Sequence record: LC494302.1
Source of the DNA: Escherichia phage SP27
Strand: one strand, 5' to 3'
DNA length: 64,000 bases
Shown here: piece by piece, positions 1 through 64,000 of the stretch
How the letters are laid out: each line of letters opens with the position of its first letter
Position numbering within the stretch: the first letter of the stretch is position 1
Notes under the pieces: model-generated
The model's database searches: none
What the model saw: the letters and a program-made list of their open reading frames with translations, nothing else
What the model was told of the DNA's origin: nothing
Translations under genes and position numbers: made by a program

Positions 1-46
1 CAGGTACAATATTTCCGTACTTAACCATTCTTGTAAAAGGTAACAT
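1..46 (-). CDS. 5' end of a leftward gene (partial, continues beyond window start)
   Basis: Minus-strand ATG (rc of 44-46) 7 nt after strong SD AAGGAGGG (rc of 51-58); reads MLPFTRMVKYGNIVP; divergent from the + strand array. Confidence 0.5.
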   Translation of the reverse strand, partial: MLPFTRMVKYGNIVP

Positions 47-94
47 AAATCCCTCCTTATTCATTATATCATATTTACCCCATAAAGAAAACCC

Positions 95-123
95 TTGACA
101 TCCTTTCAGTACTGGTGTACTAT
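95..123 (+). promoter_or_regulatory. sigma70-like promoter of Fam-A array
   Basis: TTGACA 95-100 /17 nt/ TACTAT 118-123; SD AAGGAG 134-139; ATG 149. Confidence 0.65.
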
Positions 124-148
124 AGAAGGAATATAAGGAGAACTACAC

Positions 149-376
149 ATGACAAATACTCTTAAGTACTACCTCAATACTCTAAATGAACTAGAGTACG
201 GGGAATTTCTCGCGGATAGTTCGTGGCTAATTGAGCTAAAAAATTATAATAGTCCAGGATGCACCCTTATGATGAACAATGCAATTGATACCCTCATTGT
301 GAGTATTTTACACAGCAACATCTGCGGGGATAGCAATAAACAATTATCAAAAATCTTAGTACTGCTATCTATATGA
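149..376 (+). CDS. Fam-A mini-protein (divergent first member)
   Basis: 75 aa; SD AAGGAG; LKYYLNTL near N-term, ILVLLSI at C-term. Confidence 0.75.
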   Translation: MTNTLKYYLNTLNELEYGEFLADSSWLIELKNYNSPGCTLMMNNAIDTLIVSILHSNICGDSNKQLSKILVLLSI

Positions 377-576
377 ATATCGAACAGTACTACATCGATG
401 CACTACCAACAAAAGGTCTACGTGAAAGCCTACTGCATACACAAACTAATTTCAAACACCTCAAACGTAGCCCTAAACTCCTGAACTCGTACAGGAATAA
501 TAACATAAGAAATGCTTTACAAGGGGTAGAATGTATGCAATACTATTACATCCTTACCCTATTAATTGAGTACTAA
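373..576 (+). CDS. Fam-A mini-protein
   Basis: 67 aa; ATGA overlap with upstream stop; EQYYIDALP ... YYILTLLIEY. Confidence 0.8.
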   Translation: MNIEQYYIDALPTKGLRESLLHTQTNFKHLKRSPKLLNSYRNNNIRNALQGVECMQYYYILTLLIEY

Positions 577-577
577 T

Positions 578-787
578 ATGAATACTGAACATAAAGAATT
601 CTACACCAAATACCTTAGCAACGAAGAACAATTGTTTCTAAGGAGTGTATCACCTGTAAGTACCAATACTCAATTCGGTAGAGATTGCTTTAATAATTGT
701 ATACGTAGTACTCTAGAAGCAATCGAATGCAATAACAAAAATATTATGTACTCAGGTTTAATAGGACTAATATATTTCTATGAATAA
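578..787 (+). CDS. Fam-A mini-protein
   Basis: ATG in conserved TAATATG junction (track start 566 is TTG, rejected); MNTEHKEFYTKYL ... LIGLIYFYE. Confidence 0.75.
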   Translation: MNTEHKEFYTKYLSNEEQLFLRSVSPVSTNTQFGRDCFNNCIRSTLEAIECNNKNIMYSGLIGLIYFYE

Positions 788-974
788 TCATAAAGATTTC
801 TATTGTAGTAAACTACCCAAACAAGAACAGCTATCATTCTCTTTAGCACCACCTATGAGAAAGGATAATCTGTATTATAATTACGATTTCAGGATGGTGA
901 CACGTTATGCAATAGAACATCAGTTCCCTGAAACTAAGTACCGCTCTATCCTGAACCTCATCTTTAAGTTCTAA
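780..974 (+). CDS. Fam-A mini-protein
   Basis: 64 aa; MNNHKDFYCSKLP ... ILNLIFKF. Confidence 0.8.
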   Translation: MNNHKDFYCSKLPKQEQLSFSLAPPMRKDNLYYNYDFRMVTRYAIEHQFPETKYRSILNLIFKF

Positions 975-1026
975 AAGGTACACCAGGGACCGAGTACTTT
1001 AATATAGTAAGGCTAATTACATTATA

Positions 1027-1212
1027 ATGAATCATATAAGCTACTACTACCAACAACTATCCGACAGAGACAAGTACAGTCACAACTCCCATGTGTGGTA
1101 CTACAAACGCGGCAGTATAAGAGACAAACAACATTACTTCTGTATTTCTATTAAAGAAGCACTGACAACTAAGTACACGTACCGAGCAGTACTTAAACTT
1201 ATTGAAATGTAA
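1027..1212 (+). CDS. Fam-A mini-protein (LKLI subtype)
   Basis: 61 aa; ISYYYQQL ... KYTYRAVLKLIEM. Confidence 0.8.
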   Translation: MNHISYYYQQLSDRDKYSHNSHVWYYKRGSIRDKQHYFCISIKEALTTKYTYRAVLKLIEM

Positions 1213-1222
1213 AGAGAATACT

Positions 1223-1405
1223 ATGAACATTGAATTGTACTTAAGTAAATTACAGCCTGGCGATAGATTCATCTACAATAAGTTCGAATTCAACTACAAG
1301 AACGGGAGCAACAAATATCGTCGAGGATACCTATATACAAGCACAAGAGATGCACAAAACGAAAAGTACACATACAGAGAAGTACTTAAACTAATCTCTA
1401 TTTGA
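1223..1405 (+). CDS. Fam-A mini-protein (LKLI subtype)
   Basis: ATG 1223 (track start 1202 is TTG); MNIELYLSKL ... KYTYREVLKLISI. Confidence 0.75.
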   Translation: MNIELYLSKLQPGDRFIYNKFEFNYKNGSNKYRRGYLYTSTRDAQNEKYTYREVLKLISI

Positions 1406-1413
1406 GGTAATAT

Positions 1414-1599
1414 ATGAATACATTTGAGTACTATACCAATAAACTATCTATGCCTGAAAGATCTCATCTCTATGTGTGGAGAAATGCGTATAAAAGCGGC
1501 AATAAACTTATACAAAGAAATTCCCTTACAGTGTGTACAAATTTAATTAAAGCAGAGTACCGCACATATATTGAAGTACTCAAACTGATAGCAATATAA
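1414..1599 (+). CDS. Fam-A mini-protein (LKLI subtype)
   Basis: 61 aa; MNTFEYYTNKL ... YIEVLKLIAI. Confidence 0.8.
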   Translation: MNTFEYYTNKLSMPERSHLYVWRNAYKSGNKLIQRNSLTVCTNLIKAEYRTYIEVLKLIAI

Positions 1600-1607
1600 G
1601 GTACTCT

Positions 1608-1787
1608 ATGCAAGAATTCTATATCTATAACCTCCAGCACAAAGATAGATACAACTATAATAAATTCCAAAGGTACTACACAGTCGGGAACAAAAGAGAT
1701 AAAAAACGTTATCTACTCTCGTGTACAGTAGAAGCACAAAACGAAAAGTACACGTACAGAGAAGTACTTAAACTAATCTCAATCTAA
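1608..1787 (+). CDS. Fam-A mini-protein (LKLI subtype)
   Basis: 59 aa, below ORF-track cutoff; hand-translated MQEFYIYNLQHKDRY...NEKYTYREVLKLISI; fills array gap. Confidence 0.7.
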   Translation: MQEFYIYNLQHKDRYNYNKFQRYYTVGNKRDKKRYLLSCTVEAQNEKYTYREVLKLISI

Positions 1788-1794
1788 GGTAGAC

Positions 1795-1983
1795 ATGAAC
1801 ACTTTTGAGTACTACTTCAATAAACTAAACCACATAGAACAAAGTATGCACAACTCATTTATTCAGCACCATCAATCATCTGCACATGGAATTAAAAATA
1901 TATCGATTGAGATTATCACTACCCGTGTACAGTCATCTGAACGTTATATGTATATTGATGTACTGAAACTCATCTCTATGTAA
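1795..1983 (+). CDS. Fam-A mini-protein (LKLI subtype)
   Basis: 62 aa; MNTFEYYFNKL ... YIDVLKLISM. Confidence 0.8.
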   Translation: MNTFEYYFNKLNHIEQSMHNSFIQHHQSSAHGIKNISIEIITTRVQSSERYMYIDVLKLISM

Positions 1984-1991
1984 GGAATAAT

Positions 1992-2171
1992 ATGCAAGAA
2001 TACTATATAGAACACATAAGCATTAAAGACCGTTTCATGTACGACACCTTCGTGAAGTACTACAACCTGGCAACTAACAGTACTAAAAATATTAATCTCA
2101 ATAGCTGCATTCATCACGCACTAACAAAAGATAATCCCTTCAGGGAAATCCTCGCACTAGCATCTGTATAA
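1992..2171 (+). CDS. Fam-A mini-protein
   Basis: 59 aa, below track cutoff; hand-translated MQEYYIEHISIKDRF...FREILALASV. Confidence 0.65.
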   Translation: MQEYYIEHISIKDRFMYDTFVKYYNLATNSTKNINLNSCIHHALTKDNPFREILALASV

Positions 2172-2181
2172 AGGAAACCAA

Positions 2182-2841
2182 ATGAAACTTAATGCACACA
2201 GCAAACAATACCTTAAGCACTTTAAGTACCTCAACAGTATTCAAGCAGAATCTATTACATCTGCATATACGTATCACCCAAATGTACTAAAGAAACGAAA
2301 TAAAAAGAAAAAATCCAGAAATGTTCTCGTATCTAAGAACCTCAAATCGTACTTGAAGAAAAATAATATAGCTCTTGCTTTTATTAATATCTATAATACT
2401 GATTTAAAAGTATTGAGTACTAATACCAGCACAAAAGCACTAAAGAATGCATCTATCTATATACACATGGATAATATCCCGTGCACTATAATTCTATCTT
2501 TCGGGAATGTATACTTCTTCGGGAATTGTAATAGCACCCATGATATCAGTACTGCACAATTCCAAATCGGCGATATGTACTGCATGGGTTCAGAAAAAAT
2601 ACACGATAACATGCACTTCTTCCAAAAGCAACGTACTAACGAAACTGATACAGTACTGCAATTCCTCAAAGAATTACAAGGCAAAGAATTATCAGAAGAA
2701 GATCTATTCATGTACAGTACTGTAATCGATAATCCAGAACTCTATAAAAACGCGTACAATCTAACAAAACATGTACAGGAACTTATCAGTACTGATAAGA
2801 AATTTCATCACCTCATTACGTATATTTCAAACTATGTATAA
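2182..2841 (+). CDS. Fam-C-like protein embedded in Fam-A array
   Basis: 219 aa; SD AAGGAA; carries LSEEDLFMYSTVID = Fam-C core with Q replaced by M; Lys-rich patch KKRNKKKKSR. Confidence 0.8.
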   Translation: MKLNAHSKQYLKHFKYLNSIQAESITSAYTYHPNVLKKRNKKKKSRNVLVSKNLKSYLKKNNIALAFINIYNTDLKVLSTNTSTKALKNASIYIHMDNIPCTIILSFGNVYFFGNCNSTHDISTAQFQIGDMYCMGSEKIHDNMHFFQKQRTNETDTVLQFLKELQGKELSEEDLFMYSTVIDNPELYKNAYNLTKHVQELISTDKKFHHLITYISNYV

Positions 2842-3016
2842 AGAATACTACAAAGATAAAATCCCAATGCATCTACAACACCATATACCAAACGTTGCAT
2901 TGGGTATCAAAGATCACGCAAAGATAATGTTCCAACAATGTACTAAGTACACGCTCATATACGATGATAATCCATATATGCTGTACTACGTAGTAATGCT
3001 AACATTCAGGTACTAA
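2834..3016 (+). CDS. Fam-A mini-protein
   Basis: ATG 2834 overlapping upstream stop (track start 2771 rejected); MYKEYYKDKIP ... VVMLTFRY. Confidence 0.75.
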   Translation: MYKEYYKDKIPMHLQHHIPNVALGIKDHAKIMFQQCTKYTLIYDDNPYMLYYVVMLTFRY

Positions 3017-3017
3017 T

Positions 3018-3197
3018 ATGAATACTTATAAAGAATTCTACCTCTCGTACCTTAATTCCGATATAGTAACATCCAATACATTCAGTACTAAAATTATCTA
3101 TAATGAATTAATGAAAGAATGTATTAAAGGTGCTATTAACCCTAAAGATACGTATGACTTGTACTATGCAGTACTAACCCTTGTTTTCACGAAATAA
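3018..3197 (+). CDS. Fam-A mini-protein
   Basis: 59 aa, below track cutoff; TAATATG junction; hand-translated MNTYKEFYLSYL...YYAVLTLVFTK. Confidence 0.7.
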   Translation: MNTYKEFYLSYLNSDIVTSNTFSTKIIYNELMKECIKGAINPKDTYDLYYAVLTLVFTK

Positions 3198-3205
3198 CAC
3201 ATAAT

Positions 3206-3397
3206 ATGAATAACCACAAAGAATACTACATAGAGAAACTCCCAATGTATCTCCAACACCTTGTACCAACAGAACCATTGGGTATAGAAAAAAACTACGA
3301 AAAAGACTACTTCATTCAGTGCACTAAATCCTCGATATATATTGAAGACTATAATCGAGTACTGTATCACATCCTTTTACTAATATATAGGTACTAA
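3206..3397 (+). CDS. Fam-A mini-protein
   Basis: 63 aa; MNNHKEYYIEKLP ... ILLLIYRY. Confidence 0.85.
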   Translation: MNNHKEYYIEKLPMYLQHLVPTEPLGIEKNYEKDYFIQCTKSSIYIEDYNRVLYHILLLIYRY

Positions 3398-3398
3398 T

Positions 3399-3581
3399 AT
3401 GCACAAAGAATACTACACACAATTTCTCCCCAGCATTTTTGAACACTACGCCAGATACAAAGTCCCTATGGATAACGATTTGGCAGTACTGGGATTCAAT
3501 AACTGCATAGAACGAAGTATAGAAAATAGTAGTAGTTATGACCAGCTATATAACACTATCCTACTTATATTCAGGTACTAA
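3399..3581 (+). CDS. Fam-A mini-protein
   Basis: 60 aa; TAATATG junction; MHKEYYTQFLP ... ILLIFRY. Confidence 0.85.
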   Translation: MHKEYYTQFLPSIFEHYARYKVPMDNDLAVLGFNNCIERSIENSSSYDQLYNTILLIFRY

Positions 3582-3582
3582 C

Positions 3583-3771
3583 ATGCATAAAGAATACTAC
3601 ACAAAATATTTCCCAATGTACCTCAGAACTAATCTATTAGATAAACCTCGCGGTATCAATGCACAAAATGATAAAGTGTATTTTACTATGTGCACTAAAG
3701 CATGTATACTAGATTTTGACAGCTACCATCGAGTACTGTATCATACCCTGTACCTAGCTTTCGTATTCTAA
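3583..3771 (+). CDS. Fam-A mini-protein
   Basis: ATG 3583 right after upstream stop (track start 3538 rejected); MHKEYYTKYFP ... LYLAFVF. Confidence 0.8.
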   Translation: MHKEYYTKYFPMYLRTNLLDKPRGINAQNDKVYFTMCTKACILDFDSYHRVLYHTLYLAFVF

Positions 3772-3780
3772 GAGAACAAT

Positions 3781-3966
3781 ATGCATAAAGAATTCTACTT
3801 AAGCCATCTGGATCTAAACTCCCAAATGCTTATACCACTAATCCCAATAGATATCAAGGATAAGAAAAATACCGAACAATTCATTTACCATACACAGTGT
3901 GCGATCACCCCAAATTACATTCCATATGAATTGTACTACATTATCGCCCTAATATATAGGTACTAA
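3781..3966 (+). CDS. Fam-A mini-protein
   Basis: 61 aa; MHKEFYLSHL ... IIALIYRY. Confidence 0.85.
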   Translation: MHKEFYLSHLDLNSQMLIPLIPIDIKDKKNTEQFIYHTQCAITPNYIPYELYYIIALIYRY

Positions 3967-3967
3967 T

Positions 3968-4153
3968 ATGCATAGAGAATACTACACACAATTTGTTAAA
4001 GGGAACTACAAACATGCCGTACCCAGAACCCCTTTAAATTCTCATGACCCAAGTACTATATTCTTGTTTAATGACGCAATACGTACAGTACTCAATACTA
4101 AAGATGAAGATGTGCAGTACGTATTCTTACTATTACTTATATACAGACACTAA
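3968..4153 (+). CDS. Fam-A mini-protein
   Basis: 61 aa; TAATATG junction; MHREYYTQFV ... LLLLIYRH. Confidence 0.85.
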   Translation: MHREYYTQFVKGNYKHAVPRTPLNSHDPSTIFLFNDAIRTVLNTKDEDVQYVFLLLLIYRH

Positions 4154-4158
4154 CTAAT

Positions 4159-4341
4159 ATGAATAAAGAACATAAAGAATTCTATATACGAAAACTAACA
4201 TTCGTCCCCGTAAGAATATATAAAGAATGCGACCCAAGATTATACCTATGGCACTTCAATGAGTGCATAAAAGATTCTATATACCATAAGAACTATAAAG
4301 AACAATTGTGCTCAGTACTAACACTAGTACTATCATATTAA
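4159..4341 (+). CDS. Fam-A mini-protein
   Basis: 60 aa; MNKEHKEFYIRKL ... LTLVLSY. Confidence 0.85.
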   Translation: MNKEHKEFYIRKLTFVPVRIYKECDPRLYLWHFNECIKDSIYHKNYKEQLCSVLTLVLSY

Positions 4342-4356
4342 TTAATAGAGAATACT

Positions 4357-4548
4357 ATGTATAAAAACTTCTATATAAGTAAACTAAAAGAAAATGAACA
4401 AGTATGGATTAGATCTATAATTCCACTGGCATTTAATAGATATGCATTTAACAGATGTACCGAGATTGCTATAGACCCTTATAATATTAAAGAGAATGTA
4501 CAGTATAATCAGTACTACTATATCTTAATGCTTATATATAGAAAGTAA
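4357..4548 (+). CDS. Fam-A mini-protein (last member)
   Basis: 63 aa; MYKNFYISKL ... YILMLIYRK. Confidence 0.8.
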   Translation: MYKNFYISKLKENEQVWIRSIIPLAFNRYAFNRCTEIAIDPYNIKENVQYNQYYYILMLIYRK

Positions 4549-4564
4549 TTAAACACATAGAGAC

Positions 4565-4649
4565 AGGGGAAGCTCCTAGTGAACAACCTTTATGTACAGG
4601 CGAATTGTTAAAATTCAGCCTGGACAAATGCGATCACTAGGATTCTCCC
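4565..4649 (+). other. long imperfect hairpin right after Fam-A array
   Basis: GGGGA-agc-TCCTAGTGA 4565-4581 pairs with TCACTAGGA-t-TCTCCCC 4633-4649 (9 + 5 bp, 51-nt loop). Confidence 0.5.
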
Positions 4650-4659
4650 CAGGCTAAAC

Positions 4660-4935
4660 CCCGTAATCATAGGTAGTCATAAGTAATCATATATAAACAT
4701 TTATATGAGCACCGTAGAATCACAGAATGATTATATATGATTCAGTACTGATTAGTATAGACAAGAATGCTCAAGAATGCACGGGAAGGATTCAGAATGA
4801 TTCAGTACTGATATGCCACTAAGTAGGCAGAGGAAGTCTGCCGTACTTTGTAGTTTCCAAGCTCCTTTTCCATTTTGCAAATTACATCAAATGTAATCAA
4901 AAGTAATCACGCAATGATTAGTACTGAATTATTAC
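4660..4935. repeat. cluster of short iterated words (GTAATCA, GAATGATT, AAGAATGC)
   Basis: GTAATCA at 4662, 4682, 4893, 4903; GAATGATT(A/C) three or four times; no ORF. Confidence 0.6.
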
Positions 4936-5185
4936 TTTCACCTTAATTTCAATTACCCCTTTACCCTTCGGGGTAAAATTCAATTACCCCTTGAGGCTCC
5001 AGCAAAAAGTTGGTTAGTACTCCATCCTAAATCTGGATCGTAAAAAATTTGGAGTACCTATGAAATAAAAGTTGGATCTTCGAAAGTTGAAATTTACGTT
5101 GGGACATATAGGATTTGTGGGATATAATGAGTTTTGTAGCGATACAGATTATACGATTTCAGTACTGAATAATGAAAGAAAGCTA

Positions 5186-5318
5186 TTGACATTATGATTC
5201 AGTACTGTATAATGTTCTACATAGGGTGATGAGTTGCTGCGAACAATTCATTTACTCTACCTCCTGTCGTGAGACAGTACAGAAAAGATAGTTCCTCCTG
5301 TGGTGGTACATCTTTTTG
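5186..5318 (+). ncRNA. candidate promoter-driven short RNA (about 100 nt) with two CCUCCUGU motifs
   Basis: TTGACA 5186-5191 /16/ TATAAT 5208-5213; no ORF with SD; CTGTC-GTGA-GACAG hairpin; direct repeat CCTCCTGT(C/G)GTG; T-run 5312-5316. Confidence 0.4.
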
Positions 5319-5544
5319 AACCTCATATGAAAATCGTAATAACAGTACTGATATTAACAGAATGGTGTCAGTACTGATTTTAATCTAAAGCATTATGCCA
5401 CCAGCACAAGTTGGTGGATTCCCTCTAACAGTATTCAGTACTACATGATAGTCTTCATCCTCCTAGGGTAACATAGTGAGGGCTATGATGGCAGTACTGA
5501 ATACTCCCTTTCAAAAGATAGATCTATGGTATAGTACTGACGGA

Positions 5545-5730
5545 TTTTGGGTGTAGTTACCCTGGATGGATTTTGGACGTAGATATGTCTAGCCCTCCAG
5601 AAGTCTGGAAGTAAAGATGGCTATCCATCTAGACGGCTAAACGGATAGATTTCTGGATGGCTGGATGGCTAGACGTTTGGACGGCTAAACGGCTAGATGG
5701 TTACACGTCTGGAAGTATAGACGGCTAAAT
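5545..5730. repeat. iteron-like cluster
   Basis: GACGGCTAAA at 5632, 5680, 5720; CTGGATGG at 5562, 5653, 5661; GTCTGGAAGTA at 5603, 5707; ATTTTGG(G/A)CGT repeated. Confidence 0.7.
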
Positions 5731-5884
5731 CAAAATTTTATTTTGTTTTTTCCAATAGTTCCCCTACCGCGTGGGGATAGTTTCCCCGCAGTATCTGGAG
5801 TTAGATTTTTCTGAATCTGGAATCATTATCTTATAAACTGGGGGCAATGTCAACGGCCTGGACGGATATTTTTAAAAATTTTTT

Positions 5885-5978
5885 CAGTACTGAATTTTGG
5901 GCGTAACTATGCACCCGGTGGGCTTGAGTCTTTCTCGACTTGATGGAACTATTATACAGTACTGAAAAAATAAAGCAA
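5885..5978 (-). ncRNA. short promoter-driven noncoding unit, CCCAYMGGGTGC core (unit a)
   Basis: Minus strand TTGCTT (rc 5973-5978) /16/ TATAAT (rc 5951-5956); reads ...CAAGCCCACCGGGTGCATAGTTACGCCCAAAATT; no ORF. Confidence 0.4.
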
Positions 5979-6008
5979 TACCCTGGAAGCAAAAAAGTTT
6001 TAATTAAT

Positions 6009-6091
6009 TTGCTTGCTATCCTGGGCCGGACTATGGTACTATATTTCAGTACTGAGAAAGTGCGTTTACCTGCTAGGGTGCGGGAGTGTAT
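6009..6091 (+). ncRNA. short promoter-driven noncoding unit (unit b)
   Basis: TTGCTT 6009-6014 /17/ TATGGT 6032-6037; ...CTGCTAGGGTGCGGGAGTGTATCC then T-run 6084-6090. Confidence 0.35.
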
Positions 6092-6194
6092 CCTTTTTTT
6101 ATATCTTGAATTTTGGGCGTAATTCCGCACCCTCTGGGGTTTCCGCTTTCTCGCGTCTATGTAGTAATTATACGCTTTTTCAGGATCAAGTCAA
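6092..6194 (-). ncRNA. short promoter-driven noncoding unit (unit c), convergent with unit b
   Basis: Minus strand TTGACT (rc 6189-6194) /16/ TATAAT (rc 6167-6172); reads ...AACCCCAGAGGGTGCGGAATTACGCCCAAAATT. Confidence 0.4.
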
Positions 6195-6352
6195 TACCTA
6201 AAAACAAAATAATTGAAAATAATTTAACGCGTTTAAACGGCCCGTAACGCCCTGGAATGATTAGAATGGTGCAAATGTATAGCTTAGGTGTATTAATGCG
6301 TTAGAATGCGTCTGAGGCCGTTTTATGGGGTGTAGTAGTGATTTGGTTGATT

Positions 6353-6439
6353 CAGTACTGAATAATAGTACTCCTATATAGAAAGATAGTTCCCCTGGAT
6401 GGTTGCAGTACTGAATAATAGTACTCCTATATAGAAAGA
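6353..6439 (+). repeat. 34-bp direct repeat x2
   Basis: CAGTACTGAATAATAGTACTCCTATATAGAAAGA at 6353-6386 and 6406-6439, 19-bp spacer. Confidence 0.85.
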
Positions 6440-6470
6440 AAACTATTTTAAAAGTATTTGTAGAAAGTAC

Positions 6471-6530
6471 TTGCACCGTACTGATAAAAGCGTATAATGT
6501 TTTACATCGAGAGCGGGAACACTTCCCGCT
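6471..6530 (+). promoter_or_regulatory. early promoter + 5' hairpin cassette
   Basis: TTGCAC 6471-6476 /16/ TATAAT 6493-6498; hairpin AGCGGGAA-CAC-TTCCCGCT 6512-6530. Confidence 0.75.
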
Positions 6531-6553
6531 ACACATTAAGAGAGATTAAAACG

Positions 6554-6916
6554 ATGGCGACTCAAATCAATAAAATCATGCTTAACCTGGTAAACTTCCG
6601 CGATGAGATGAAAGGTCTTCCGGCTGAAACTGTAAAAATTCACATTGCAGCTTATCGGGAACTTATTGCAATGTTGCCGCTTAAGCGTGAACAATACGCC
6701 GCTACTTTGATGCTGGATTCAATGATCCATATAATGATCTCAAATGATTTAACGATGGTTTATCAGTACATGGGCGAAAATTTCGCGGTGTGTAGTAAGC
6801 CAGTACCAGGGATGGCAACAACTGAGGAATTGCACGGCTTAAACTTAAAACAAGATGCATGGGATAATATGCCTCGTTTCCTGGTATGGGCTGACAGTGG
6901 CAAAATTTACAAATAA
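6554..6916 (+). CDS. hypothetical protein
   Basis: 120 aa from MATQINKIM; track start 6497 lies inside promoter/hairpin so rejected; SD AAGAGAG. Confidence 0.8.
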   Translation: MATQINKIMLNLVNFRDEMKGLPAETVKIHIAAYRELIAMLPLKREQYAATLMLDSMIHIMISNDLTMVYQYMGENFAVCSKPVPGMATTEELHGLNLKQDAWDNMPRFLVWADSGKIYK

Positions 6917-6930
6917 GTTTAATAAAGTAC

Positions 6931-6989
6931 TTGCAAACTATGTTTAATGGCGTATAATGTTTTACATCAGGTGGGGAATAGTTCCCCAC
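6931..6989 (+). promoter_or_regulatory. early promoter + 5' hairpin cassette
   Basis: TTGCAA 6931-6936 /16/ TATAAT 6953-6958; hairpin GTGGGGAA-TAG-TTCCCCAC 6971-6989. Confidence 0.75.
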
Positions 6990-7008
6990 TATATAAGAGG
7001 ATTAAAAA

Positions 7009-7248
7009 ATGGCTAAATCAAAAATGTTCTTAGGTCACAAAAACAAAACTCATTGGAATGTAAGCCTGTGGATTAATAACGATGAGGGATTGTATCGGTT
7101 GGCCCTGGACTTTATTGCCGCCAATACTAATCGCAATGATGCGGCCCGTCATATGATGTTATTTTTAGAACAGACTGGACAAGATAAAACACCGGACGGA
7201 TTCAAATATAGCACTACTGCGATCCGTGCGGCGATGGTTGGAATGTAA
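7009..7248 (+). CDS. hypothetical protein (paralog of 9050..9289)
   Basis: 79 aa; shared HKNKTHWNVSLWINN...TPDGFKYSTTAIRAAMVGM. Confidence 0.85.
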   Translation: MAKSKMFLGHKNKTHWNVSLWINNDEGLYRLALDFIAANTNRNDAARHMMLFLEQTGQDKTPDGFKYSTTAIRAAMVGM

Positions 7249-7262
7249 TAGAATTTATTTAA

Positions 7263-7297
7263 AGTACTATCATTTTTTTGCGATAGTACTTTATAAT
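7263..7297 (+). promoter_or_regulatory. promoter with AGTACT inverted repeat (weak -35)
   Basis: AGTACTATC 7263-7271 / GATAGTACT 7282-7290, TATAAT 7292-7297; sister copy at 20303-20331 has TTGACA. Confidence 0.5.
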
Positions 7298-7334
7298 AGT
7301 GTTTTATTCATACACCAACGATAAGGGCAACAGC

Positions 7335-7601
7335 ATGAATATTAAGTATTTTGCGACGCGTGAACAAGCTCGGATCGCCGCACGCCAGGACGGGGCAACG
7401 TTTAAAGATATGGGAGCGGGATCGGCAAGTGGTGAACGTTGGGCCATTGTAAAGCGTAGTACGGCCAGATCTTTACAGTACTGGTTAGCGGCCTTAAAAA
7501 GTCCCGATAGTGTATCGCGTCGAGTGGTAGAAATAAAGCTCGACCGAAAGGGCAACCGCGTGACCGTGTACCGTACTAAAAAGATTGCAGTACTTGAATA
7601 A
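7335..7601 (+). CDS. hypothetical protein (paralog of 20376..20771)
   Basis: 88 aa from MNIKYFATREQARIAARQDGATFKDMG; C-term DRKGNRVTVYRTKK shared with paralog. Confidence 0.8.
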   Translation: MNIKYFATREQARIAARQDGATFKDMGAGSASGERWAIVKRSTARSLQYWLAALKSPDSVSRRVVEIKLDRKGNRVTVYRTKKIAVLE

Positions 7602-7608
7602 AAAGTAC

Positions 7609-7667
7609 TTGCAAACTATGTTTAATGGCGTATAATGTTTTACATCGAGAGCGGGAACACTTCCCGC
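7609..7667 (+). promoter_or_regulatory. early promoter + 5' hairpin cassette
   Basis: TTGCAA 7609-7614 /16/ TATAAT 7631-7636; hairpin GCGGGAA-CAC-TTCCCGC 7651-7667. Confidence 0.75.
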
Positions 7668-7688
7668 CTATAACCTGGAGTAATAAAA

Positions 7689-7919
7689 ATGACTAATATG
7701 TATATGACTGAAGTTAAAACCGTAAAAGATACTACCACGAATAAAACTACTTACTTACAGCGGATCTGTGGTGTATGGCAACGTATCAGCAAATCAAAGT
7801 ACTTTAAATTAACATCATATGCAAATCGTTCGGATTCATTCAGTACTGAAATAAAAGGTAATAAAGTACACCAATACGGCACTTATTATTATTATAGCCT
7901 GGACGCGATTGCAGTATAA
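7689..7919 (+). CDS. hypothetical protein
   Basis: 76 aa; SD GGAG 7677-7680; MTNMYMTEVKT. Confidence 0.8.
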   Translation: MTNMYMTEVKTVKDTTTNKTTYLQRICGVWQRISKSKYFKLTSYANRSDSFSTEIKGNKVHQYGTYYYYSLDAIAV

Positions 7920-7949
7920 GCAGTTTACAAATCTTTACAATTGCCGGTA

Positions 7950-8040
7950 TTGACTTATTTTGTCAGTACTGGCATAATGTATTCATTGGCAGATAAGCCG
8001 TAGCCCATAGGGTGCGGGAGTGTATCTATAGAAAAAGTAG
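7950..8040 (+). ncRNA. short promoter-driven noncoding unit (unit d)
   Basis: TTGACT 7950-7955 /17/ CATAAT 7973-7978; ...AGATAAGCCGTAGCCCATAGGGTGCGGGAGTGTATCTATAG; no ORF. Confidence 0.45.
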
Positions 8041-8122
8041 TTTAGTATAGTTACAATTGTGCACCCGGTGGGTTAGCTGTTGTCATGGGGTATATTATGC
8101 CAGTACTTGATAATGCTGTCAA
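8041..8122 (-). ncRNA. short promoter-driven noncoding unit (unit e), convergent with unit d
   Basis: Minus strand TTGACA (rc 8117-8122) /17/ CATAAT (rc 8094-8099); reads ...GCTAACCCACCGGGTGCACAATTGTAACTATAC. Confidence 0.45.
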
Positions 8123-8169
8123 TACTTTTTTTTTAATATTCAGTACTGAAAACTATTTTTAAAAAGTAC

Positions 8170-8197
8170 TTGCAAACTATGTTTAAAGGCGTATAAT
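8170..8197 (+). promoter_or_regulatory. early promoter (upstream of conserved leader)
   Basis: TTGCAA 8170-8175 /16/ TATAAT 8192-8197. Confidence 0.7.
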
Positions 8198-8203
8198 GTT
8201 TTA

Positions 8204-8287
8204 CATCAGGACGGGGAACGAAATAAGTAACTTCCCGTTAAGTAGCCCAGGAGTAAGGCACACGAAAAACTCCCCTGATAAAATAGT
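8204..8287 (+). ncRNA. conserved leader or short RNA of about 80 nt between tandem promoters
   Basis: No ATG; hairpin ACGGGGAA...TTCCCGT; near-identical copy at 19180-19260 with a compensated stem. Confidence 0.45.
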
Positions 8288-8315
8288 TTGACAATTGTTT
8301 TTAAAAGCGTATAAT
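8288..8315 (+). promoter_or_regulatory. sigma70-like promoter
   Basis: TTGACA 8288-8293 /16/ TATAAT 8310-8315; ATG 8348. Confidence 0.7.
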
Positions 8316-8347
8316 ACTTACATCAACTACTGAATGAGGGTTACAAA

Positions 8348-8959
8348 ATGAAAACTATCACTACTACTACTTATGTTATGGCTTTTTCTGAATTGAACGC
8401 AGAACAACAAACGTCAGCTATCGAACTGGTTCGGGAACGTGAAAAAAACTTAAACGATGATTATTTTTCTGAAAGTGAAATTGAATACTATAAAGAAACA
8501 GTACTACCGGAATATGGCATTAATGACGCTGAAATACAATTCAGTGGCTTTTGGTCCCAGGGTGACGGTGCATCAATCAGTACTGACCACGTTGACGCAG
8601 TGAAGTTTTTACGCAAGGTAAGAGCATTAACTAAGTATCGCTCAATCCGTCACTTGCTGAATGAAGATGATTTGGCGATGAGTGTAAAGCGTTCGCACTC
8701 CCACTACTCGCATGAGAATACTGTAAGCGGGTACATTGAATCGGCTTACACTGATTTAACCGCAAAACAAGAAACGTTAGTTAATGAGCTTGAGGAACTA
8801 CTCACTGAAACTATTCGTGAATTATCCCGCAAGTTGTACCGTGATTTAGAGAATGCATATGAGGATCAATTCACTACTGAAAACATTACGGCACTGATTG
8901 AGGGTAACGAATATCAATTCAATGTTATTGATGGAGTAGTAGAATCAATCGAATATTAA
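8348..8959 (+). CDS. hypothetical protein
   Basis: 203 aa; SD GAGGG; acidic; contains FSGFWSQGDGA motif that I cannot assign to a named family. Confidence 0.85.
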   Translation: MKTITTTTYVMAFSELNAEQQTSAIELVREREKNLNDDYFSESEIEYYKETVLPEYGINDAEIQFSGFWSQGDGASISTDHVDAVKFLRKVRALTKYRSIRHLLNEDDLAMSVKRSHSHYSHENTVSGYIESAYTDLTAKQETLVNELEELLTETIRELSRKLYRDLENAYEDQFTTENITALIEGNEYQFNVIDGVVESIEY

Positions 8960-8971
8960 TTTAAAAAGTAC

Positions 8972-9031
8972 TTGCAAACTAAGTTTAAAAGCGTATAATA
9001 CTTTATATCGAGGCGGGGAGTGGTTCCCCGC
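8972..9031 (+). promoter_or_regulatory. early promoter + 5' hairpin cassette
   Basis: TTGCAA 8972-8977 /16/ TATAAT 8994-8999; hairpin GCGGGGA...TCCCCGC 9013-9031. Confidence 0.75.
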
Positions 9032-9049
9032 TCAAACGAGGATTTAAAA

Positions 9050-9289
9050 ATGGCTAGTACTAAAACTTACAACGGACACAAAAACAAAACTCATTGGAAT
9101 GTAAGCCTTTGGATTAATAACGGTGAGTCATTGTATCGGCTTGCTCAAAGTTGCATCGCACAAAGTAGAACTAAAGATATTGCTGCGGAATGTATGTACC
9201 GCAGATTAAAAGCCAACGGTACTACTACAACGCCGGACGGCTTTAAGTATAGCACTACTGCGATCCGTGCTGCAATGGTTGGAATGTAA
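9050..9289 (+). CDS. hypothetical protein (paralog of 7009..7248)
   Basis: 79 aa from MASTKTYNGHKNKTHWNVSLWINN; track start 9020 runs through hairpin. Confidence 0.85.
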   Translation: MASTKTYNGHKNKTHWNVSLWINNGESLYRLAQSCIAQSRTKDIAAECMYRRLKANGTTTTPDGFKYSTTAIRAAMVGM

Positions 9290-9328
9290 TATTCAGTACT
9301 GAGATAATGGCGGGAACTATTACCCGCC
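9279..9328 (+). promoter_or_regulatory. weak promoter + 5' hairpin
   Basis: TTGGAA 9279-9284 /18/ GATAAT 9303-9308; hairpin GGCGGG...CCCGCC 9309-9328. Confidence 0.45.
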
Positions 9329-9346
9329 TTTACTGAGGGTTATCTA

Positions 9347-9634
9347 ATGAGTAAAGTAATAAAGTACAATGTGTTAAGCAAATCATTGTCTATCAGTGAA
9401 TGCACCGATGGTTTTTGGATGTACGATGAAACGCGTGGCATGAATTTAGCTATGCGTGCAAAAACTGCTGAGGCGGCGTATATTCAAGCACTGGAATACT
9501 ACCAGGAACGTTTGAAGGAAGTAGAAGAAGATTATAAAAGCCTCAAAGCGAAAGTAGATCATTTCGTCGGTCAATTCGTGGAAGACAACGACGAGGACGG
9601 GCACTACTGCGACCGTTGCGGATCTTACAGTTAA
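9347..9634 (+). CDS. hypothetical protein
   Basis: 95 aa; SD GAGGG; coiled-coil-like middle; C-term HYCDRCGSYS. Confidence 0.8.
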   Translation: MSKVIKYNVLSKSLSISECTDGFWMYDETRGMNLAMRAKTAEAAYIQALEYYQERLKEVEEDYKSLKAKVDHFVGQFVEDNDEDGHYCDRCGSYS

Positions 9635-9651
9635 GTACTAAGGATTATATA

Positions 9652-9864
9652 ATGAGTGATTTAATTGAACGTATCAAAGAGCTTGAAGAAAAAGAATTGC
9701 AGTTGATCGGGTTACGGAATAAAGTATTCCATGATTTAGGTGGCTTTATTAATGCCTGGGATAGTGGCGATCCTGATGCGTTACCTGCTAACCGCCAGGC
9801 GATGATCAATGATGTGCGTGGTGTCTTTGATTATGTTTTAAAAGTACTAGACACTAAGCAATAA
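9652..9864 (+). CDS. hypothetical protein
   Basis: 70 aa from MSDLIERIKELEEKE; SD AAGGA; track start 9616 overlaps upstream gene. Confidence 0.75.
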   Translation: MSDLIERIKELEEKELQLIGLRNKVFHDLGGFINAWDSGDPDALPANRQAMINDVRGVFDYVLKVLDTKQ

Positions 9865-9875
9865 AGGCGTATAAT
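9848..9875 (+). promoter_or_regulatory. sigma70-like promoter
   Basis: TAGACA 9848-9853 /16/ TATAAT 9870-9875. Confidence 0.55.
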
Positions 9876-9925
9876 ACTTTATATTGGTACTGACAAACAT
9901 TATAAGCGATGCAGGAGCTTTAATC

Positions 9926-10111
9926 ATGACAACATTATCTGAGGTTATCCGCGATCAAGCTGCAAAGGCTGGAATGACTGTTATCAATGTAGGGATCAAG
10001 ATTGAGATCTCCCCTAACGAGTTGCAAGGGATTCCCGATCCTACTAGCTGGGATCGTGCTGGGCGAATGATGAGTAATGCTTCATTACTGGACGGTACAA
10101 AATTTAATTAA
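9926..10111 (+). CDS. hypothetical protein
   Basis: 61 aa from MTTLSEVIRDQAAKAG; SD GCAGGAG 8 nt upstream; track start 9884 would precede the likely TSS. Confidence 0.7.
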   Translation: MTTLSEVIRDQAAKAGMTVINVGIKIEISPNELQGIPDPTSWDRAGRMMSNASLLDGTKFN

Positions 10112-10118
10112 AAAGTAC

Positions 10119-10178
10119 TTGCAATTAGTTTTCAGTACTGTATAATGGTTTACATCAAAGGGAGAAATGGTTCTCCCT
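10119..10178 (+). promoter_or_regulatory. early promoter + 5' hairpin cassette
   Basis: TTGCAA 10119-10124 /16/ TATAAT 10141-10146; hairpin AGGGAGAA-ATGG-TTCTCCCT 10159-10178. Confidence 0.75.
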
Positions 10179-10196
10179 GGTAATGAGGAAAATACA

Positions 10197-10418
10197 ATGG
10201 CTAATATCACTACTCTTTCCCAACTGGAAGCACTGGTTAAATCTATGCGGGAACATGCCGACAAAATCGGCGTACAAGATCCAGCCGTTTGCTTCTGCGA
10301 CGAATTGAATGATGATACACTGGTAATAGCAGAAGTCCAGGACGTTTCTAACTATTCCTCGCGTTACACTGGCGGCGTAGCAAATAAAGGTGACTTCTGT
10401 TTATACCTTACAAAATAA
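10197..10418 (+). CDS. hypothetical protein
   Basis: 73 aa from MANITTLSQLEAL; SD GAGGAA. Confidence 0.8.
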   Translation: MANITTLSQLEALVKSMREHADKIGVQDPAVCFCDELNDDTLVIAEVQDVSNYSSRYTGGVANKGDFCLYLTK

Positions 10419-10421
10419 CAA

Positions 10422-10455
10422 CGCGGGGAGATAATAACTCCCCGTTACTTTTTCA
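10422..10455. terminator. intrinsic terminator (possibly bidirectional)
   Basis: CGGGGAG 10424-10430 / CTCCCCG 10438-10444 then TTACTTTTT; A/T-rich on both sides. Confidence 0.7.
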
Positions 10456-10464
10456 GTACTGAAT

Positions 10465-10553
10465 CATTTAATAGACGGATCTCGGCACCCGGTGGGTTAG
10501 TGACTGTTTCGTCTTGATGTAGTAATTATGCCAGTACTGGATGCACTTGTCAA
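10465..10553 (-). ncRNA. short promoter-driven noncoding unit (unit f)
   Basis: Minus strand TTGACA (rc 10548-10553) /17/ CATAAT (rc 10525-10530); reads CATCAAGACGAAACAGTCACTAACCCACCGGGTGCCGAG. Confidence 0.45.
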
Positions 10554-10586
10554 CAACTATTTTTCAAATACTTTTTATTAAAATAC

Positions 10587-10641
10587 TTGCAATTAGTTTT
10601 TAAACGCGTATAATGTTTTGCATAGGGGGAGCGGTTCCCCT
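10587..10641 (+). promoter_or_regulatory. early promoter + 5' hairpin cassette
   Basis: TTGCAA 10587-10592 /16/ TATAAT 10609-10614; hairpin AGGGGGA-GCGG-TTCCCCT 10624-10641. Confidence 0.75.
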
Positions 10642-10661
10642 GGTAACTAAGGAATAATAAA

Positions 10662-10898
10662 ATGCTTGAACAAATCAAATCAACGTCTGCGAATGTAACG
10701 GGAACGGTTGTACACTTTACTAGTGATGAATCGCGGGGCGTTCCCTATTGTGCTGTACATGTAAACACTGATGGCAACTACTGGTTTACGGTTTACGGAT
10801 CATATTCATTTGGACGGCCAGGGCATCAAAAAATTCTGGATAAAGTACAACCAACGGGTAAAAATATCACTGCCGAAATGTTTTATAAAAAATCATAA
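10662..10898 (+). CDS. hypothetical protein
   Basis: 78 aa; SD AAGGAA; MLEQIKSTSANVTG. Confidence 0.8.
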   Translation: MLEQIKSTSANVTGTVVHFTSDESRGVPYCAVHVNTDGNYWFTVYGSYSFGRPGHQKILDKVQPTGKNITAEMFYKKS

Positions 10899-10903
10899 AG
10901 TAC

Positions 10904-10963
10904 TTGCAATTAGTTTTTAGTACTGTATAATATTTTACATCGCAAGGGGAAACGGTTTCCCCT
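10904..10963 (+). promoter_or_regulatory. early promoter + 5' hairpin cassette
   Basis: TTGCAA 10904-10909 /16/ TATAAT 10926-10931; hairpin AGGGGAA-ACGGT-TTCCCCT 10945-10963. Confidence 0.75.
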
Positions 10964-10982
10964 GGTAACTAAGGATAATCAA

Positions 10983-11282
10983 ATGAAAATTGCAATCATC
11001 GCCCTGGCTTTATCTGTTTCCTCTTTCGCTGTTAATGCGTCGTTAGATGTAAGTAGTGAAAAATTCATTCAGTGCACTGTTGCAATGACCGATGAAAGAA
11101 CTGGCGAGATTGTATTAAAGGATTTAGAGATCCAGCCGGAAGCATTTAAAAACGGCCCGTTCCATGAAGAAGACGAAAACGGTAGCACGACAATTTATTA
11201 TGATGCCAGTTCCAAGCGTGGATCGGTCACTGTAATGGATACTGAGAAAGTAACACACACAGGCGTTATTAATTGCCGTTGA
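10983..11282 (+). CDS. secreted or periplasmic protein (Sec-type signal peptide)
   Basis: 99 aa; MKIAIIALALSVSSFAVNA then SLDV: basic N-term, hydrophobic core, A-x-A-like site. Confidence 0.8.
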   Translation: MKIAIIALALSVSSFAVNASLDVSSEKFIQCTVAMTDERTGEIVLKDLEIQPEAFKNGPFHEEDENGSTTIYYDASSKRGSVTVMDTEKVTHTGVINCR

Positions 11283-11303
11283 TAGATACTACGGGGTAAC
11301 ATC

Positions 11304-11534
11304 ATGACTAAGCGAATTGTTTTACTTAACGAAAGCAGTACTACACAACTACTTAACGCCGTGCATTATGATATTGAAACGAGCGTTAATCTTATCAGTA
11401 CTGTAGTACTGTTGGACACTGGAAAGGTCGCCAATGATAAAGCGATTGCAGGTATATTAACGGATCTTGAGCCTGGTAGCAGTGCACCCATAACGTTAAA
11501 TGGTAAAGTGTTTAATATTTTACTCACTGATTAA
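11304..11534 (+). CDS. hypothetical protein
   Basis: 76 aa; SD ACGGGG; MTKRIVLLNESS. Confidence 0.75.
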   Translation: MTKRIVLLNESSTTQLLNAVHYDIETSVNLISTVVLLDTGKVANDKAIAGILTDLEPGSSAPITLNGKVFNILLTD

Positions 11535-11540
11535 GTACAT

Positions 11541-11566
11541 AGCCCACCAGGTGGGCTTTTTTGTTT
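11541..11566 (+). terminator. intrinsic terminator
   Basis: AGCCCAC-CAG-GTGGGCT 11541-11557 followed by TTTTTTGTTTTT. Confidence 0.85.
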
Positions 11567-11616
11567 TTATAGTATCGTAGTACTGAGATACTTTGAAAAT
11601 AGTTTTAAGAAAGTAG

Positions 11617-11644
11617 TTGACATTACCACAGAAAAGCGTAGAAT
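11617..11644 (+). promoter_or_regulatory. sigma70-like promoter with long leader
   Basis: TTGACA 11617-11622 /16/ TAGAAT 11639-11644; leader of about 115 nt begins CATCAAGACGGGGAGCAC, loosely like the 8204 and 19180 leaders. Confidence 0.6.
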
Positions 11645-11767
11645 GTATTACATCAAGACGGGGAGCACTAAGTAGACCGCCAGTAAGTCGAACGAAAAAC
11701 TGGACACGTCGAGAAAACTTTGATACACTAATAAACGTAAACTAAACTTTAATTGAGGATTTATAAA

Positions 11768-12250
11768 ATGGCTAATGTAAAATCATTCATCAAAGCACTG
11801 GTAGCAAATGAAACTAACGTCGCGGCTGAGATCCTGGCTGAACTGGATAACGATACCATGAAAGCGGTACGCAATAATTTTAACATCGCGTACAGTACTG
11901 CGAAAGAACTACAAGCAAATAAAGCGGCAGAAATTGAAGCGGCAAAGGCGGCCCGTGAAGCAGAACTACAAGCAACAATCGAAAGTATCCAGGCGGCGGT
12001 GTCTGGATTGGATCTGGAAGTGGTTGTGGAAATGGCACATAAAGCCCTGGCGGTTAAGTATGGTGAAGATAAGCCAGAATCTAAACCTAAAAAATGGATT
12101 CAAGAACGTGTTACTGTAGTACTTGATAACGGGGAAGAACATATGATTCCTGTACGCGGTAACTGCATTGCGGTAGTACTGGACGCTATCAAAGAAAGCG
12201 GTATGACTCGCGAGGAATGGATCGAAGCTCATCGCAAAGTTGAAGCATAA
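11768..12250 (+). CDS. hypothetical protein (Ala/Glu-rich helical segment)
   Basis: 160 aa from MANVKSFIKALV; SD GAGGA; AAEIEAAKAAREAELQATIESIQAA. Confidence 0.8.
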   Translation: MANVKSFIKALVANETNVAAEILAELDNDTMKAVRNNFNIAYSTAKELQANKAAEIEAAKAAREAELQATIESIQAAVSGLDLEVVVEMAHKALAVKYGEDKPESKPKKWIQERVTVVLDNGEEHMIPVRGNCIAVVLDAIKESGMTREEWIEAHRKVEA

Positions 12251-12271
12251 CAATTAAAGTACTGAATCACT

Positions 12272-12299
12272 AGCCCACCTTAAACAGTGGGCTTTTTTG
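12272..12299 (+). terminator. intrinsic terminator
   Basis: AGCCCAC 12272-12278 / GTGGGCT 12287-12293 then TTTTTTG. Confidence 0.85.
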
Positions 12300-12452
12300 T
12301 GTCTGTAGTATTCCAGTCCACCAGCACCGCCTAGAATCGATTCTAACGCATTAAACTGATTATCTGATGCATTGCCCTAGCTGGTGGCGTGAAGGTCGTT
12401 AGAATGCGATTGAGAGCGTTTAAAGTATTTTGCAAAAAGTAATAAAAAGTAC

Positions 12453-12512
12453 TTGCACGATTAAGAGATTAGCGTATAATGTTTTACATCGAGAGGGGGA
12501 AACGGTTCTCCT
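12453..12512 (+). promoter_or_regulatory. early promoter + 5' hairpin cassette (wobble-rich stem)
   Basis: TTGCAC 12453-12458 /16/ TATAAT 12475-12480; AGGGGGA...TTCTCCT 12494-12512 with two G-U pairs. Confidence 0.65.
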
Positions 12513-12535
12513 TCCAAATCAAAGGAATCAAAACA

Positions 12536-12763
12536 ATGGCTATTATCATTACTCGCGTATCTGGTACTACTGGCAACGAACAAGTAGTTGCAGTCATTAC
12601 CAACAAGGAAGGTGCGGAATTGCAAAATGCAATGAATACCTGGGCCGTTAATGAGTTCGGTCAGTGGGCAAGTGTAGCATACATTGAAACCTATCAAGTG
12701 CCGTCGATTAGTTTAACTGATTTGGGCGTTGAGCGTATCCTTTGCCTGGATGAATTAAATTAA
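12536..12763 (+). CDS. hypothetical protein
   Basis: 75 aa from MAIIITRVSGTTGNEQ; SD AAAGGAA; track start 12479 lies in the -10 element. Confidence 0.8.
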   Translation: MAIIITRVSGTTGNEQVVAVITNKEGAELQNAMNTWAVNEFGQWASVAYIETYQVPSISLTDLGVERILCLDELN

Positions 12764-12771
12764 AAAAGTAC

Positions 12772-12831
12772 TTGCAAAGTAAATCGAATAAAGTATAATA
12801 CATTACATCAAGGGGAGAAATGGTTCTCCCC
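12772..12831 (+). promoter_or_regulatory. early promoter + 5' hairpin cassette
   Basis: TTGCAA 12772-12777 /16/ TATAAT 12794-12799; hairpin GGGGAGAA-ATGG-TTCTCCCC 12812-12831. Confidence 0.75.
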
Positions 12832-12848
12832 ACTACAAGGAAACTAAA

Positions 12849-12992
12849 ATGAAAACTTGTCAATGTGGTCAGAAATCTATTACGGGTTTAAAGCGGGGCG
12901 TTGCTCTTTGCCAGTACCATTATAATTTACAAGTATGGGGTAAAGAATGGGCCGACCAGGTGGAAGCAGCAAAGAAAGCAAAAAGTAAGTAA
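12849..12992 (+). CDS. small Cys-rich protein (possible zinc ribbon)
   Basis: 47 aa, below track cutoff; hand-translated MKTCQCGQKSITGLKRGVALCQYHYNLQVWGKEWADQVEAAKKAKSK; SD AAGGAA; own promoter cassette. Confidence 0.6.
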   Translation: MKTCQCGQKSITGLKRGVALCQYHYNLQVWGKEWADQVEAAKKAKSK

Positions 12993-13011
12993 AAATATTA
13001 TCACAGTACTA

Positions 13012-13040
13012 TTGACATAGTTTGATAGTACTGGCATAAT
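13012..13040 (+). promoter_or_regulatory. type-B promoter flanked by AGTACT inverted repeat
   Basis: CAGTACTA-TTGACA 13012-13017 /17/ CATAAT 13035-13040 preceded by GATAGTACTGG; no 5' hairpin. Confidence 0.7.
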
Positions 13041-13073
13041 AGATTTTATCAAGACAACTAAGAGGAAATTAAA

Positions 13074-13418
13074 ATGGCTAACATCAATACTATAGCAGCA
13101 CAAAATATCAACCTGTCTTCTGTTGAAGTTGTACACATTGCCGCCCGGCGTTGGTTCCAGGCGTCTTATGGTAATACTTATTTCTCTTTAACGGTAGATG
13201 TTGAAATCAATGGCGAATTTATTGAAGTAGTAAACGTGCCGTTCCAATATGGCTACGGGGATCATTTTGACACTGTAGCAATGGAAGAATTTAGCAAGGT
13301 TATTAATATGGAAGGTAAAGAGTTTTTACGCGGTTCTTATCTTTCCCGTTTTTGCCGTGATAATAATATCACTGTTTATAGTTCGGTAACTGATGTTAAA
13401 CGCAAAAAAGATCTTTAA
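13074..13418 (+). CDS. hypothetical protein (paralog of 19957..20280)
   Basis: 114 aa; shared GNTY[FH]S ... YGYG ... DVKRKKD[LM]. Confidence 0.85.
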   Translation: MANINTIAAQNINLSSVEVVHIAARRWFQASYGNTYFSLTVDVEINGEFIEVVNVPFQYGYGDHFDTVAMEEFSKVINMEGKEFLRGSYLSRFCRDNNITVYSSVTDVKRKKDL

Positions 13419-13498
13419 TTAGCTTTACTTTATGCAGATACTTTGATATAGTGTCTGCATAGGGGAAAGAAATTAAATTAACTTAAGAGGATAGTATA

Positions 13499-13768
13499 AT
13501 GAAAAATATCAGTACTTTAATCGATGCAGGTACACATGTTCGGCGGTCTATGGTTGCAACCAGTACTACAAAACAAGTAGCGAGCGGTTATCTTGTATTT
13601 GTGCACGATGGAAAACTCCTGGAACGTTCAATCAATTTTGATGTTAAAAACAATTGCCGTTTTATTATCTTTAAGCGTGAGCAATATAAAATTGATTTAC
13701 CAGCAAAGCCCATTAGTGGGGCGTACAACGTGCAATCAATGTTTGAACGTCAACCATACACCTATTAA
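13499..13768 (+). CDS. hypothetical protein
   Basis: 89 aa; SD AAGAGGA; MKNISTLIDAGTH. Confidence 0.8.
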   Translation: MKNISTLIDAGTHVRRSMVATSTTKQVASGYLVFVHDGKLLERSINFDVKNNCRFIIFKREQYKIDLPAKPISGAYNVQSMFERQPYTY

Positions 13769-13819
13769 TCAAAACATCGTTAGCGGTCGATTCAGGCCGC
13801 TTATATTGGGGATTATACC

Positions 13820-14092
13820 ATGAACGTTAATCAAGTACTGAATGAGATCGAAAGCATCATTAAACCGATGAAGCGTACTGATGCTATGTTAACACCGGAA
13901 GAATGCCGCCTTTATGAGCGTTACAGCGTCGAACAAGTCCAGGCAATGGCTATGGCTACCCCAGCCGTTAAACCGCCTGAGAATGCGTTACAGGACGTTA
14001 CAGGGGATTATATCATCAATCCAGTACTAGGGAAGATGGCTGCAATCACCGAAGATCAACAAGACTACTTAAGCCAGTACTTAAAAGGTTAA
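13820..14092 (+). CDS. hypothetical protein
   Basis: 90 aa; SD-like GGGGA; MNVNQVLNEIESI. Confidence 0.75.
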   Translation: MNVNQVLNEIESIIKPMKRTDAMLTPEECRLYERYSVEQVQAMAMATPAVKPPENALQDVTGDYIINPVLGKMAAITEDQQDYLSQYLKG

Positions 14093-14097
14093 TTAAT

Positions 14098-14307
14098 ATG
14101 CTTACTGTACAGGATAAGATCGACATCTTAAAGGTTAATATGTATGTGATTGATGCAGTACCTGGTAAAGTATTTGCATACGATGATAGTACTGTAAGCG
14201 ATTTCTACTATAGCCAGGCCGTGGGGGATCTTTCTGTACAGTCGGTTATTGAAAACGTAGTTAATGCAGCGTATGAGCATTTACTTTCAAATAGTACTTG
14301 CAATTAG
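14098..14307 (+). CDS. hypothetical protein
   Basis: 69 aa; starts 5 nt after upstream stop; 3' end overlaps next -35 element. Confidence 0.75.
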   Translation: MLTVQDKIDILKVNMYVIDAVPGKVFAYDDSTVSDFYYSQAVGDLSVQSVIENVVNAAYEHLLSNSTCN

Positions 14308-14357
14308 TTTTTAAACGCGTATAATGTTTTACATGAAGGGGAGAAATGATTCTCCCC
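14298..14357 (+). promoter_or_regulatory. early promoter + 5' hairpin cassette
   Basis: TTGCAA 14298-14303 /16/ TATAAT 14320-14325; hairpin GGGGAGAA-ATGA-TTCTCCCC 14338-14357. Confidence 0.75.
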
Positions 14358-14376
14358 ACTAATTAAGGAATATGAA

Positions 14377-14523
14377 ATGAAAGCATCAAAAAAGAGTACT
14401 AACAAGAAAGCACGTTCAACCTTAGATGGGGTATTCCCTTTACGTTTCGTTGATGAAGTGGTTTCCTACCCGCCTGGCCTTACTCCTGAGATGGTAGAAA
14501 GTTTGCGTAAATCTAAAAAATAG
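14377..14523 (+). CDS. small hypothetical protein
   Basis: 48 aa, below track cutoff; hand-translated MKASKKSTNKKARSTLDGVFPLRFVDEVVSYPPGLTPEMVESLRKSKK; SD AAGGAA; sole ORF behind its cassette. Confidence 0.6.
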   Translation: MKASKKSTNKKARSTLDGVFPLRFVDEVVSYPPGLTPEMVESLRKSKK

Positions 14524-14526
14524 TAC

Positions 14527-14586
14527 TTGCAATTAGTTTTTAGTACTGTATAATGTTTTACATAGAGGGGGGAAATGGTTCTCCCC
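14527..14586 (+). promoter_or_regulatory. early promoter + 5' hairpin cassette
   Basis: TTGCAA 14527-14532 /16/ TATAAT 14549-14554; hairpin GGGGGGAA-ATGG-TTCTCCCC 14567-14586 (one G-U). Confidence 0.75.
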
Positions 14587-14604
14587 AATAACAGGAGAAA
14601 CAAA

Positions 14605-14757
14605 ATGAAACAATACAACGCTCGGTTTGATGTTACTATCGGCAACGGTAAAGGTCAATTCTCTTTCAGTACTCGACGCAGTTATACAGAAAACTTCCTG
14701 CGTAATTGTGCACTGACCGCCGCACAAATTAAACATTACTTTCAGGCTAAAAAATGA
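14605..14757 (+). CDS. small hypothetical protein
   Basis: 50 aa from MKQYNARFDVTIG; SD CAGGAG; track start 14575 lies in hairpin. Confidence 0.7.
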   Translation: MKQYNARFDVTIGNGKGQFSFSTRRSYTENFLRNCALTAAQIKHYFQAKK

Positions 14758-14843
14758 GATCATTAGCTTATTACAGTTCGGCCCTGGTCGGTGCATTGAT
14801 CGCGGCGTTGTTAGTAACCTATCTATTCTTTATGGTGATTTAA
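14754..14843 (+). CDS. 29-aa hydrophobic peptide (single TM helix)
   Basis: ATGA overlap with upstream stop; hand-translated MRSLAYYSSALVGALIAALLVTYLFFMVI. Confidence 0.4.
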   Translation: MRSLAYYSSALVGALIAALLVTYLFFMVI

Positions 14844-14981
14844 ATGAATCCTAACGGTATAATTTACAGTACTCCTAAAACGAAAGCAGACAAGGTAAAC
14901 GCTAAAAAAGCGAAAGTAAAGGAGTACATCAAGCAAGGCATGACGCGAAAGGCGGCGATTCTAAAAGCTAAAAATAAATGA
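14844..14981 (+). CDS. small basic protein
   Basis: 45 aa; ATG abuts previous stop (TAAATG); MNPNGIIYSTPKTKADKVNAKKAKVKEYIKQGMTRKAAILKAKNK. Confidence 0.45.
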   Translation: MNPNGIIYSTPKTKADKVNAKKAKVKEYIKQGMTRKAAILKAKNK

Positions 14982-14983
14982 AA

Positions 14984-15075
14984 AAAGTGGTTGACTTCGG
15001 TCAGCCATTTTGCTATTATATATTCATTGAGAGATAGCTCACTAGCCCACAGGGTGCAGGAGTGTATCTATTGTA
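14984..15075 (+). ncRNA. short promoter-driven noncoding unit (unit g) with promoter embedded in a terminator-like hairpin
   Basis: Hairpin TGGTTGAC-TTCG-GTCAGCCA holds TTGACT 14991-14996 /17/ TATTAT 15014-15019; ...GAGATAGCTCACTAGCCCACAGGGTGCAGGAGTGTATCTATTG. Confidence 0.45.
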
Positions 15076-15112
15076 TAATGTTTGAGTACTTAAAACTATT
15101 TTTAAAAAAGTA

Positions 15113-15172
15113 CTTGCAAACTATCTCAATAAGCGTATAATGTTTTACATCGCAAGGGGAAACGGTTTCCCC
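15113..15172 (+). promoter_or_regulatory. early promoter + 5' hairpin cassette
   Basis: TTGCAA 15113-15118 /16/ TATAAT 15135-15140; hairpin AGGGGAA-ACGGT-TTCCCCT 15154-15172. Confidence 0.75.
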
Positions 15173-15192
15173 TAGTAATAAGGAAACAAATC

Positions 15193-15534
15193 ATGACTAT
15201 CTCAATTGCTCAATCTAACTTTGAAAACGAAATCATCGCCCAGGCACTGCGTTTAAATGATGGTCGGGCCGAAATCAATTACGGTTTCAATTCAGGCGGT
15301 TGTGAAAAATATCAGTACTTTATAACTGCTGATGGCTGTGTCCTGGGCATCAATACAGTTATTGTAAACATCCAAAAAATTAATTTCAATGATCCAGACG
15401 ATAGCCAGTTTTACATCACTGGCGTAGACGTGAACTATGAGGATGACTCACTAACTGATGATCACACTGGCGAGCGGTTAGAAAGTGCATACGGTGAAGA
15501 TGATTATCAGTCCGGTCCAGAAGATTTCGAATAA
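15193..15534 (+). CDS. hypothetical protein (acidic C-terminus)
   Basis: 113 aa; SD AAGGAA; MTISIAQSNFENE. Confidence 0.85.
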   Translation: MTISIAQSNFENEIIAQALRLNDGRAEINYGFNSGGCEKYQYFITADGCVLGINTVIVNIQKINFNDPDDSQFYITGVDVNYEDDSLTDDHTGERLESAYGEDDYQSGPEDFE

Positions 15535-15548
15535 TATAAAAAAATAGT

Positions 15549-15607
15549 TTGACAATAGATTATAGTACTGTATAATGTTTTACATGAAGGGGAGAATAGT
15601 TCTCCCC
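15549..15607 (+). promoter_or_regulatory. early promoter + 5' hairpin cassette
   Basis: TTGACA 15549-15554 /16/ TATAAT 15571-15576; hairpin GGGGAGAA-TAG-TTCTCCCC 15589-15607. Confidence 0.75.
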
Positions 15608-15627
15608 ACTAACAGAGAGAAAACAAA

Positions 15628-15840
15628 ATGGCTAATATCCGGTCGAAATTAAAAAATGCAAAACAAGTTTTATTTTCAGATCATGAATACTTTAATAAAG
15701 ATATTACAGGAGTTACAAGTATCAAGGAAGTAAAAGAAAAAACCGGCGTTTTGTGTGATGTGCGATTAGTTGGAACATTTGGGAATAACGTGCTATATCG
15801 CTGCGGTGATTACAATTTTACACTGACTATCATTAACTAA
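15628..15840 (+). CDS. hypothetical protein
   Basis: 70 aa; SD AGAGAGA; MANIRSKLKNAKQ. Confidence 0.8.
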   Translation: MANIRSKLKNAKQVLFSDHEYFNKDITGVTSIKEVKEKTGVLCDVRLVGTFGNNVLYRCGDYNFTLTIIN

Positions 15841-15868
15841 AAATATTATCACAGTACTATCAAAGCTA

Positions 15869-15897
15869 TTGACAATGATTGATAGTACTGGCATAAT
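15869..15897 (+). promoter_or_regulatory. type-B promoter flanked by AGTACT inverted repeat
   Basis: TTGACA 15869-15874 /17/ CATAAT 15892-15897; CAGTACTATC upstream, GATAGTACTGG in spacer. Confidence 0.7.
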
Positions 15898-15932
15898 AAC
15901 TTTTATCAACTACACTACTAAGGAATTAAAAA

Positions 15933-16112
15933 ATGGCTATCATCGCAAAAACTGAAATCGTTGGTCTGGATTCTATCATCATGACGTTTGAAGATCAAAA
16001 AGGTATGTATGTAGTTTCCTATGGTGATTATGTTCGGGAGTATGAAACGGTAGACGAAGCCTTTGAAAGTTATATTCGCCAGGTGAATAAAGCATACGAC
16101 GACTACCGCTAA
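15933..16112 (+). CDS. small hypothetical protein
   Basis: 59 aa, below track cutoff; hand-translated MAIIAKTEIVGLDSIIMTFEDQKGMYVVSYGDYVREYETVDEAFESYIRQVNKAYDDYR; SD AAGGAA. Confidence 0.65.
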   Translation: MAIIAKTEIVGLDSIIMTFEDQKGMYVVSYGDYVREYETVDEAFESYIRQVNKAYDDYR

Positions 16113-16139
16113 AATATATTACCAGTACTATTAAATCTA

Positions 16140-16167
16140 TTGACAATGTTTGATAGTACTGTATAAT
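16140..16167 (+). promoter_or_regulatory. type-B promoter flanked by AGTACT inverted repeat
   Basis: TTGACA 16140-16145 /16/ TATAAT 16162-16167. Confidence 0.7.
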
Positions 16168-16211
16168 AAGTTTTATAAACAGTAGTTAACTTAACCTAAG
16201 AGAGAAATAAA

Positions 16212-16355
16212 ATGATCGCACTGGATTCATTCATCGACGCAGTACTGGCAAAAACTGGCGAGGATCTGACCGCAGAACAATACGCGATGATCGAACAATG
16301 TCAACAGGACGGTAAATCGGTGAAAGATACTGTTAAGATTATCCGCAAGATGTAA
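16212..16355 (+). CDS. small hypothetical protein
   Basis: 47 aa, below track cutoff; hand-translated MIALDSFIDAVLAKTGEDLTAEQYAMIEQCQQDGKSVKDTVKIIRKM; SD AAGAGAGA. Confidence 0.6.
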   Translation: MIALDSFIDAVLAKTGEDLTAEQYAMIEQCQQDGKSVKDTVKIIRKM

Positions 16356-16361
16356 GATTAT

Positions 16362-16390
16362 AGCCCACTGGTTAACGCTGGTGGGCTTTA
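16362..16390 (+). terminator. terminator-like hairpin (short T tract)
   Basis: AGCCCAC 16362-16368 / GTGGGCT 16381-16387 then TTTAATT. Confidence 0.55.
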
Positions 16391-16460
16391 ATTCATCACC
16401 CTATACAATGCCAGTACTCAACCGTTTATCTCGTTAGAATGCGTTACAGGACGTTTAACA

Positions 16461-16658
16461 ATGATTAGCATGAAATCAGTACAAAAACAAATAGAAACAT
16501 TATCAAAAATTAAACGTAAACAGTACTCCTTAGAATATACAATCAATGGTAACTATCATCTAATGAAAGAGAATAATTTTATAGTCATTGATGAATCATT
16601 GCAAATCATTAGTATAGTACTGAAAGCATTAATCAATGACAGAAAAAAATTAAAATAA
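16461..16658 (+). CDS. hypothetical protein
   Basis: 65 aa; AT-rich; weak SD; preceded by CGTTAGAATGCG motif. Confidence 0.5.
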   Translation: MISMKSVQKQIETLSKIKRKQYSLEYTINGNYHLMKENNFIVIDESLQIISIVLKALINDRKKLK

Positions 16659-16662
16659 TCTA

Positions 16663-16750
16663 TTGACAATATCATCCAGTACTGGCATAATACTTACACC
16701 AAGACGAGAACGTCACTAACCCATAGGGTGCACAAATGTAACTGTATAAT
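16663..16750 (+). ncRNA. short promoter-driven noncoding unit (unit h)
   Basis: TTGACA 16663-16668 /17/ CATAAT 16686-16691; CACCAAGACGAGAACGTCACTAACCCATAGGGTGCACAAATGTAACTG. Confidence 0.45.
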
Positions 16751-16753
16751 ATT

Positions 16754-16784
16754 GATCAAAAAATGATCTGATCAATACTTGATC
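16754..16784. repeat. GATC / TGATCA cluster
   Basis: GATC at 16754, 16765, 16770, 16781 (three as TGATCA) within 31 bp. Confidence 0.8.
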
Positions 16785-16989
16785 AATTTGCGTAAAGTAG
16801 TATAATTCTATGCAGTTGGTTAGACGAAAGGTTATGATTAGTAGTGCAAGTGTATAAAAATTTTCATGGTGTATCGTTCCGCACATATGGGGATGAATAT
16901 GTGGTATCATGTGGATTGGAAAAAGTAAGAACAAGTAATATTATTGTCGCATTACAGTACTATAGTATTTTTATAATGAGGTTAAAATA

Positions 16990-17247
16990 ATGGCTGTAGG
17001 ATTCGCGAAAGATGGGGCCGAACAAGACGAGATTAACGCAGTGATTCAGGCTGCCGTTAACCACGCTAGAAAGCAAATTAACGCACAAATAGAATCACTG
17101 ATACATTGCCTCGACTGCGGCGATATAATCCCTGAGAAACGACGCCAGGCCGTTAAGGGATGTAAGTACTGCATAACTTGCCAGGAGGATCATGATAGTA
17201 CTTTTAAACGTCCCCCGCGTAATTGTTGGCATAGATCTATGAGATAA
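16990..17247 (+). CDS. TraR/DksA-family C4 zinc-finger protein
   Basis: 85 aa; CLDCGDIIPEKRRQAVKGCKYCITCQE matches the C-x2-C-G-x2-IP-x2-RR ... C-x2-CQ pattern of TraR/DksA-type proteins; SD GAGG. Confidence 0.8.
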   Translation: MAVGFAKDGAEQDEINAVIQAAVNHARKQINAQIESLIHCLDCGDIIPEKRRQAVKGCKYCITCQEDHDSTFKRPPRNCWHRSMR

Positions 17248-17253
17248 AAAGTA

Positions 17254-17281
17254 TTGACAGTACTGAAAGATAGTTTATAAT
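17254..17281 (+). promoter_or_regulatory. sigma70-like promoter
   Basis: TTGACA 17254-17259 /16/ TATAAT 17276-17281. Confidence 0.7.
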
Positions 17282-17310
17282 ATTTTATATCTTAACTGAG
17301 GATTGAAATC

Positions 17311-17667
17311 ATGGGAATACAACATATCACGCGTACTACTGACAATGGCGAGATCACTGGCTATCAAGTACAGGGCAAAGTAGCACAATTGCAGTACTGG
17401 TTTGTTAAACGTGGAATCATTGCACCGGATCTTGATTATGACCGTGTAGCGTTTATTGATTCTCTTTATGTTGATCCTGATAGTCGGGGCAATGGTGAAG
17501 GTAACGAATTAATGAATGCCTTTATTGATGCCGCCGATGATTCAGATTGTATCATCTTAGAATGCGATACGGGAGAAGATAACGCCTTTAATCTTAAAGA
17601 ATGGTACGAAGGTTTCGGATTCGAGGTATTGATAGATAGTGAATATCCTATCATGATTTTATCATAG
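17311..17667 (+). CDS. small GNAT-like N-acetyltransferase (putative)
   Basis: 118 aa; LYVDPDSRGNGEGNELMNAF resembles GNAT motif A (R-G-x-G-x-G), WYEGFGFE resembles the C-terminal FYxxxGF element. Confidence 0.6.
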   Translation: MGIQHITRTTDNGEITGYQVQGKVAQLQYWFVKRGIIAPDLDYDRVAFIDSLYVDPDSRGNGEGNELMNAFIDAADDSDCIILECDTGEDNAFNLKEWYEGFGFEVLIDSEYPIMILS

Positions 17668-17670
17668 TAC

Positions 17671-17728
17671 TTGCATTTAGTTTTCAGTACTGTTATAGTA
17701 CTTACATCAAGGGGAAACATCTTCCCCT
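17671..17728 (+). promoter_or_regulatory. early promoter + 5' hairpin cassette
   Basis: TTGCAT 17671-17676 /17/ TATAGT 17694-17699; hairpin AGGGGAA-ACATC-TTCCCCT 17710-17728. Confidence 0.7.
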
Positions 17729-17745
17729 ACTAAGAGGAAATGAAA

Positions 17746-17934
17746 ATGGAAAACTTATCAAGTATTTTAGTACAAGATGATTTCGGTAATCCTGGAAGTG
17801 CTATCATTGTTCGGGGCAATAAAGCAACGTTTGTTATTGCTGGTGGACCCGTACAGCGTAGCATTAAAAATAATGCTGTTACCATTAATAATGTACGCTA
17901 TCGCTTAGATAAAGAATTAATTCATAAACTGTAA
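17746..17934 (+). CDS. hypothetical protein
   Basis: 62 aa from MENLSSILVQDD; SD GAGG 17734-17737 is 8 nt from ATG 17746 and only 2 nt from ATG 17740. Confidence 0.7.
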   Translation: MENLSSILVQDDFGNPGSAIIVRGNKATFVIAGGPVQRSIKNNAVTINNVRYRLDKELIHKL

Positions 17935-17961
17935 TATTAATTTAATAGAGGATAACAATAA

Positions 17962-18285
17962 ATGTACATTCATACTACTATCACAAAGGAAGTCCGTTGC
18001 CAGTTCGAAAGTATTCCGGGCGTATGTTTCATCACTGGTACGTTTTCCCCTGGTGATCGTGATAATCCAGTACTGTTACAATTACGCCATCCATCATGGG
18101 ATAAAGCATTTGATCTACCGTTGAATGAATTCGCAACTACTGCTGAAAAGTACATTAAAAATATTCGCGAGAATGATCGACTATTCATTAATGCTTTTAG
18201 TGATTCCGCGTTAAGCGAGATCCACGGCGTATTGGTTGCAATCATGGAATCAATGCAGAAAACTAAATTCAAACAAGGTGAATAA
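17962..18285 (+). CDS. hypothetical protein
   Basis: 107 aa; SD AGAGGA; MYIHTTITKEVRCQ. Confidence 0.8.
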   Translation: MYIHTTITKEVRCQFESIPGVCFITGTFSPGDRDNPVLLQLRHPSWDKAFDLPLNEFATTAEKYIKNIRENDRLFINAFSDSALSEIHGVLVAIMESMQKTKFKQGE

Positions 18286-18291
18286 AAACTA

Positions 18292-18351
18292 TTGACAATA
18301 GATTATAGTACTGTATAATAAGTTACATGAAGGGGAGAAATGATTCTCCCC
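18292..18351 (+). promoter_or_regulatory. early promoter + 5' hairpin cassette
   Basis: TTGACA 18292-18297 /16/ TATAAT 18314-18319; hairpin GGGGAGAA-ATGA-TTCTCCCC 18332-18351. Confidence 0.75.
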
Positions 18352-18368
18352 ACTGAGAGGAAAGAAAA

Positions 18369-18581
18369 ATGCAAGGTCAACTAATCGTTCGTAAATGGTC
18401 TGATACTAACGAAAAACCGTGGGATGTACAATACATCGGACCGGATGGGGTATCACGTTATCAGCCTGGCGTAACGCATAGTACTGAGCAATATGCCGCC
18501 GCTCACCGCGAACGCCTGTTAGAATCCATGAAACAGGGATTCTGTGAAAAATTCATTCAAGATCATTGGCTGAAAGATTAA
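18369..18581 (+). CDS. hypothetical protein
   Basis: 70 aa; SD GAGAGGAAA; MQGQLIVRKWSDT. Confidence 0.8.
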   Translation: MQGQLIVRKWSDTNEKPWDVQYIGPDGVSRYQPGVTHSTEQYAAAHRERLLESMKQGFCEKFIQDHWLKD

Positions 18582-18598
18582 TAGAAGGAGTACAGCTT

Positions 18599-18691
18599 AT
18601 GCAAATGAATCCGATGATTATTGTTTTAGCTGTACTTATGATCATTCATGCAATTGTAGAAGTATTAACGCAATCAGGAGTAATAAAATGA
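18599..18691 (+). CDS. 30-aa hydrophobic peptide (single TM helix)
   Basis: SD GAAGGAG 18584-18590; hand-translated MQMNPMIIVLAVLMIIHAIVEVLTQSGVIK. Confidence 0.5.
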   Translation: MQMNPMIIVLAVLMIIHAIVEVLTQSGVIK

Positions 18692-18861
18692 TTCAAGTAG
18701 AATTATCAGTACTGAAAGATCTGTTTTATCGGTTAGGTACTACTGGAGAGTATCCTAAAAGTGATACCGCAAAACTTTTTGTATCACTCGATTTATGGCA
18801 ACGCGAACAATTAGTAATGTCCTGGCGTAAAGGTAAAGCAGATAGCGAGGTGAAAGCATGA
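18688..18861 (+). CDS. small hypothetical protein
   Basis: 57 aa, below track cutoff; ATGA overlap; MIQVELSVLKDLFYRLGTTGEYPKSD... Confidence 0.55.
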   Translation: MIQVELSVLKDLFYRLGTTGEYPKSDTAKLFVSLDLWQREQLVMSWRKGKADSEVKA

Positions 18862-19007
18862 AAGAATTCTTATTCGAAGTAGTGTTTCAAGGTGTCGGTA
18901 GTAATCAATTGATTCGCTCAAGTGGTTACAATGTTAACCAGGCATGGAATAACATTAAACAAATGTACCCGAACGCTATCACATATCGCAACCCAAAAGA
19001 AGTTTAA
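18858..19007 (+). CDS. small hypothetical protein
   Basis: 49 aa, below track cutoff; ATGA overlap; MKEFLFEVVFQGVGSNQLIRSSGYNVNQAWNNIKQMYPNAITYRNPKEV. Confidence 0.55.
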   Translation: MKEFLFEVVFQGVGSNQLIRSSGYNVNQAWNNIKQMYPNAITYRNPKEV

Positions 19008-19015
19008 AAATAATT

Positions 19016-19105
19016 GAAAAAGGGATTGACTCCGGTCAGTCCCTTTGCTATTATATACGCATAGAAACAAATCAGCCCACCGGGTGCATAAATGTATCTA
19101 TTGTT
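19016..19105 (+). ncRNA. short promoter-driven noncoding unit (unit i), promoter embedded in terminator-like hairpin
   Basis: GGGATTGAC-TCCG-GTCAGTCCC holds TTGACT 19026-19031 /17/ TATTAT 19049-19054; CATAGAAACAAATCAGCCCACCGGGTGCATAAATGTATCTATTG. Confidence 0.45.
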
Positions 19106-19145
19106 TGCTGGTGGCTAGTACTGAAAACTATTTTTAAAAAAGTAC

Positions 19146-19173
19146 TTGCATTGTACTTAGAATCAAGTATAAT
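19146..19173 (+). promoter_or_regulatory. early promoter (upstream of conserved leader)
   Basis: TTGCAT 19146-19151 /16/ TATAAT 19168-19173. Confidence 0.7.
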
Positions 19174-19179
19174 GTTTTA

Positions 19180-19260
19180 CATCAGGACGGGGAACGAAAC
19201 AAGTAACCCCGTTAAGTAGTCCAGGAGTAAGACATACGAAAAACTCCCCTGATAAAATAG
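19180..19260 (+). ncRNA. conserved leader or short RNA of about 80 nt between tandem promoters (copy 2)
   Basis: Near-identical to 8204-8287; stem ACGGGG...CCCCGT; no ATG. Confidence 0.45.
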
Positions 19261-19261
19261 T

Positions 19262-19289
19262 TTGACAATAGAAAGTAAACGAGTATAAT
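19262..19289 (+). promoter_or_regulatory. sigma70-like promoter
   Basis: TTGACA 19262-19267 /16/ TATAAT 19284-19289. Confidence 0.7.
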
Positions 19290-19322
19290 ACTTACATCAA
19301 CCACTGATAAGGAAACATAAAA

Positions 19323-19598
19323 ATGCGGATTCTACTGACAGCTAACGAAATCGAACAAGTACTGACTACTAACCTGGAAGACTGGAAACGTGAAGCAGAT
19401 ATCCAGGCGGTTCAATGGTTAAATGATAAGTTAACGCCGGATGACTTAAGCAAGATTGTAGATCCTCAATTCTACGAAGATATCCACGACACCGCGTTAA
19501 GCGTCGAGGATGTACTAGATAAGCACTTTATTGATACTGATTTGCAGGTTTACGGTCGTAAAAACTTTATCACTATTCACGACATTTACAATAATTAA
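19323..19598 (+). CDS. hypothetical protein
   Basis: 91 aa; SD AAGGAA; acidic; MRILLTANEIEQVL. Confidence 0.8.
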   Translation: MRILLTANEIEQVLTTNLEDWKREADIQAVQWLNDKLTPDDLSKIVDPQFYEDIHDTALSVEDVLDKHFIDTDLQVYGRKNFITIHDIYNN

Positions 19599-19601
19599 GT
19601 A

Positions 19602-19663
19602 TTGACAAAGTATCTTAGTACTGTATAATAGTTTACATCGAGTGAGGGGAAACGGTTCCCCTC
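19602..19663 (+). promoter_or_regulatory. early promoter + 5' hairpin cassette
   Basis: TTGACA 19602-19607 /16/ TATAAT 19624-19629; hairpin GAGGGGAA-ACGG-TTCCCCTC 19644-19663. Confidence 0.75.
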
Positions 19664-19686
19664 CTAACAAAGAGAGAGAAATAAAA

Positions 19687-19869
19687 ATGGCTAAGTGCAC
19701 TATCTGCAAGAAAGAAATAGTATTAGTTCCAAGTGCCCGTGAACGTGCCGCTCGGTTCGGTGGCAAAGCGTCAGACTATACAAAAATGTTTACTGCCCAT
19801 ACAGCTTGCCAGGTAGCAAAACGTTCACAAGAAAGCGTAGAATTAATGCGTAAACTTTCCAAAAAATAA
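19687..19869 (+). CDS. small protein with C-x2-C ... H-x2-C pattern
   Basis: 60 aa from MAKCTICKKEIVLVPS ... FTAHTACQVAK; SD AGAGAGAGA; track start 19642 lies in hairpin. Confidence 0.75.
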   Translation: MAKCTICKKEIVLVPSARERAARFGGKASDYTKMFTAHTACQVAKRSQESVELMRKLSKK

Positions 19870-19872
19870 GTA

Positions 19873-19933
19873 TTGACAAAGTATCTTAGTACTGTATAAT
19901 AGTTTACATCAAGTGAGGGGAATGGTTCCCCTC
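19873..19933 (+). promoter_or_regulatory. early promoter + 5' hairpin cassette (near-duplicate of 19602-19663)
   Basis: TTGACA 19873-19878 /16/ TATAAT 19895-19900; hairpin GAGGGGAA-TGG-TTCCCCTC 19915-19933. Confidence 0.75.
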
Positions 19934-19956
19934 CTAACTAAAAGAGAGAAATAAAA

Positions 19957-20280
19957 ATGGCTATGATCCTTGCCCAGAAAGTAGAATTGAAAATTGTAAC
20001 CTCCTTTGACATTAACGTTAATCGGTGGACTGATTCACACGGCAATACTTACCACTCTTGCTACGTGTCTGCGTTAATTGGCGACCGCTGGGAAGACCTG
20101 GGACACGAAACCTTTACATACGGTTACGGTACACAAGGCGAATACACGGGCTTGGAGATCATTAAAGAAACCGTTATAGGTTTCAACCCGAAAGAAAAAG
20201 TTATTCACCGCATCGAGGAAGAGATCAACAAAGAAATAACAGTTCGCTACCACGATGTAAAACGTAAGAAAGACATGTAA
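19957..20280 (+). CDS. hypothetical protein (paralog of 13074..13418)
   Basis: 107 aa; GNTYHS ... YGYG ... DVKRKKDM. Confidence 0.85.
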   Translation: MAMILAQKVELKIVTSFDINVNRWTDSHGNTYHSCYVSALIGDRWEDLGHETFTYGYGTQGEYTGLEIIKETVIGFNPKEKVIHRIEEEINKEITVRYHDVKRKKDM

Positions 20281-20302
20281 TAGAATCCATTTAAAGTACT
20301 AT

Positions 20303-20331
20303 TTGACATTGCCCAGATAGTACTTTATAAT
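20303..20331 (+). promoter_or_regulatory. promoter with AGTACT inverted repeat
   Basis: AGTACTA-TTGACA 20303-20308 /17/ TATAAT 20326-20331, GATAGTACT in spacer. Confidence 0.7.
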
Positions 20332-20375
20332 AGACTCTAACTTGTAGTACTAACTCAACTAATAGGATGTATACC

Positions 20376-20771
20376 ATGATTACTAAATTCTACGCTACCC
20401 GTGAAGCTGCCCGTATTGTTGCACGCGAGGAAGGCGAAACATTTAAAGACATGGGCAAAGATGCACCGAAAGGTCAACGCTGGGCCGTACAGTTCAAAGA
20501 GATCTCTGATATTGTGAATTCACCGGAGCCAGTACTAACAGCAGCAGAACTAAAACGAGCGGATTTACTGGCGTCAATACTTGATGCACAAGATGAGTTT
20601 ATCGCTGATTCTGATATCAAAGTACAGACAAACCACACCGCTTGGACTCACGCGGATCACCTGGCAAACCTTAAGCGTCCAAGTGAACTGATTCGCAACC
20701 AGAAAGAGATCCGACACGACCGTAAGGGTAATCGTGTAACAGTATACAGTAAACGCCGCCAGGTTATCTAA
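20376..20771 (+). CDS. hypothetical protein (paralog of 7335..7601)
   Basis: 131 aa from MITKFYATREAARIVAREEGETFKDMG; SD AGGA 7 nt upstream; alternative ATG at 20367. Confidence 0.8.
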   Translation: MITKFYATREAARIVAREEGETFKDMGKDAPKGQRWAVQFKEISDIVNSPEPVLTAAELKRADLLASILDAQDEFIADSDIKVQTNHTAWTHADHLANLKRPSELIRNQKEIRHDRKGNRVTVYSKRRQVI

Positions 20772-20793
20772 TAACTTGCAGTACTAACAACAC

Positions 20794-20818
20794 GGCGGGA
20801 TCAGTTCCCGCCTTTTTT
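20794..20818 (+). terminator. intrinsic terminator
   Basis: GGCGGGA 20794-20800 / TCCCGCC 20806-20812 then TTTTTT. Confidence 0.85.
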
Positions 20819-20832
20819 ATAGGACAAACAAA

Positions 20833-21087
20833 ATGATTAAGGTTCAACTATATAAAGATAACATCTTACGGGTACACTATAAAGCACCTCAGAGAATCAT
20901 CACAAAGGCCGTACAGCTTGCAAATGAGTTTATTAATGGTAACCTATTACCTAGGAAGTTAAGCAACGGGAAACTGCGTGTAATCGACGTGGACACTAAC
21001 AACAGGATAGTAATCGAGAACACAGGAAAGATAAACCTTTATGAGCATCAACAATACAATAAGAAAATAAAACTAATATCACGTTGA
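20833..21087 (+). CDS. hypothetical protein
   Basis: 84 aa; SD AGGA; MIKVQLYKDNILRV. Confidence 0.75.
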   Translation: MIKVQLYKDNILRVHYKAPQRIITKAVQLANEFINGNLLPRKLSNGKLRVIDVDTNNRIVIENTGKINLYEHQQYNKKIKLISR

Positions 21088-21112
21088 CAGTACTCAAATG
21101 TTTTAGTACTAT
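21084..21112 (+). promoter_or_regulatory. sigma70-like promoter
   Basis: TTGACA 21084-21089 /17/ TACTAT 21107-21112. Confidence 0.6.
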
Positions 21113-21140
21113 ATGTACATACCAACACGGGGGAAACAAA

Positions 21141-21383
21141 ATGATTACTTTAGAAAAACGTATCAAAGAAACTACATCGCTGGTGGAACTGTTAACAGTA
21201 CTCAAATGTAAAACAACACCATTCAGCACGCCGGACTTTATTAATATGGTTGATGTTAATGGTCGCTATCGTATCACGGTCGAACAAGGAGCGGCGAAAG
21301 TATTCAGTACTAAAAACACGAAGGAAGTGATCCACGCCGTTAATGTTAAAAAAGTAGTTGCCATTGATAGTAAAGTACTGTAA
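21141..21383 (+). CDS. hypothetical protein
   Basis: 80 aa from MITLEKRIKETTS; SD GGGGGAA; track start 21084 coincides with the -35 element. Confidence 0.75.
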   Translation: MITLEKRIKETTSLVELLTVLKCKTTPFSTPDFINMVDVNGRYRITVEQGAAKVFSTKNTKEVIHAVNVKKVVAIDSKVL

Positions 21384-21414
21384 GATAGTTACATTAACTC
21401 AAGGAGAACATGCA

Positions 21415-21999
21415 ATGCGTAATTATACTAAATTCATCCGTACACTGTCAGAAATGGAAACCAACAAAGAGATCCTTTCAGCTTGTCGGTTAGCTGGCCT
21501 GGAGATCATCGGTGCTGGTTCTTCCCGTATAGTTTTCGCTTTAAATGATCGGTTAGTGATTAAGGTCGCGAATTGTGATGCGGGTGTAGAACAAAATGAA
21601 ACTGAATGTAAGGTATGGAATTTTTTAGACTATGACCGCCCTCAGTTGAAACAGTACTTTGCAAAGGTGCATATGCATTTATGCGATCCTGATAATATGT
21701 TTATCGTTATGGATCGGTTGAGTACTGCAAGTAAAGGCAGTGTGAAGCACGTAAACGCGTGCAATGAATTAAAGTACAATATTAAACGTAATGCAATCGA
21801 CCGCCAGCACCGCTTTGCTGATGCACTACAACACGTTGATGATACATTATCAACACTAACGATAAGAGATATCAGAAAACAGAATATCGGCCAGGATCGT
21901 AATGGACTTATTAAAGTACTTGATTACGGTTTAACCAGCAATATCTGGAATCAGTACTATAAAAAGCGTGATGTGGCAGCAAGTAAGGTAACACGATAA
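21415..21999 (+). CDS. protein-kinase-like protein (putative Ser/Thr kinase fold)
   Basis: 194 aa from MRNYTKF; SD AAGGAG; IGAGSSRIVF (Gly loop), VIKVA (Lys), DIRKQNIG (D-x-K-x-x-N catalytic loop), VLDYG (DFG-like). Confidence 0.65.
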   Translation: MRNYTKFIRTLSEMETNKEILSACRLAGLEIIGAGSSRIVFALNDRLVIKVANCDAGVEQNETECKVWNFLDYDRPQLKQYFAKVHMHLCDPDNMFIVMDRLSTASKGSVKHVNACNELKYNIKRNAIDRQHRFADALQHVDDTLSTLTIRDIRKQNIGQDRNGLIKVLDYGLTSNIWNQYYKKRDVAASKVTR

Positions 22000-22007
22000 A
22001 AAAGATT

Positions 22008-22100
22008 AAAAAAGGGATTGACTCCGGTCAGTCCCTTTGCTATTATATATCCATTGAGAGATAACTCACTGACCCATAGGGTGCGGAAGTGTATCTATTA
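22008..22100 (+). ncRNA. short promoter-driven noncoding unit (unit j), promoter embedded in terminator-like hairpin
   Basis: GGGATTGAC-TCCG-GTCAGTCCC; TTGACT 22018-22023 /17/ TATTAT 22041-22046; ...GAGATAACTCACTGACCCATAGGGTGCGGAAGTGTATCTATTA. Confidence 0.45.
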
Positions 22101-22140
22101 TATAAGTATTCAGTACTGAAAACTATTTTTAAAAAAGTAC

Positions 22141-22200
22141 TTGCATTGTACTTAGAATCAAGTATAATGTTTTATATCGAGAGGGGAAATGGTTCTCCCT
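22141..22200 (+). promoter_or_regulatory. early promoter + degenerate 5' hairpin
   Basis: TTGCAT 22141-22146 /16/ TATAAT 22163-22168; AGGGGAAA...TTCTCCCT 22182-22200 with one mismatch. Confidence 0.65.
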
Positions 22201-22219
22201 GGCAATAAGGAATAAAATC

Positions 22220-22441
22220 ATGACTACAATGACTTGCATTTACGCTTCCAATCTACTGAATGATGCGGCCTTTAATGTTGATTCAGAATATCAATGTTAT
22301 CGGGATGAAAATAAAAAAGTTTTTGTAGTTGATAATAATGGTTTCCATATTGAATTACAATCCGGCTTCACTGGTGTTGATGGTAAATCAGTATGGGGCG
22401 TACAGGATGATAAAGGCACATATCATTTTAAACGTAATTAA
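22220..22441 (+). CDS. hypothetical protein
   Basis: 73 aa; SD AAGGAA; MTTMTCIYASNLL. Confidence 0.8.
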   Translation: MTTMTCIYASNLLNDAAFNVDSEYQCYRDENKKVFVVDNNGFHIELQSGFTGVDGKSVWGVQDDKGTYHFKRN

Positions 22442-22444
22442 GTA

Positions 22445-22503
22445 TTGACAAAGTATACCAGTACTGTATAATAGTTTACATCAAGGGGAGAATAGTTCTC
22501 CCC
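22445..22503 (+). promoter_or_regulatory. early promoter + 5' hairpin cassette
   Basis: TTGACA 22445-22450 /16/ TATAAT 22467-22472; hairpin GGGGAGAA-TAG-TTCTCCCC 22485-22503. Confidence 0.75.
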
Positions 22504-22525
22504 GATACTAAAAGGAAACAAAATT

Positions 22526-22798
22526 ATGTCCAGCTACTCCGCTACTATGATCATTAAAGATATGAACGGTAATCCTACTTCTGCTGGTGGATCATTTGGA
22601 AACATTAATTTAGATGGTCGGTTATCCATGCAATCAGCAATCGATGCAGCGAAAGAAGTTTTTAAGAATGAATGTACTGTTAGTAAGCTGGATTATATGG
22701 GATTTGCTATCGAAAAAACTAATCGTTTTGTGGACTACAAAAAACCACTGATGATTGATACTAACCTGAAAGCAAACGAAGTGGAGTACTTATTATGA
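22526..22798 (+). CDS. hypothetical protein
   Basis: 90 aa; SD AAAGGAA; MSSYSATMIIKDMNG. Confidence 0.8.
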   Translation: MSSYSATMIIKDMNGNPTSAGGSFGNINLDGRLSMQSAIDAAKEVFKNECTVSKLDYMGFAIEKTNRFVDYKKPLMIDTNLKANEVEYLL

Positions 22799-22986
22799 CA
22801 GTTGAAGAAGTTAAAAAAGTACTGGCAGTACTACGCTATCATAATCATTGTAAGGTGAAGAATGATCCTGATTATCTTGATTCATCCCTGGAAGAGGATA
22901 CACTACAAGCAATAAGCCATATGCAAACATTAGCAAAGCGTATGACCGAAAAGAATAGACCGGACTATATCGGAAATAAAATTTAA
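22795..22986 (+). CDS. hypothetical protein
   Basis: 63 aa; ATGA overlap; MTVEEVKKVLAVL. Confidence 0.75.
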   Translation: MTVEEVKKVLAVLRYHNHCKVKNDPDYLDSSLEEDTLQAISHMQTLAKRMTEKNRPDYIGNKI

Positions 22987-22993
22987 AAAGTAC

Positions 22994-23054
22994 TTGCATT
23001 GTAGTTAGATTAACGTATAATGTTTTACATAGAGCGGGGGAATAGTTCTCCCGC
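22994..23054 (+). promoter_or_regulatory. early promoter + 5' hairpin cassette
   Basis: TTGCAT 22994-22999 /16/ TATAAT 23016-23021; hairpin GCGGGGGAA-TAG-TTCTCCCGC 23034-23054 (one G-U). Confidence 0.75.
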
Positions 23055-23072
23055 CAGTCCAGGAGATACACC

Positions 23073-23336
23073 ATGAACACTATCGAAATCACTATCAATG
23101 CACACGTATACGACAACGTAATCATGCAAACTACTATGACCGCTAATGATACCAGTACTTTGCGGAATACTGTTATTAGTGCCGTATGTGCCGCTATCGG
23201 TGATGTCGCCCTGGAAAATGCAGAACATATCAACAACGGTTTCACTATGTGCAAGCGTGATAACGCAAAACATATCATCGTAGAAGGTTACGGCGGTGTA
23301 GAATTTAATGTTTATATGAAAAAAGTACTTGCATAA
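23073..23336 (+). CDS. hypothetical protein
   Basis: 87 aa; SD CAGGAG; MNTIEITINAHVYDN; 3' end overlaps next promoter. Confidence 0.8.
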   Translation: MNTIEITINAHVYDNVIMQTTMTANDTSTLRNTVISAVCAAIGDVALENAEHINNGFTMCKRDNAKHIIVEGYGGVEFNVYMKKVLA

Positions 23337-23385
23337 TAACTAAAACAAAGTATAATGTTTTGCATAGGGGGAGATATCCTCCCCC
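23329..23385 (+). promoter_or_regulatory. early promoter + 5' hairpin cassette
   Basis: TTGCAT 23329-23334 /16/ TATAAT 23351-23356; hairpin GGGGGAG...CTCCCCC 23367-23385. Confidence 0.7.
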
Positions 23386-23403
23386 ACTAAAAGGAGTAAT
23401 AAA

Positions 23404-23628
23404 ATGGCTAACTTTGATGAACTGATGCGGGAAGTAGCTAACCTGGCAGAAGAGAAGAAATCATTCGATTCTATCTATAACACCGCTCATCGTGATTCAG
23501 TACTGGCATGTACTCAGGATCAAAAAGATGAACTAATCGCCACCTATCATGAAGCATGGAAGTACTACCGACAATGGGAGAAAGAAGAAAGAGAGTCTAC
23601 CATTGACGGCCTCAACAATCTAATCTAA
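23404..23628 (+). CDS. hypothetical protein
   Basis: 74 aa; SD AAGGAG; MANFDELMREVANL. Confidence 0.85.
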   Translation: MANFDELMREVANLAEEKKSFDSIYNTAHRDSVLACTQDQKDELIATYHEAWKYYRQWEKEERESTIDGLNNLI

Positions 23629-23647
23629 AAGTTTTATTTCAGTACTA

Positions 23648-23676
23648 TTGACATAGCTTGATAGTACTGATGTAAT
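23648..23676 (+). promoter_or_regulatory. type-B promoter flanked by AGTACT inverted repeat
   Basis: CAGTACTA-TTGACA 23648-23653 /17/ TGTAAT 23671-23676. Confidence 0.6.
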
Positions 23677-23704
23677 AACTTTACTAACTACAAGGGGAAA
23701 CATA

Positions 23705-23962
23705 ATGGAACAGTTCACACAATATCGGGTAAATCCTCAAGCTATGGCCTACGTAGAAGACCATAAAACATTACCAGTACTAACACCAATTAAAGGCCAT
23801 ATCTATCGTGCAATGTCATGGAATACCGCCCAGGATGGATATACTACCGCTGGCGTGGGTATGTATTGCGGGAATGGTGAATGGTTTGATCCAAATAATC
23901 CGGTAGCCATTGACAGTACTGAAAAAATGAAATGGGCCGACTACATCGAAGATATTTCATAA
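23705..23962 (+). CDS. hypothetical protein
   Basis: 85 aa; SD AAGGGGAA; MEQFTQYRVNPQ. Confidence 0.8.
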   Translation: MEQFTQYRVNPQAMAYVEDHKTLPVLTPIKGHIYRAMSWNTAQDGYTTAGVGMYCGNGEWFDPNNPVAIDSTEKMKWADYIEDIS

Positions 23963-23968
23963 AACTAT

Positions 23969-24029
23969 TTGACAGTACTAACCAGTAATGTATAATGTTT
24001 TACATAGAGCGGGGGAATAGTTCTCCCGC
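23969..24029 (+). promoter_or_regulatory. early promoter + 5' hairpin cassette
   Basis: TTGACA 23969-23974 /16/ TATAAT 23991-23996; hairpin GCGGGGGAA-TAG-TTCTCCCGC 24009-24029. Confidence 0.75.
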
Positions 24030-24051
24030 CAATAGTTTGGAGTAAAACATT

Positions 24052-24252
24052 ATGTCTATCGCTATCGCCCTGGTTGAAGTACTGAAAGAAGCTAAAGCCA
24101 ACCAGATCGACGTAAAGATCCAGGAACTACAAAACGGCGTAATCGGCTGTACTTGTACCGCTGGTGGAGCGGCAGACTATCGAGAACACGAATCACTCGA
24201 ATCACTGGTTCGGTATCTTACCATGATCGTTGATGATTGGAGAATCATCTAA
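24052..24252 (+). CDS. hypothetical protein
   Basis: 66 aa; SD TGGAG; MSIAIALVEVLKEAK. Confidence 0.8.
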   Translation: MSIAIALVEVLKEAKANQIDVKIQELQNGVIGCTCTAGGAADYREHESLESLVRYLTMIVDDWRII

Positions 24253-24264
24253 CAAAAAAGAATA

Positions 24265-24352
24265 AAAAAGGGATTGACTCCGGTCAGTCCCTTTGCTATT
24301 ATATACGCATAGACAAAAACTAGCCCACAGGGTGCATAGGTGTATCTAAAAT
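24265..24352 (+). ncRNA. short promoter-driven noncoding unit (unit k), promoter embedded in terminator-like hairpin
   Basis: GGGATTGAC-TCCG-GTCAGTCCC; TTGACT 24275-24280 /16/ TATTAT 24297-24302; CATAGACAAAAACTAGCCCACAGGGTGCATAGGTGTATCTAAA. Confidence 0.45.
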
Positions 24353-24414
24353 ATATGGTTAATAACGGTGAGTAACTATCTGCTGGTGGAGTGAAAACTA
24401 TTAATAAAAAAGTA

Positions 24415-24443
24415 TTGACAAAGTATATCAGTACTGCGATAAT
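24415..24443 (+). promoter_or_regulatory. sigma70-like promoter
   Basis: TTGACA 24415-24420 /17/ GATAAT 24438-24443; leader differs from cassette type. Confidence 0.65.
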
Positions 24444-24496
24444 GTATCTCGTAGGGCGGCAATGGTGCGACGGCCCACAAAGTTAGGAGATTCAAA

Positions 24497-24829
24497 ATGA
24501 GTACTTCAATCGCTATCGTTAAAGCTTTCATCCGTACCAATGTTTCATCTGTATTCATCGACGGTATGGATCGGGAAGTAGAATACTCAATCATTATCGC
24601 ACAGACTGCAAACGGTGCTCGGTATATCCTCAATGATAGTGAAGCAAATCACTACTACTTCACTAAAGCTACTGGCTTTAAACGCATCGATGCCGATGTA
24701 GTATACGCTAAGATGAATAAGCTGGTAGACAAGATTAACGCTAAAGGCACTATTGATTTACAGTACTGGACCGAAACCGATCCAGAATATGGATCTCACC
24801 GCTACCTGAATCCAGGTATTAAAATGTAA
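24497..24829 (+). CDS. hypothetical protein
   Basis: 110 aa; SD TAGGAG; MSTSIAIVKAFIRT. Confidence 0.85.
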   Translation: MSTSIAIVKAFIRTNVSSVFIDGMDREVEYSIIIAQTANGARYILNDSEANHYYFTKATGFKRIDADVVYAKMNKLVDKINAKGTIDLQYWTETDPEYGSHRYLNPGIKM

Positions 24830-24836
24830 AAAGTAC

Positions 24837-24898
24837 TTGCATAGTACTTAGATTCATGTATAATGTTTTACATAGAGAGGGGGAAATGGTTCTCCCTC
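24837..24898 (+). promoter_or_regulatory. early promoter + 5' hairpin cassette
   Basis: TTGCAT 24837-24842 /16/ TATAAT 24859-24864; hairpin GAGGGGGAA-ATGG-TTCTCCCTC 24877-24898 (one G-U). Confidence 0.75.
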
Positions 24899-24918
24899 CT
24901 AAATTAAGGAGTTTTATC

Positions 24919-25320
24919 ATGACCTTCTCAATCACTTCCTTCGCTGACGTTTTAGTACTGGCTCGGACTTTTGGTAAAGATGCACTGGAGTACGCTGTAA
25001 GTAATGGCACTATCCAACCGGAACAGTGCCGCATCATTGGAAACTGCAAACGTTGGGCGGTATCCAATACTATTGCACTGGAAAACTTCCACGATGGCAA
25101 CAATGAATATTCTGTTGATGTAGTATTCGAAGCCGTTGATCTCGGCGGTATCTATAATACTAACCTGAATGATGTGCGTATCGTTCGCACGGGGTTCGGT
25201 GCTTATGATGTATCTATCCGTGAAGCTATGAACACCGGATACATTAGCAAGGACTTACTTGCTCACATCATGCAGCTGTGTACGGAACGTAACGAAGCAC
25301 GTACTATCTTAGGGCTGTAA
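24919..25320 (+). CDS. hypothetical protein
   Basis: 133 aa from MTFSITSFADVLVL; SD AAGGAG; track start 24856 lies in the -10 element. Confidence 0.8.
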   Translation: MTFSITSFADVLVLARTFGKDALEYAVSNGTIQPEQCRIIGNCKRWAVSNTIALENFHDGNNEYSVDVVFEAVDLGGIYNTNLNDVRIVRTGFGAYDVSIREAMNTGYISKDLLAHIMQLCTERNEARTILGL

Positions 25321-25344
25321 GCAATACACATCACCAAACATCAT

Positions 25345-25364
25345 AGGCCGCTCTCTAGCGGCCT
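25345..25364 (+). other. GC-rich stem-loop without T tract
   Basis: AGGCCGC 25345-25351 / GCGGCCT 25358-25364. Confidence 0.5.
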
Positions 25365-25388
25365 TAACTATATCAGGAGTACATACAC

Positions 25389-25598
25389 ATGATCTATACA
25401 GTATACAGCGTCCTAGGCACTATTGCAGGCGTACATGATAACGTCGATAGTGCTATGCGTACAGTACTGCAACAGGTTCCACTAAAGCCTAAGACCATTA
25501 AGCAGATGACAGCACGACTAACCAGGGCGACCGATGGCGTGGAAGTATGGCAGGACTACGGGGATACACAGATAATCGTTAGCGTAACGAAGGATTAA
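25389..25598 (+). CDS. hypothetical protein
   Basis: 69 aa; SD CAGGAG; MIYTVYSVLGTIAG. Confidence 0.8.
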   Translation: MIYTVYSVLGTIAGVHDNVDSAMRTVLQQVPLKPKTIKQMTARLTRATDGVEVWQDYGDTQIIVSVTKD

Positions 25599-25626
25599 TG
25601 CGTAAAGGGATCTAGTACTGATTCAG

Positions 25627-25692
25627 AAAAAAGTCAAGGCGTTTTTAAAATTATGCGTTAAAAAAATGCATAGGTAATCCCTTGACTTTTTT
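25627..25692 (+). terminator. long-loop hairpin with flanking A and T tracts (possible bidirectional terminator)
   Basis: AAAAAAGTCAAGG 25627-25639 is the perfect complement of CCTTGACTTTTTT 25680-25692. Confidence 0.5.
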
Positions 25693-25789
25693 GAAATAAA
25701 AGGGATTGGACTATGGCAAAATGCGTAGGGGGCTAAAGGGCGGGTAACCTTAGCGACTTCGATAAAGGGGTATTACGAATAAAATGTTA

Positions 25790-25817
25790 TTGATTTTTTA
25801 TACGAATCGTATATTAT
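25790..25817 (+). promoter_or_regulatory. sigma70-like promoter of Fam-B array
   Basis: TTGATT 25790-25795 /16/ TATTAT 25812-25817; SD GGAG 25839-25842; ATG 25848. Confidence 0.55.
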
Positions 25818-25847
25818 AGGATTGATATTATTTTTAATGGAGTCCCT

Positions 25848-26045
25848 ATGCGTATTTTAACTAAAGAACAGCACCACGAAAGACTTATCAATAACATGGC
25901 TATGATAATGTATAAGTCCCATGACCGTGGTATTGCCTATAAGCGTGAATTAATTATGGCACTATTCATTGGAACTAACTTTCAGGAAAGGTATGTCAAC
26001 GATTGGATTTGGTATTTAATTGAAGATATAACGAGTAAACTATGA
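25848..26045 (+). CDS. Fam-B protein
   Basis: 65 aa; FIGTNFQERYVNDWIWYLIEDITSKL. Confidence 0.85.
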   Translation: MRILTKEQHHERLINNMAMIMYKSHDRGIAYKRELIMALFIGTNFQERYVNDWIWYLIEDITSKL

Positions 26046-26242
26046 AAATGCGTATTTTAAATAAAGAAGAATATCAATCACTGTTACGTAAAAACTTCAC
26101 AAAGATTTATAATACAGACACACACGTAGAACGAATGGAGTTATACCTTTTGATTACTTTGGGAACTAACTATCAGGAAAGATGGGTGATTCAATATATG
26201 GATACATTGAAAAATAAAATATTGTCCACGAGGAAACAATGA
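26042..26242 (+). CDS. Fam-B protein
   Basis: 66 aa; ATGA overlap; LGTNYQERWVIQYMDTLKNKI. Confidence 0.85.
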   Translation: MKMRILNKEEYQSLLRKNFTKIYNTDTHVERMELYLLITLGTNYQERWVIQYMDTLKNKILSTRKQ

Positions 26243-26448
26243 AAACTATAACACGAACCCAATCATACGGTCTTATCTTGAAATACATGGACTTAATGGT
26301 GGATATCAGCAAAGACCTTCCTAAAACTGAAATTGAAGTTGCAAGAGCAGAGATCCGCATGTTGGCTGTACTGAACACAAACCATCAGGAAGATTATGTT
26401 GAAGAATGGATTCGATTTTTAATTCAAGATATAAAGAGTAAATTATGA
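26239..26448 (+). CDS. Fam-B protein
   Basis: 69 aa; ATGA overlap; LNTNHQEDYVEEWIRFLIQDIKSKL. Confidence 0.85.
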   Translation: MKTITRTQSYGLILKYMDLMVDISKDLPKTEIEVARAEIRMLAVLNTNHQEDYVEEWIRFLIQDIKSKL

Positions 26449-26657
26449 TTTTTTTAACACCAGAAGAATATAAGAAACGTTTCAATTCCGCACAGGGTGA
26501 AATCTTACTTATATACCTTTCAAATGCAGACCTTAACTTATCAAGGGTATTAGAAAAAGATTTACTTATGGGTGCATTCCTTGATACAGACTTTCAGGTG
26601 TATTATGTAGGGGAATACTTAATTGCACTCCAGAATTACATTAAGAGTAAACTATGA
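26445..26657 (+). CDS. Fam-B protein
   Basis: 70 aa; ATGA overlap; LDTDFQVYYVGEYLIALQNYIKSKL. Confidence 0.85.
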   Translation: MIFLTPEEYKKRFNSAQGEILLIYLSNADLNLSRVLEKDLLMGAFLDTDFQVYYVGEYLIALQNYIKSKL

Positions 26658-26866
26658 ATAGCATTAACTCAAATCTATATACCGAACGCGTCGCGGCCAG
26701 ACAACTTGAAATTCTCATAGTATATGAAGAGACTGATGATTTAAACTTAGCATTAGTATTGGAAAATGATATACTATTGGGTGCATTCCTCGGCACAGAC
26801 TATCAGGAGCACTTCTTGAATGAGTATATAATTGCACTCCAGAAATACATTAAGAGCAAACTATGA
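26654..26866 (+). CDS. Fam-B protein
   Basis: 70 aa; ATGA overlap; LGTDYQEHFLNEYIIALQKYIKSKL. Confidence 0.85.
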   Translation: MNSINSNLYTERVAARQLEILIVYEETDDLNLALVLENDILLGAFLGTDYQEHFLNEYIIALQKYIKSKL

Positions 26867-27081
26867 AACATTTAAGTAATTACGAGAAGAATAAAATTAT
26901 CGTTGCTGCAATAAACAAATATTTTACACTTCCTCACACAGAAGGTTTATGTGTAAGGGAACACAGGATAAACACCACCGATATACGCATGATGGCTGTA
27001 CTGGGGACGAACTTTCAGGAAGAGTATGTTGTTGCACACATAGTTGCCCTCACTGATCTAATAAGGGACAAATGTAAATGA
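26863..27081 (+). CDS. Fam-B protein
   Basis: 72 aa; ATGA overlap; LGTNFQEEYVVAHIVALTDLIRDKCK. Confidence 0.85.
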   Translation: MKHLSNYEKNKIIVAAINKYFTLPHTEGLCVREHRINTTDIRMMAVLGTNFQEEYVVAHIVALTDLIRDKCK

Positions 27082-27335
27082 AACACTTAACTGATGATGA
27101 ATTTGAAACTATAATTCGTAAACTAACCCCCATCACAAGGATAGTCTACGGTGACCCCAGCCTTACATGGAACCAAATGCGAGCTAAAGTTAATGAGCTA
27201 TGGTTGCTGTACTTTATGGGGACTCAATATCAAGATAAGTTTTGCACAGAATATATCGAACAATTAACGAATGTTATACAGGATAAACTAGATGATTATT
27301 TGCTCACAAAACATGAAGACTTTATCAGGAGTTGA
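27078..27335 (+). CDS. Fam-B protein (C-terminally extended)
   Basis: 85 aa; MGTQYQDKFCTEYIEQLTNVIQDKL plus a 14-aa tail beyond the usual stop position. Confidence 0.8.
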   Translation: MKHLTDDEFETIIRKLTPITRIVYGDPSLTWNQMRAKVNELWLLYFMGTQYQDKFCTEYIEQLTNVIQDKLDDYLLTKHEDFIRS

Positions 27336-27564
27336 GTATCAAACTGCCCTATTCTCTTTAATCCATGCCCTTAGAAAAAACAATGCCTTATATGGTGCAC
27401 CTGAAGTGGATGTTATCAACGGTGAACTTTATCTTATGAAATTCATTGGAACAAACTATCAAGATCTGTTCATTCAACGATACTTATCAGCATTAAGAAA
27501 CCAAATCCAATATAAAACCATCAAGGCCAAAAAAGAATGGAATAAACAATGCGACACAGACTAA
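27313..27564 (+). CDS. Fam-B protein
   Basis: Start MKTLSGVEY fits the family N-terminus (alternative ATG 27292); IGTNYQDLFIQRYLSALRNQI. Confidence 0.75.
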   Translation: MKTLSGVEYQTALFSLIHALRKNNALYGAPEVDVINGELYLMKFIGTNYQDLFIQRYLSALRNQIQYKTIKAKKEWNKQCDTD

Positions 27565-27797
27565 ATCACAAAATGTATTGTAAACTATTGCAGACATTGG
27601 CACAGAAACACTATGACACGGTATCTGGAATATTACCCTATGATATCATGCGTTTACTTCACTGTGAGGCCGAGATGCTTGTACTGATGACAGGCACTGA
27701 TAAAAACGCAATTGCCAAATCAATAGATATGTTCATCGAAGCACACTGCCAACACATGAGAACCGAAATCTGGAGGAAAGAGAATGATAATCCTTAA
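27549..27797 (+). CDS. Fam-B protein (divergent)
   Basis: 82 aa; MTGTDKNAIAKSIDMFIEAH. Confidence 0.75.
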   Translation: MRHRLNHKMYCKLLQTLAQKHYDTVSGILPYDIMRLLHCEAEMLVLMTGTDKNAIAKSIDMFIEAHCQHMRTEIWRKENDNP

Positions 27798-27999
27798 TGA
27801 GTATCAGTATCATTGGAGGTTACAAACTATCAAATCAAAAGTGTATAGTATTGTGTTAAACAAATCTATTGCACAAGAGGACAAATGTGTTATAATAGCT
27901 GAAATGAAGTTGGGTGTATTCGTAGGGACAAACTATCAAAACATCTACACTGACGTATTGTTAAGTGCCTTACGTAACAAGGTGGTATCCAAAATATGA
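27784..27999 (+). CDS. Fam-B protein
   Basis: 71 aa; VGTNYQNIYTDVLLSALRNKVVSKI. Confidence 0.85.
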   Translation: MIILNEYQYHWRLQTIKSKVYSIVLNKSIAQEDKCVIIAEMKLGVFVGTNYQNIYTDVLLSALRNKVVSKI

Positions 28000-28214
28000 G
28001 AAATTTACAAGGCTTTGAATACATCAGACTCCTGAAAACATGTGGAAGCAGAAGGAGAATGATATCAAGCGATAAGAGCATCCAAGCTAACCTTAAGCAC
28101 GCACTAGTAACTGAACTCTATGTAGGTGCACTCTTAGGCACAAACTATCAACAAATGTATGTAGATCTATGGATTGACGCTCTACAGAAAGAGGTTAAAA
28201 GTAAATGCAAATGA
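27996..28214 (+). CDS. Fam-B protein
   Basis: 72 aa; ATGA overlap; LGTNYQQMYVDLWIDALQKEVKSKCK. Confidence 0.85.
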   Translation: MRNLQGFEYIRLLKTCGSRRRMISSDKSIQANLKHALVTELYVGALLGTNYQQMYVDLWIDALQKEVKSKCK

Positions 28215-28423
28215 TTAATTTAAGTAAAGACGAATTTTATGTTATACTGGCGAAAACTTATCCAGCACGTAAGGCCGTTTATGATAGTCACATTATTGAA
28301 CCCTCAAAGAAGTTGATTTTAGTAAATGAGATAAAGATGCTTTCAGTCTTAGGAACAAACTATCAAGAGAATGCTGTACTGATGTTAATTGATGCCCTCC
28401 AGAGAGAGGTTAAACGTAAATGA
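28205..28423 (+). CDS. Fam-B protein
   Basis: 72 aa; MQMINLSKDEF; LGTNYQENAVLMLIDALQREVKRK. Confidence 0.85.
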   Translation: MQMINLSKDEFYVILAKTYPARKAVYDSHIIEPSKKLILVNEIKMLSVLGTNYQENAVLMLIDALQREVKRK

Positions 28424-28650
28424 AAATGATTAATTTAACTTACCATGAATATCAAAAACGTTTAAATGCATCCAGAGATATAAGGATTCAAATATTCAAT
28501 AACAAAAAATTGAAACCTGATACCAGAAGAATCAAAATCATAGAAGCCGTGTTGTGTAACTTCCTAGGGACTAACTATCAGGAAGGTAAGGTAGAAAACT
28601 ATCTTATAGAACTCATGAATAGTATTGAAAATAAATGTAAGGGTAATTAA
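28420..28650 (+). CDS. Fam-B protein
   Basis: 76 aa; ATGA overlap; LGTNYQEGKVENYLIELMNSIENKCKGN. Confidence 0.85.
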   Translation: MKMINLTYHEYQKRLNASRDIRIQIFNNKKLKPDTRRIKIIEAVLCNFLGTNYQEGKVENYLIELMNSIENKCKGN

Positions 28651-28654
28651 CATG
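28621..28654 (+). repeat. 34-nt direct repeat, copy 1 (3' end of 28420..28650 plus next start)
   Basis: AGTATTGAAAATAAATGTAAGGGTAATTAACATG, identical to 28890-28923. Confidence 0.9.
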
Positions 28655-28891
28655 AAAATGATTAAATTATCTCAAGCAAAATATAAAGAACGCCTGGTAA
28701 AAATTGCACCTGGACTTAATGAAATCCATCACGGAGAAGTCATTAAACACGGAAATAAGATGATTATGAAACTTGAGTTAAAGGTGGGTGCATTCATAGG
28801 AACAAACTATCAGGAGTATTATGTAGATGAATACATAATCGCACTTAAGAGATACATTGGAAGAAAACTATATCTACAAACTAAAGAATAG
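28652..28891 (+). CDS. Fam-B protein
   Basis: ATG 28652 (track start 28625 is TTG); MKMIKLSQAKY; IGTNYQEYYVDEYIIALKRYI. Confidence 0.8.
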   Translation: MKMIKLSQAKYKERLVKIAPGLNEIHHGEVIKHGNKMIMKLELKVGAFIGTNYQEYYVDEYIIALKRYIGRKLYLQTKE

Positions 28892-28923
28892 TATTGAAAA
28901 TAAATGTAAGGGTAATTAACATG
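28890..28923 (+). repeat. 34-nt direct repeat, copy 2 (noncoding remnant of a gene 3' end plus next start)
   Basis: Identical to 28621-28654 but here it lies downstream of a different stop codon. Confidence 0.9.
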
Positions 28924-29184
28924 CAAATGATCAATTTAAGTAAAGATGAATATACCGAGCGTATGACAAAAATTACGCACAAACGTAATACAATCTATCA
29001 CAACCCAGAAATTCAACACAGTAAGAAAATGATTATGATGCGTGAGTTAAAGATGGGTGTATTCTTAGGAACAAACTATCAAGATACAGAAGTAAATCGC
29101 TTAATCGCGGAGTTACTACTGGAAATCAGAGGTAAGCTGTACTTTCATCAAATGACCCAACCACTGAGGTGTACTGATCGATGA
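28921..29184 (+). CDS. Fam-B protein
   Basis: ATG 28921 (track start 28894 lies in the repeated remnant); MQMINLSKDEY; LGTNYQDTEVNRLIAELLLEI. Confidence 0.8.
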   Translation: MQMINLSKDEYTERMTKITHKRNTIYHNPEIQHSKKMIMMRELKMGVFLGTNYQDTEVNRLIAELLLEIRGKLYFHQMTQPLRCTDR

Positions 29185-29432
29185 ATGCGATGAATATTGT
29201 GAATAACATCAGATTAGCAGAAAGATTTGATAGAATTGGGGAAGCACTGAGAAGATACGATAAAGAATATGGTCATTTGAGCTTTTCTATAGAAAAGAGA
29301 TATGAACTTGAAGCAGAGTTTAAAATGCAGAGTCTCTTAGGCACACAGTATCAAAACCAATATATTCAAACTTGGATTGATTGTTTAATCCAGACAATTT
29401 ACGTAAGAAACATTAAATGCAAAATGAAATGA
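29181..29432 (+). CDS. Fam-B protein
   Basis: 83 aa; ATGA overlap; LGTQYQNQYIQTWIDCLIQTI. Confidence 0.85.
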   Translation: MNAMNIVNNIRLAERFDRIGEALRRYDKEYGHLSFSIEKRYELEAEFKMQSLLGTQYQNQYIQTWIDCLIQTIYVRNIKCKMK

Positions 29433-29671
29433 TATACTTAACACATGATGAGTTAACAGAAAGACTAGATAAATCCAAAAGACTTACAAATAAACTTCCT
29501 CACAACACAAATCAAACCCCAGCAGAAAGGAGTGCAGAAGTTTTATTCCAAAGATTACCATACCTTCTTGGAACTGATAGGCAAGAGTATCACATTGAAC
29601 GTATAATTAAATATCTCAAAATTACTATTAAGGAAAAAGTAAATGCAAATGAAATACTTAACAGACGATGA
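29417..29671 (+). CDS. Fam-B protein
   Basis: 84 aa (alternative ATG 29429); LGTDRQEYHIERIIKYLKITIKEK. Confidence 0.8.
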   Translation: MQNEMIYLTHDELTERLDKSKRLTNKLPHNTNQTPAERSAEVLFQRLPYLLGTDRQEYHIERIIKYLKITIKEKVNANEILNRR

Positions 29672-29894
29672 GTTAAAAGAACGACTAATTAAATCCAGAA
29701 AACTTACAAATCAACTTCCAAACGACACAAACAAGTCACATGCCGAAAGGAGTGCAGAAGTTTTATACATTCAACTCATGTACTTTCTTGGCACTGACAG
29801 ACAAGAGTATTACATTGAAAGTATGCTTCGATATCTTAAATTCTCTATAAAGGAAAAGATACATGCTCAAGAATTTAAAAATCCTAACAGTTAA
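29643..29894 (+). CDS. Fam-B protein (close paralog of 29417..29671)
   Basis: 83 aa; LTDDELKERL; LGTDRQEYYIESMLRYLKFSIKEK. Confidence 0.8.
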   Translation: MQMKYLTDDELKERLIKSRKLTNQLPNDTNKSHAERSAEVLYIQLMYFLGTDRQEYYIESMLRYLKFSIKEKIHAQEFKNPNS

Positions 29895-30105
29895 TGAATA
29901 TCATACGATTGTAATGAAAACTAATAGTGCAATTTCTAAAAAATCAAACCCCAAGTACATACTGGAACACACATTTGAAGAACGTCAATTAGCTTTAGTT
30001 GAAGCAAAACTTCTTGCACTCCTAGGGACTAACTATCAAGAAGAATACATCAGAAAACTAATATACCTTTTAACTAAACATATAAGAAAAAGAAAAAATG
30101 CATGA
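29863..30105 (+). CDS. Fam-B protein
   Basis: 80 aa; LGTNYQEEYIRKLIYLLTKHI. Confidence 0.85.
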   Translation: MLKNLKILTVNEYHTIVMKTNSAISKKSNPKYILEHTFEERQLALVEAKLLALLGTNYQEEYIRKLIYLLTKHIRKRKNA

Positions 30106-30332
30106 AACACTTGACAGATGATGAACATGGGCTTATAGTAATGGATGTAATCAACATCGAATACAAAAAGTTGATACGCTACCGTTGTTATGAAGATAAG
30201 CAACTCGTTCTAGCAGAACAGAAGTTGTTTCGACTCTTAAACACAAACTTCCAAGCACAATACGAAGAATCGTATATGTACCTTTTGGCGAGGAAAGCAA
30301 AAAGAGATTATGAAAATTTTAAGCAAAGGTGA
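30102..30332 (+). CDS. Fam-B protein
   Basis: 76 aa; ATGA overlap; LNTNFQAQYEESYMYLLARKA. Confidence 0.8.
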   Translation: MKHLTDDEHGLIVMDVINIEYKKLIRYRCYEDKQLVLAEQKLFRLLNTNFQAQYEESYMYLLARKAKRDYENFKQR

Positions 30333-30525
30333 TTCAGTAATATTACTTATAGAGAGTTCAAGTAAATTCTTAAACATAACACTGTCTGATATAGATGAAG
30401 ATGACAAAGAAGTACTGAGAGCAGATTTAAGAGTACTGTTACATATCGGAACAAACCTACAAGAAGAATATGTAGAATGCTACATCAATGAACTTAAAGA
30501 ATCAGTACTGAGAAAATGCAAATGA
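30310..30525 (+). CDS. Fam-B protein
   Basis: 71 aa; IGTNLQEEYVECYINELKESVLRKCK. Confidence 0.85.
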   Translation: MKILSKGDSVILLIESSSKFLNITLSDIDEDDKEVLRADLRVLLHIGTNLQEEYVECYINELKESVLRKCK

Positions 30526-30743
30526 AAATCATTACCGATGCAGAATACCTAACAATCATAAATGGACTGTTTTTGAAGCTCTTCGTCATTAACACATCAG
30601 ATATACCAGATATGGATAAAATTATTAAGAGAAATGAAGTCTATGTTCTAGCTACCCTTGGAACGAACTATCAAGAACACGACATTAAAGATTATATTAA
30701 TACACTTAAACGAGCGATTGAACTAAAATGCCAAAACCACTAG
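30516..30743 (+). CDS. Fam-B protein
   Basis: 75 aa; LGTNYQEHDIKDYINTLKRAIELKC. Confidence 0.85.
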   Translation: MQMKIITDAEYLTIINGLFLKLFVINTSDIPDMDKIIKRNEVYVLATLGTNYQEHDIKDYINTLKRAIELKCQNH

Positions 30744-30943
30744 GAACAGCAGAATACATTGAACTAATGGCATTACACTTCTCATCCTTTCAGAAACTTA
30801 GGCGAGAATCAAAGAATGATTTAGAATATACCATCAGAGGTTCCGATTTAAGAATGCTTCTCACCCTAGACACAGATTCCCAAGAGCGATTTGTCAATGA
30901 GCATATTAGAGCACTTTTAATGGAAATTCAAAGTAAACTATGA
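30728..30943 (+). CDS. Fam-B protein
   Basis: 71 aa; LDTDSQERFVNEHIRALLMEIQSKL. Confidence 0.85.
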   Translation: MPKPLGTAEYIELMALHFSSFQKLRRESKNDLEYTIRGSDLRMLLTLDTDSQERFVNEHIRALLMEIQSKL

Positions 30944-31155
30944 AGATAATATCAAACCAAGAGTACTTGGCACTATTCAGGAAGAATAATCACAAATATA
31001 TGGCACTTGATTCAAGAACTGATATAAGTGAACTTGAAAAAAATCTTTTGCGTTCAGAGATGATAGTACTGACACTCTTAGGAACACAGCATCAAGAGAG
31101 AACTGTTAATTCACACATAGGTATTCTTATACAGATTGTACTGGAAAAGATATGA
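30940..31155 (+). CDS. Fam-B protein
   Basis: 71 aa; ATGA overlap; LGTQHQERTVNSHIGILIQIV. Confidence 0.85.
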   Translation: MKIISNQEYLALFRKNNHKYMALDSRTDISELEKNLLRSEMIVLTLLGTQHQERTVNSHIGILIQIVLEKI

Positions 31156-31373
31156 GAATCATAACACAACAAGATATTCTTAAGTTCACAAGGGTTCATG
31201 CATCTGAATTTGATGCTATATTATCAAAAAGTTACAACAACCCTTATACAGAAGATGTACATTACAGTGAATTATGGATGTATATACTTTTAGGTACAAA
31301 TAAACAAGAGCAAGCAGTACAGAAGTATTTGACAGCTTTACGTGATGCTACTGCTAATGGAGTATGTGTTTAA
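31152..31373 (+). CDS. Fam-B protein
   Basis: 73 aa; ATGA overlap; LGTNKQEQAVQKYLTALRDA. Confidence 0.85.
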   Translation: MRIITQQDILKFTRVHASEFDAILSKSYNNPYTEDVHYSELWMYILLGTNKQEQAVQKYLTALRDATANGVCV

Positions 31374-31374
31374 T

Positions 31375-31617
31375 ATGAAAGTACTGACAGAACTAGAAAT
31401 GTATCATAGATTTAATAAGTACTATCATTTACTTAAGCCTATACAGAGGATTAAATGTCCATTTGAAGAGAAACAGGTTTTAATCTATGAGCACAAGTTC
31501 TTTGTATCATTAGGTACAGATCAACAAGAGTACTATTTGACGTTGTACTTGATTACATTAATAGATTTAATTCACTATAAAACAAAACAAGCTAATAAAG
31601 AGAAATATGAAAACTAA
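31375..31617 (+). CDS. Fam-B protein (last of contiguous array)
   Basis: ATG 31375 after TAAT junction (track start 31342 is GTG); MKVLTELEMY; LGTDQQEYYLTLYLITLIDLI. Confidence 0.8.
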   Translation: MKVLTELEMYHRFNKYYHLLKPIQRIKCPFEEKQVLIYEHKFFVSLGTDQQEYYLTLYLITLIDLIHYKTKQANKEKYEN

Positions 31618-31951
31618 TATACAACTCAAGGTATATAAATCATTTGAACATACATATATCAAAAGTAGTCTATGTAGAGATGTAATGGATTACAAGGGTA
31701 AGCCATTCACAATTACCTATGATTCTTATGTTAGTGATTTATATATATCATTTGTTAATTACGAAAATAAAATATACAAGCACGTTGATATTAAAGATTT
31801 AAGTACTTTATCTGAAGAGGAATACTTTCAGGAATCATTAGTATGGGATTTAGAGTTTCCTATGCCATTAGTACATAAGATGATAGTACTAATGAAAGAA
31901 TCTAAACAGGAGCCTAATGGTGATTATGAAGAACACACAGTTGAGTATTAA
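31607..31951 (+). CDS. Fam-C protein
   Basis: 114 aa; core LSEEEYFQESLVWD. Confidence 0.85.
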   Translation: MKTNIQLKVYKSFEHTYIKSSLCRDVMDYKGKPFTITYDSYVSDLYISFVNYENKIYKHVDIKDLSTLSEEEYFQESLVWDLEFPMPLVHKMIVLMKESKQEPNGDYEEHTVEY

Positions 31952-32321
31952 AAGTACTGATAATATTAAGAGTTATACAAGCTCAAGTACTGTGACAATC
32001 GAAGTGAATTCTCTTAATGCTGGTAATACAGTAGATAAGTTCTTTATTGCTCAAGGGTACAGGAAAGATATTCATCAATATTGTTCAGTATATGGGGAGT
32101 ACAATAGTACTGAAGATATAATTTATTGGTCAACACATCAAGATTATCTAACTAAAATTGGCGTTCCAGATGTTAGTACTTTATCTGAAGAAGAATACTT
32201 TCAGTACAGCTTAGTACATGATTTACATATACCTTTAGGGTTAATCAAGGGTATGCAGGAAGAGGTTCATAAGCTTAAATCCATGAGTAAAGGTACTTTC
32301 ATTAGAACAGTGCAATACTAG
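31917..32321 (+). CDS. Fam-C protein
   Basis: 134 aa (alternative ATG 31926); core LSEEEYFQYSLVHD. Confidence 0.8.
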   Translation: MVIMKNTQLSIKSTDNIKSYTSSSTVTIEVNSLNAGNTVDKFFIAQGYRKDIHQYCSVYGEYNSTEDIIYWSTHQDYLTKIGVPDVSTLSEEEYFQYSLVHDLHIPLGLIKGMQEEVHKLKSMSKGTFIRTVQY

Positions 32322-32322
32322 C

Positions 32323-32351
32323 TTGACAGTACTTTTCTTTAGTGCTATAGT
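32323..32351 (+). promoter_or_regulatory. sigma70-like promoter inside Fam-C array
   Basis: TTGACA 32323-32328 /17/ TATAGT 32346-32351. Confidence 0.7.
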
Positions 32352-32380
32352 ACCTGTACGTTAATCATAGGGTAGAAATT

Positions 32381-32626
32381 ATGTTAAATTTTTTAAATTT
32401 TCTTATCGTCTTGTGTATTGTTCTTGGGATTGCACCATTTGTATTGTATTTCATGGATTCAGATGAAATGCAGAAGATGAATTGCACAAGGACAGGACAG
32501 AGTAGAGTAGAGACGATTCTTATGCCTGTTACGGTTATTGTTAACAACATGCCCATTACGAACATGGTCCCTACCCTAACGACAACGTACCAGTACTCTT
32601 GTACAGACGGAGAGAGGTGGAGATGA
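32381..32626 (+). CDS. small membrane protein (N-terminal TM helix), not Fam-C
   Basis: 81 aa; MLNFLNFLIVLCIVLGIAPFVLYF hydrophobic N-terminus; own promoter. Confidence 0.75.
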   Translation: MLNFLNFLIVLCIVLGIAPFVLYFMDSDEMQKMNCTRTGQSRVETILMPVTVIVNNMPITNMVPTLTTTYQYSCTDGERWR

Positions 32627-32943
32627 AATTTAATATAGCAAAAACATCGAGTATATGTATTTTTGGTTATGCAGAAGAGTTAGGTGATATTGACATTCTT
32701 TTGTACAAAAAGGATGGTGTTATGCATTTCAAGTACCAGGATGAAGAGGCAGACAATTATCTTTTACCTAATTTAGTACAAATGCAGGAAGAGGAATTAT
32801 TCCAGTACAGCTTAATATACGACATTGTTATTTGCACGATGCCAGTACTAATTAGTATTCAAAAAGTGATGCTCGATATGTATGATAAGCTAATACAAGG
32901 TACATCAGGGAGAATCATTGAAATCGATATACAAGACAATTAA
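32623..32943 (+). CDS. Fam-C protein
   Basis: ATG 32623 in ATGA overlap, SD GAGGTGGAG (track start 32599 rejected); core QEEELFQYSLIYD. Confidence 0.8.
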   Translation: MKFNIAKTSSICIFGYAEELGDIDILLYKKDGVMHFKYQDEEADNYLLPNLVQMQEEELFQYSLIYDIVICTMPVLISIQKVMLDMYDKLIQGTSGRIIEIDIQDN

Positions 32944-33136
32944 TCAAGAATGGAAGACCCAAAAGTACAGGGAATTCAACAGGAATTTTACAAAAGATGC
33001 ATTGAATTTAAAAACAACAGAGTTTGATATGTTTATTTTTCTTGGAACACGTTCACAAGAACAATTTGTTCATTATTATATAAATTCGTTGCGAACGGAG
33101 ATAGTATGCAAAACACAGGGTATTATAAAAAGGTAA
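32918..33136 (+). CDS. Fam-B-like protein (stray copy, TTG start)
   Basis: 72 aa; no in-frame ATG near 5' end, TTG at 32918; FLGTRSQEQFVHYYINSLRTEI. Confidence 0.55.
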   Translation: MKSIYKTINQEWKTQKYREFNRNFTKDALNLKTTEFDMFIFLGTRSQEQFVHYYINSLRTEIVCKTQGIIKR

Positions 33137-33372
33137 ACCAATATTTGTACGCTACAAAGTACAGGGATTTTTGTTTAAAGGGTGGTGATGAAGATTTTTC
33201 TTTGCGATTATCAGAATTTAATCTGTTATTTTATCTTGGTACAAAAGAACAAGAAGAAATGGCACAGAAATTTATCAAGCACCTTTTACAAAAAATTAAT
33301 ATGCAAATTTTGATGCTTAAGTTACAGAATGAGATAAATGAATATGAATCCAGAAATAGTTCAGGATCTTAA
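33106..33372 (+). CDS. Fam-B-like protein (stray copy)
   Basis: 88 aa; SD ACGGAG; YLGTKEQEEMAQKFIKHLLQKI. Confidence 0.75.
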   Translation: MQNTGYYKKVNQYLYATKYRDFCLKGGDEDFSLRLSEFNLLFYLGTKEQEEMAQKFIKHLLQKINMQILMLKLQNEINEYESRNSSGS

Positions 33373-33730
33373 AAAAGTAATATTTCTTTTGAATACCAGA
33401 AGTGAATTGTATACAGAGTTAAAAGAGATTAATGCATTTTATCAGAATTTTGTAATCCAAGAGATCAGTGATTTAATTACAGATGCATTATTTGAATTCT
33501 CGGAGAAATACAAAGGTTCAGAGTTCAGTGTTAAGAATGTTATTCGTCCAAGTGCAAGGAAAATTATATTATCACATTTTACATTTGACAATAAAGATTT
33601 ATTCAGTCATAATCCAAGTACAGCTTTATATTTTATTCCTGATTCAGACAAAAATCATCCTATTCATTACGGATGGATTTTGTCATATATAGTACAAGGA
33701 AAGGAGTATCCTATTAAATGGAAAGATTAG
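33338..33730 (+). CDS. hypothetical protein (array-embedded; motif doubtful)
   Basis: 130 aa; only a weak DALFEFSEKY resemblance to the core. Confidence 0.7.
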   Translation: MNMNPEIVQDLKKVIFLLNTRSELYTELKEINAFYQNFVIQEISDLITDALFEFSEKYKGSEFSVKNVIRPSARKIILSHFTFDNKDLFSHNPSTALYFIPDSDKNHPIHYGWILSYIVQGKEYPIKWKD

Positions 33731-33879
33731 GGCGATTAGATTATTACACAATTAATACAAATTATTTGTTGCGTAATATAAAATCCGATTACAAAATATG
33801 GATAAAGAACAGAGATAGCATGTGTTATGAATTTTATTTAGATTATGCTATCAAACGATTTTTAAGAGAAGAACATTAA
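33718..33879 (+). CDS. small hypothetical protein
   Basis: 53 aa, below track cutoff; hand-translated MERLGRLDYYTINTNYLLRNIKSDYKIWIKNRDSMCYEFYLDYAIKRFLREEH; TAATG junction to next gene. Confidence 0.5.
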   Translation: MERLGRLDYYTINTNYLLRNIKSDYKIWIKNRDSMCYEFYLDYAIKRFLREEH

Positions 33880-34082
33880 TGCAAAAGATTAATACGATAA
33901 CATTAAATGCATTACAGGATTCATTATTAGATAGTATTAAGATGTATTACAATATACATTTGAAGGGTGGTATTGATAATTACGATTATTATTTGAGTTT
34001 AATTACATTTGAGCACCTTTCAGTACAGGACAGGATTTTACATCCTACAAATCCTAGGTATCCATCGATAGGTAAATTATGA
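33879..34082 (+). CDS. hypothetical protein (array-embedded)
   Basis: 67 aa; N-terminal NALQDSLLDSI loosely core-like. Confidence 0.65.
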   Translation: MQKINTITLNALQDSLLDSIKMYYNIHLKGGIDNYDYYLSLITFEHLSVQDRILHPTNPRYPSIGKL

Positions 34083-34627
34083 ATGAGATAAAGTTATTAG
34101 CACACAAGATAAGTACAATAATGCTTATCCTCAATAACAACCATCCTATATCGCATATAGATGGAATCCTGAGTCAGAGGACAGGTGGTAGTTTATATTT
34201 GTCCATAAACGCGGATATCGCAAGGAAATACATTGATATTGATGTTGAAATCGAATATGATACAACGGGGATTGTTGATGTAGGTGCATTAATCAGTTCA
34301 AATCCAGTATCAGCATCCCCATTGACCAAAGATGTTAGTACAGGATTCGAAGGATATTTGTGGTACAATACCAATGATGATTATTTTATATATCAGCATT
34401 CCAATACAAATTATGATGAAGACAAATTTCAGTTCATAGACCCTTATGATGAAGCTGAAGTATTTCAAAAATCATTAATCACAAAACCGCATGAGATGAT
34501 GTATCTAATGTTATTCAGTACAATGCATTTGAATCCATTAATTAAAGGTTTAAAATTTTATATTCAATTAAATTTAGTCCATGTAGTTTATGATTTATTA
34601 ATGCAAGGATATAGTTATGAAGTATAA
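34079..34627 (+). CDS. Fam-C protein
   Basis: 182 aa; ATGA overlap; core DEAEVFQKSLITK. Confidence 0.85.
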   Translation: MNEIKLLAHKISTIMLILNNNHPISHIDGILSQRTGGSLYLSINADIARKYIDIDVEIEYDTTGIVDVGALISSNPVSASPLTKDVSTGFEGYLWYNTNDDYFIYQHSNTNYDEDKFQFIDPYDEAEVFQKSLITKPHEMMYLMLFSTMHLNPLIKGLKFYIQLNLVHVVYDLLMQGYSYEV

Positions 34628-34928
34628 AATGATGTATACCCCAGATATGATTTATGTTGAATTAGAAGATGATGACGATGGGTGGAATTTGATTTATTCA
34701 AGAAGTTCAGGTTGGTACATGGCACATTTAAATGATTCGATAGTTACAGATTATTTTGTAGATTTCAATACATTATCCGATGAAGAATTGTTCCAACAGC
34801 AATTAGTGATTGACACGGGTGGTTATGATGTCTTATTATTAAAAAAGATACAGAAAGCTGTTATTGATTTTAAGCCCATGATATGGCAAAGGAAATATTA
34901 TGACCTCGAAGTACCATACCAGCAATGA
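34617..34928 (+). CDS. Fam-C protein
   Basis: 103 aa; core SDEELFQQQLVID. Confidence 0.85.
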   Translation: MKYKMMYTPDMIYVELEDDDDGWNLIYSRSSGWYMAHLNDSIVTDYFVDFNTLSDEELFQQQLVIDTGGYDVLLLKKIQKAVIDFKPMIWQRKYYDLEVPYQQ

Positions 34929-35466
34929 AATTCAGTACACCTACGCTAATGCAATCCTTATGGGACAAAAGTTAGCTTGTATTGTTGCAGCCTTATATAA
35001 TGCCCAGAAATATCACAAGCGTCATTTCCACAAATGTATTGGTATTATTCCATCGAAGTACAATACATATATTGCGTGCACGAGTCATTTTGATAAACGA
35101 TTCAATACACCAGATATACCAAATGCCCGTAGTGTTATTGGTCTTTTGGATTTCGCACCTGGTGCTGTTATTGGAAAGAATGATTTAGAGTACGCATGGT
35201 ATAATAAAAATGCCCCGTTAGTAATGGTAACATATGATAAAGAAACGAACAACGCAATAGAGTACAATACATATAAATCAGAGGAAGAATTTTTTCAAGG
35301 TTCAATGCTTGTACCAGTGCGTTTGTTATTTTATAATGTCATAATGAGTACAGTACACAATAGTCCATTACACAAGAATCACAAAATTAATTTCAATTTT
35401 TGTGCTTATGCGATTGATGGTGTGTATGAGTGTTTAATGGAGGTATTGAGTTATGAAGCTGAATAA
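34900..35466 (+). CDS. Fam-C protein
   Basis: 188 aa; core SEEEFFQGSMLVP. Confidence 0.85.
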   Translation: MTSKYHTSNEIQYTYANAILMGQKLACIVAALYNAQKYHKRHFHKCIGIIPSKYNTYIACTSHFDKRFNTPDIPNARSVIGLLDFAPGAVIGKNDLEYAWYNKNAPLVMVTYDKETNNAIEYNTYKSEEEFFQGSMLVPVRLLFYNVIMSTVHNSPLHKNHKINFNFCAYAIDGVYECLMEVLSYEAE

Positions 35467-35794
35467 TACATTTGATATTAATAAGTTAAGAGAATGGTTT
35501 TATAGTATTGAAATTGAAGCCATCCCGTATCATAGATATGAACAATATAATTTAACCAGTATTGATATCAGTGAGTTGTACGCGTATTATCAAAGTGCAT
35601 TAGAGATGCATAAGTTATTTTTGAGTACAGATTTTGTTCTAAATTACAATTTTGAGGAATTTAAAAATTATAATTTAGTACAGAAATATGTAGTAGCAAA
35701 GTACATGTACCTTCAAGGAATTACAAGTATAGTGGAATTCAATACAGTCCTTGCTTTAGTTGAGGTAATTTTATGCAGTACATGTATGATTTAG
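35453..35794 (+). CDS. hypothetical protein (array-embedded; degenerate core?)
   Basis: 113 aa; SELYAYYQSALEMH weakly core-like. Confidence 0.7.
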   Translation: MKLNNTFDINKLREWFYSIEIEAIPYHRYEQYNLTSIDISELYAYYQSALEMHKLFLSTDFVLNYNFEEFKNYNLVQKYVVAKYMYLQGITSIVEFNTVLALVEVILCSTCMI

Positions 35795-36279
35795 AGTTCA
35801 GCTTAGATGCTGCATTTAAATATGTTCACAAGATAGAAACAATATACAGTACATTATGTGCAATAAAATCAGTAACAGAAGAGCTTGATGTTGGTGAAAA
35901 ATATCAGGTATGGAATAATACATTTTTAAATAAAGAACGTTGCTCTACGGGGTTTAATATTTTAACATTTAATCCCAGCAATTGTTACCCAGAGAAGCAT
36001 GAACGTTATCCGAATGACGACATGTGGTTTGAGTACAAAGAAGATTGTGATATGTCGTTCATTGAAGTTCCTGATGATTTTAATGCACAAGATTTAACAG
36101 ACGAGTGGTGGTTCCAGCAGAATTTAGTCCACGATGATATTGATTTATTTTTTTATGTAGTATTTAAAATGCTTTATCACAACAATATAGTACAAGATAG
36201 TGTATTTTTTTCATGTCTATATATTGATGATTTGTACAATGAAATTCAAATCAACATGCCCAGAACGCCTGTATCGTAA
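35773..36279 (+). CDS. Fam-C protein
   Basis: 168 aa; core TDEWWFQQNLVHD. Confidence 0.85.
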   Translation: MQYMYDLEFSLDAAFKYVHKIETIYSTLCAIKSVTEELDVGEKYQVWNNTFLNKERCSTGFNILTFNPSNCYPEKHERYPNDDMWFEYKEDCDMSFIEVPDDFNAQDLTDEWWFQQNLVHDDIDLFFYVVFKMLYHNNIVQDSVFFSCLYIDDLYNEIQINMPRTPVS

Positions 36280-36295
36280 GATATGGGCTTTTTTC
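36258..36295 (+). terminator. weak terminator-like hairpin
   Basis: GCCCA 36258-36262 / TGGGC 36284-36288 (21-nt loop) then TTTTTT. Confidence 0.4.
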
Positions 36296-36304
36296 GTTTT
36301 GGTA

Positions 36305-36333
36305 TTGACATAGAAGACCAAAGCTGTTATCAT
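36305..36333 (+). promoter_or_regulatory. sigma70-like promoter inside Fam-C array
   Basis: TTGACA 36305-36310 /17/ TATCAT 36328-36333. Confidence 0.65.
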
Positions 36334-36361
36334 GTGTATTCATTTTAAAGGAGAATATATA

Positions 36362-36874
36362 GTGAGTTTCATAATCCCAAGTACATACGAAGATGCATCA
36401 AGTGCAGTTCATAAGATTCATTATATTTTTAATTTAATTATTAGATCTGCAAAAATTAAAATGTATGCACCTCTTGTGACAAATAATCGAAATGAAGAAA
36501 TTTTTATTAGCACAGACAAAATTATTTTTCCATATTTCAATGAAGATAGATTGTGGTTCATACATTTAGCTGCATTACAAAAATATAAGATGTCAATTCG
36601 TAATAATTTGGTTATACCGTTATATCATCCCGATATTGGAGAGGATGAGTATTTTCAGTACAGCACAGTACACCGCCATGAAGATATCTTTGCTGCTATG
36701 CTTATTGCTAAATTGAACACCGTTGATTTGGAGCAGTACAAATACAATAATAAATCATGTAAGATCATAATCCCTGCATTCATAGCTCTTTATGATTATG
36801 TGGTGCATAACAAAAAAGATGATACATATGCTTTCAATGAAGAGTATTTGGATTTTTTTAAGGATAACATATGA
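36362..36874 (+). CDS. Fam-C protein (GTG start)
   Basis: GTG 36362, 8 nt after SD AAAGGAG; track ATG 36332 lies in the -10 element; core GEDEYFQYSTVHR. Confidence 0.75.
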   Translation: MSFIIPSTYEDASSAVHKIHYIFNLIIRSAKIKMYAPLVTNNRNEEIFISTDKIIFPYFNEDRLWFIHLAALQKYKMSIRNNLVIPLYHPDIGEDEYFQYSTVHRHEDIFAAMLIAKLNTVDLEQYKYNNKSCKIIIPAFIALYDYVVHNKKDDTYAFNEEYLDFFKDNI

Positions 36875-37410
36875 GCAGTACAACAGTATCAAAAGTACAG
36901 AAAGCAATGTCATTCAATGAAATTGGTACATTTAAAGATAAGATCATTGATTGCCTTGAATACATGATTTGTAGTAATATCGAAAGTATCGAGATATTTA
37001 ACAAGACAAATCGCTCTTACCATATGATGTACATTGCAAACAATAATGGTATCATTCCATTTATTTCGGATAGTACAATATGGTACGCATGTGATACGAA
37101 AAAAACCACAATAGGTTTACATTTATTTGAGACACATTATGATCTAATTATTCCTGAGCATTGTATGCAAGAAGAAGAATATTTTCAAATGCAATGTATA
37201 CATTCACCATTAGTGTTGTTTAGTTTATATATTATACCTTATATCACCAAATGTGTTCATGAGAATAAAGCTCCGTGGAATCATGAATTTGTATCGTTGA
37301 AGTTATTGTATAATGTATTAGTAGAATATTATGATTACAGGCACAATGGTACAATCAGTGATGTATGGGATTTTGAATCGCTAAGGGTGAAAACATACAC
37401 AGGTGAATGA
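36871..37410 (+). CDS. Fam-C protein
   Basis: 179 aa; ATGA overlap; core QEEEYFQMQCIHS. Confidence 0.85.
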   Translation: MSSTTVSKVQKAMSFNEIGTFKDKIIDCLEYMICSNIESIEIFNKTNRSYHMMYIANNNGIIPFISDSTIWYACDTKKTTIGLHLFETHYDLIIPEHCMQEEEYFQMQCIHSPLVLFSLYIIPYITKCVHENKAPWNHEFVSLKLLYNVLVEYYDYRHNGTISDVWDFESLRVKTYTGE

Positions 37411-37411
37411 T

Positions 37412-38026
37412 ATGACCAGAATTAAAATGTATGATTTGATGCAGTACAGTAAAATTGCCATTCCAGTGCTTAATAAAGTGCTGGATGCATTCATTGCCAA
37501 ATACCCTGAGAATTCAGTGTTATGTATTCCATTTAGTGTTCCAGATAAAGATGATATATTCCAAGTGAATGTCAGTACACGTGGTATTACATTACAGCAG
37601 AAATACATGGATACGGAATATTATGGAATAAAGTTGGATTCAGTACAGGGTTCAAAATCAGCCTATGATTTTTTTGTTCCTAATAATATAGAGTCATGGG
37701 AAACAAACATTTCAAAGAAAGATGAAAATGATGTTCCTATTAGTGGTGTGTTCAACAATAAAGTTTTTTATTATTACGAAACCGACAAATTCCCTGAAGA
37801 GTTATATTACAATTCAGAAATGAATGAAGATGTAGATGCATTCATGTTTCAATTATCTTTAGTACATGATATCATTGATGTTAAAGAGTTAAGAGCAGAA
37901 ATCAATTTAGCTAAAGAGTTATCGGACATGCTGCCACCGTTTAGTATGCTTTTTTGTGAAGGTGGTTATTTTTCAAAAGAAGTGTTTGAACATTTCGTAG
38001 ATGTTGTAAAAGGGTTGGATATATAG
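37412..38026 (+). CDS. Fam-C protein
   Basis: ATG 37412 (track start 37403 is GTG); MTRIKMYDL; core VDAFMFQLSLVHD. Confidence 0.8.
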   Translation: MTRIKMYDLMQYSKIAIPVLNKVLDAFIAKYPENSVLCIPFSVPDKDDIFQVNVSTRGITLQQKYMDTEYYGIKLDSVQGSKSAYDFFVPNNIESWETNISKKDENDVPISGVFNNKVFYYYETDKFPEELYYNSEMNEDVDAFMFQLSLVHDIIDVKELRAEINLAKELSDMLPPFSMLFCEGGYFSKEVFEHFVDVVKGLDI

Positions 38027-38027
38027 T

Positions 38028-38222
38028 ATGCTTACAGTTGATGTTAAACAAAAATACCGTAAGTTTGATTGGTTCACCGACAGTTTCCAGCTTGAATTAT
38101 TACATTTGAATATCTGTGAAACATTATGTGCAGAAACACAAGATGAATTTGATGATAGAGTGATGAACATAGTAATGCTTTCTTGCTTTAAACATTTTGG
38201 TTATTTTTTCGGACAGAATTGA
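38028..38222 (+). CDS. hypothetical protein (array-embedded)
   Basis: 64 aa; DSFQLELLHL weakly core-like. Confidence 0.65.
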   Translation: MLTVDVKQKYRKFDWFTDSFQLELLHLNICETLCAETQDEFDDRVMNIVMLSCFKHFGYFFGQN

Positions 38223-38230
38223 GGTAAAAA

Positions 38231-38749
38231 ATGCATCAACACAAGCATCATTCATATGATTTTGCAATTAACATTATGAAGTTCATTCGAGCGTTGGAGG
38301 ATGGGAAGCTTAGTCATAAGTACAGAAAAGAGGGTAACAATTGGTTCAGAAATGATGATGATGAGTTCAGAAGTCATAAGATTGTTTACAGCAATAATTA
38401 CAGTGCCAATTACCTACAAGATGTAGTGATGTGTTTTGAATACGTGTTGCAGTTCAGGGGTTCAATCCAGGATGAGTTGATGGAGCACATGTACATCAGA
38501 TACCTTCCAATGCTCAAAGATGAAAATGTATTATTAAATTCAATATACCAACGAGTTCGTGAAATTGAGTGCAGGGATATATTAGATACAGAAGAATCGT
38601 ATTTCCAGCAATCCCTGATTTATGCACCTGATTTATTACAGGTACATAATTTGTTTAATACATTACGTCAAAACATCAGTACAGACATATTTTTGTCATT
38701 ATCGGATTATGATACATTTGTCAAAGATTTAGAGGAAATAGGTTTATGA
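38231..38749 (+). CDS. Fam-C protein
   Basis: 172 aa; SD GAGG; core TEESYFQQSLIYA. Confidence 0.85.
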   Translation: MHQHKHHSYDFAINIMKFIRALEDGKLSHKYRKEGNNWFRNDDDEFRSHKIVYSNNYSANYLQDVVMCFEYVLQFRGSIQDELMEHMYIRYLPMLKDENVLLNSIYQRVREIECRDILDTEESYFQQSLIYAPDLLQVHNLFNTLRQNISTDIFLSLSDYDTFVKDLEEIGL

Positions 38750-39090
38750 GTATATTTTCGGTTTATATAGTAAACGTCAGTAAAGATGGTAGTTTAATTG
38801 AATTTGATGTAGTTGATAACAATGATAATTCATATGGTATTAAGGTACAGGACAATGATGTACAGTTCAGTACAAGGACAAATTTTGAGAATCCAGTCCA
38901 AGTTCCGAATTTCATAGAAGATGAAGCTGCACGATTCCAATACGAAACGGCATATGACAATGTACATATGCATATTATTATGCAAACGAGTTTAGTTCAA
39001 TTAGTTCCTTTGTTCAGACAAAATATATATGTACATGAAGTGTCGATTAATGGCATTCAAAGTTCCGTTTTGTTCGGTACAAATATGTAA
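38746..39090 (+). CDS. Fam-C protein
   Basis: 114 aa; ATGA overlap; core DEAARFQYETAYD. Confidence 0.8.
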   Translation: MSIFSVYIVNVSKDGSLIEFDVVDNNDNSYGIKVQDNDVQFSTRTNFENPVQVPNFIEDEAARFQYETAYDNVHMHIIMQTSLVQLVPLFRQNIYVHEVSINGIQSSVLFGTNM

Positions 39091-39100
39091 GGAAAGTACA

Positions 39101-39652
39101 ATGAGTTCAATGAGTTTATTAGATACATTAGAAAAAGACAGAAGTGCAATTAAGCGTTTAAAAGAGCAAGTACAAAAGATTGTATACAACGTTGATAAGT
39201 TTGAAGTCCCAGGAAGATTTGGTGATATTTCCCATACGGAGATCAAATCCCTTAAGTCAGATTTGTTGATTAAAAATAAAAATGGGTTGATTTTAGTTTT
39301 GAGTTCAGATATGATGGGGGCAACACATAGTTATAATGCAGTATCGGTGCGTTCAGAGTGTGAAGGTATATATCTATCACAGGGTTTCAATAGCGAGACA
39401 CAGGTTTGTTTTTGTGATGCAGTACATGACCCTATGAAGTTCACGAGAAGTGAAGCCCAAGCGTTATTAGAGCTATCAGACGAGAGTTTGTTTCAGTACA
39501 GTACAATGTATGACAATGATAAGCTTCGTTGTATGTACGCTGTAAAGCATTATACACATGAGTTCTCTGGATTTGCATACCTTTTAGTTAGAACCAATAC
39601 CAGATATATTGATATGTTAGAAGATTACATCGATAAAGTTGTTAATGTATGA
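39101..39652 (+). CDS. Fam-C protein
   Basis: 183 aa from MSSMSLLDTLEKD; SD AAGGAA (track start 39029 overlaps upstream gene); core SDESLFQYSTMYD. Confidence 0.8.
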   Translation: MSSMSLLDTLEKDRSAIKRLKEQVQKIVYNVDKFEVPGRFGDISHTEIKSLKSDLLIKNKNGLILVLSSDMMGATHSYNAVSVRSECEGIYLSQGFNSETQVCFCDAVHDPMKFTRSEAQALLELSDESLFQYSTMYDNDKLRCMYAVKHYTHEFSGFAYLLVRTNTRYIDMLEDYIDKVVNV

Positions 39653-39674
39653 TGTATGATTATGTGATGGGATA

Positions 39675-39842
39675 ATGCTGATGAAAGAGTTATTTGAAGA
39701 TCAGTTCAATGCATATGTGGATAATATTCTTTATTCCAGTCGTGCCAGTCAACGAGGAAATCGTGCTTACAACATAGATTACCTATTAACGGTGCTGAGT
39801 TCACAGTACACCTACGCTGTACAGAGGACATATTATGAATAA
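39675..39842 (+). CDS. small hypothetical protein
   Basis: 55 aa, below track cutoff; hand-translated MLMKELFEDQFNAYVDNILYSSRASQRGNRAYNIDYLLTVLSSQYTYAVQRTYYE; 8-nt overlap with next gene. Confidence 0.5.
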   Translation: MLMKELFEDQFNAYVDNILYSSRASQRGNRAYNIDYLLTVLSSQYTYAVQRTYYE

Positions 39843-40038
39843 TTTTAGAGATGTTGCTAAGGAGAAGTTCAAGTGCAGTTTAGATTACGGTTTAAATGAT
39901 TTTCTTACATGCACAATGTACAGGAATGATGATTATGAGCAATCCGTAATTTCGTTGCACAGATATTTCGAAATAATTTACGCAAGATATCTTAGAAGGT
40001 TAGATGGGATAGGGGATTGGAATTATGATTACGTTTGA
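39835..40038 (+). CDS. hypothetical protein (array-embedded, no core)
   Basis: 67 aa; MNNFRDVAKEKFK. Confidence 0.7.
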   Translation: MNNFRDVAKEKFKCSLDYGLNDFLTCTMYRNDDYEQSVISLHRYFEIIYARYLRRLDGIGDWNYDYV

Positions 40039-40234
40039 AGAGCCGGAAGTGTTAAGTTCGCATAGTATTAAGGGTTTTGAATACATGATGGATTTGATTT
40101 TGAAGGATACATATTTGGTTCAGAGTGTAGATAATACGGTACACCGAGTATTGAATTTATACGAGATGACGAGTCGAAGGCTTTGTGCTATGAAAAGGAT
40201 TGAAGAAATCAAGCTTTCTAGGCTGAATAAATAG
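40025..40234 (+). CDS. hypothetical protein (array-embedded, no core)
   Basis: 69 aa; MITFEEPEVLSSH. Confidence 0.7.
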   Translation: MITFEEPEVLSSHSIKGFEYMMDLILKDTYLVQSVDNTVHRVLNLYEMTSRRLCAMKRIEEIKLSRLNK

Positions 40235-40254
40235 AGACGTTTCATTTTTACAGG

Positions 40255-40382
40255 CCGCTGGGGGGGGTCAAAAAAATTTCCGCTGAAAAACATGCTAAGG
40301 TATATGTTTAATATAAAGTTTTATATTGTGTTTTTCAGAGTACAGTTCATGTTTCCTGAAACAAAAAATACCCCGCCCCCGC
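40255..40382 (+). other. G-run and C-rich tracts able to pair across about 100 nt of AT-rich spacer
   Basis: GCCGCTGGGGGGGGTC about 40255-40270 versus CCCCGCCCCCGC 40371-40382; only GC-rich islands in the array. Confidence 0.4.
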
Positions 40383-40433
40383 AACGTGCTCCTTATATTG
40401 GAGTTTACCTTATTAATTATAGTAGAGATTAAG

Positions 40434-40811
40434 ATGGAAATAAAATATAATGAATTTTGTGCAAGGACATGGATGTACACTGGTGAGTTAGTTACGCACT
40501 CTAACTTATACAAGGGTGATTTAAACTACGCTAGGGACAAGATTTTAAAGTACTGGAATGCTGACTTTTATTTGATGGATTTTAGTACTGGGTTTCATGG
40601 GATATCTATCGAGATGCCGGACTATACAGTACTTGATGATGCTGCACTGTTCCAGGAGGCATTAGTATTTGATAAGAAGTACATCTGTACATTAGAAGAG
40701 ATGATTGAATTACAGCGTAGAATTAAATGTATTCACAGGGAATGTATAGATATCTGGTGCAGTACTGGTGAGGCCGATTTCTGGAAATTTTTTAATCTAG
40801 GAGAAGAGTGA
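40434..40811 (+). CDS. Fam-C protein (PDYT subgroup)
   Basis: 125 aa from MEIKYNEF (track start 40326 is TTG, in the noncoding gap); core MPDYTVLDDAALFQEALVFDKKY. Confidence 0.75.
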   Translation: MEIKYNEFCARTWMYTGELVTHSNLYKGDLNYARDKILKYWNADFYLMDFSTGFHGISIEMPDYTVLDDAALFQEALVFDKKYICTLEEMIELQRRIKCIHRECIDIWCSTGEADFWKFFNLGEE

Positions 40812-41167
40812 TGGAATTTGATTTTTTAATATCAGTACATACTTTCAAGCACAGTTATCAGTACTTTTGTAATTTAAACAAAGGTGATTTAATGCACAGT
40901 GCGAATGAGTATATTCATTACACTCAGGGTAAATTTACATTCATTGATTACAGTTCATTACAGTATCCACACCAAGATATGCCGGACTATACATTAATGG
41001 ATACCGCAGAACTATTCCAAGAATCATTAGTATTTGATAAGAAGTACTTGTGTACATTTGAAGAAGTTATTGCAATACAAAATGAAATGAAAGAGTATGC
41101 TGCTTTGCATAAACCCAATTCAAGTATTAATCAAGAATACAAATTCAATTTAGGAATTCAAGAATGA
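40811..41167 (+). CDS. Fam-C protein (PDYT subgroup)
   Basis: ATG 40811 overlapping the upstream TGA by 1 nt (track GTG 40808); core MPDYTLMDTAELFQESLVFDKKY. Confidence 0.8.
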   Translation: MEFDFLISVHTFKHSYQYFCNLNKGDLMHSANEYIHYTQGKFTFIDYSSLQYPHQDMPDYTLMDTAELFQESLVFDKKYLCTFEEVIAIQNEMKEYAALHKPNSSINQEYKFNLGIQE

Positions 41168-41523
41168 CATATGATTATTCTATGTACTATTATAAGTTAC
41201 CTAAAGGATGGGACTTGTGCTGTAATCTTATTAAGGGCGACTCGGAACATGAGTTGAGTTTATATATGCATTACAAAGATTCTTGTTTTAAATTTATTCA
41301 TGTATCACATGACGACTATGACTATGAATCTGAGAGTCTTATAGATTATACAGTACTGGACGATGGCGAACTATTTCAGGCTGCATTAGTGTTTGATAAG
41401 AATAAGTACTCCTGTACATTTGAAGAAATGGTTTCTTTGCAAAATGAAATGAAGAGATTTGAAAAAGAAAACGTATTTAATCCATCCCCATCAAGAACGA
41501 ATAATTATTATTTCAATATATGA
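41164..41523 (+). CDS. Fam-C protein (PDYT subgroup)
   Basis: 119 aa; ATGA overlap; core LIDYTVLDDGELFQAALVFDKNKY. Confidence 0.85.
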   Translation: MTYDYSMYYYKLPKGWDLCCNLIKGDSEHELSLYMHYKDSCFKFIHVSHDDYDYESESLIDYTVLDDGELFQAALVFDKNKYSCTFEEMVSLQNEMKRFEKENVFNPSPSRTNNYYFNI

Positions 41524-41532
41524 GATTATAAA

Positions 41533-42024
41533 ATGACATTACAGAGTTCATTGGAAAAAGCAAAGAAGATTCATGAGTACATGAATATGGCAAAAGAAGG
41601 TTCAGTTTACGGTGTTTTCAAAGACACAAGTACTCAATATTATGTACCGGATAACCTCCTTTATAATGACTGCTCAGATACAGAAACGTGCGTACTGGAT
41701 ACAGAAACGTGTGTACTGGATACCGACCCTAATGATTATGAATGCTACATTAATATGCATAATGAGTACATGGTCTATATTAATGATACAGATACCATCA
41801 ACAGTACTGACAGCGATTCCAATGACATTATAATTCCGAGTGAAGTACTGGAAGGTCCGTGGGATAGTGAAGAGTATTACTTCCAACAAAGTACTGTATA
41901 TGATAATGAAGTACTTGATGTTATTATAATTATGTGGTACTTTAAAAGTATTGGTTCTGGGAACTTCTATTTCGATTACAAATACGTAAAGAAAACTGTA
42001 GATAACGGTATTAACAGGGGTTGA
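41533..42024 (+). CDS. Fam-C protein (GPW subgroup)
   Basis: 163 aa; MTLQSSLEKAKKIHEY; core GPWDSEEYYFQQSTVYD; contains the DTETCVL x2 duplication. Confidence 0.85.
   Translation: MTLQSSLEKAKKIHEYMNMAKEGSVYGVFKDTSTQYYVPDNLLYNDCSDTETCVLDTETCVLDTDPNDYECYINMHNEYMVYINDTDTINSTDSDSNDIIIPSEVLEGPWDSEEYYFQQSTVYDNEVLDVIIIMWYFKSIGSGNFYFDYKYVKKTVDNGINRG
41677..41718 (+). repeat. in-frame 21-nt tandem duplication
   Basis: GATACAGAAACGTG(C/T)GTACTG x2 (41677-41697, 41698-41718) encoding DTETCVL DTETCVL. Confidence 0.9.
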
Positions 42025-42025
42025 A

Positions 42026-42496
42026 ATGAGTTTAGAAAGAGCATTAGAGATTGCGAAGTTAATTGATTTATGCAGCAAAGAAATTGTAGCAAATTGTCTT
42101 AATGGATATCTATTCAAGGAAGGTAAATCTTATTGTCGAATGAGATACGATGACAGTAGTGAGTACATTCACATGTATGAAGAAAACTTAGATTCTTCTG
42201 AAACAACACTCAATGGGTGTGATGTTAATTTGGAAGATAATTACATGTACTTCTGTCGTGATGCTGATATTTTAATACAAGATTCTGACATTATATCTGG
42301 TGCAGCAGAGAAACATCTTCCGTATTCAGTACTGGATAATGACTGGGGAAGTGAAGAGTTCTACTTCCAGCAGAATACTATCTACGAGGAATATGTGCTT
42401 GACAAGCTTGTCATTCTGTGGTACTTTAATAATACCGATTGTCCTAGCTTCTATCTGGACTTGGATCTACTACGAGTTATTAAAGAGGATATATGA
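42026..42496 (+). CDS. Fam-C protein (GPW subgroup)
   Basis: 156 aa; MSLERALEIAKLIDL; core DNDWGSEEFYFQQNTIYE. Confidence 0.85.
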   Translation: MSLERALEIAKLIDLCSKEIVANCLNGYLFKEGKSYCRMRYDDSSEYIHMYEENLDSSETTLNGCDVNLEDNYMYFCRDADILIQDSDIISGAAEKHLPYSVLDNDWGSEEFYFQQNTIYEEYVLDKLVILWYFNNTDCPSFYLDLDLLRVIKEDI

Positions 42497-42936
42497 GTTT
42501 AGCAAGTGCACTTAAACTGGCACACAAAATACATCACTTCCACGATAACATAAAAAGTGGTTTCTATGGTGATAAAGTAAGTGCATTTGGTAATGAGTAT
42601 TATCTATCAGGTATAAAGACATACTCTGATGATATTTTACTTATGGGCCATGATAAAGACAATACTATACAGTACTCTTCATGTAGTCAATATACTAGTT
42701 TTTTTGTATATATTCCAGGTACTAAGATTACGTTTGACACATCAAATACACCTGTTGACTTCGGGGTACTTGATGGCCCGTGGGGTACTGAAGAGTATTA
42801 CTTCCAACAGAGTCTTATTTTTAACCAAGAAATGCTTGATTCCTTGGTTGTTTTGTGGTACTTTAAGGAATTGAAGTTTGAACCATTTTTTCTTGACTGG
42901 GGAGCATGTGAATATTTAAGTACAGGGGATTTGTAA
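42493..42936 (+). CDS. Fam-C protein (GPW subgroup)
   Basis: 147 aa; ATGA overlap; MSLASALKLAHKIHHF; core GPWGTEEYYFQQSLIFN. Confidence 0.85.
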   Translation: MSLASALKLAHKIHHFHDNIKSGFYGDKVSAFGNEYYLSGIKTYSDDILLMGHDKDNTIQYSSCSQYTSFFVYIPGTKITFDTSNTPVDFGVLDGPWGTEEYYFQQSLIFNQEMLDSLVVLWYFKELKFEPFFLDWGACEYLSTGDL

Positions 42937-43427
42937 TGTCGTTACAAAGTGCATTGAAAGAAGCAAAGAAGATTCATGAGTACATGATTATGGTACAGGA
43001 AGGTTCAGTACCTGGGGTGTATAAAACATCTGATACTGAATTTTTTGTAAAAGACCGTGACGATTATGACGAGTCCGAGATATGTGCAGAAACATTAGTA
43101 CTGCACACTGATACTGGTGACAGTGATAACTGTGAATATCATATGTACAATCAGTACATTAGTTATTGCCGTAATGAAGATATTACCATCTACAACACAG
43201 ATAGTGATGCTGATGACACTATCATTCCTTATTCAGTACTGGAAGGACCGTGGGATAGTGAAGAATATTACTTCCAGAATAGTACGTTGTACAATGAAGA
43301 AGAACTGGATGTTATTGTGATTATGTGGTACTTTAAAAGTATTGGTTCTGATAGTTTCTATTTCGATTATGAATACGTAGAGAATACTGTAGGGGAAGAT
43401 AATGTCATTACAAAGTGCACTGGATAA
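42936..43427 (+). CDS. Fam-C protein (GPW subgroup; close paralog of 41533..42024)
   Basis: 163 aa; MSLQSALKEAKKIHEY; core GPWDSEEYYFQNSTLYN. Confidence 0.85.
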   Translation: MSLQSALKEAKKIHEYMIMVQEGSVPGVYKTSDTEFFVKDRDDYDESEICAETLVLHTDTGDSDNCEYHMYNQYISYCRNEDITIYNTDSDADDTIIPYSVLEGPWDSEEYYFQNSTLYNEEELDVIVIMWYFKSIGSDSFYFDYEYVENTVGEDNVITKCTG

Positions 43428-43845
43428 AGCAAAAGAACTACAGGTATATATTGAAGATATCAAGGCTGGGAAGTTCGAAGAAGTATACAAAGCCGAGAAT
43501 GGTAACTACTACAAGGATAGTGATTTTACCACAACTACAGTTATTCTTGGGCTGAATTCCAAAAGTCCCGCAGATTTTTCACAATACAATCCAGATGCAG
43601 AATTTATCAGTTATGCTTATGGTGGTGAAATCCGTTTTTATAATCGCAGCAGACCTTTAAAATTGAACTTTGAAGTACTGAAAGGTCCGTGGGATAGTGA
43701 AGAGTATTACTTTCAGAATAGTACTTTGTATGATGATGAAGTACTAGATACTTTAGTTATTATGTGGTACTTTAAAAGTATTGATAGTACAAGATTTTAT
43801 TTGGATTATGAATATGTACGTGAAGCATATAAGGGCAAACGATGA
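43402..43845 (+). CDS. Fam-C protein (GPW subgroup)
   Basis: 147 aa; MSLQSALDKAKELQVY; core GPWDSEEYYFQNSTLYD. Confidence 0.85.
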   Translation: MSLQSALDKAKELQVYIEDIKAGKFEEVYKAENGNYYKDSDFTTTTVILGLNSKSPADFSQYNPDAEFISYAYGGEIRFYNRSRPLKLNFEVLKGPWDSEEYYFQNSTLYDDEVLDTLVIMWYFKSIDSTRFYLDYEYVREAYKGKR

Positions 43846-44156
43846 AATTCTTATACAGTATTCAGTACATTCCTGGTACAATTAGTTTAATGTATTTCTT
43901 CGATCATGATAATTTCCAGCACCTTGCCGTTAGAAGATGTAATGAATCTTTAATGATTGAATATCTTCACGATTGTGATTATATTCCTGACTTCCTTGAA
44001 TGTGATTACAGAGATGATCATGAAACATTTCTTTTTCAGGAATCACTTGTATGGGATAAGAGAATTAATTTTTATGCTTTACTTGAGATACAAAAACAAG
44101 TGAAGTACTACTGGGATTACTTAATTACCCAAGAATATATAGAGATTGAAATATAA
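43842..44156 (+). CDS. Fam-C protein
   Basis: 104 aa; ATGA overlap; core DHETFLFQESLVWD. Confidence 0.85.
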   Translation: MKFLYSIQYIPGTISLMYFFDHDNFQHLAVRRCNESLMIEYLHDCDYIPDFLECDYRDDHETFLFQESLVWDKRINFYALLEIQKQVKYYWDYLITQEYIEIEI

Positions 44157-44629
44157 TGTACGAAAGTGATCTTAAGCACGCTGAGGAATTAGTTAATATA
44201 GTAAAGTTCTTTCAAAATAATGTAAAGTACTTAGACGACAAAGGGGCATATATTAGTACTATAAGTGTTGGTACAGATATTCTAGGATTAGGTAATGAAT
44301 ATAAGTACGAGTCCCATGATTATGATTTGGAATTCAAGTACTTCGAATGGAATCCTGGAACTTTCTATTCAATCGATGAAAGTGGGAAATATTTTGAATT
44401 CACCGAAGAAGACGTACTATTCTTAAATTCAGAAGATGCTTACTTCCAGTACAGTACTATATACCCAAATAGTGCATTAAGAGCTTTAGTAGTTTTTAAT
44501 GCATTTCTGAAAGAGAACTTTAATAATTCTATATTCATTGATTTAAATTATGTATATGAACTAAATCAGGTGATATATATGGAGTCCAGAAAAAATGAGT
44601 TACGAAAGTGCAATCAAGAAAGCAAATGA
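44156..44629 (+). CDS. Fam-C protein
   Basis: 157 aa; TAATG junction; core NSEDAYFQYSTIYP. Confidence 0.85.
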   Translation: MYESDLKHAEELVNIVKFFQNNVKYLDDKGAYISTISVGTDILGLGNEYKYESHDYDLEFKYFEWNPGTFYSIDESGKYFEFTEEDVLFLNSEDAYFQYSTIYPNSALRALVVFNAFLKENFNNSIFIDLNYVYELNQVIYMESRKNELRKCNQESK

Positions 44630-45041
44630 TATTCTAAAAGTTGTTAAGTTCTTCAAAGAAAATCCTGAATACGTAGATGATGAACGAAGAGAAGTTTCTA
44701 ATGGCACGAAGATTACAATTGATTCTTTATTTGACACTAGCAACAACAACTGTAGTACTATTGAATTAGCATACGATTATATTTCATTGAACAGAAAATA
44801 TGATGAAGTTACGATAGAGCGTCATGAGAATGAAGAATCTTTTAAAATTTCTGATATTTTATCTCTGAGTACAGAAGAAGGGTACTTCCAGGGAAGTACT
44901 GTTTATAATGAAGGAACACTAGACAATCTATGTACATTTAGTGTACTATATCAGAAGTCAGTACTGGATATATTTTATCTAGACACTGAAAAACTTGATA
45001 GGTTAGTTGATTTCGTTACTATAGAAGAGGCATCCGTTTGA
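44595..45041 (+). CDS. Fam-C protein
   Basis: 148 aa; MSYESAIKKANDILKVVKFF; core STEEGYFQGSTVYN. Confidence 0.85.
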   Translation: MSYESAIKKANDILKVVKFFKENPEYVDDERREVSNGTKITIDSLFDTSNNNCSTIELAYDYISLNRKYDEVTIERHENEESFKISDILSLSTEEGYFQGSTVYNEGTLDNLCTFSVLYQKSVLDIFYLDTEKLDRLVDFVTIEEASV

Positions 45042-45574
45042 GAAAAATTAACATTAATGATTATGATGCATTACAAGATTTATCAAAAAAGATTCGCACT
45101 ATCGTACCAGTACTGAAGAAATGCAGTACTGGATTAATCGATCCTAGTACTGTTGTTAATGAGAAGTACAATTTTCATTATGTATTACAGGGTACTGGGG
45201 CATTCCAGAAGTGTGAGGTGCGTGAGAAACACGTAATTGATACATCATTGTTTTCTATTGGTGCACCTATGTCGAATAATACTATTTTCCTGGATGACGC
45301 AGGAAATATTCAACAATTAACATTTAAGAAAAGGAAAAAGAACAATAACATTGGTGTGTACGCGATGAAGTGGGGTCAACCTGATTTGAAGCGTGAAATT
45401 CACATCCCTAAGTACAATTACAATTCATTTGAAGAACAGTGCTTTCAACTATCGTGTACTGACCCTGACTATGCTATCATTCAGTTCTATATGGAATTGC
45501 AGATAGCATTTAACAGTAATTTGTATATTAACTTATTGGCGATTAACATTGATGAAGTATTCAAAAACATTTAA
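45038..45574 (+). CDS. Fam-C protein (TTG start)
   Basis: 178 aa; TTGA overlap, no nearby in-frame ATG; core SFEEQCFQLSCTDP. Confidence 0.65.
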   Translation: MRKININDYDALQDLSKKIRTIVPVLKKCSTGLIDPSTVVNEKYNFHYVLQGTGAFQKCEVREKHVIDTSLFSIGAPMSNNTIFLDDAGNIQQLTFKKRKKNNNIGVYAMKWGQPDLKREIHIPKYNYNSFEEQCFQLSCTDPDYAIIQFYMELQIAFNSNLYINLLAINIDEVFKNI

Positions 45575-45770
45575 TCGAATTGAATACATGAGAACTGTGA
45601 GTGCAGTGTGGGACATATGGTTCACTACTAAACCAAAAATGGATTACCATGACTTTAAGCTCTTGTTCTTCGTTGGCTCTAACAAACAGGATGTTGCAAT
45701 GAAGGGTTATATTCAGCACTTACAGGAACTAATCCAGAAGAGAATATATGAAAATAATAGACCAAAATGA
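45552..45770 (+). CDS. Fam-B-like protein (stray copy)
   Basis: ATG 45552 (track TTG 45549); FVGSNKQDVAMKGYIQHLQELIQKRI. Confidence 0.7.
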   Translation: MKYSKTFNRIEYMRTVSAVWDIWFTTKPKMDYHDFKLLFFVGSNKQDVAMKGYIQHLQELIQKRIYENNRPK

Positions 45771-45939
45771 CATTGCTAAACTATTCAATATATATTCTAC
45801 TAGAATGATGCAAACAGACTCATATAGTACTGAATTCAAAGAGTTGAAAGTACTGATGTACTTAGGAACCCAATACCAAGAACAAGTTATTTTAGAATAT
45901 ATTAATTCGTTGAAGAAGGATATCCGTTATGTACGATGA
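45748..45939 (+). CDS. Fam-B-like protein (stray copy)
   Basis: 63 aa; LGTQYQEQVILEYINSLKKDI. Confidence 0.8.
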   Translation: MKIIDQNDIAKLFNIYSTRMMQTDSYSTEFKELKVLMYLGTQYQEQVILEYINSLKKDIRYVR

Positions 45940-46489
45940 TTTAGATCTTGCGTTTGAACGTATGGTAATTTTAATGCAATGCAATGAAATGCATGAAACA
46001 ATCCGTCGCACCAAAGGGATTGAATATACAAGTAAACTATTCTCATACGAAAGTCGTCGAGGGATGGATCATTTTTACTGCACTGATTGTTCAAAGTTTT
46101 CAGTACTGAAATATTATCATCCTACTGTTTCCAATAATAGTTTAATATCCACATATGACGGTGATCTGTTTAGTGTAATGTATGACACATTACATCCATC
46201 AATTTCAATCTATAAAGATTGCGATAGTAGTTTATCGTATATAATTGAAGATTACTTATCTCCTAATACTGAAGAGAATATTTTTCAGAACAGTGTGTTG
46301 CATGATGAATTAAGTATAAAATGCATCTATATGTTCAATAAGTTAAAAGAGTACGCCGATAATAATTACTTCATTGATGATTTAGCGGTATTGTCTGTTT
46401 CCGTTTTTAATACAAATGATATTGATATGAAATACTATAATGAGATTTGTAAAGTACATAATATGTATAAGGAACTATTATGCCAATAA
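45929..46489 (+). CDS. Fam-C protein
   Basis: 186 aa; core NTEENIFQNSVLHD. Confidence 0.85.
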   Translation: MYDDLDLAFERMVILMQCNEMHETIRRTKGIEYTSKLFSYESRRGMDHFYCTDCSKFSVLKYYHPTVSNNSLISTYDGDLFSVMYDTLHPSISIYKDCDSSLSYIIEDYLSPNTEENIFQNSVLHDELSIKCIYMFNKLKEYADNNYFIDDLAVLSVSVFNTNDIDMKYYNEICKVHNMYKELLCQ

Positions 46490-47082
46490 ATGCAAATAAA
46501 TGTTGTAGTGCAGATGTGCATTTGTTTTTTAAGAAATTAGTAAATGATATTATCTATATGCAAGAAATCATTTATCACAAAAGAATGGACTTAGAAAAAG
46601 CATTAGTTCAGTTCTCTTTTATGCTGGATGGGATTATTACTCTAGATGGTGATGGATTGCGTATAGCATTTGACGGTAATTCAAATAGGGTTTTCTATTG
46701 GATGAATAATAAATTATGTTCCTCAATTTGCCGCACTTTTTATAACCCTATTTCGGACTTATATCAATTGGTGTATTCTAAAGGTGCAGTAGAAGCATCA
46801 TATGGTGATAGTTATGCCCTAGGAAAGAGTATTCCATATATGCAATCATTTGATATTGAATTAGTCAGTACTGATGAAGATGCAATGTTCACAAATGATT
46901 TAACGATGGAACGTGAATCTGCAATGAGATATATTACAAATTCTATGCATACATTCTTTCAACGAGTAGAATTTGATAATGTATATATAGCAAATGTAAA
47001 TATTTTTACTGACCTGTGTCAGTACTTGAGAAGTGTTTGTGATTTTGATGAAAGCTATTGTAAGCTTTATACTGAGGTATAA
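46480..47082 (+). CDS. Fam-C-like protein (degenerate core)
   Basis: 200 aa; TDEDAMFTNDLTME at the expected position (Q replaced by T). Confidence 0.75.
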   Translation: MPINANKCCSADVHLFFKKLVNDIIYMQEIIYHKRMDLEKALVQFSFMLDGIITLDGDGLRIAFDGNSNRVFYWMNNKLCSSICRTFYNPISDLYQLVYSKGAVEASYGDSYALGKSIPYMQSFDIELVSTDEDAMFTNDLTMERESAMRYITNSMHTFFQRVEFDNVYIANVNIFTDLCQYLRSVCDFDESYCKLYTEV

Positions 47083-47087
47083 AACAA

Positions 47088-47450
47088 ATGAACACATTAA
47101 GTATTACATACTATACAACTAAAAAATTAGTTACTTGTTTAATATCATTGAAGACAAACCATGATGATATGTTTGATATGGCTGCATATGAATTAGAATT
47201 ATCAGAAGATGGCTTCAAGAGCTATGAAGTATATAGCTATGTTCGTGAAGATGTAATTGACACTACACTAATGCAAGAGGATGAGTTATTCCAAGAAAGT
47301 TTAGTATGGGATAATAAGTACGATTGTAACTTTGATTTCTTATGTTTAATCCAGAAAGAAATGAAAAGAATCTTTGATAATTATCCAGTGAAGAGATTGA
47401 GTACTGGACCGGAGCAGTACAGGAGAATTTTATTCCGTTATGAAGACTGA
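47088..47450 (+). CDS. Fam-C protein
   Basis: 120 aa; core QEDELFQESLVWDNKYD. Confidence 0.85.
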   Translation: MNTLSITYYTTKKLVTCLISLKTNHDDMFDMAAYELELSEDGFKSYEVYSYVREDVIDTTLMQEDELFQESLVWDNKYDCNFDFLCLIQKEMKRIFDNYPVKRLSTGPEQYRRILFRYED

Positions 47451-47775
47451 ATTAGTGAAAGTAATGTACGCTACTCATATTAAACTACTACTTGTGAAAT
47501 TTGATTATAATAAAAAACATAATGATTTCTATACTTTAATTCGTGATGAAAATACATTCTCCTTGCGATGCAACAATATACCGTTGAAGATAAATGATTT
47601 TACTTCACTTGACGAGGGTGAATTATTTCAAGAATCATTAGTTTTTAATAGTAATATAAAAATTGATATAGAAGTTATTAAAAAATACCAGATTTTATTG
47701 AACAAAATTATGAATTGTTATCCATGTGAAATAGGTGGTCATATGCAGTTCAAATCAAAAATGTATGAATTATGA
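47440..47775 (+). CDS. Fam-C protein
   Basis: 111 aa; core DEGELFQESLVFN. Confidence 0.85.
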   Translation: MKTELVKVMYATHIKLLLVKFDYNKKHNDFYTLIRDENTFSLRCNNIPLKINDFTSLDEGELFQESLVFNSNIKIDIEVIKKYQILLNKIMNCYPCEIGGHMQFKSKMYEL

Positions 47776-47782
47776 GGTTTAT

Positions 47783-48319
47783 ATGTTAGATGAAAAAATG
47801 AACAATGGAACACAATATAATCATCTTAAGTTAGATACATTCGAATCAGCTATCAGTACTGCACAAGATATAATTGATATTATCAAGTTCATTAAAGAAA
47901 ATAAGTTCAAATGTTTGAAAATACTAAATCGTTCAATGTACCGTGATAACAATATTCATGTATCAGTACGTAGACCGAAAGATAAAGAAAGTGGGAGAGA
48001 TTTCTATAACAACAGTGAGCAGTTCGAATGTGAATATGATCCAGAATTCAGAGGCGGTTTCATGTGTTACAGTATAAAGGATACCTCACACATTGAGATA
48101 CGTTCATCGAAAGGTGGCATACGTACATTAGAGTTCATTGATATAGTTTTAAATCAGGAATACTACTTTCAACTATCATTATTGTTTCCTGCATACGATT
48201 TAGGAGTTCTATTCATGTATAAGTACTTTTATGAGCACTGGAATGAAGACTTCTATCTGGACTTAGAAGATTACCAATTAGTTTGGAAAGAAATGGTAGA
48301 ACTTCGCAATCCCTCTTGA
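47783..48319 (+). CDS. Fam-C protein
   Basis: 178 aa from MLDEKMNNG; SD GAGG 5 nt upstream (track start 47735 is GTG inside upstream gene); core LNQEYYFQLSLLFP. Confidence 0.8.
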   Translation: MLDEKMNNGTQYNHLKLDTFESAISTAQDIIDIIKFIKENKFKCLKILNRSMYRDNNIHVSVRRPKDKESGRDFYNNSEQFECEYDPEFRGGFMCYSIKDTSHIEIRSSKGGIRTLEFIDIVLNQEYYFQLSLLFPAYDLGVLFMYKYFYEHWNEDFYLDLEDYQLVWKEMVELRNPS

Positions 48320-48368
48320 CACCCACCGATTCTTTGTGATATAATCCCTTTATATTAATTGTAAAGGG
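48316..48368 (+). promoter_or_regulatory. extended -10 promoter + 5' hairpin inside Fam-C array
   Basis: TTGACA 48316-48321 /18/ TGaTATAAT (TATAAT 48340-48345); hairpin CCCTTTA...TAAAGGG 48346-48368. Confidence 0.65.
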
Positions 48369-48378
48369 TTATAACACA

Positions 48379-48855
48379 ATGTCCAAAGACCTATCATTTA
48401 GCAATGCACAAAAAATAGCAAAAGACATTATCAGGGTTTATAAATTCCTTGCGAATGTTACTGAAGATTTTTCCGTGGGGGAACATAAAGTTATTAAACG
48501 AAATGGATACCTTTCATTTATGGATGGGTTACTCTATAGTTCAGATGAATCAACTTGTAGCATTAGAGTACTTGATGAAGTACCAAGTGGTGATTTTATT
48601 TCATACCATTTTCCAAGTTCAGATAATTTCAAATACTACAATCATCTTCTTATAAATGAAGCATTTAATACGATTGTAATTAACACTGAAGAAGAGTTCT
48701 TCCAGTACAGTACTGTGTATCCAGAGAGGATTGTTTTCAGTTCAGTGATTTTAACAGCCCTTAAAAATGAACTAAATTCCGATAGTGATCATTTCTACTT
48801 GGACCTGAACAATGTCGATTGTATTATTGAGTACCTGGAGAAAAATGGTTTATGA
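48379..48855 (+). CDS. Fam-C protein
   Basis: 158 aa; core NTEEEFFQYSTVYP. Confidence 0.85.
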   Translation: MSKDLSFSNAQKIAKDIIRVYKFLANVTEDFSVGEHKVIKRNGYLSFMDGLLYSSDESTCSIRVLDEVPSGDFISYHFPSSDNFKYYNHLLINEAFNTIVINTEEEFFQYSTVYPERIVFSSVILTALKNELNSDSDHFYLDLNNVDCIIEYLEKNGL

Positions 48856-49337
48856 TTACTACAGAATATGATTACTATGGTGTTTTAGAATTTACAGAAA
48901 ATATCTATCGCATTGCAAAGGAGTTCAGAAGTCCTAAGCCTTTTGGTGGAATGCCTTTTGGTGGTATGTTTCAATACGATGAGTTCAGTTCATCTAAAGG
49001 AAGACTAGCATTTACTAATGGTAGAGGTAATCAAATCTACGCGGAGTACTTTGATGATAATGACTTTCATTACAAAGCCGAATACATTTCATATTGCCCT
49101 GGGTCTGATTTGAAGATTAATATTGATACATTTAGAGAAGCAGTATTTGTTCCGTATAATGATTTAGTCTTCATGTCAGAGGAAATGTACTTTCAGGGTT
49201 CTTGTATTCATGATGTAAAAGTACTTAATGCTATGTTATTTTATGGTGCACTACTTAATCATTACAAATACAATCAACGATTCTTTTTAGATTTAGCAGT
49301 CTACTATAAATGCGTGGATTATTTGAATGCAAAATAA
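48852..49337 (+). CDS. Fam-C protein
   Basis: 161 aa; ATGA overlap; core MSEEMYFQGSCIHD; contains the PFGGM x2 duplication. Confidence 0.85.
   Translation: MITTEYDYYGVLEFTENIYRIAKEFRSPKPFGGMPFGGMFQYDEFSSSKGRLAFTNGRGNQIYAEYFDDNDFHYKAEYISYCPGSDLKINIDTFREAVFVPYNDLVFMSEEMYFQGSCIHDVKVLNAMLFYGALLNHYKYNQRFFLDLAVYYKCVDYLNAK
48939..48968 (+). repeat. in-frame 15-nt tandem duplication
   Basis: CCTTTTGGTGG(A/T)ATG x2 encoding PFGGM PFGGM. Confidence 0.9.
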
Positions 49338-49689
49338 GAAAACAATTCAGTACATGACGGATGGCAATGAATGCTTTGCTTCAAGATATGAATTCAACAA
49401 GAACCATTTCGTAACCTATATCCCTGAATATAATCAGTTTTATCTACAGATTTACCAAAATGATTCATATATGAATGAGATATATTCTGAAATAAAAATC
49501 CCGGATTATAGTACTTTATCAGAAGAGGAATTGTTTCAGCAGAGCACTATCAGTACTGAAGATGTGTATGAAATAATGGAATACCAGAAGGTACTTAAAT
49601 ATTTCCATGAAGTTCAGGATATACAAATGGATAGTGTTAAAGCGTGGAATTATAACACATACGAGGTAAATTATGTTCGAAATGATTAA
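49327..49689 (+). CDS. Fam-C protein
   Basis: 120 aa; core LSEEELFQQSTIST. Confidence 0.85.
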   Translation: MQNKKTIQYMTDGNECFASRYEFNKNHFVTYIPEYNQFYLQIYQNDSYMNEIYSEIKIPDYSTLSEEELFQQSTISTEDVYEIMEYQKVLKYFHEVQDIQMDSVKAWNYNTYEVNYVRND

Positions 49690-50086
49690 AATTATGCAAC
49701 GATGTATTGTAGACCAACACGGGATATATGGATATCGTTTAAGTGCTCCTATTGACAAAAATAAAACAACCTATGTAAGCTATAATGCTGTACAAGGATT
49801 TGATATATTCATTGATGCCAACAATAAAATCAAACAAGCTAAGGATGTGTCTATAATGACCCCTGATGAGTTATTTCAGTACAGCTTAGTCTTTCCTACA
49901 TGTATCGATTTACAACGTCTAGGAGCGATACAGAAGGTTTTACGCGAACATAAAGTACAACCCAATAAAGTCACACACATTCCAGAAACAATCTTCAAAA
50001 CCATAGAAGTAGAAACTCCTGATTATATGTTAAGTGATGATGAGTACTACGAGAAACACTTCCCTGGTAAAGTTTGGAGAGACTAA
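49673..50086 (+). CDS. Fam-C protein
   Basis: 137 aa; core TPDELFQYSLVFP. Confidence 0.85.
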   Translation: MFEMIKIMQRCIVDQHGIYGYRLSAPIDKNKTTYVSYNAVQGFDIFIDANNKIKQAKDVSIMTPDELFQYSLVFPTCIDLQRLGAIQKVLREHKVQPNKVTHIPETIFKTIEVETPDYMLSDDEYYEKHFPGKVWRD

Positions 50087-50568
50087 TGAACCGAAAGTAC
50101 AGAGAAACTATGAAGTTCGCTAAGGAGTGTTTAGAGACATTTGATTTCATTTTCGATAACAAAGACTCACTGGGTCATCACTTCGTAATTACAAAGAAAG
50201 AAGATAAGAGATACAAGTGTGAAAGATTAGGATACAGTATTGAGTTCTCCTTAATGATTGATGGAATGATAAACTCCTTATATGAATGTGGTAAGACTGA
50301 TTACCTTTCATTTAGATCATGGAGTGAAGGTATCATGTTCTTGAGAACAAATGGAGTTTTATATCCGTTTCTTGATGATTTATCAGAAGAAAGTTACTTT
50401 CAAAATAGTTTAATTTACACAGAAAAAGAACTCAAGATGCTATTCATTATGTCGTACTTTAAAAAGTACTGCAATTTTAAATCATTATCTTTTGAGATCT
50501 CTGCAATGAAAGTATTCATTAAAAATGTAAAAGAATTAAAGAGGATTTACGATGTACATAGAAAATGA
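50086..50568 (+). CDS. Fam-C protein
   Basis: ATG 50086 in TAATG junction (track start 50074 is TTG); MNRKYRETMKFAKECL; core LSEESYFQNSLIYT. Confidence 0.8.
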   Translation: MNRKYRETMKFAKECLETFDFIFDNKDSLGHHFVITKKEDKRYKCERLGYSIEFSLMIDGMINSLYECGKTDYLSFRSWSEGIMFLRTNGVLYPFLDDLSEESYFQNSLIYTEKELKMLFIMSYFKKYCNFKSLSFEISAMKVFIKNVKELKRIYDVHRK

Positions 50569-51094
50569 TAATGTAAAATGCATTGCCGACATTTGTATAA
50601 AATTAATGAAAATTTTCATTAACCCAAAATACAAGACTCGTTCTTTACGTCATAATATTGATGAGCATTGTACCATTAATATACTAGGTAGTATTCTTGA
50701 TGTAAAATATGATGGTAAAATGTTATTCGGTATAAGAGAAGAGAAGATAGATGATGCATTCTTTTCTTCTAAAGATAAATTTGAACCTTCTGATTATAAA
50801 GTGATTATTCGTGATGATAGCATCTATATTAGTAGTGATTATTCAAATTACTTCGATAAAATATACACTGAAAACGTTGACTACCATTATGAAATGATTG
50901 ATTTACCAGTAACAGACATTGATATGGAGAGAATCAAATTTTCATTATCAGATAATGAGTACTTAGGTATACAAACATATTATTCACTACAAGGAAAGAT
51001 TCCACCTGCTATGTATATAAGGATTGAGATTGGTAATGTATTCAATGATAAGGTTATATCAATTGCTGATAAAATATTGAGGGTTGAATTATGA
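50552..51094 (+). CDS. Fam-C-like protein (degenerate core)
   Basis: 180 aa; MERIKFSLSDNEY at the expected position. Confidence 0.7.
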   Translation: MYIENDNVKCIADICIKLMKIFINPKYKTRSLRHNIDEHCTINILGSILDVKYDGKMLFGIREEKIDDAFFSSKDKFEPSDYKVIIRDDSIYISSDYSNYFDKIYTENVDYHYEMIDLPVTDIDMERIKFSLSDNEYLGIQTYYSLQGKIPPAMYIRIEIGNVFNDKVISIADKILRVEL

Positions 51095-51654
51095 ATATCA
51101 ATGATTACCAATTTCATAGGCTTGAATTTCGTCATTGTGTTGCATTTGCAAAAACATTGATGTGCATCATTGACACTCTTTCATCCAAACAATTTCGTAA
51201 GGATAATGATTTATTTCTGAAAAAAGGTCGTGTAACATCATCCGATATCAGTGTTGAACTATTTGTTGATATCAGTGTTGATACCGGAGACAGTACAAGG
51301 GTTGGTTGTATAGGTCATATTGGTACACATTGCTTCACATGGAATCCAAATACAAGTCAAGTACGAATTGATTATAGAAATTCACGTTGGGTTGATCTTA
51401 GTACTGAATCCGATTTAGAATCAGCTATGTTCCAGCTAAGTTTAATTCACAATCCTAATGAACTTCTTTACATTATTACTTTCAGTTATCTGTTACAAAA
51501 CTACGATAATCCATCAGGGTTTTTCATAGAATCGGATATAGAAGAAATTATGGAAGAGTTTCCTAGTTTAAAGGATATTCTGGTAGAAAAAGATTTCTAT
51601 GAAGACTTCAGAGATTTATACGACATGCACTTGGAGTTATTTAAGAATGGATAA
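51091..51654 (+). CDS. Fam-C protein
   Basis: 187 aa; ATGA overlap; core DLESAMFQLSLIHN. Confidence 0.85.
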   Translation: MNINDYQFHRLEFRHCVAFAKTLMCIIDTLSSKQFRKDNDLFLKKGRVTSSDISVELFVDISVDTGDSTRVGCIGHIGTHCFTWNPNTSQVRIDYRNSRWVDLSTESDLESAMFQLSLIHNPNELLYIITFSYLLQNYDNPSGFFIESDIEEIMEEFPSLKDILVEKDFYEDFRDLYDMHLELFKNG

Positions 51655-52165
51655 AGATGATATTCTAATTAGACTAATTAAGAGTTTAATAAAGTTCTCA
51701 AATAATGATGTCGATACATACAAAGTAGGGGATATTGAATTCAAATCATTTGGTATGTACGGTGAGGACAAAACATATTATGCGTCAATGAAATTTCAAG
51801 ATTTTCACGAGATGTTAATATCGTTATCATATGAAGATGTTGATCCAAGATGGAGTTCCAGTATTTCACTATCGAGAATGGTAATTCGTAGTAAGCATCG
51901 TTACATTTCGTCAAAGAATACTCCTAACTTGATTAATATTGTGTTGAATGAAAATACCAATCCTATATCTAAACTTGATATCGTACCGTTAACCGATGAA
52001 GTACTTTTTCAATTGAGTACCATTTGTGATGAAGATGTGATATCATGTATGAAAATTTATGAGACGGTTGGGAGTGATATTCACATGAACTATTACCTAA
52101 CGATAGATGGAACATACCTCAGAGATGAAGCTCTAGCGTACATTGACAGTGTTTTACCAAAATAA
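51647..52165 (+). CDS. Fam-C protein
   Basis: 172 aa from MDKDDILIRL (8-nt overlap; alternative ATG 51599 would overlap by 56 nt); core LTDEVLFQLSTICD. Confidence 0.7.
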   Translation: MDKDDILIRLIKSLIKFSNNDVDTYKVGDIEFKSFGMYGEDKTYYASMKFQDFHEMLISLSYEDVDPRWSSSISLSRMVIRSKHRYISSKNTPNLINIVLNENTNPISKLDIVPLTDEVLFQLSTICDEDVISCMKIYETVGSDIHMNYYLTIDGTYLRDEALAYIDSVLPK

Positions 52166-52186
52166 AGACCCTTATGGGTCTTTTTG
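52166..52186 (+). terminator. intrinsic terminator
   Basis: AGACCC-TTAT-GGGTCT 52166-52181 then TTTTT. Confidence 0.8.
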
Positions 52187-52196
52187 TGTTTATGTC

Positions 52197-52225
52197 TTTA
52201 CAGTAGCATTCAGATGTGTTATAAT
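52197..52225 (+). promoter_or_regulatory. extended -10 promoter inside Fam-C array
   Basis: TTTACA 52197-52202 /17/ TGtTATAAT (TATAAT 52220-52225). Confidence 0.65.
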
Positions 52226-52252
52226 CACTTTTAATAGAGGATAGGAGAAGAT

Positions 52253-52819
52253 ATGAGTACTGAATTAATTAAAGAAGTTACCTTACTTCTGAAGCATTGT
52301 TTTAAGTTCATTCCTGATACTGGTTCACGCCAGTACATTAAAGTTAATGAGAAATATAACATCAATATCCTTGTATCTGAAACTGCGAGCAGTTATGCTA
52401 ACATTGAGTTGGATTCTGAAGAAAAATATACAGTATTACAAATCATAGCAGATGTACAACGTAAACAAGATTACCGTTCTTCATTTTACAACGATTATCT
52501 GTGTGTTTGCTCAAACTTCAGTGAGAATAAAATTGTGTATAAGAATTTATACACACATGAAGTGATTGATACATATAATTATAAAATTTCATCTGATGAA
52601 TACAATGTGCTAATGTTCAACGCAAACCTTTTGTATGATGCCAGTACTGTACGCTGTTTAGAGTTAGCATATAAAATTCCAAAGATCATGGAAAGAAAAG
52701 ATTTGATTCACTTTAAAACTATTTTAAAATACAGTACAAAAGAATTAGAGGATTTAGTACAGGCTCTTAAGAATTTCATTAATGAACATGTACCTGTTAA
52801 ATTCGAGGATGCACAATGA
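52253..52819 (+). CDS. Fam-C-like protein (degenerate core)
   Basis: 188 aa; SD AGGAGAAG; EYNVLMFNANLLYD (Q replaced by N). Confidence 0.8.
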   Translation: MSTELIKEVTLLLKHCFKFIPDTGSRQYIKVNEKYNINILVSETASSYANIELDSEEKYTVLQIIADVQRKQDYRSSFYNDYLCVCSNFSENKIVYKNLYTHEVIDTYNYKISSDEYNVLMFNANLLYDASTVRCLELAYKIPKIMERKDLIHFKTILKYSTKELEDLVQALKNFINEHVPVKFEDAQ

Positions 52820-53400
52820 ACCATATCAGAACTAAAATTTTGAGACTCATGCATGACATTGCAGAACTTTCAGAGATTCATGACATTACAGAAATTGTTG
52901 AATTTGATGATTATCGACTGAAAATTGAAAACAAATCCAAACATCGTTTTGGATCAGTTCAGTTGGATGTATATAAAACTTATGAATTTTCTAAAAAAAT
53001 TAAAAGTTCATGGGATACGATTACTATGTACATTCGCACATCCAGAAATCGTGAACGTATTGGTTCTATTTCTTCTAATATGGTATTTGCGAATGCATTA
53101 CATGAAAAAATGAATAAAATTGTAGAATCTGATTTCAGTGAAGATGATGGTTTTATTGGGTTGGATGTTCCACCAGAATTAGACCAAAGTGAAGATATTC
53201 GAGATGCATTCATTTTCCAGAAATCATTGTTGGACAATTACAAAGAATTCGAGTACTTAATGCTTTGTTACGATACTGCAAAAGTTCTTGATTGTGGTGA
53301 ACTAGTTATGTACAATGATTTTATCAATTACAAGACTGATGTTCTGAATACACTACTTCAAAATATAGAATCGGTTAAGGAAAAATATGAACGCTTATAG
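52816..53400 (+). CDS. Fam-C protein
   Basis: 194 aa; ATGA overlap; core IRDAFIFQKSLLDN. Confidence 0.85.
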   Translation: MNHIRTKILRLMHDIAELSEIHDITEIVEFDDYRLKIENKSKHRFGSVQLDVYKTYEFSKKIKSSWDTITMYIRTSRNRERIGSISSNMVFANALHEKMNKIVESDFSEDDGFIGLDVPPELDQSEDIRDAFIFQKSLLDNYKEFEYLMLCYDTAKVLDCGELVMYNDFINYKTDVLNTLLQNIESVKEKYERL

Positions 53401-53965
53401 TTATATGACAGAACGCCATCAGTTATTATATGATATCAGTACAAAAATGTTATCAATTGTTAGTAGTGCAAAAGAAATTGAAAAACAATACCTCATCCGT
53501 GATGTAGCAATTTCATCTAAATGTTGGTCCAATGAATATTACGATCACGGTATTCTTACTATTTCTGGGGCTAGAAATATTTGTATTGTAAAAAATAAAA
53601 ATAAAAGTAATGAAGAGTGTGAGATTATAACCGATATACAAATTAAGGATGATGGAAGTTTTTCACACCACCCATTCCATATTAGTACTATTGGTGTTTT
53701 ATATAATATTAAAGTACTATTCGGTGATGAAGAGTATGTGTTAAAATCTATCAATCCAGAATCAAGTACAGTTGAAGAAGAACTGTTCCAGATGAGCACT
53801 GTTATACCTGAAGAGGTTCTTAGTACTGTTATTTTTTGTAGTTTAATTTATCATGAATACAAAAAGTACCAGTTCGATTTCCACATGTTAGGAACATACA
53901 TCTTCAATAATTTGAATGTAGATCGTTTAACAGCATTAAATGCAGCAATGGATAAGGTGCTATAA
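53387..53965 (+). CDS. Fam-C protein
   Basis: 192 aa; core TVEEELFQMSTVIP. Confidence 0.85.
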   Translation: MNAYSYMTERHQLLYDISTKMLSIVSSAKEIEKQYLIRDVAISSKCWSNEYYDHGILTISGARNICIVKNKNKSNEECEIITDIQIKDDGSFSHHPFHISTIGVLYNIKVLFGDEEYVLKSINPESSTVEEELFQMSTVIPEEVLSTVIFCSLIYHEYKKYQFDFHMLGTYIFNNLNVDRLTALNAAMDKVL

Positions 53966-54393
53966 TGACAAGAGATGATTGTTTGTACATATGGGATATA
54001 ATTGAAACTACACTTTCAAATCCAGAAAATTATAAAACAAAAAAAAGACAACGACACAAAATATGGATAGATTTGTTCGTTGAGGGCATACACGCAGTGA
54101 CTATTTGGGATTCACCGAGGGCATCATCATCTACTCTGTTGGACAATGAATGCATTGATTGCATTAATTCCACTTTTCATCTCTACGGTACTACAATTTT
54201 TGGTACATTTCTGGATATTGAAAGTAAAGATGATATTGATTCACTTGCGTTACAATACCAAGTACTATATAATACTAAATTAATTTACGATTTAGTACTA
54301 GCTTCTTATGTGTATAAATTAATGATGAAATATAATCATATTTCTGTTTCAGTTTATACTAAGGATATTCTTTCATTAAGAGACAAAACATGA
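53965..54393 (+). CDS. Fam-C-like protein (degenerate core)
   Basis: 142 aa; TAATG junction; IDSLALQYQVLYN. Confidence 0.75.
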   Translation: MTRDDCLYIWDIIETTLSNPENYKTKKRQRHKIWIDLFVEGIHAVTIWDSPRASSSTLLDNECIDCINSTFHLYGTTIFGTFLDIESKDDIDSLALQYQVLYNTKLIYDLVLASYVYKLMMKYNHISVSVYTKDILSLRDKT

Positions 54394-54899
54394 GTTTATT
54401 AAATGCACGCGAATTGGTTGAGATGTATGAGATTTTGTCTTCATATAAAAATTCTCCAAAAGATGTAATTCTAAACAAAAAGTTCCATGTCAGTGTTGAA
54501 CATATAACAAATATAGATATGATTTCTTTGGTGGAAAGTAATAAGTCAGGTCTGGAGCGTGATATCATGCGTTTGATTTATATTCCTAAACCATCATATA
54601 CTAATGATAGTACTATTAGCAATGAGACATTCATGTATAGTCCTGGTACGGATTCTACTATAGTATCGCTGTCCAATAAATCAATGGATACTTTCCAATT
54701 CATCTATACCAGTACTGATAACATTGAAGAAATTGAATTTCAAAACAATACATTAAGTCCATGTAGTAGTGTTATAACCTTTATGTCATATCTATGGTCA
54801 ACTAAAACAAGTGCTGTTGTATATAGTTCAAATTATACACAAGATAGTATTGTTGAATCATATAAAGTTCTAAAGGAATACTATGAAAATAACAAATGA
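54390..54899 (+). CDS. Fam-C protein
   Basis: 169 aa; ATGA overlap; core NIEEIEFQNNTLSP. Confidence 0.8.
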   Translation: MSLLNARELVEMYEILSSYKNSPKDVILNKKFHVSVEHITNIDMISLVESNKSGLERDIMRLIYIPKPSYTNDSTISNETFMYSPGTDSTIVSLSNKSMDTFQFIYTSTDNIEEIEFQNNTLSPCSSVITFMSYLWSTKTSAVVYSSNYTQDSIVESYKVLKEYYENNK

Positions 54900-55464
54900 T
54901 TTTATTAAAAGTGTAGTACACCCTATGCTTAGTATTATGAAAAAAATACAGAATCTACCGGAAGATAACGATTACAAGTTTAATCGTTTTGATTCAGATG
55001 TGTTTTGTATTGAAATTGAAATTAATAACAATCGTAATTTACATTTAAAATTCAAAGAATCTTCGAGTCCGTACTACAACTTTGATATGAATTTTAAAAT
55101 AGATACTGACATTGAAGAAAACGTAATATCAAATCATACTAGCAAAAATGGTTTTATGCATAGAACTACTATGTACAATAATAAAAATAGTATTATATCT
55201 AAATGGAATCAACAATTCACTAAAATTTGTGAAATTGAATATAATGATTTTGGTAAAGAACATTACTTTCAGTTAAGTACAATTCATGAACTTCCACCAT
55301 ATGATTATGTTAAAACATGGTTTGATATTCATAATATAATTGATGATGCAATCAAACTTCCATTTGGTGTGTCAATATCATATACTGCTCCTAAAACATT
55401 TGTTTTTACTGAAGATATGATTATGAAAAAGATATGGGCAATCATCCCACTTATGATGGATTAA
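54883..55464 (+). CDS. Fam-C protein
   Basis: 193 aa; core GKEHYFQLSTIHE. Confidence 0.85.
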   Translation: MKITNDFIKSVVHPMLSIMKKIQNLPEDNDYKFNRFDSDVFCIEIEINNNRNLHLKFKESSSPYYNFDMNFKIDTDIEENVISNHTSKNGFMHRTTMYNNKNSIISKWNQQFTKICEIEYNDFGKEHYFQLSTIHELPPYDYVKTWFDIHNIIDDAIKLPFGVSISYTAPKTFVFTEDMIMKKIWAIIPLMMD

Positions 55465-55470
55465 ATTTGT

Positions 55471-55507
55471 ACCAGGGGTTGACTCTGGTTTTTTTGTATG
55501 ATACATT
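55471..55507 (+). promoter_or_regulatory. terminator-like hairpin with embedded promoter
   Basis: ACCAG 55471-55475 / CTGGT 55485-55489 + T-run; TTGACT 55479-55484 /17/ TGaTACATT (55502-55507). Confidence 0.5.
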
Positions 55508-55525
55508 GTTCTCAAGGAGAATTTT

Positions 55526-56077
55526 ATGAACTACAATCATGATCTTTTTACATTATGTGCATCCAAATGTGTTGAAGGATGGGCAGATAAAATCAATATC
55601 ATAATTCATCGATATCTCGTCTTTAGTTCCCGTGCACGAAGTGAGGGGGCTATGGATTTCAAATATACACTATCTATTGATGGTGTAACTATCCATGCAG
55701 ACGAAGAACGTCTGAACATTAATTTGTATGATTCCTGTGTATTTGCTATTCACCAAAAGATGGGGAAAGGATGGGGTTGTAATAACATTAACTCCAAAGC
55801 TATCTTTTGGGTTGGTCACCATCAGACAGTACTTGATCCTTCAATCAAATCTAATCTTTTATCCGATAATATGGTTTATGATTTATTGTACTCCGAAGAA
55901 CAACATTTTCAGTTAAGTACATTGCATGTTCTGGCACAGTACGAGGATTGTTACAAAACATTAGAACTATGCCATTCCCTTGAACTTAAAGATAAATTAA
56001 TACAAGTTTACCCTTCATTCTTTCATGAAGAAGTCCAAAGTACACTAGATCATATTTTATATGGATACGATAAATGA
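55526..56077 (+). CDS. Fam-C protein
   Basis: 183 aa; SD AAGGAGAA; core YSEEQHFQLSTLHV. Confidence 0.85.
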   Translation: MNYNHDLFTLCASKCVEGWADKINIIIHRYLVFSSRARSEGAMDFKYTLSIDGVTIHADEERLNINLYDSCVFAIHQKMGKGWGCNNINSKAIFWVGHHQTVLDPSIKSNLLSDNMVYDLLYSEEQHFQLSTLHVLAQYEDCYKTLELCHSLELKDKLIQVYPSFFHEEVQSTLDHILYGYDK

Positions 56078-56676
56078 GAAAAAGTTATCAAGAAGCTATT
56101 GACTTAATTCGTGAAGTTATCAAGGTGGCTCCTGCTGCTATTGAGTTCAAGAAGTCCATATACAAGAAGTATGGGTCAATGTCGAGTATGTGCTTTCAAA
56201 AGAAACGTAGAGCATTCACTACCCAGTACTGGAATGATTCTATCATCCTGAGCAATGAGACTCAGCGTATTTTAACACTAGAATCTGAACCTAATGAGTA
56301 CGGGGAAGGAAACATTTGTGTACCTGATTATGATGAAATTAACTTCAACTGCGGTGATTTTGAAACAACATTATTACTTCATGAGGGTTATCCAGAAGGT
56401 GATGTATTAGCTGAATACAATCCAAAAACTAAAATTCTCAAAAGAGGAATTCAGTTCACTATTAATAACAAAGATGATGTTGAAGCAGCACTGATGCAAC
56501 TGAGTACAAGTGAACCTATCACTATTAGTGTAGAAGAGTTATGGGGAATTATTTCAGTACTCAATGAGTGCTATAAAGTAAAATCATTGCGTAATCACAC
56601 CCTTATATTGCATACTAATATGGCAAATATAAAATGTAAGCACATTCAAGAAATGGTGGTTCCAGATGGACTTTAA
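56074..56676 (+). CDS. Fam-C-like protein (degenerate core)
   Basis: 200 aa; ATGA overlap; VEAALMQLSTSEP. Confidence 0.8.
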   Translation: MRKSYQEAIDLIREVIKVAPAAIEFKKSIYKKYGSMSSMCFQKKRRAFTTQYWNDSIILSNETQRILTLESEPNEYGEGNICVPDYDEINFNCGDFETTLLLHEGYPEGDVLAEYNPKTKILKRGIQFTINNKDDVEAALMQLSTSEPITISVEELWGIISVLNECYKVKSLRNHTLILHTNMANIKCKHIQEMVVPDGL

Positions 56677-57250
56677 AGAAATTGAAAGTAAATTAAAGTA
56701 CTTCAAAGATATCAAACTTCTTTGGGAAAAGTATAAAATTGATTACAATTTCAGTGATGATGAGACAATAAAATACATTGAGATTAATATCAAAATCAAG
56801 TTCAAGAATAATAATTATGGTGAAGTAAGCTTAAATCATGCTGGTATATCACTCAAGGACTATGATGGTTCAACACTCGCATATTTCGACTTCACACCAG
56901 AACCAGGTGAAACACTACTTAGTGAGATAAATTCCTATGACATGGAAGTGTTCGGCGGGAATCCGTTACTGTTCCGACTTTCTGAAGAGTGGAGTGAAGA
57001 ATACTACACTTACAAAGATGGTGTAGTACTTGACATTCATGGAGAAGTTGTGAATGACTTGGAAGAACGTTTGTTCCAAGAATTGTGTGTTTCAAATACT
57101 TCATATGCATACAATCATATCCTTGACATGTTTGATTTATATAGTAAAATAGATGCTGAAATGAATGCACATGGTATTCATTACCTTACAATTAACGACT
57201 ATGCTCAACTCGAAACCGCTGTGAAAGCATTGACTAAAGTACTGAAATAG
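56666..57250 (+). CDS. Fam-C protein
   Basis: 194 aa; core LEERLFQELCVSN. Confidence 0.85.
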   Translation: MDFKEIESKLKYFKDIKLLWEKYKIDYNFSDDETIKYIEINIKIKFKNNNYGEVSLNHAGISLKDYDGSTLAYFDFTPEPGETLLSEINSYDMEVFGGNPLLFRLSEEWSEEYYTYKDGVVLDIHGEVVNDLEERLFQELCVSNTSYAYNHILDMFDLYSKIDAEMNAHGIHYLTINDYAQLETAVKALTKVLK

Positions 57251-57259
57251 GAATGAAAT

Positions 57260-57673
57260 ATGAAACTGTATCATGCGAGTACTGTAAAAATTGATAACTT
57301 TTATATCCCGTATGGTGGCCTTCATATGGGAGGTAAACACAGTGCTTTAGAAGCTGCCTTACGCAAGCTGAGAAGCCCACTAAACGTTGTTGACGCATGT
57401 ACAGTATACTTGCATACCTTAGAAGTTGATGTTGATAACGTGCTTCTGTGTGAAGATTTAGGCAGTGATGATGAGTGGCGTTCACTTATTGAGAATTGCA
57501 CGGCTCAAGGTTATGATGCTGTTCAGTACAAAAATGATTACGAGCCAGACAATGTTCCTAGCTTTATGATTTGGGATACATCTAAAATTCGTATTATTGA
57601 AGTTGATGCGATGCATATGGATGAAGCTGAAATGATCATCGAAGATTTCCTTGATGAATATGAAGGTGTATAA
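57260..57673 (+). CDS. hypothetical protein, not Fam-C (array insert)
   Basis: 137 aa; MKLYHASTVKIDNFYIPYGGLHMGGKHSALEAA, acidic C-terminus; no core motif. Confidence 0.8.
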   Translation: MKLYHASTVKIDNFYIPYGGLHMGGKHSALEAALRKLRSPLNVVDACTVYLHTLEVDVDNVLLCEDLGSDDEWRSLIENCTAQGYDAVQYKNDYEPDNVPSFMIWDTSKIRIIEVDAMHMDEAEMIIEDFLDEYEGV

Positions 57674-58191
57674 TGATTGAACCTATGACAGTACTAGCAC
57701 GTACTAAATTATTATTGAAGATTGCTGAAATATTCACTGTTCTTATGTACAATAATCAAGACATAACTGACTTAGGTATTAAGCAACCGTGGCAAATTAC
57801 AAAGTTCACGGCGTTCCACCGATTGTCATATAATGGTGAAACTGTTCTTGATTTTAATCCAAAAGCCACGTTCGTGAATTACGCTGCATTATATGGATGT
57901 AATGGTGGATTAACAAATGACTTCACTGAAATAAAAGTACAATCAGAATCATTAGAATTTAATGACTTAATATATCCAGAATTTAAGTTAACAGAAGAAA
58001 CACTATTTCAGTACTCACTAATTATAAAAGATGTATATGATCTTGAGTACTACAAAGAGTTAGTAGATATTTTTAAGAATACTCGACTTTCAAAAGATAT
58101 TGTGATATTCTGGTATGTTGAGTATGTTACAGAGGAATTGCTAGAAGAATTTCTTCTAAATATGACAGCTATAAAGGAGAAGTTATGTTAG
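57673..58191 (+). CDS. Fam-C protein
   Basis: 172 aa; TAATG junction; core LTEETLFQYSLIIK. Confidence 0.85.
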   Translation: MIEPMTVLARTKLLLKIAEIFTVLMYNNQDITDLGIKQPWQITKFTAFHRLSYNGETVLDFNPKATFVNYAALYGCNGGLTNDFTEIKVQSESLEFNDLIYPEFKLTEETLFQYSLIIKDVYDLEYYKELVDIFKNTRLSKDIVIFWYVEYVTEELLEEFLLNMTAIKEKLC

Positions 58192-58658
58192 ATATTTTAG
58201 GAAACATCGACACTGCAAATTATTTTATTCAAGATGCATTGTTTAATACAGTACAACAAGGTTTAGAAGTTCACCACAATGTTTATCAGGGTGATGGATA
58301 TTTTGTTGATATTATCGAGACACGTAAAAATACATTTAATGTTAACATTACGACGCTTGGAAGACAGAACATTGCACGAATTTTAGTAAGTAAAGATGAA
58401 ATAGTACTGAGATACAGTGCTAAGTTTATGTTGACTTATAAGAAAAAAACTGATATGTTCAGTACTAATTTATTTGATGAGCCATTTGACCTTGAAGATA
58501 TTGAAGCTACTTTCTTTACTCAAAGTACTATGGTAAAATACACTGATGTTCAATTTTCTGCTGATGTAATGTCAGAAACATTACAAATGATCAAGGTATT
58601 ATTTTATGCATTTGAGCAATTTAGAGAAGAAAGAAACAAGGTTAACAACCACAGATGA
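58185..58658 (+). CDS. Fam-C-like protein (degenerate core)
   Basis: 157 aa; IEATFFTQSTMVK. Confidence 0.8.
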   Translation: MLDILGNIDTANYFIQDALFNTVQQGLEVHHNVYQGDGYFVDIIETRKNTFNVNITTLGRQNIARILVSKDEIVLRYSAKFMLTYKKKTDMFSTNLFDEPFDLEDIEATFFTQSTMVKYTDVQFSADVMSETLQMIKVLFYAFEQFREERNKVNNHR

Positions 58659-59019
58659 ACTAATAGAGGCGATCACTAAGGAGTCAAAATACCATAAAGG
58701 GATTCGTCTATACTTTATAGATACTGGTTCGATGGAAGGTACATACATTTATGGTTCACAATCGTTGTCTTATGATGCAATGCCAAATAAACATGTTAAA
58801 ATCTTTTTAGGTTCAAGTAATAAAACTTTCTTGACAATTAATGATAAAAACGTTATTATGAATTCGTTGGGTCATGATAAGGTGGAAATTGATCTAAACA
58901 CGCTGGAGGATATTGATTTTTTTCAATACGAGTGTTTAGGTGTTGACTTACATGGCATTAGTAGCGATATGATAAAATCATTAATCAAATATTTCGAAGG
59001 TGTTCATAAATGTATCTAA
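58606..59019 (+). CDS. Fam-C protein
   Basis: 137 aa (53-nt overlap, start uncertain); core LEDIDFFQYECLGV. Confidence 0.7.
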   Translation: MHLSNLEKKETRLTTTDELIEAITKESKYHKGIRLYFIDTGSMEGTYIYGSQSLSYDAMPNKHVKIFLGSSNKTFLTINDKNVIMNSLGHDKVEIDLNTLEDIDFFQYECLGVDLHGISSDMIKSLIKYFEGVHKCI

Positions 59020-59507
59020 CTAAATCAATGAAAAATTCATTTGATAAAATTAAGAGTTGTCTTGATGGAGAAAATATTACAAGTGTTACACAAACTGCTG
59101 ACCAAATTCAAAGCAGTTCAAGTGATTGCACTGTTATTTTTGGTTTACATAGTCTGCGTTTATCAATAGTAAATAATATTGACAACACTGCTATTGTAAT
59201 CACACCATGCAATATTCAAAATGAGAATGGTGTATATCTTCATCACATGGGAACAGTATTTCACATTTTCAATTCAAACGAAAACATTGTTAAGGAATAC
59301 AATACTCTTAATATTGATTCAGGTGAATTATTTCAAATGAGTACTTTGTACTCATGTAATTTTACAGATACTTCATGTATTTTGCCATTTTTCTTGGAAA
59401 TTATTAAGAAAATGGAAAATTTAAAACGTGAATACAATAAAGAAATGGTTCCTGAAGCTATATTAAATATTACTAATGCTATAGAGAAGTATAATGCAGT
59501 GACTTAA
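59010..59507 (+). CDS. Fam-C protein (last of contiguous array)
   Basis: 165 aa; core DSGELFQMSTLYS. Confidence 0.85.
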   Translation: MYLTKSMKNSFDKIKSCLDGENITSVTQTADQIQSSSSDCTVIFGLHSLRLSIVNNIDNTAIVITPCNIQNENGVYLHHMGTVFHIFNSNENIVKEYNTLNIDSGELFQMSTLYSCNFTDTSCILPFFLEIIKKMENLKREYNKEMVPEAILNITNAIEKYNAVT

Positions 59508-59549
59508 TAAAAACGCACATGGAGTGCATTAGAAGATCAAGGATAGATC

Positions 59550-60023
59550 ATGGAGATTAAAACTGTTGAAAATGGGAAAATTGATGACATTTTAGAGTTG
59601 GACGCATTCAAAGTTCATGATATAATGTTTAATGTGAAGGACATTATTCAATGTCTATTTTTGTGTAGCAAGACAATGCATGATTTTTTTCACAACCCAA
59701 ATACTAACGTTTTTATACTAACAATCAGTACTGAAAACTCGTTTATCATGGGTATGCCTATGAGTACAAATGAACAATATATTGATTGTGTTATTCGTAA
59801 TAACGATAGTATTACGCCACAATCTGAAGTACGTAAAAAGAAAAACACCTACACAATCAAAGATGATAAAATTATGATGTGCTGTAGTAAAGGGTTTATA
59901 TTAGATAATTTTATCGTAAAAGACAGTTATCACGACTTTAAAGTATCTGAAAATCAATCCAATGTAGTTCTTTATGCGAGTGACATAGAAAGTCTAACAG
60001 TTAAAGATCCTAGTTTGGAGTAA
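59550..60023 (+). CDS. hypothetical protein
   Basis: 157 aa; SD AAGGA; MEIKTVENGKIDD; no family motif. Confidence 0.8.
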   Translation: MEIKTVENGKIDDILELDAFKVHDIMFNVKDIIQCLFLCSKTMHDFFHNPNTNVFILTISTENSFIMGMPMSTNEQYIDCVIRNNDSITPQSEVRKKKNTYTIKDDKIMMCCSKGFILDNFIVKDSYHDFKVSENQSNVVLYASDIESLTVKDPSLE

Positions 60024-60025
60024 TT

Positions 60026-60157
60026 ATGTCGAAGAAAGTTAACAATTTCGTACAGAAACATATGAATGAGTTTAATAAACCTCAGACACATGTGGATCGT
60101 AAAAAAGAAATGAAAAATGGTAAAGTAAAACACAAGTCGAGATTTATTCTCGACTAA
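60026..60157 (+). CDS. small basic protein
   Basis: 43 aa, below track cutoff; SD GGAG 5 nt upstream; hand-translated MSKKVNNFVQKHMNEFNKPQTHVDRKKEMKNGKVKHKSRFILD. Confidence 0.55.
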   Translation: MSKKVNNFVQKHMNEFNKPQTHVDRKKEMKNGKVKHKSRFILD

Positions 60158-60167
60158 TTTTTTGTCT
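60136..60167 (+). terminator. intrinsic terminator overlapping the gene's 3' end
   Basis: GTCGAGA-TTTAT-TCTCGAC 60136-60154 then TAATTTTTTG. Confidence 0.65.
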
Positions 60168-60186
60168 AAATTTATGAGGATTGTAT

Positions 60187-61035
60187 ATGTTAGACATTTC
60201 AGATTTTCTTAATTTTAAAAAGTATTCAGTACTTGAACATATCAACGAATTTCTGAATTCTACTACACCATTTGGTATCAGTACATCAGATGCATACGAT
60301 GGATATACAATCTTCCCATACAATGACTTTCAAATTTCCGTCAAAAAAGGTTTTACAAAAGAAGTTGCAATTCGTGATGTAGTAATGTATAGCGATTCTT
60401 CTATTTCTTACTGTCATGATGTGAACAAGTTTGAATCTCTTGCAACACCTAATTGTTCATACTACAAATCACATGACACGATGATGTATAAAGAACAACA
60501 TATCAATGGTGTTTCGTTCTATAAAACTAGCAGTGATAAATCATATACATCTAGAGATGATTTTGGAAAATACACATGTACTATGCACACGGATAATGAA
60601 AAAACAAATTACACTCATTCATTCGAGTCCAAATTCCAAGAGAGTGAAGTTTCAAATATCACTATACAAGAACAGGTTTCAGAAGGCATTGTATATCGTA
60701 GCACTGCATTCTTTCGCATGAAAGATATTGCCACAGGCAGACCAATGATGTACAATATTGACATATACATGAAAGGTGATATATCCGAAGTAGTGATTAG
60801 TACTGGTTATCGTGAAAAATATACAGTTACAATGGAATCACCAGATGCATCATTAGTTCATCTCTTTAACAATTTATATACATTCCAATTCGAACTTAGT
60901 TTCGATCCAAATGAATATCAAATATTTGATATATTAAAAAGTAATATTATTAATAAGTTAGAATATTACTACAAGTTAGGTGGTAAGATGTGCATAGTTA
61001 ATACTATGTTACATAACATAAAAGAAACATTATAA
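60187..61035 (+). CDS. hypothetical protein
   Basis: 282 aa from MLDISDF; SD GAGGA 6 nt upstream (track start 60181 is TTG); ESKFQESEVS is only a faint core resemblance. Confidence 0.8.
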   Translation: MLDISDFLNFKKYSVLEHINEFLNSTTPFGISTSDAYDGYTIFPYNDFQISVKKGFTKEVAIRDVVMYSDSSISYCHDVNKFESLATPNCSYYKSHDTMMYKEQHINGVSFYKTSSDKSYTSRDDFGKYTCTMHTDNEKTNYTHSFESKFQESEVSNITIQEQVSEGIVYRSTAFFRMKDIATGRPMMYNIDIYMKGDISEVVISTGYREKYTVTMESPDASLVHLFNNLYTFQFELSFDPNEYQIFDILKSNIINKLEYYYKLGGKMCIVNTMLHNIKETL

Positions 61036-61051
61036 ATCTGGAGGATTTGGT

Positions 61052-61345
61052 ATGGATACTAAATTCAAAATTATTTTTAAAACTAAGCCGTATATTCCAC
61101 ATACAGCAGAACGTTTTATACCACATGGTGCTGAGGAAATTATTCACCAAGATGGTACTAAGTTATACCTTGTTCCTTGTTCTTATGAACGTGCAGTAGA
61201 AATGTTACTAATGAATGCTAGACTATGCAAAAACAAGTACATTAGTTACCTATACAATGAACATATTTTAGATTTCAATGATGAAAATATGTTCATTCTA
61301 GCAATTGAGGATTTTGATAACTGGTACAATATTATTAAAATCTAA
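61052..61345 (+). CDS. hypothetical protein
   Basis: 97 aa; SD TGGAGGA; MDTKFKIIFKTKPY. Confidence 0.8.
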   Translation: MDTKFKIIFKTKPYIPHTAERFIPHGAEEIIHQDGTKLYLVPCSYERAVEMLLMNARLCKNKYISYLYNEHILDFNDENMFILAIEDFDNWYNIIKI

Positions 61346-61353
61346 TGAAAATA

Positions 61354-61401
61354 ATGTGAACATATTAGATTCTTGTGATATAATGTTCACATCTTTTTTT
61401 T
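61354..61401 (+). terminator. intrinsic terminator with a TATAAT box in its loop
   Basis: ATGTGAACAT 61354-61363 / ATGTTCACAT 61383-61392 (10 bp) then T8; loop holds TGaTATAAT (61376-61384). Confidence 0.75.
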
Positions 61402-61417
61402 GATAACGGAGATATAG

Positions 61418-61804
61418 ATGAATACAAGTTCAATCCTAAAAGCAATTGGTGGTGTTTTACTCATTGAAGTAAAAGGTGAACCAAAGCTATGCTGTTTAGA
61501 AGATATGAAGAATACAAAACACTTCAGTACTGGTCAGATTTTCAATGCCATTCGTATTCTAAATGACAAATCCATTGCTGATTATGGAAAAGTTTGGCCT
61601 GTATATCAAAATGCTGATGGTGATATCAGTACTGATTGGAAAACAATTGAGGCGGTACGACAAAGTTGTGAGAGTGATTGGGACTTCATTGTTGAAGTTT
61701 GTGATCAACTACAAGAAGATGTTCCAGAAATTGTCGAACGAAAAGAAGTCCTAGCACGACTTGAAAAATTCCGTCACGGAACACTACAGTATGACACAAT
61801 CTAA
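61418..61804 (+). CDS. hypothetical protein
   Basis: 128 aa; SD ACGGAG; MNTSSILKAIGGV. Confidence 0.8.
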   Translation: MNTSSILKAIGGVLLIEVKGEPKLCCLEDMKNTKHFSTGQIFNAIRILNDKSIADYGKVWPVYQNADGDISTDWKTIEAVRQSCESDWDFIVEVCDQLQEDVPEIVERKEVLARLEKFRHGTLQYDTI

Positions 61805-61853
61805 TCTGCTTATTAAAAATATCTAATTAACATTATATAAAAGGAATTTAAAA

Positions 61854-62159
61854 ATGGAAGACAATGGAATGAAATTTGATATGTTTGAAGGTGTACCAGA
61901 GTTCGATTTCAATAAACTTGAAAATGGTGAAGAATCAGAACTAGTAAGTGTTACACTAAAATCAGATACCAAAAAGAAATATTCCCCATCAGTTCGTTCA
62001 CGTTCTCAAGAAGAATATGAAACCTTCATTGAGAGTATTCATTACGAAACGTTCCATCATGCAGATGGTACTCCGTATGAAGTTCGTGTTACAGTACTGA
62101 AGCCTGAAGTAAACCCAATGGAAAATCTACGTCCTGTTTACTGCTGGGCAAGCCACTAA
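61854..62159 (+). CDS. hypothetical protein
   Basis: 101 aa; SD AAAGGAA; MEDNGMKFDMFEG. Confidence 0.8.
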   Translation: MEDNGMKFDMFEGVPEFDFNKLENGEESELVSVTLKSDTKKKYSPSVRSRSQEEYETFIESIHYETFHHADGTPYEVRVTVLKPEVNPMENLRPVYCWASH

Positions 62160-62169
62160 TAAACCAAAG

Positions 62170-62198
62170 GACGGGATATAATATCTCGTCTTTTTTTT
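62170..62198 (+). terminator. intrinsic terminator with TATAAT inside the stem-loop
   Basis: GACGGGATA 62170-62178 / TATCTCGTC 62182-62190 (one G-U) then T8; TATAAT 62177-62182. Confidence 0.75.
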
Positions 62199-62210
62199 GT
62201 CTGGAGATAT

Positions 62211-63059
62211 ATGAAACTTTATCTAATCGTTGACTACAGTAAGGGTTATTATGACTACGCAGAAGAATCTGAAGGGTATTGCTCGTCTACTAATGTCAAT
62301 GTACGCACCAGTAGTACACATGAGCATGAATCTATTACAAACCTAAAAGATTTCATCGCATATCGAGCATTTGAAAAGAATTTCTGTCGTAGTAGATATT
62401 CGAAGTTTGAGTACCCGTTAATTGATGTTCCTGATGAATTGATGTTCCAGTTAATGCTCACTGGAGTACAAGATTATGATTACATCGCGTACAATCACAT
62501 TACTAAGAAAATTTATATCGGTACGTCAACACATGACATTTCTATGTATGCATCATGCCCCGATGATCGAATGAATGATAGAAAATCATACTATAGTGGT
62601 TCAGTTGGTTCAAATGATTCATTAAATGAAAATTTATTCTTTGAGTACGAGTTTGATAATCATCGAGGGAAAAAAGACCGAGAAGATTATTGTACTGAAA
62701 TTGATAGTACCAATGGATATGAAGAAGTGAAAGAAGCGATAATGCCATATATCCTTGACAAGTACTACAAAGATTTTCAGTACTGTAGTAATTTTCTAAT
62801 CCGAAATTCTATCATAATCGGTCGTCAAAGTACTGCATTCTCTAAGTACTACAATGATTCCCCTGTTGCTGAAAATGAAAACTGTAATATTCTCTCAATC
62901 CCACGTGAAGATATGGTATTCATGTTCACATCTTTCATTGAAGATGATGAGTTGTATGTAAAAAACAAGCACAGGTTCATGCCAAGTAAGATTGAGGTTA
63001 TGAGAAGCTTAAGTGCAGATATCTTAACTAATTTCACTGAAAAAACAGAATACAACTGA
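62211..63059 (+). CDS. Fam-C-like protein (outlying copy)
   Basis: 282 aa; SD TGGAG; core VPDELMFQLMLTGV. Confidence 0.8.
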   Translation: MKLYLIVDYSKGYYDYAEESEGYCSSTNVNVRTSSTHEHESITNLKDFIAYRAFEKNFCRSRYSKFEYPLIDVPDELMFQLMLTGVQDYDYIAYNHITKKIYIGTSTHDISMYASCPDDRMNDRKSYYSGSVGSNDSLNENLFFEYEFDNHRGKKDREDYCTEIDSTNGYEEVKEAIMPYILDKYYKDFQYCSNFLIRNSIIIGRQSTAFSKYYNDSPVAENENCNILSIPREDMVFMFTSFIEDDELYVKNKHRFMPSKIEVMRSLSADILTNFTEKTEYN

Positions 63060-63088
63060 GACATACCATAAGTTTATGATATAATGTA

Positions 63089-63122
63089 AGGTGACAGCAG
63101 AATATGTTGTCGCCTTTTTTTT
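63089..63122 (+). terminator. intrinsic terminator preceded by GATATAAT
   Basis: AGGTGACA 63089-63096 / TGTCGCCT 63108-63115 (one G-U) then T8; TATAAT 63080-63085. Confidence 0.75.
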
Positions 63123-63734
63123 AATCCTGAAAGGTTCCATATGGAAATGATTAAAGCCTAATCCACTCGAAAAGTAGAGGGTAGATGAGTAGTCCTTTCA
63201 GTACGAACAGCAAATGAAACCCGTTAGATGATGGCATAGTTTGAACCACTCACGGCAATGCGGCTGTATAAAGAACTCCAATAGGATAAAGAGAGTTCCT
63301 CGATAGACATATAAGGATCGCACCTTACCAATTATCTAAGGGAGATTTCATGAGAAATTTGCGGTCGGAATTATACAATATAGTTGCGTCCAAATTTTGT
63401 GAAATCAAATACAAGTACTGGTCATATGGTATTTGTATTATGTGTCGGGATGTTTAAGACCGACGACCGTTGCTACAAGAACCGCGATAGAGAGAAACAG
63501 AGCAACCCGCTTTCGTCTCGTAAGAGAATTCGTGATATGAACTATGTGAAGGCCACCAGCGTCAAACTTTTTTGTTCTTTCCCCTGCGGGGGGATGAAAT
63601 ATGCTCAAGCAAACCCCGTCAATATTAATTAAAAGAAAATAGTACTTGTAGAATTAGACATGCGTAGCATGGTAATTCTACTGATGTTGATGAAATCAAC
63701 GTCACGTATATTCATTGATGTTTCCATAGGAATA

Positions 63735-64000
63735 ATGATGGCATTTATTAGAAAAGAAAAAACTGTTACTTATAAAACTTTGAATTTTGATGATTGCATT
63801 AATCAATCACAAGACGAAGATATCTTTACTGGATATGTGGTTATTAAAGAAAAAGGATGCATTTCTTATATAAAGGAATTGCAAAATGGAATTGAAGTGA
63901 CTTCAGTTAAATTACTTCCTACTCAAAAACCAACAATATCAAAAGCCCAGTATGGTAATTATTTTGAAGAAAGATATAGTAATAATTCAATAAGTGTTAA
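63735..64000 (+). CDS. hypothetical protein (partial, runs past window end)
   Basis: Not in track (no stop in window); ATGATG at 63735/63738 after AGGA; open for 88 codons: MMAFIRKEKTVTYKTLNFDDCINQSQDEDIF... Confidence 0.65.
   Translation, partial: MMAFIRKEKTVTYKTLNFDDCINQSQDEDIFTGYVVIKEKGCISYIKELQNGIEVTSVKLLPTQKPTISKAQYGNYFEERYSNNSISV

Follow-up and report, generated by a model that had tools for sequence, protein, structure and literature searches.

What does a phage gain from a long run of small, related genes laid end to end? The question is raised by Escherichia phage SP27, from which a stretch of 64,000 nucleotides (record LC494302.1, hereafter the window) was analyzed. The window is 92–97% identical to Asteriusvirus genomes, the PBECO4/121Q/G17 group of jumbo coliphages. 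According to its ORF list, 26 consecutive ORFs fill positions 25848–31617 exactly and form one gap-free, head-to-tail block with all 26 genes on the + strand. Their products are 65–96 residues long with longest-ORF starts and 65–90 residues long with starts that fit the family N-terminus. A profile HMM built from the 26 ORFs and searched against 733 stop-to-stop ORFs from the six frames of the window matched all 26 (E-values of ~4e-17 to 4e-27), as well as four ORFs outside the array (5e-6 to 5e-12), and it matched none of the others. The tandem family of ~70-codon paralogs described in an earlier, sequence-only reading (Fam-B) was thus recovered in full, and the four further copies noted there proved to be genuine. 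These scattered copies also lie on the + strand, at 32918–33136 (72 aa, LGTRSQE; HMM-matched stop-to-stop ORF 32894–33133), 33106–33372 (88 aa, LGTKEQE; 33028–33369), 45549–45770 (73 aa, a divergent copy with VGSNKQD; 45507–45767) and 45748–45939 (63 aa, LGTQYQE; 45733–45936).

We found that members of the window match PHROG 4148 over their full length (E-values of 7e-9 to 9e-27), and that PHROG 28039 covers the C-terminal half of the family. PHROG 4148 is Fam-B itself, an automatic cluster of "unknown function" that carries no name, structure or mention of arrays, and at least 36 public genomes of Asteriusvirus list the genes under "hypothetical protein". Searches of Pfam, NCBIfam, PADLOC and PDB, and a comparison by fold, gave no match, and neither homology nor fold linked the family to any protein with known function. 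The earlier view that no such family had been described therefore stands for functionally described families, and falls for the sequences as such, which were already clustered and annotated. Fam-B occurs only in RaK2-like phages, with 95 clusters out of 1.84 billion representatives, and in some relatives the domain is fused to other domains, as in P0171 (269 aa), Muenster gp059 and L009:14699-15097. It is most likely a lineage-specific expansion, in RaK2-like jumbo phages, of one small (65–90 aa) soluble protein that forms a three-helix bundle.

The position of the array is informative. Records that begin at the physical genome end have their position 1 at ~4812–4822 of the window. The end of the direct terminal repeat (DTR) of vB_Ec-M-J (21,525) maps to ~25750, and the DTR end of fEgEco12 (20,993), which was confirmed by restriction digests (PMC13070987), falls at the same point. 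The left DTR of ~20.9 kb, placed by homology, thus occupies 4815–25750 (+ strand), outside the array. Fam-B begins ~100 bp past its right edge; this most informative piece of context had been overlooked. Similarly, in Klebsiella phage Muenster (Alcyoneusvirus) the DTR ends at 20030 and the next two genes are also Fam-B. The last gene of the DTR and the first of the array are separated by a conserved intergenic leader (25599–25847, + strand) with a 13-nt perfect inverted repeat (25627–25639 and 25680–25692) and, at the edge of the DTR, a G-rich block. Its mean identity across eight Asteriusviruses is 96%, which exceeds the conservation of the array. The leader contains a sigma-70-like promoter candidate at 25790–25817 (+ strand; TTGATT-16-TATTAT here, TTGACT-16-TATTAT or TAAAAT in relatives). 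It scores only 9/12 against the consensus in this window, and promoter-like sites are not enriched in the region (37 found versus 41.6 expected from shuffles), so that support for the candidate comes from its conservation: TTGAYT-16-TATTAT/TAAAAT is kept in 8 of 8 aligned phages. The site had been taken for the single recognizable promoter of the array; it is present and conserved, but may not be the only source of transcription, which could also come from internal promoters or by read-through from the terminal repeat. The gene layout changes at the DTR edge, where both promoter class and palindrome distribution shift. Between 5186 and 23996 there are 11 + strand promoters of the class TTGACA-N7-xxAGTACTG-TATAAT and beyond 25750 there are none; the candidate at 25790–25817 also does not carry their AGTACTG-TATAAT signature. 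Besides, the palindrome TCAGTACTGA occurs in 57 copies (2.4 expected), one of which is inside the array.

The array opens with B1 (25848–26045, 65 aa), which has a GGAG Shine-Dalgarno sequence at −6. Each of the next six genes starts in a 4-nt ATGA stop/start overlap: B2 (26042–26242, 66 aa), B3 (26239–26448, 69 aa), B4 (26445–26657, 70 aa), B5 (26654–26866, 70 aa; 51% identity with B4), B6 (26863–27081, 72 aa) and B7 (27078–27335, 85 aa). B8 (27292–27564, 90 aa; alternative start 27313) overlaps B7 by 44 nt, B9 (27549–27797, 82 aa) has six residues inserted after its GT motif and is the most divergent member of the array, and B10 (27784–27999, 71 aa) has a GGAGG Shine-Dalgarno sequence. The ATGA overlap recurs at B11 (27996–28214, 72 aa), B13 (28420–28650, 76 aa), B16 (29181–29432, 83 aa), B20 (30102–30332, 76 aa), B24 (30940–31155, 71 aa) and B25 (31152–31373, 73 aa), and is obtained at B12 (28205–28423, 72 aa), B17 (29417–29671, 84 aa) and B22 (30516–30743, 75 aa) if the second, in-frame ATG is used (28211, 29429 and 30522, respectively). 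B18 (29643–29894, 83 aa), whose 60% identity with B17 makes them the closest array pair, B19 (29863–30105, 80 aa), B21 (30310–30525, 71 aa) and B23 (30728–30943, 71 aa) complete the series together with three genes for which an ATG start was chosen within a longer ORF: B14 (28652–28891, 79 aa; longest ORF from TTG 28625), B15 (28921–29184, 87 aa; from TTG 28894; 51% identity with B14) and B26 (31375–31617, 80 aa; from GTG 31342), with which the contiguous array ends. Tight overlaps are thus frequent, and the statement that they occupy most junctions is borderline: 12 of 25 with the longest ORFs, 15 of 25 with the second ATGs. Since Shine-Dalgarno sequences are mostly weak or absent in a scan of these genes, the arrangement has the appearance expected of translational coupling. 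A DNA word said to recur at the junctions, RAGTAAACTATGA, was overstated: three exact and two one-mismatch copies account for 5 of 25 junctions, and their recurrence reflects the conserved C-terminal S-K-L codons followed by stop and start. Its supposed role in unequal crossing-over found no support, as the longest DNA stretch shared between units falls in the segment coding for LGTNYQ.

At the protein level, the motif previously reported for the family holds in an alignment of 29 sequences. In its GT core, T is found in 29/29, G in 25/29 and Q in 28/29, the residue before G is L or I in 26/29, and L65 (28/29) and K72 (23/29) follow. The N-terminus reads M (27/28), then L/I (27/29), T/S/N (24/28), E (17/28) and Y (15/28). 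An AlphaFold model of B14, computed from an alignment of Fam-B paralogues only, is a three-helix bundle (pLDDT 96.4, pTM 0.82) with helices at 8–27, 33–47 and 54–78, in agreement with the forecast of two to three helices. In this model the N-terminal motif and LGTNYQE come together at the same end of the bundle, with residues 4 and 51 bridged, and this pole bears the conserved polar residues T/S7, E10, E42, G50, T51, N52, Q54 and E55. The helix 1–2 region is the most variable part of the family (entropy above 3 bits over most of residues 16–37), and members range in pI from 4.4 to 9.9 and in net charge from −6 to +8.

On the reading that we favour, with about even confidence, the genes are transcribed together and coupled in translation, and their products are accessory proteins that stay out of the virion and bind factors of the host. 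Transcription of the array would yield one polycistronic mRNA or a few of them, at an early or delayed-early stage of infection. For the distantly related, RaK2-like phage PA5oct, the DTR genes are an early, highly transcribed set (PMC7318152), and by this analogy we infer early expression of the array. The proteins would be non-virion factors that share one scaffold and together supply a repertoire of small binders, with each paralogue recognizing a different host protein (for example a toxin, an effector of host defence or a target of takeover), and array content might thereby tune host range. The conserved pole may serve only to hold the fold, through a T-x-x-Q helix-capping box and Gly, or may be a dock for a common partner. 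If it is a dock, Fam-B could be a set of adaptors whose pole sits on one common machine (host protease, chaperone or phage enzyme, for instance) while the variable faces recruit substrates. The joining of both motifs at one predicted end, the polar residues there and the domain fusions in relatives are all in line with such adaptors, but a helix N-capping box (T-x-x-Q/E) with a Gly turn would in our judgment explain the polar residues equally well, and we regard this alternative as unlikely.

Charge bears on a second alternative, that these are small nucleic-acid-binding regulators (transcription factors or RNA-binding proteins) of phage or host expression and not binders of host proteins. Members are mostly basic, with a median pI of 8.7 and a positive net charge in 19 of 29, and the ~35-copy zinc ribbon expansion of phage G has been proposed to comprise transcription factors or DNA-binding proteins (PMC7824862); even so, we think a regulatory role of this kind distinctly unlikely. 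A place in the virion, as capsid inner body, internal proteins co-injected with DNA or accessories of hair-like fibres, seems very improbable, even though the components of the inner body and of the unusual fibres of Asteriusviruses are largely unassigned (PMC7247149). The products of the phAPEC6 array (gp467c–gp489c) are not among the 62 virion proteins detected by mass spectrometry (PMC7247149, Table 1), an absence that counts for little with proteins of ~8 kDa, as the method easily misses small proteins, although the detected set includes proteins of 4.7 and 12 kDa. Besides, the array adjoins the DTR amid small accessory genes, distant from structural modules, and its proteins vary more in charge and surface than would suit a stoichiometric structural role.

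Mean amino-acid identity among the copies is 25%, and neighbours are closer to each other than to other copies (0.305 versus 0.248, permutation p < 1e-4); as judged from sequence, the copies are old and derived by tandem duplication. Comparison of orthologues gave a pooled dN/dS of 0.29–0.37 (~0.35) for array genes, 0.17 for neighbouring DTR genes and 0.31 for downstream accessory genes, and replacements at paralogue-conserved columns were about half as frequent as elsewhere (7.1% versus 12.8%, p = 1.5e-17). Every copy is thus an intact gene under purifying selection. No arms-race signal was seen in these rates, as pairwise dN/dS was below 1 and no higher than in downstream accessory genes. 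Array length, when compared among eight related phages, varied from 23 to 29 genes, with whole-gene indels, mosaic identity and conserved order, and whole-gene units are gained, lost or exchanged between phages. Two metagenomic lineages also have collinear arrays, with 13 reciprocal best hits at 37–65% identity. The array might instead be an archive of silent cassettes that feed one expressed copy by gene conversion, as in antigenic variation, or neutral duplicated filler tolerated by a very large capsid. The many tandem copies, their varying number and the mosaicism would fit, but we give either version hardly any credence, because in all phages examined every copy has retained its start codon, an intact reading frame and coupling to the neighbouring gene, each is under purifying selection with fold-determining positions protected, order and orthology persist in other lineages, and inter-unit DNA identity (~60–80%, in short stretches only) is too low for efficient conversion.

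The proposed repertoire of host-factor binders may be compared with several known systems. Bacillus jumbo phage G has a lineage-specific expansion of ~35 zinc ribbons, described in a paper that does not mention Fam-B (Iyer et al. 2021, PMC7824862). There, as here, one small domain has multiplied to very many copies within a jumbo phage genome, but the phage lineages differ, and Fam-B is predicted to be a metal-free three-helix bundle. The T5 pre-early genes and the SPO1 host-takeover module are early or host-takeover gene sets of terminal repeats. Like these and the PA5oct set (PMC7318152), Fam-B groups small genes at the leading end of its genome, and in each case the genome has long direct terminal repeats. 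Unlike them, it lies just outside the repeat, does not have strong individual promoters and is a single paralogous family, whereas the other sets are mixtures of unrelated genes. In bacteria, polymorphic-toxin loci contain small helical immunity proteins encoded in tandem. Such arrays too run head to tail and encode diverged proteins that have a scaffold in common and are thought to have different binding partners, but neither sequence nor fold revealed a relationship, no toxin gene accompanies the Fam-B array, and Fam-B is phage-encoded. African swine fever virus (MGF110/360/505) and poxviruses (terminal host-range families) carry multigene families in their terminal variable regions. The viruses and proteins are unrelated to those studied here, a host-interaction role is demonstrated there and only proposed for Fam-B, and, whereas the poxvirus "accordion" yields recent copies that are nearly identical, those of Fam-B are old and diverged. 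Nevertheless, in each case paralogues stand in tandem on the same strand near a genome terminus or terminal repeat, copy number and content vary by isolate, and the members are, for Fam-B probably, non-structural accessory proteins.

Fam-B is a real, constrained, old and tandemly expanded family of small proteins that turns over by whole units among phages, and its genes form an array without gaps, in which stop/start overlaps are frequent, behind a conserved promoter and directly after the long direct terminal repeat (DTR). A mechanical ORF list gave 26 consecutive plus-strand ORFs at 25848–31617 (B1–B26), and a profile HMM made from them was searched against all 733 ORFs (stop to stop, six frames) of the window. 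We found that all 26 array ORFs were matched (E 4e-17 to 4e-27), together with four extra plus-strand ORFs at 32894–33133, 33028–33369, 45507–45767 and 45733–45936 (E 5e-6 to 5e-12), and no further match was present among the 733 ORFs. The array of 26 and the four scattered copies proposed by the sequence-only reading were exactly recovered in this search; its observation was confirmed, and its main reading proved largely right. Also, the motif as it had been worded was a fair summary of a 29-sequence alignment, in which the Thr of ‘GT’ was invariant and Q54, L65 and the initiator Met were each at least 90% conserved. Strong conservation was also seen at G50 (25 of 29 sequences), L/I49, E/D42, I/V69 and K72. 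The scattered copy at 45549 had VGSNKQD in place of LGTNYQE.

With longest-ORF starts, 4-nt ATGA overlaps were present at 12 of the 25 junctions, and at 15 when the in-frame second ATG of B12, B17 and B22 across the upstream stop was counted. The remaining junctions were overlaps of 14–44 nt or spacers of 1–29 nt, so the array has no real intergenic space. TGA served as stop codon in 18 of the 26 genes, and a recognizable Shine-Dalgarno core (at least 4 nt) was seen at only around half of the probable starts. This layout is as expected for coupling of translation by termination and reinitiation, from which we infer that neighboring genes are coupled. A recurring DNA word at the junctions had been claimed as well. 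It exists as RAGTAAACTATGA, which specifies the C-terminal Ser-Lys-Leu and then the stop and the next start, with three exact and two one-mismatch occurrences (0.6 expected by chance), and is confined to 5 of the 25 junctions. DNA identity between array units was just 60–80%, in short stretches only, and the DNA most widely shared among units was the segment coding for LGTNYQ, not the junction. Unequal crossing-over fed by the junction word, as had been suggested, thus has no support, and RAGTAAACTATGA was rejected as a recombination substrate, the longer shared DNA being the motif-coding segment. Separately, the same 27-nt segment (TTG AAA ATT AAT GTA AGA GTA ATT AAT) precedes B14 (28625–28651) and B15 (28894–28920) and lengthens the longest ORFs of both. 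It is left over from the duplication of a unit (226-nt repeat, 76% identical), and the array's only real spacer falls within it.

The window was 92–97% identical to genomes of Asteriusvirus, a genus of ~350-kb jumbo myoviruses that infect E. coli and Salmonella (including PBECO4, 121Q, G17, phAPEC6, Sharanji and fEgEco12). In every one of these genomes, the only annotation of the array consists of successive ‘hypothetical protein’ entries. For records beginning at the genome's physical terminus, position 1 mapped to window ~4812–4822, indicating that the source record was assembled in a circularly joined or permuted form, with the terminal repeat collapsed. The left physical terminus of the genome falls inside the window (1–4815 versus 4815 onward), and GC skew changes sign near 4000. 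In vB_Ec-M-J, the DTR is annotated at 1–21525 and the first Fam-B gene starts at 21624; the right edge of this DTR corresponds to window ~25750. The DTR of fEgEco12 is 20,993 bp long, as confirmed by restriction digests (PMC13070987), and its right edge also mapped to ~25750. These two edges place the start of the array ~100 bp beyond the right boundary of the left DTR.

Across eight phages, the 249-bp leader (25599–25847) was 96% identical, and it was more conserved than both the array and the flanking coding DNA. It contains TTGAYT-16-TATTAT/TAAAAT at 25790–25817, followed by GGAG and the first ATG. The −35 element in the window is TTGATT, and this promoter candidate, which matches the consensus at only 9 of 12 positions, is backed by conservation and not by score. 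The leader also carries a perfect 13-nt inverted repeat (25627–25639/25680–25692) and a G-rich block, GGGGGCTAAAGGGCGGGTAACC, which ends at ~25750, the DTR right edge by two independent determinations; this block may belong to the signal defining the repeat boundary. Neighboring genes within the DTR lie 60–250 bp apart, and 11 plus-strand TTGACA-N7-xxAGTACTG-TATAAT sites, with a near-consensus −35 and an extended −10, occur between 5186 and 23996. A scan of the window found no promoter of this class past 25750, array included, and the array looks like one long transcription unit under a different, weaker promoter. That the promoter is single, as had been claimed, was not established: consensus scans within the AT-rich array were at chance level, for which reason read-through from the DTR or internal promoters might possibly drive its transcription instead. 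Counts of both promoters and terminators inside the array were at or below chance and were left out of the evidence. The window holds 57 occurrences of the palindrome TCAGTACTGA (one mismatch allowed), where 2.4 are expected, and only one of them is in the array. The palindrome was densest in the terminal-repeat part (4700–24500, for example at 5186–5213, 19602–19629 and 22445–22472), where on the plus strand it makes up the spacer and extended −10 of the TTGACA-N7-xxAGTACTG-TATAAT promoters; its sites look like a promoter class dedicated to early expression, or like an operator embedded in such promoters. Four mutually similar minus-strand ORFs in the DTR (6702–6989, 10085–10264, 12708–12863 and 14466–14645) are probably a repeated DNA segment (e.g., intergenic or promoter regions) rather than genes.

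Selection was assessed by pooled pairwise Nei-Gojobori dN/dS between window genes and ungapped orthologues from seven phages. The array had values of 0.29–0.37; the same calculation yielded 0.17 on the last 13 genes of the DTR and 0.31 on 11 non-Fam-B genes downstream. Constraint on the array is about twice as relaxed as that on the DTR genes, and at this crude pooled pairwise level there was no sign of pervasive positive selection on it. Replacements between orthologues were roughly half as common at paralogue-conserved columns as elsewhere (7.1% versus 12.8%, Fisher p = 1.5e-17), so every Fam-B copy is maintained as a folded protein. Paralogues were 25% identical on average (range 13–60%). 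Adjacent copies were more similar than non-adjacent ones (identity 0.305 vs 0.248, permutation p < 1e-4), and the closest pairs (B4/B5, B14/B15 and B17/B18) were all neighbors. The size of the contiguous array varied among phages: 23 copies in 121Q, 25 in UE-S1, 26 in the window and vB_Ec-M-J, 27 in UB, and 29, the largest, in EC.P1, WPEC3 and G17. Gene order was kept, and whole units were present or absent (for example, B12, B14, B18 and B19), with extra units in relatives between B6/B7, B17/B18 and B21/B22. Allele swaps were also found, one position being 100% identical in one phage and 50–80% in another. Judged by these comparisons, the array is old, with unit-wise turnover and recombination between phages, and is not a recent amplification. 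Two models of array dynamics were rejected. A gene ‘accordion’, i.e., recent adaptive amplification, does not agree with a mean identity of 25% (maximum 60%) and DNA similarity of 60–80% in short stretches. Similarly, copies that are all intact, constrained and too unlike at the DNA level do not fit a cassette or gene-conversion system.

When 1.84 billion representative proteins were searched exhaustively with the profile, only 95 clusters were returned at E ≤ 1e-3, almost all of 52–96 aa. A word-indexed search found close relatives only, on ~350-kb contigs, and tblastn with the family consensus detected only 35 Asteriusvirus-type records; the members in Klebsiella phage lie beyond the reach of tblastn and were detected by HMM. 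Metagenomic lineages L008 and L009/L010 had arrays of 12–15 members that kept the core [LIF]-G-[TS]-x-x-Q. L008 and L009 were collinear, with 13 reciprocal best hits at 37–65% identity, and the region upstream of the L009 array showed ~75% resemblance to the DTR region of Klebsiella RaK2-like phages and Asteriusviruses. In Klebsiella phage Muenster (Alcyoneusvirus, DTR 1–20030), 12 members occur in small groups at 20.2–37.5 kb, and the first two genes after the DTR are Fam-B. For 25 of the 30 window copies the nearest relative was another window copy, which makes the large contiguous block an expansion at the Asteriusvirus level. Several members were fused to other domains. P0171 (269 aa; 14234–15043 in the EC.P1 contig, 13216–14025 in that of UB) has a C-terminal part of 170 residues that is a free-standing gene in Klebsiella phages RaK2 and K64-1, and three shorter fusions (115–133 aa) each carry a C-terminal extension of ~50 aa, such as Muenster gp059 (23870–24214) and the L009 gene at 14699–15097. 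The add-on domains of P0171, P0176, gp059 and L009:14699–15097 had no match in Pfam, PHROGs or PDB.

This part of the genome is generally prone to tandem expansion, and the window holds at least four further tandem paralogue families, all of unknown function: six genes of ~60 aa at 1027–2171; four genes at 2771–3966; the seven Fam-C genes (phrog_13866/15629, motif STLSEEEYFQ) at 31607–32943, 40326–41523 and 47088–49689; and seven phrog_9317 genes at 41533–43845 and 48852–50568. The DTR regions of related phages (3055–3666 and 16393–16641 in Muenster, 5375–5626 in L009) encode toxin-antitoxin-like proteins, which resemble the antitoxin YeeU, the toxin YafQ and ParE, and also a protein kinase. 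Such genes fit a host-takeover or anti-defence role of this genome end.

The family had been thought to match nothing described. This held for curated families and structures: nothing in Pfam fell below E 9e-4, with every match under the gathering score, NCBIfam and PADLOC gave single-member matches far below curated cut-offs (best E 0.0023 and 0.0015, respectively), and the best E value in a PDB profile search was 0.21, all of these being matches at chance level. It did not hold for PHROG 4148, which all 10 tested members matched (E 7e-9 to 9e-27), usually over profile positions 1–72 of 74; the C-terminal half also matched phrog_28039, and both entries are labelled ‘unknown function’. Fam-B is thus catalogued, not described. 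In the literature we found no published description of the family, no report on a host-range or immune-evasion role for it, and no Asteriusvirus or Alcyoneusvirus transcriptome. The CBB paper noted 22 paralogous ORFs in its supplement only (PMC5259590), the jumbo-phage survey of Iyer et al. highlighted a zinc-ribbon expansion of ~35 copies in phage G and does not include Fam-B (PMC7824862), and Fam-B is not a topic of the papers on Sharanji, UE-S1 and fEgEco12.

An AlphaFold2 model computed from the paralogue alignment had pLDDT 96.4 and pTM 0.82; in it, Fam-B is confidently predicted to be a three-helix bundle (helices 8–27, 33–47 and 54–78), in agreement with the two- to three-helix bundle anticipated from sequence. 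In the model, a one-residue bridge from residue 4 to residue 51 brings the N-terminal motif M-K-x-L-T-x-x-E-Y and LGTNYQE, which had been noticed as separate motifs, together at one pole. Helix 3 begins with G-T-x-x-Q/E, which would have the form of a helix N-capping box, and conserved hydrophobics follow an i, i+3/4, i+7 rhythm (58, 61/62, 65 and 69). Entropy exceeded 3 bits across most of residues 16–37, and members ranged in pI from 4.4 to 9.9 and in net charge from −6 to +8. Foldseek found no neighbor in PDB with E below 1, and only family members in BFVD.

Taken together, the array would be expressed polycistronically, early or delayed-early and with translational coupling, and its products would have a non-virion role. 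Its position, the conserved core against a variable surface, the spread of charge and the analogy with terminal multigene families of large eukaryotic DNA viruses suggest a repertoire of small binders that share one scaffold and target different host factors; homology lends no support to this function. In its full form the reading is tentative, and we consider it rather doubtful: as the first operon behind the DTR, the array would supply three-helix binders, each paralogue neutralizing or redirecting its own host target (a defence effector, a toxin or a protein subject to takeover), perhaps by handing it over to a common partner that is bound at the conserved pole, and gain, loss and exchange of units would set which strains can be infected. 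One alternative is that all members are adaptors to a common partner, for which the conserved pole would again be a candidate site. Another is that they are nucleic-acid-binding regulators; the predicted fold showed no similarity to known DNA-binding three-helix domains (helix-turn-helix etc.). A role as virion proteins appears less probable. Mass spectrometry of phAPEC6 virions identified 62 proteins, including ones of 4.7 and 12 kDa (PMC7247149 Table 1), and none of gp467c–gp489c, the phAPEC6 equivalent of the array, was among them; this is a weak negative, as the proteins are small, but is consistent with the non-virion assignment. Finally, an array of silent cassettes or filler is opposed by copies that are intact, constrained and too divergent in DNA.

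More than 80% of genes in RaK2-like jumbo phages have no assigned function, and Fam-B accounts for ~30 of ~600 genes in SP27. For this family, exact gene coordinates, a confident predicted fold and a conserved position at the DTR boundary are now supplied, as are evidence for constraint on every copy and for unit-wise turnover between phages. The interest of the array is moderate, and would be higher if the members are a binder repertoire. If they bind host factors, the array would amount to a compact, naturally occurring set of inhibitors of E. coli and Salmonella proteins and a candidate host-range determinant of phages in development for therapy (phAPEC6, fEgEco12, UE-S1 and JP4). If it is dispensable, it still records a route of jumbo-genome growth, old tandem duplication followed by divergence.

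Comparison with known systems places Fam-B among lineage-specific expansions. Unlike T5 and SPO1 pre-early or host-takeover modules, it lies outside the repeat (start at ~25848 versus the DTR edge at ~25750), and its genes have no individual strong early promoters, only one weaker promoter upstream. In contrast, it shares several features with the terminal multigene families of large DNA viruses: paralogues in tandem on one strand (26 contiguous and 4 nearby), copy number and content that differ between isolates (array size 23–29), and a location adjoining the terminal repeat, ~100 bp beyond the DTR edge in Asteriusvirus and, for two Fam-B genes, first after the DTR in Muenster. If the binder repertoire is real, Fam-B would correspond, in a prokaryotic virus, to the multigene families for host range at the genome ends of poxviruses and African swine fever virus. 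In either case, it is an uncharacterized example of accessory genes that expanded in tandem within one lineage, close to the terminus of a large viral genome.

What the first reader, a model, noticed from the sequence alone, without database searches (positions are those of the whole stretch)
31607..59507. Head-to-tail array of about 50 diverged paralogs over about 28 kb, sharing one short core motif (Fam-C)
Nearly every + strand ORF of 100-210 aa from 31607 to 59507 carries the same core about two thirds of the way along. The core is an acidic run followed by [YLFM]-F-Q-x-[SAN]-[LT]-[VIL]-[YHF]-[DPN]. Examples are LSEEEYFQESLVWD (31607), SDESLFQYSTMYD (39101), DSEEYYFQQSTVYD (41533), LTDEVLFQLSTICD (51647) and DSGELFQMSTLYS (59010). 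Outside the core most copies are barely alignable by eye. Genes abut or overlap (ATGA, TAATG, up to about 50 nt), and I can see only five sigma70-like promoters interrupting the run (32323, 36305, 48316, 52197, 55479). Outlying copies sit at 2182-2841 and 62211-63059. I recognise no known domain. One paralog family filling almost half of a 64-kb viral window is exceptional. Tandem immunity-gene islands and poxvirus gene accordions are the nearest analogies, which suggests a diversified arsenal for counter-defence, host takeover or exclusion. The function is unknown.
Basis: partly seen in the sequence, partly recalled or inferred. Interest (0 to 1): 0.9.

Follow-up and report, generated by a model that had tools for sequence, protein, structure and literature searches.

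The report
Jumbo-phage array of ~45 diverged paralogs
A 28-kb stretch of a PBECO4/121Q-type jumbo coliphage holds about 45 head-to-tail, highly diverged copies of one small acidic protein that has no known domain, no solved-structure relative and no known function. It is probably an early-expressed toolkit for manipulating the host, and it is real and uncharacterised, although the literature has mentioned such an array in one sentence.

The parts
31607..59507 (+). Fam-C array: 64 + strand ORFs, of which 54 are at least 100 aa; 37 are firm and about 9 probable family members
31607..31951 (+). Fam-C gene, 114 aa
   Evidence: HMM E=5e-16, leave-one-out 3.9e-10; core LSEEEYFQESLVWD
31917..32321 (+). 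Fam-C gene, 134 aa
   Evidence: HMM 1.4e-18, LOO 9.7e-13; LSEEEYFQYSLVHD
32599..32943 (+). Fam-C gene, 114 aa
   Evidence: HMM 3.2e-13, LOO 1e-9; MQEEELFQYSLIYD
34079..34627 (+). Fam-C gene, 182 aa
   Evidence: HMM 3.9e-24, LOO 1.1e-8; YDEAEVFQKSLITK
34617..34928 (+). Fam-C gene, 103 aa
   Evidence: HMM 3.2e-11, LOO 4.4e-8; LSDEELFQQQLVID
34900..35466 (+). Fam-C gene, 188 aa
   Evidence: HMM 3.2e-23, LOO 1.6e-7; KSEEEFFQGSMLVP
35773..36279 (+). Fam-C gene, 168 aa
   Evidence: HMM 6.1e-25, LOO 3.9e-8; LTDEWWFQQNLVHD
36332..36874 (+). Fam-C gene, 180 aa
   Evidence: HMM 1.2e-13, LOO 2.1e-6; IGEDEYFQYSTVHR
36871..37410 (+). Fam-C gene, 179 aa
   Evidence: HMM 6.9e-20, LOO 9.2e-9; MQEEEYFQMQCIHS
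37403..38026 (+). probable Fam-C gene, 207 aa
   Evidence: core PSSM p<0.0005, hhalign P=4e-4 on the motif columns; DVDAFMFQLSLVHD
38231..38749 (+). Fam-C gene, 172 aa
   Evidence: HMM 1.3e-19, LOO 5.1e-8; DTEESYFQQSLIYA
38746..39090 (+). probable Fam-C gene, 114 aa
   Evidence: core PSSM p=0.006; EDEAARFQYETAYD
39029..39652 (+). Fam-C gene, 207 aa
   Evidence: HMM 5.6e-21, LOO 1.3e-6; LSDESLFQYSTMYD
40326..40811 (+). Fam-C gene, 161 aa
   Evidence: HMM 7.7e-18, LOO 7.4e-8; LDDAALFQEALVFD
40808..41167 (+). Fam-C gene, 119 aa
   Evidence: HMM 8.4e-17, LOO 5.9e-11; MDTAELFQESLVFD
41164..41523 (+). Fam-C gene, 119 aa
   Evidence: HMM 5.6e-15, LOO 1e-9; LDDGELFQAALVFD
41533..42024 (+). Fam-C gene, 163 aa
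   Evidence: HMM 1.7e-32, LOO 3.1e-24; DSEEYYFQQSTVYD
42026..42496 (+). Fam-C gene, 156 aa
   Evidence: HMM 3e-25, LOO 1.5e-15; GSEEFYFQQNTIYE
42493..42936 (+). Fam-C gene, 147 aa
   Evidence: HMM 3e-29, LOO 9.6e-16; GTEEYYFQQSLIFN
42936..43427 (+). Fam-C gene, 163 aa; the copy whose structure was modelled
   Evidence: HMM 8.6e-34, LOO 8e-27; AF2 pLDDT 89.8, pTM 0.84; DSEEYYFQNSTLYN
43402..43845 (+). Fam-C gene, 147 aa
   Evidence: HMM 2.1e-31, LOO 1.4e-20; DSEEYYFQNSTLYD
43842..44156 (+). Fam-C gene, 104 aa
   Evidence: HMM 4.4e-13, LOO 1.1e-4; DHETFLFQESLVWD
44156..44629 (+). Fam-C gene, 157 aa (no ortholog in G17)
   Evidence: HMM 8.1e-26, LOO 1.2e-13; NSEDAYFQYSTIYP
44595..45041 (+). Fam-C gene, 148 aa
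   Evidence: HMM 5.9e-26, LOO 8.3e-14; STEEGYFQGSTVYN
45038..45574 (+). probable Fam-C gene, 178 aa
   Evidence: core PSSM p=0.018, hhalign P=0.004 on the motif columns; SFEEQCFQLSCTDP
45929..46489 (+). Fam-C gene, 186 aa
   Evidence: HMM 3.5e-21, LOO 4.3e-8; NTEENIFQNSVLHD
47088..47450 (+). Fam-C gene, 120 aa (no ortholog in G17)
   Evidence: HMM 6.2e-15, LOO 4.1e-10; MQEDELFQESLVWD
47440..47775 (+). Fam-C gene, 111 aa
   Evidence: HMM 1.7e-15, LOO 2e-9; LDEGELFQESLVFN
47735..48319 (+). Fam-C gene, 194 aa
   Evidence: HMM 1.5e-25, LOO 6.4e-11; LNQEYYFQLSLLFP
48379..48855 (+). Fam-C gene, 158 aa
   Evidence: HMM 6e-26, LOO 5.2e-13; NTEEEFFQYSTVYP
48852..49337 (+). Fam-C gene, 161 aa
   Evidence: HMM 6.6e-26, LOO 1.3e-14; MSEEMYFQGSCIHD
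49327..49689 (+). Fam-C gene, 120 aa
   Evidence: HMM 6.3e-18, LOO 6.4e-11; LSEEELFQQSTIST
49673..50086 (+). Fam-C gene, 137 aa
   Evidence: HMM 4.1e-18, LOO 1.7e-8; MTPDELFQYSLVFP
50074..50568 (+). Fam-C gene, 164 aa
   Evidence: HMM 4.7e-20, LOO 1.8e-12; LSEESYFQNSLIYT
51091..51654 (+). Fam-C gene, 187 aa
   Evidence: HMM 1e-25, LOO 1.1e-7; DLESAMFQLSLIHN
51599..52165 (+). Fam-C gene, 188 aa
   Evidence: HMM 2e-19, LOO 1.4e-10; LTDEVLFQLSTICD
52816..53400 (+). probable Fam-C gene, 194 aa
   Evidence: core PSSM p=0.018; IRDAFIFQKSLLDN
53387..53965 (+). Fam-C gene, 192 aa
   Evidence: HMM 4e-19, LOO 1.2e-8; TVEEELFQMSTVIP
54390..54899 (+). probable Fam-C gene, 169 aa
   Evidence: HMM E=0.0039, core PSSM p=0.0003; NIEEIEFQNNTLSP
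54883..55464 (+). Fam-C gene, 193 aa
   Evidence: HMM 1.7e-16, LOO 6e-4; FGKEHYFQLSTIHE
55526..56077 (+). probable Fam-C gene, 183 aa
   Evidence: wider-pool HMM E=3.9e-5, but not recovered in leave-one-out; YSEEQHFQLSTLHV
56074..56676 (+). probable, degenerate Fam-C gene, 200 aa
   Evidence: core PSSM p=0.045, hhalign P=0.0055 on the motif columns; DVEAALMQLSTSEP
56666..57250 (+). probable Fam-C gene, 194 aa
   Evidence: core PSSM p=0.0003, hhalign P=0.0014; DLEERLFQELCVSN
57673..58191 (+). Fam-C gene, 172 aa
   Evidence: HMM 8.1e-14, LOO 2.6e-7; LTEETLFQYSLIIK
58185..58658 (+). possible degenerate Fam-C gene, 157 aa
   Evidence: core PSSM p=0.069 at relative position 0.70; LEDIEATFFTQSTMV; ortholog in Klebsiella phage fENko-Kae01
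59010..59507 (+). Fam-C gene, 165 aa, last of the array
   Evidence: HMM 2.7e-13, LOO 1.4e-4; IDSGELFQMSTLYS; reciprocal best hit to ENKO_077 of fENko-Kae01, which that record marks as seen by LC-MS/MS
2182..2841 (+). outlying Fam-C copy, 219 aa, with Q replaced by M in the core
   Evidence: core PSSM p<0.0005, hhalign P=4.3e-6; KELSEEDLFMYSTVIDN
32323..32351 (+). sigma70-like promoter with extended -10 (TTGACA-17-TGcTATAGT) in a 59-nt gap
   Evidence: 11 of 12, TG present; gap sequence
36267..36288 (+). intrinsic-terminator-like hairpin followed by a T run
36305..36333 (+). sigma70-like promoter with extended -10 (TTGACA-17-TGtTATCAT)
   Evidence: 11 of 12, TG present
48316..48345 (+). consensus sigma70 promoter with extended -10 (TTGACA-18-TGaTATAAT)
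   Evidence: 12 of 12, TG present; same position in fEgEco12 and A4
52164..52183 (+). terminator-like hairpin
52197..52225 (+). sigma70-like promoter with extended -10 (TTTACA-17-TGtTATAAT)
   Evidence: 11 of 12, TG present
55471..55489 (+). terminator-like hairpin whose loop holds the next promoter's -35 box
55479..55507 (+). sigma70-like promoter (TTGACT-17-TACATT, preceded by TG)
   Evidence: read from the gap sequence; 9 of 12

Best explanation
Fam-C is a true multigene family specific to Rak2-like jumbo phages. This window holds about 45 copies.

THE PROTEINS. They are 100-210 aa long, acidic, soluble and probably non-enzymatic. They share one alpha/beta fold: an N-terminal helix, a roughly 7-stranded sheet and a C-terminal helical half. 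The conserved core [S/T]-E-E-x-[YFL]-F-Q-x-S-[TL]-[VIL]-[YHF]-[DNP] maps to a short helix, a turn and the start of the next helix. I infer that it is the structural keystone of the fold (an N-capping S/T, acidic first helical turn and buried aromatic residues) and not an active site. Diversity is concentrated in the sheet half and in the loops.

EXPRESSION (INFERRED). The genes lie on the + strand, about 6 kb inside the about 21-kb left direct terminal repeat, after the Fam-B array. They are probably transcribed by host sigma70 RNA polymerase as about six long, translationally coupled operons. That would place them in the early programme.

FUNCTION (INFERRED, NOT SHOWN). Each paralog binds and neutralises or redirects a different host target, such as a defence or housekeeping protein. 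Together the array would be a standing host-takeover or counter-defence repertoire.

EVOLUTION (SHOWN). The array grew by old tandem duplications. It now evolves by rapid sequence divergence and by recombinational replacement of single cassettes, while copy number stays stable.
For: HOMOLOGY..

CODING UNDER CONSTRAINT. Pooled dN/dS against phage G17 is 0.30 for members.

PROTEIN PROPERTIES. Median pI is 4.75 against 6.8 for the other ORFs, and GRAVY is negative. Only F113 and Q114 are invariant, and no conserved H, C or K was seen.

EARLY-TYPE CONTEXT. Near-consensus sigma70/extended -10 promoters sit in most of the few gaps wide enough to hold one, three of them just after terminators. Equivalent promoters occupy the gaps of the arrays in fEgEco12, A4, fENko-Kae01 and two metagenomic contigs. 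73 of 95 junctions overlap. In fEgEco12, whose ends were confirmed experimentally, the repeat ends at 20,993, Fam-B starts at 21,091 and Fam-C runs from 27,270 to 56,262. In fENko-Kae01 the array starts right after the repeat. The CBB paper calls the homologous region suspected early genes.

NOT VIRION PROTEINS. The virion proteome table of phAPEC6 lists no gp4xx, and two known members there are gp426c and gp442c.

FAST EVOLUTION. Median amino-acid identity between the window and A4 is 38% for Fam-C, 68% for Fam-B, 75% for other genes and 96% for repeat genes. In the comparison with G17, single cassettes have dS of 0.5-0.8 next to neighbours with dS<0.1.

TANDEM ORIGIN. The best paralog is the immediate neighbour in 32% of cases against 5% expected.

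BREADTH AND STABILITY. HMM hits number 38-41 in four Asteriusvirus genomes, 31 in Klebsiella phage RCIP0023 and 21 in fENko-Kae01. RaK2 and K64-1 proteins fall in the family. The exhaustive profile search found 145 clusters at 50% identity.
Against: There are no expression or functional data for any member.

Promoter-like hits as a whole are not enriched over shuffles (99 against 114 expected, and 116 against 127). The promoter calls therefore rest on their placement, their TG extension and their recurrence in relatives.

No member resembles any known anti-defence or host-shutoff protein.

The members' dN/dS (0.30) is higher than that of neighbouring genes (0.19). Part of the divergence could reflect relaxed constraint and not conflict.

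Whether the left end of the genome enters the cell first is unknown.

I could not inspect model coordinates, so whether the core is buried is inferred only from secondary structure and residue types.

One ortholog (ENKO_077) was detected in a >300-kDa lysate fraction. That could mean it belongs to a large complex or to the particle.
Confidence: 0.4

Rival explanations
1. Genome filler, or 'capsid ratchet'. The copies are leftovers of tandem duplications that filled an enlarged capsid. They are retained mainly because the packaged genome length has to be kept, and the individual copies have little function.
For: Hua et al. [quoted passage not shown] Neighbouring copies are each other's closest relatives more often than chance predicts. 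Members' dN/dS (0.30) is higher than that of neighbours (0.19).
Against: The copies are intact ORFs under purifying selection. The core has been kept for long enough that paralogs are only 20-40% identical. Copy number is stable, many copies have orthologs across species, and the last four in-array ORFs keep orthologs and gene order in a Klebsiella phage. Dedicated promoters are conserved. Filler DNA would be expected to decay into pseudogenes.
Confidence: 0.1
2. Competition between phages. The paralogs act against co-infecting or superinfecting phages or satellites, or they act as specificity or immunity factors among related jumbo phages. They do not act on host functions.
For: The array is hypervariable between congeners, with cassette replacement. 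The context is early-type. The proteins are acidic and look like small binders.
Against: There are no partner toxin or nuclease genes and no alternating gene pairs in the array. Nothing separates this reading from the host-target reading. No membrane proteins typical of exclusion systems are present, and GRAVY is negative.
Confidence: 0.15
3. Internal housekeeping. The family supplies chaperones, scaffolds or regulators for the phage's own processes, for example assembly of its many fibre and 'hair' proteins or organisation of replication. One paralog would serve one client.
For: ENKO_077, the reciprocal best hit of 59010-59507, was detected by LC-MS/MS in a >300-kDa retentate of a phage lysate. 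These phages carry unusually many fibre genes. The last four in-array ORFs are conserved across genera.
Against: The family is absent from the CsCl-type virion proteome table of phAPEC6. It has sigma70 promoters and lies next to the repeat, away from the structural modules. It diverges much faster than would be expected of partners of conserved structural proteins.
Confidence: 0.12
4. The core is a common docking, tagging or cleavage site. The invariant acidic-x-[YF]-F-Q-x-S segment would be recognised by one shared partner, such as a host or phage protease, a chaperone or a polymerase. The family would then be a set of adaptors or substrates plugged into one hub.
For: The core is the only segment conserved in all copies and in all lineages examined. 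In some copies it matches E-x-x-Y-x-Q-[G/S], the recognition consensus of potyviral NIa/TEV-type proteases (that consensus is my own knowledge), for example EEGYFQG in 44595-45041. A relative encodes a ClpP-like protease further downstream.
Against: The segment is modelled with very high confidence as a helix-turn-helix inside the domain. Its residue pattern (N-capping S/T, acidic first turn, aromatic residues) is explained more simply as a folding core. No Gln-specific protease was identified.
Confidence: 0.1

Closest known systems
Terminal multigene families of large eukaryotic DNA viruses (ASFV MGF110/300/360/505; poxvirus ankyrin/PRANC and other terminal host-range families). Cited from my own knowledge.
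   Same: Tens of highly diverged paralogs lie in head-to-tail arrays near a genome end. Individual copies are kept for long periods. The regions are hypervariable between related strains. The products are non-structural proteins expressed early.
   Different: This is a different virus realm and there is no sequence or fold relation. In those viruses a role in host range or immune evasion has been shown experimentally, and here nothing has been tested. Copy number is stable within Asteriusvirus, whereas ASFV MGF copy number varies between isolates.
Host-takeover or pre-early gene blocks of phages with long terminal repeats (SPO1 gp37-60, T5 pre-early genes, the Tre genes of Staphylococcus phage K). 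Cited from my own knowledge.
   Same: Blocks of small genes of unknown fold lie at or next to a long direct terminal repeat. They read inward from the end and are driven by strong host-type promoters.
   Different: Those blocks lie inside the repeat and consist of unrelated genes. Fam-C lies outside the repeat and is a single paralog family of about 45 copies. In this phage the repeat itself carries a different set of small genes, each with its own promoter.
[quoted passage not shown] 2017, PMC5646251); about 35 zinc-ribbon copies in phage G (PMC7824862); 'nearly 10% paralogues' in RaK2 (PMC3622015)
   Same: This is the same phenomenon, and for 121Q very probably this locus or the adjacent Fam-B array.
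   Different: The literature gives one sentence each. It offers no family definition, motif, fold, boundaries, distribution or evolutionary analysis, and it reads the arrays only as a route to genome expansion.
Poxvirus gene accordions (for example K3L amplification). Cited from my own knowledge.
   Same: Tandem duplication of a viral gene that faces the host.
   Different: Accordions are recent, near-identical and variable in copy number. In Fam-C the best paralog pair is 57-58% identical, most pairs are 20-40% identical, and copy number is 38-41 in four genomes.
PHROGs phrog_9317, 12674, 13866, 22855, 34516, 30243, 38467, 19795 and others (all 'unknown function')
   Same: Individual copies match these phage orthologous groups at E of 1e-50 to 1e-141, with weak cross-hits between groups.
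   Different: PHROGs splits the family into more than 10 separate groups and gives no annotation. The unity of the family shows only at profile level.

Membership tests
Any Pfam / NCBIfam domain family | Match at or above the curated score cut-off | tested here: not met
   Ten representatives against Pfam gave nothing better than E 0.03, far below the cut-offs. All 37 members against NCBIfam gave 2 chance-level hits in one member.
Any protein of solved structure | Sequence-profile or fold similarity to a PDB chain | tested here: not met
PHROGs of unknown function (phrog_9317, 12674, 13866 and others) | HMM match to the PHROG profile | tested here: met
   E of 1e-50 to 1e-141 for each of 10 representatives, spread over more than 10 PHROGs, all of unknown function.
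Poxvirus-type gene accordion | Near-identical recent tandem copies | tested here: not met
   The best paralog pair is 57-58% identical and most best pairs are 20-40% identical.
Poxvirus-type gene accordion | Copy number varies between close relatives | tested here: not met
   38, 38, 41 and 38 HMM hits in the window, G17, fEgEco12 and A4. Only single-gene gains or losses were seen.
Terminal-repeat host-takeover module (SPO1 / T5 type) | Genes lie inside the direct terminal repeat | tested here: not met
   In fEgEco12 the repeat is 1-20,993 and Fam-C runs from 27,270 to 56,262. In fENko-Kae01 the array starts about 25 nt after the repeat ends.
Terminal-repeat host-takeover module (SPO1 / T5 type) | Strong host-RNA-polymerase early promoters | tested here: inconclusive
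   Near-consensus sigma70/extended -10 promoters sit in most of the few intergenic gaps and recur in relatives. There are no transcript data, and promoter-like hits are not enriched overall.
Terminal-repeat host-takeover module (SPO1 / T5 type) | Products shut off or redirect host macromolecular synthesis | not testable with these tools
   Requires expression, toxicity and interaction assays.
Polymorphic toxin / immunity gene islands | A toxin domain plus cognate immunity genes in alternating or cassette order | tested here: not met
   No toxin or other domain was found. The array is one family with a few interspersed Fam-B type small ORFs and shows no pairing.
DNA-mimic anti-restriction proteins (Ocr, ArdA type) | Strongly acidic protein | tested here: met
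   Median pI is 4.75. Net charge reaches -27, and 78% of members have pI below 5.5.
DNA-mimic anti-restriction proteins (Ocr, ArdA type) | Fold or sequence similarity to a known mimic | tested here: not met
Hub-adaptor families (F-box/PRANC-like logic) | A short conserved motif that binds a common hub, joined to a variable target-binding part | tested here: inconclusive
   One conserved core plus a variable remainder is observed. The core is modelled inside the fold and no hub is known.
Virion / structural proteins | Detected in purified particles | tested here: not met
   The phAPEC6 virion proteome table has no gp4xx entry. Two known members there are gp426c and gp442c. One ortholog was seen only in a crude >300-kDa fraction of fENko-Kae01.

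The most novel reading that the evidence does not exclude
Fam-C is a previously undescribed protein fold used as a modular targeting system. The invariant acidic-FQ-x-S segment would dock each of about 45 different target-binding modules onto one common host or phage machine, such as a protease, a chaperone or RNA polymerase. That would make it a bacteriophage counterpart of the F-box/PRANC or BTB adaptor families of eukaryotic viruses. The repertoire would decide which host defence or housekeeping proteins are removed early in infection, and so would shape host range.
Probability: 0.1. Interest if true: 0.85.

Novelty: new member of a known kind. Interest (0 to 1): 0.6.

Why it matters
About 8% of a 350-kb phage genome is spent on one protein family that has no Pfam entry, no solved-structure relative and no assigned function. 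That amounts to about 45 genes here and 20-40 in each Rak2-like jumbo phage of Escherichia, Klebsiella and Salmonella that was examined.

Between close relatives these genes diverge faster than the other gene classes compared in this part of the genome. They also sit where early, host-directed genes usually sit.

Asteriusvirus and RaK2-like phages are being proposed for therapy against E. coli and Klebsiella. A repertoire of this size is therefore an obvious candidate for determinants of host range and counter-defence, and a source of new inhibitors of bacterial proteins.

Defining the family (core motif, HMM, boundaries, operons, orthology) turns about 45 'hypothetical proteins' per genome into one testable unit.

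Tried and rejected

RELATED LOCI. The search for related loci with the family alignment failed because no 7-10 column stretch was conserved enough. Single-sequence tblastn reaches only the same genus, or a few relatives.

SECOND STRUCTURE MODEL. I modelled a motif-less in-array ORF (52253-52819) with its 4 homologue clusters, to test whether unresolved ORFs share the fold. The result was pLDDT 41 and is unusable.

UNRESOLVED ORFS. Single-sequence and small-profile hhalign give only weak P values (0.001-0.03), though they fall consistently on the motif columns. About 8 ORFs stay unresolved.

OUTLIER 62211-63059. Tested whole and as two halves, it is not supported as a member.

RELATION TO FAM-A AND FAM-B. 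hhalign finds no relation between Fam-C and either family.

RNA. Rfam finds no RNA family in the window.

LITERATURE. There are no transcriptomic or functional data on these genes. The only mentions are the general remarks found.

REJECTED READINGS. Compositional artefact is rejected (1.3 motifs expected by shuffling against 38 seen). Gene accordion is rejected. Structural protein family is rejected.

Full report
WHERE THE WINDOW COMES FROM. The window is 91-98% identical over long stretches to Asteriusvirus jumbo coliphages: BAU.Micro_ELP-22, PBECO4, 121Q, G17, Sharanji and phAPEC6. Window 11-9042 matches fEgEco12 at 348,697-357,974, and window 40000-45962 matches 36,784-42,779. The physical ends of fEgEco12 were confirmed by restriction digests, and its direct terminal repeat (DTR) is 20,993 bp (PMC13070987). 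The window therefore reads as follows: the right unique end, then one DTR copy (roughly 4.6-25 kb), then the left unique region. In fEgEco12 the first gene after the DTR (at 21,091) begins a run of about 70-aa genes that corresponds to the Fam-B array in this window. Fam-C spans 27,270-56,262.

CHECKING THE OBSERVATION. The strict motif occurs 30 times in + strand frames and never on the - strand. From a mechanical gene set of 171 ORFs, all-vs-all phmmer joins 31 ORFs of 31607-53965 into one cluster. HMM iteration brings this to 37, and a wider pool adds 55526-56077. The E-values include self-scoring, so I repeated the test with each member left out: 37 of 38 still score E<1e-3. Of the 54 + ORFs of at least 100 aa in the interval, 38 carry FQx[SANTG][LTIVMA] against 1.28 expected by shuffling, at relative position 0.66±0.06. 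A PSSM of the 20-aa core finds 7-8 more in-array ORFs at p<0.05, all at relative positions 0.55-0.76, against 2 of 50 ORFs outside the array. The other proposed outlier, 62211-63059, is not supported. The tally is 37 firm and about 9 probable members, with about 8 ORFs unresolved. 'About 50' is slightly generous. The firm members cover 18.0 kb and the probable ones 4.3 kb of the 27.9-kb interval.

GENE ORGANISATION. All genes are on the + strand, and 73 of 95 junctions between 25 and 64 kb overlap, most often by 4 nt. Only a handful of gaps exceed 35 nt. The gaps at 32322, 36280, 48320, 52166 and 55465 each hold a near-consensus sigma70 promoter with a TG extension, and three of them sit just downstream of a terminator hairpin. 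Promoter-like hits are not enriched in the region as a whole, so placement is the argument here. The argument is strengthened because the few gaps in the arrays of fEgEco12, A4, Klebsiella phage fENko-Kae01 and two metagenomic contigs hold the same kind of promoter. I infer about six polycistronic, translationally coupled operons read by host RNA polymerase. That is an early-type arrangement, but no transcript data exist.

DISTRIBUTION. An exhaustive profile search of 1.8 billion representatives finds 145 clusters at 50% identity, all 65-210 aa. Every named member comes from an Asteriusvirus, from roughly 350-kb 'E. coli' contigs that are phage genomes, or from RaK2, K64-1 or KP13-7. Arrays of the same build occur in several other phages. 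Klebsiella phage fENko-Kae01 has 21 HMM hits (27 counting motif-bearing ORFs), and its array starts right after the annotated DTR. Klebsiella phage RCIP0023 has 31 HMM hits (35 with motif-bearing ORFs). Salmonella phages Munch, 7t3, SE_PL and PHA46 and coliphage EJP2 also match. Two metagenomic contigs have 21 HMM hits each (26 with motif-bearing ORFs).

EVOLUTION. Against G17, pooled dN/dS is 0.30 for members and 0.19 for other genes. The ORFs are therefore coding and constrained. Single cassettes (43402-45041, 50074, 57673) have dS of 0.5-0.8 beside neighbours below 0.1, and two genes lack a G17 ortholog, which points to recombinational replacement. Copy number is 38-41 in four Asteriusvirus genomes. 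Between the window and phage A4, median identity of reciprocal best hits is 38% for Fam-C, 68% for Fam-B, 75% for other genes and 96% for DTR genes. The last four in-array ORFs keep orthologs and gene order in the Klebsiella phage. The best paralog is the immediate neighbour in 32% of cases against 5% expected, but the closest pair is only 57-58% identical. The family thus grew by old tandem duplication and is now a stable but fast-diverging repertoire. It is not an accordion.

EXPRESSION AND LOCATION OF THE PRODUCTS. The virion proteome table of phAPEC6 has no gp4xx entry, and two known members there are gp426c and gp442c. ENKO_077 of fENko-Kae01 is the reciprocal best hit of 59010-59507. That record marks it as identified by LC-MS/MS, but the sample was only a >300-kDa retentate of lysate. 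At least one member is therefore translated.

INTERPRETATION. What is shown: a homologous, constrained, clade-wide, hypervariable family with a confidently modelled fold that has no match among solved structures, placed about 6 kb inside the DTR after Fam-B, with sigma70-type promoters. What is inferred: early expression, a non-enzymatic binding role, and host targets. I put 0.4 on 'an early repertoire of binders acting on host targets'. The rivals are genome filler (Hua et al. 2017), inter-phage competition, internal chaperones, and a shared docking or cleavage motif. None is excluded, and each has a stated test.

PRIOR KNOWLEDGE. The literature holds one-sentence remarks only. Hua et al. [quoted passage not shown] The RaK2 paper reports 'nearly 10%' paralogues. 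The CBB paper reports 22 paralog ORFs and a suspected early region. The jumbo-phage comparative review (PMC7824862) describes a roughly 35-copy zinc-ribbon expansion in phage G, and my term search of it turned up no mention of this family. The family as defined here (core, fold, extent, distribution, evolutionary mode) appears undescribed in the searchable literature. The kind of thing it is, a terminal multigene family of a large virus, is known.

Noticed in passing
window 5200-24900 (e.g. 24830-24902, 12446-12526, 22134-22200, 10095-10184, 14546-14585, 19892-19944): At least 25 copies of a 70-90 nt intergenic cassette occur, one before almost every small gene. Each has a sigma70-like promoter (TTGCAAGC...TGTATAATG) followed by a hairpin (GAGAGGGGG-loop-CTCCCTC). 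The cassette is 85-89% conserved in Salmonella phages Munch, 7t3 and SE_PL, in Klebsiella phage fENko-Kae01 and in other Asteriusvirus, where the records annotate the direct terminal repeat. This stretch is probably the roughly 21-kb DTR, carrying monocistronic immediate-early genes.
   Followed up: partly
window 25848-31617, plus 32918-33372 and 45549-45939: A second paralog array, Fam-B. It has 27 head-to-tail genes of about 65-96 aa, basic (median pI 8.7), with the core ELkll.fLGTnyQE. It begins right after the DTR, and four copies are interspersed within Fam-C. It is unrelated to Fam-C by hhalign.
   Followed up: partly
window 566-4548 and 1202-2171: Two more small paralog families lie at the right unique end of the genome. 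Fam-A has 10 genes of about 60-80 aa that start MHKEFY. A separate family has 4 members. The lone Fam-C outlier 2182-2841 sits among them.
   Followed up: no
window 55471-55507, 61346-61417, 62160-62210, 63056-63116: A terminator hairpin and the next promoter are fused. The -35 box (55479) or an extended -10 TGnTATAAT lies in the loop or stem of a T-tailed hairpin (e.g. GTGAACAT...TGTGATATAATGTTCAC TTTTTTTT at 61.37 kb). This looks like a recurrent compact terminator-promoter design.
   Followed up: no
window 44595-45041 (core EEGYFQG); L007 17902-21182 (several TEEGYFQ[GAY]S): In some copies the family core coincides with E-x-x-Y-x-Q-[G/S], the recognition consensus of TEV/NIa-type proteases (that consensus is my own knowledge). 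This is probably a coincidence, because the segment is modelled as folded helix-turn-helix. It is relevant to anyone who would purify these proteins with TEV-cleavable tags.
   Followed up: no
window 43402-45041, 50074-50568, 57673-58191 vs G17 (L001): Single cassettes are only 63-73% identical in protein (dS 0.5-0.8) and are embedded in 95-100% identical flanks. 44156-44629 and 47088-47450 have no G17 ortholog. This is a sharp recombination mosaic at the scale of single genes.
   Followed up: partly
window 40235-40325: A 91-nt gap with a G8 run (GCTGGGGGGGGTC) lies upstream of 40326-40811, which starts with TTG. The G17 counterpart ORF is 187 aa against 161 aa here. This may be a homopolymer-linked start or frame difference, or a sequencing error.
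   Followed up: no
window 26046-26444: A 399-nt 'gap' in my mechanical gene set, inside Fam-B, contains ATG-led reading frames on the + strand (e.g. ATGAAAACTATAACACGAACC...). My greedy ORF choice displaced them in favour of - strand ORFs at 26166-26485. There are probably one or two more Fam-B genes here.
   Followed up: no
L004 (fENko-Kae01) 44418-45095; L006 (A4) 31131-32543: In fENko-Kae01 the record annotates a ClpP-like protease subunit downstream of the array. In phage A4 one 470-aa gene inside the array is annotated 'methyl-accepting chemotaxis protein'. Neither annotation was checked.
   Followed up: no
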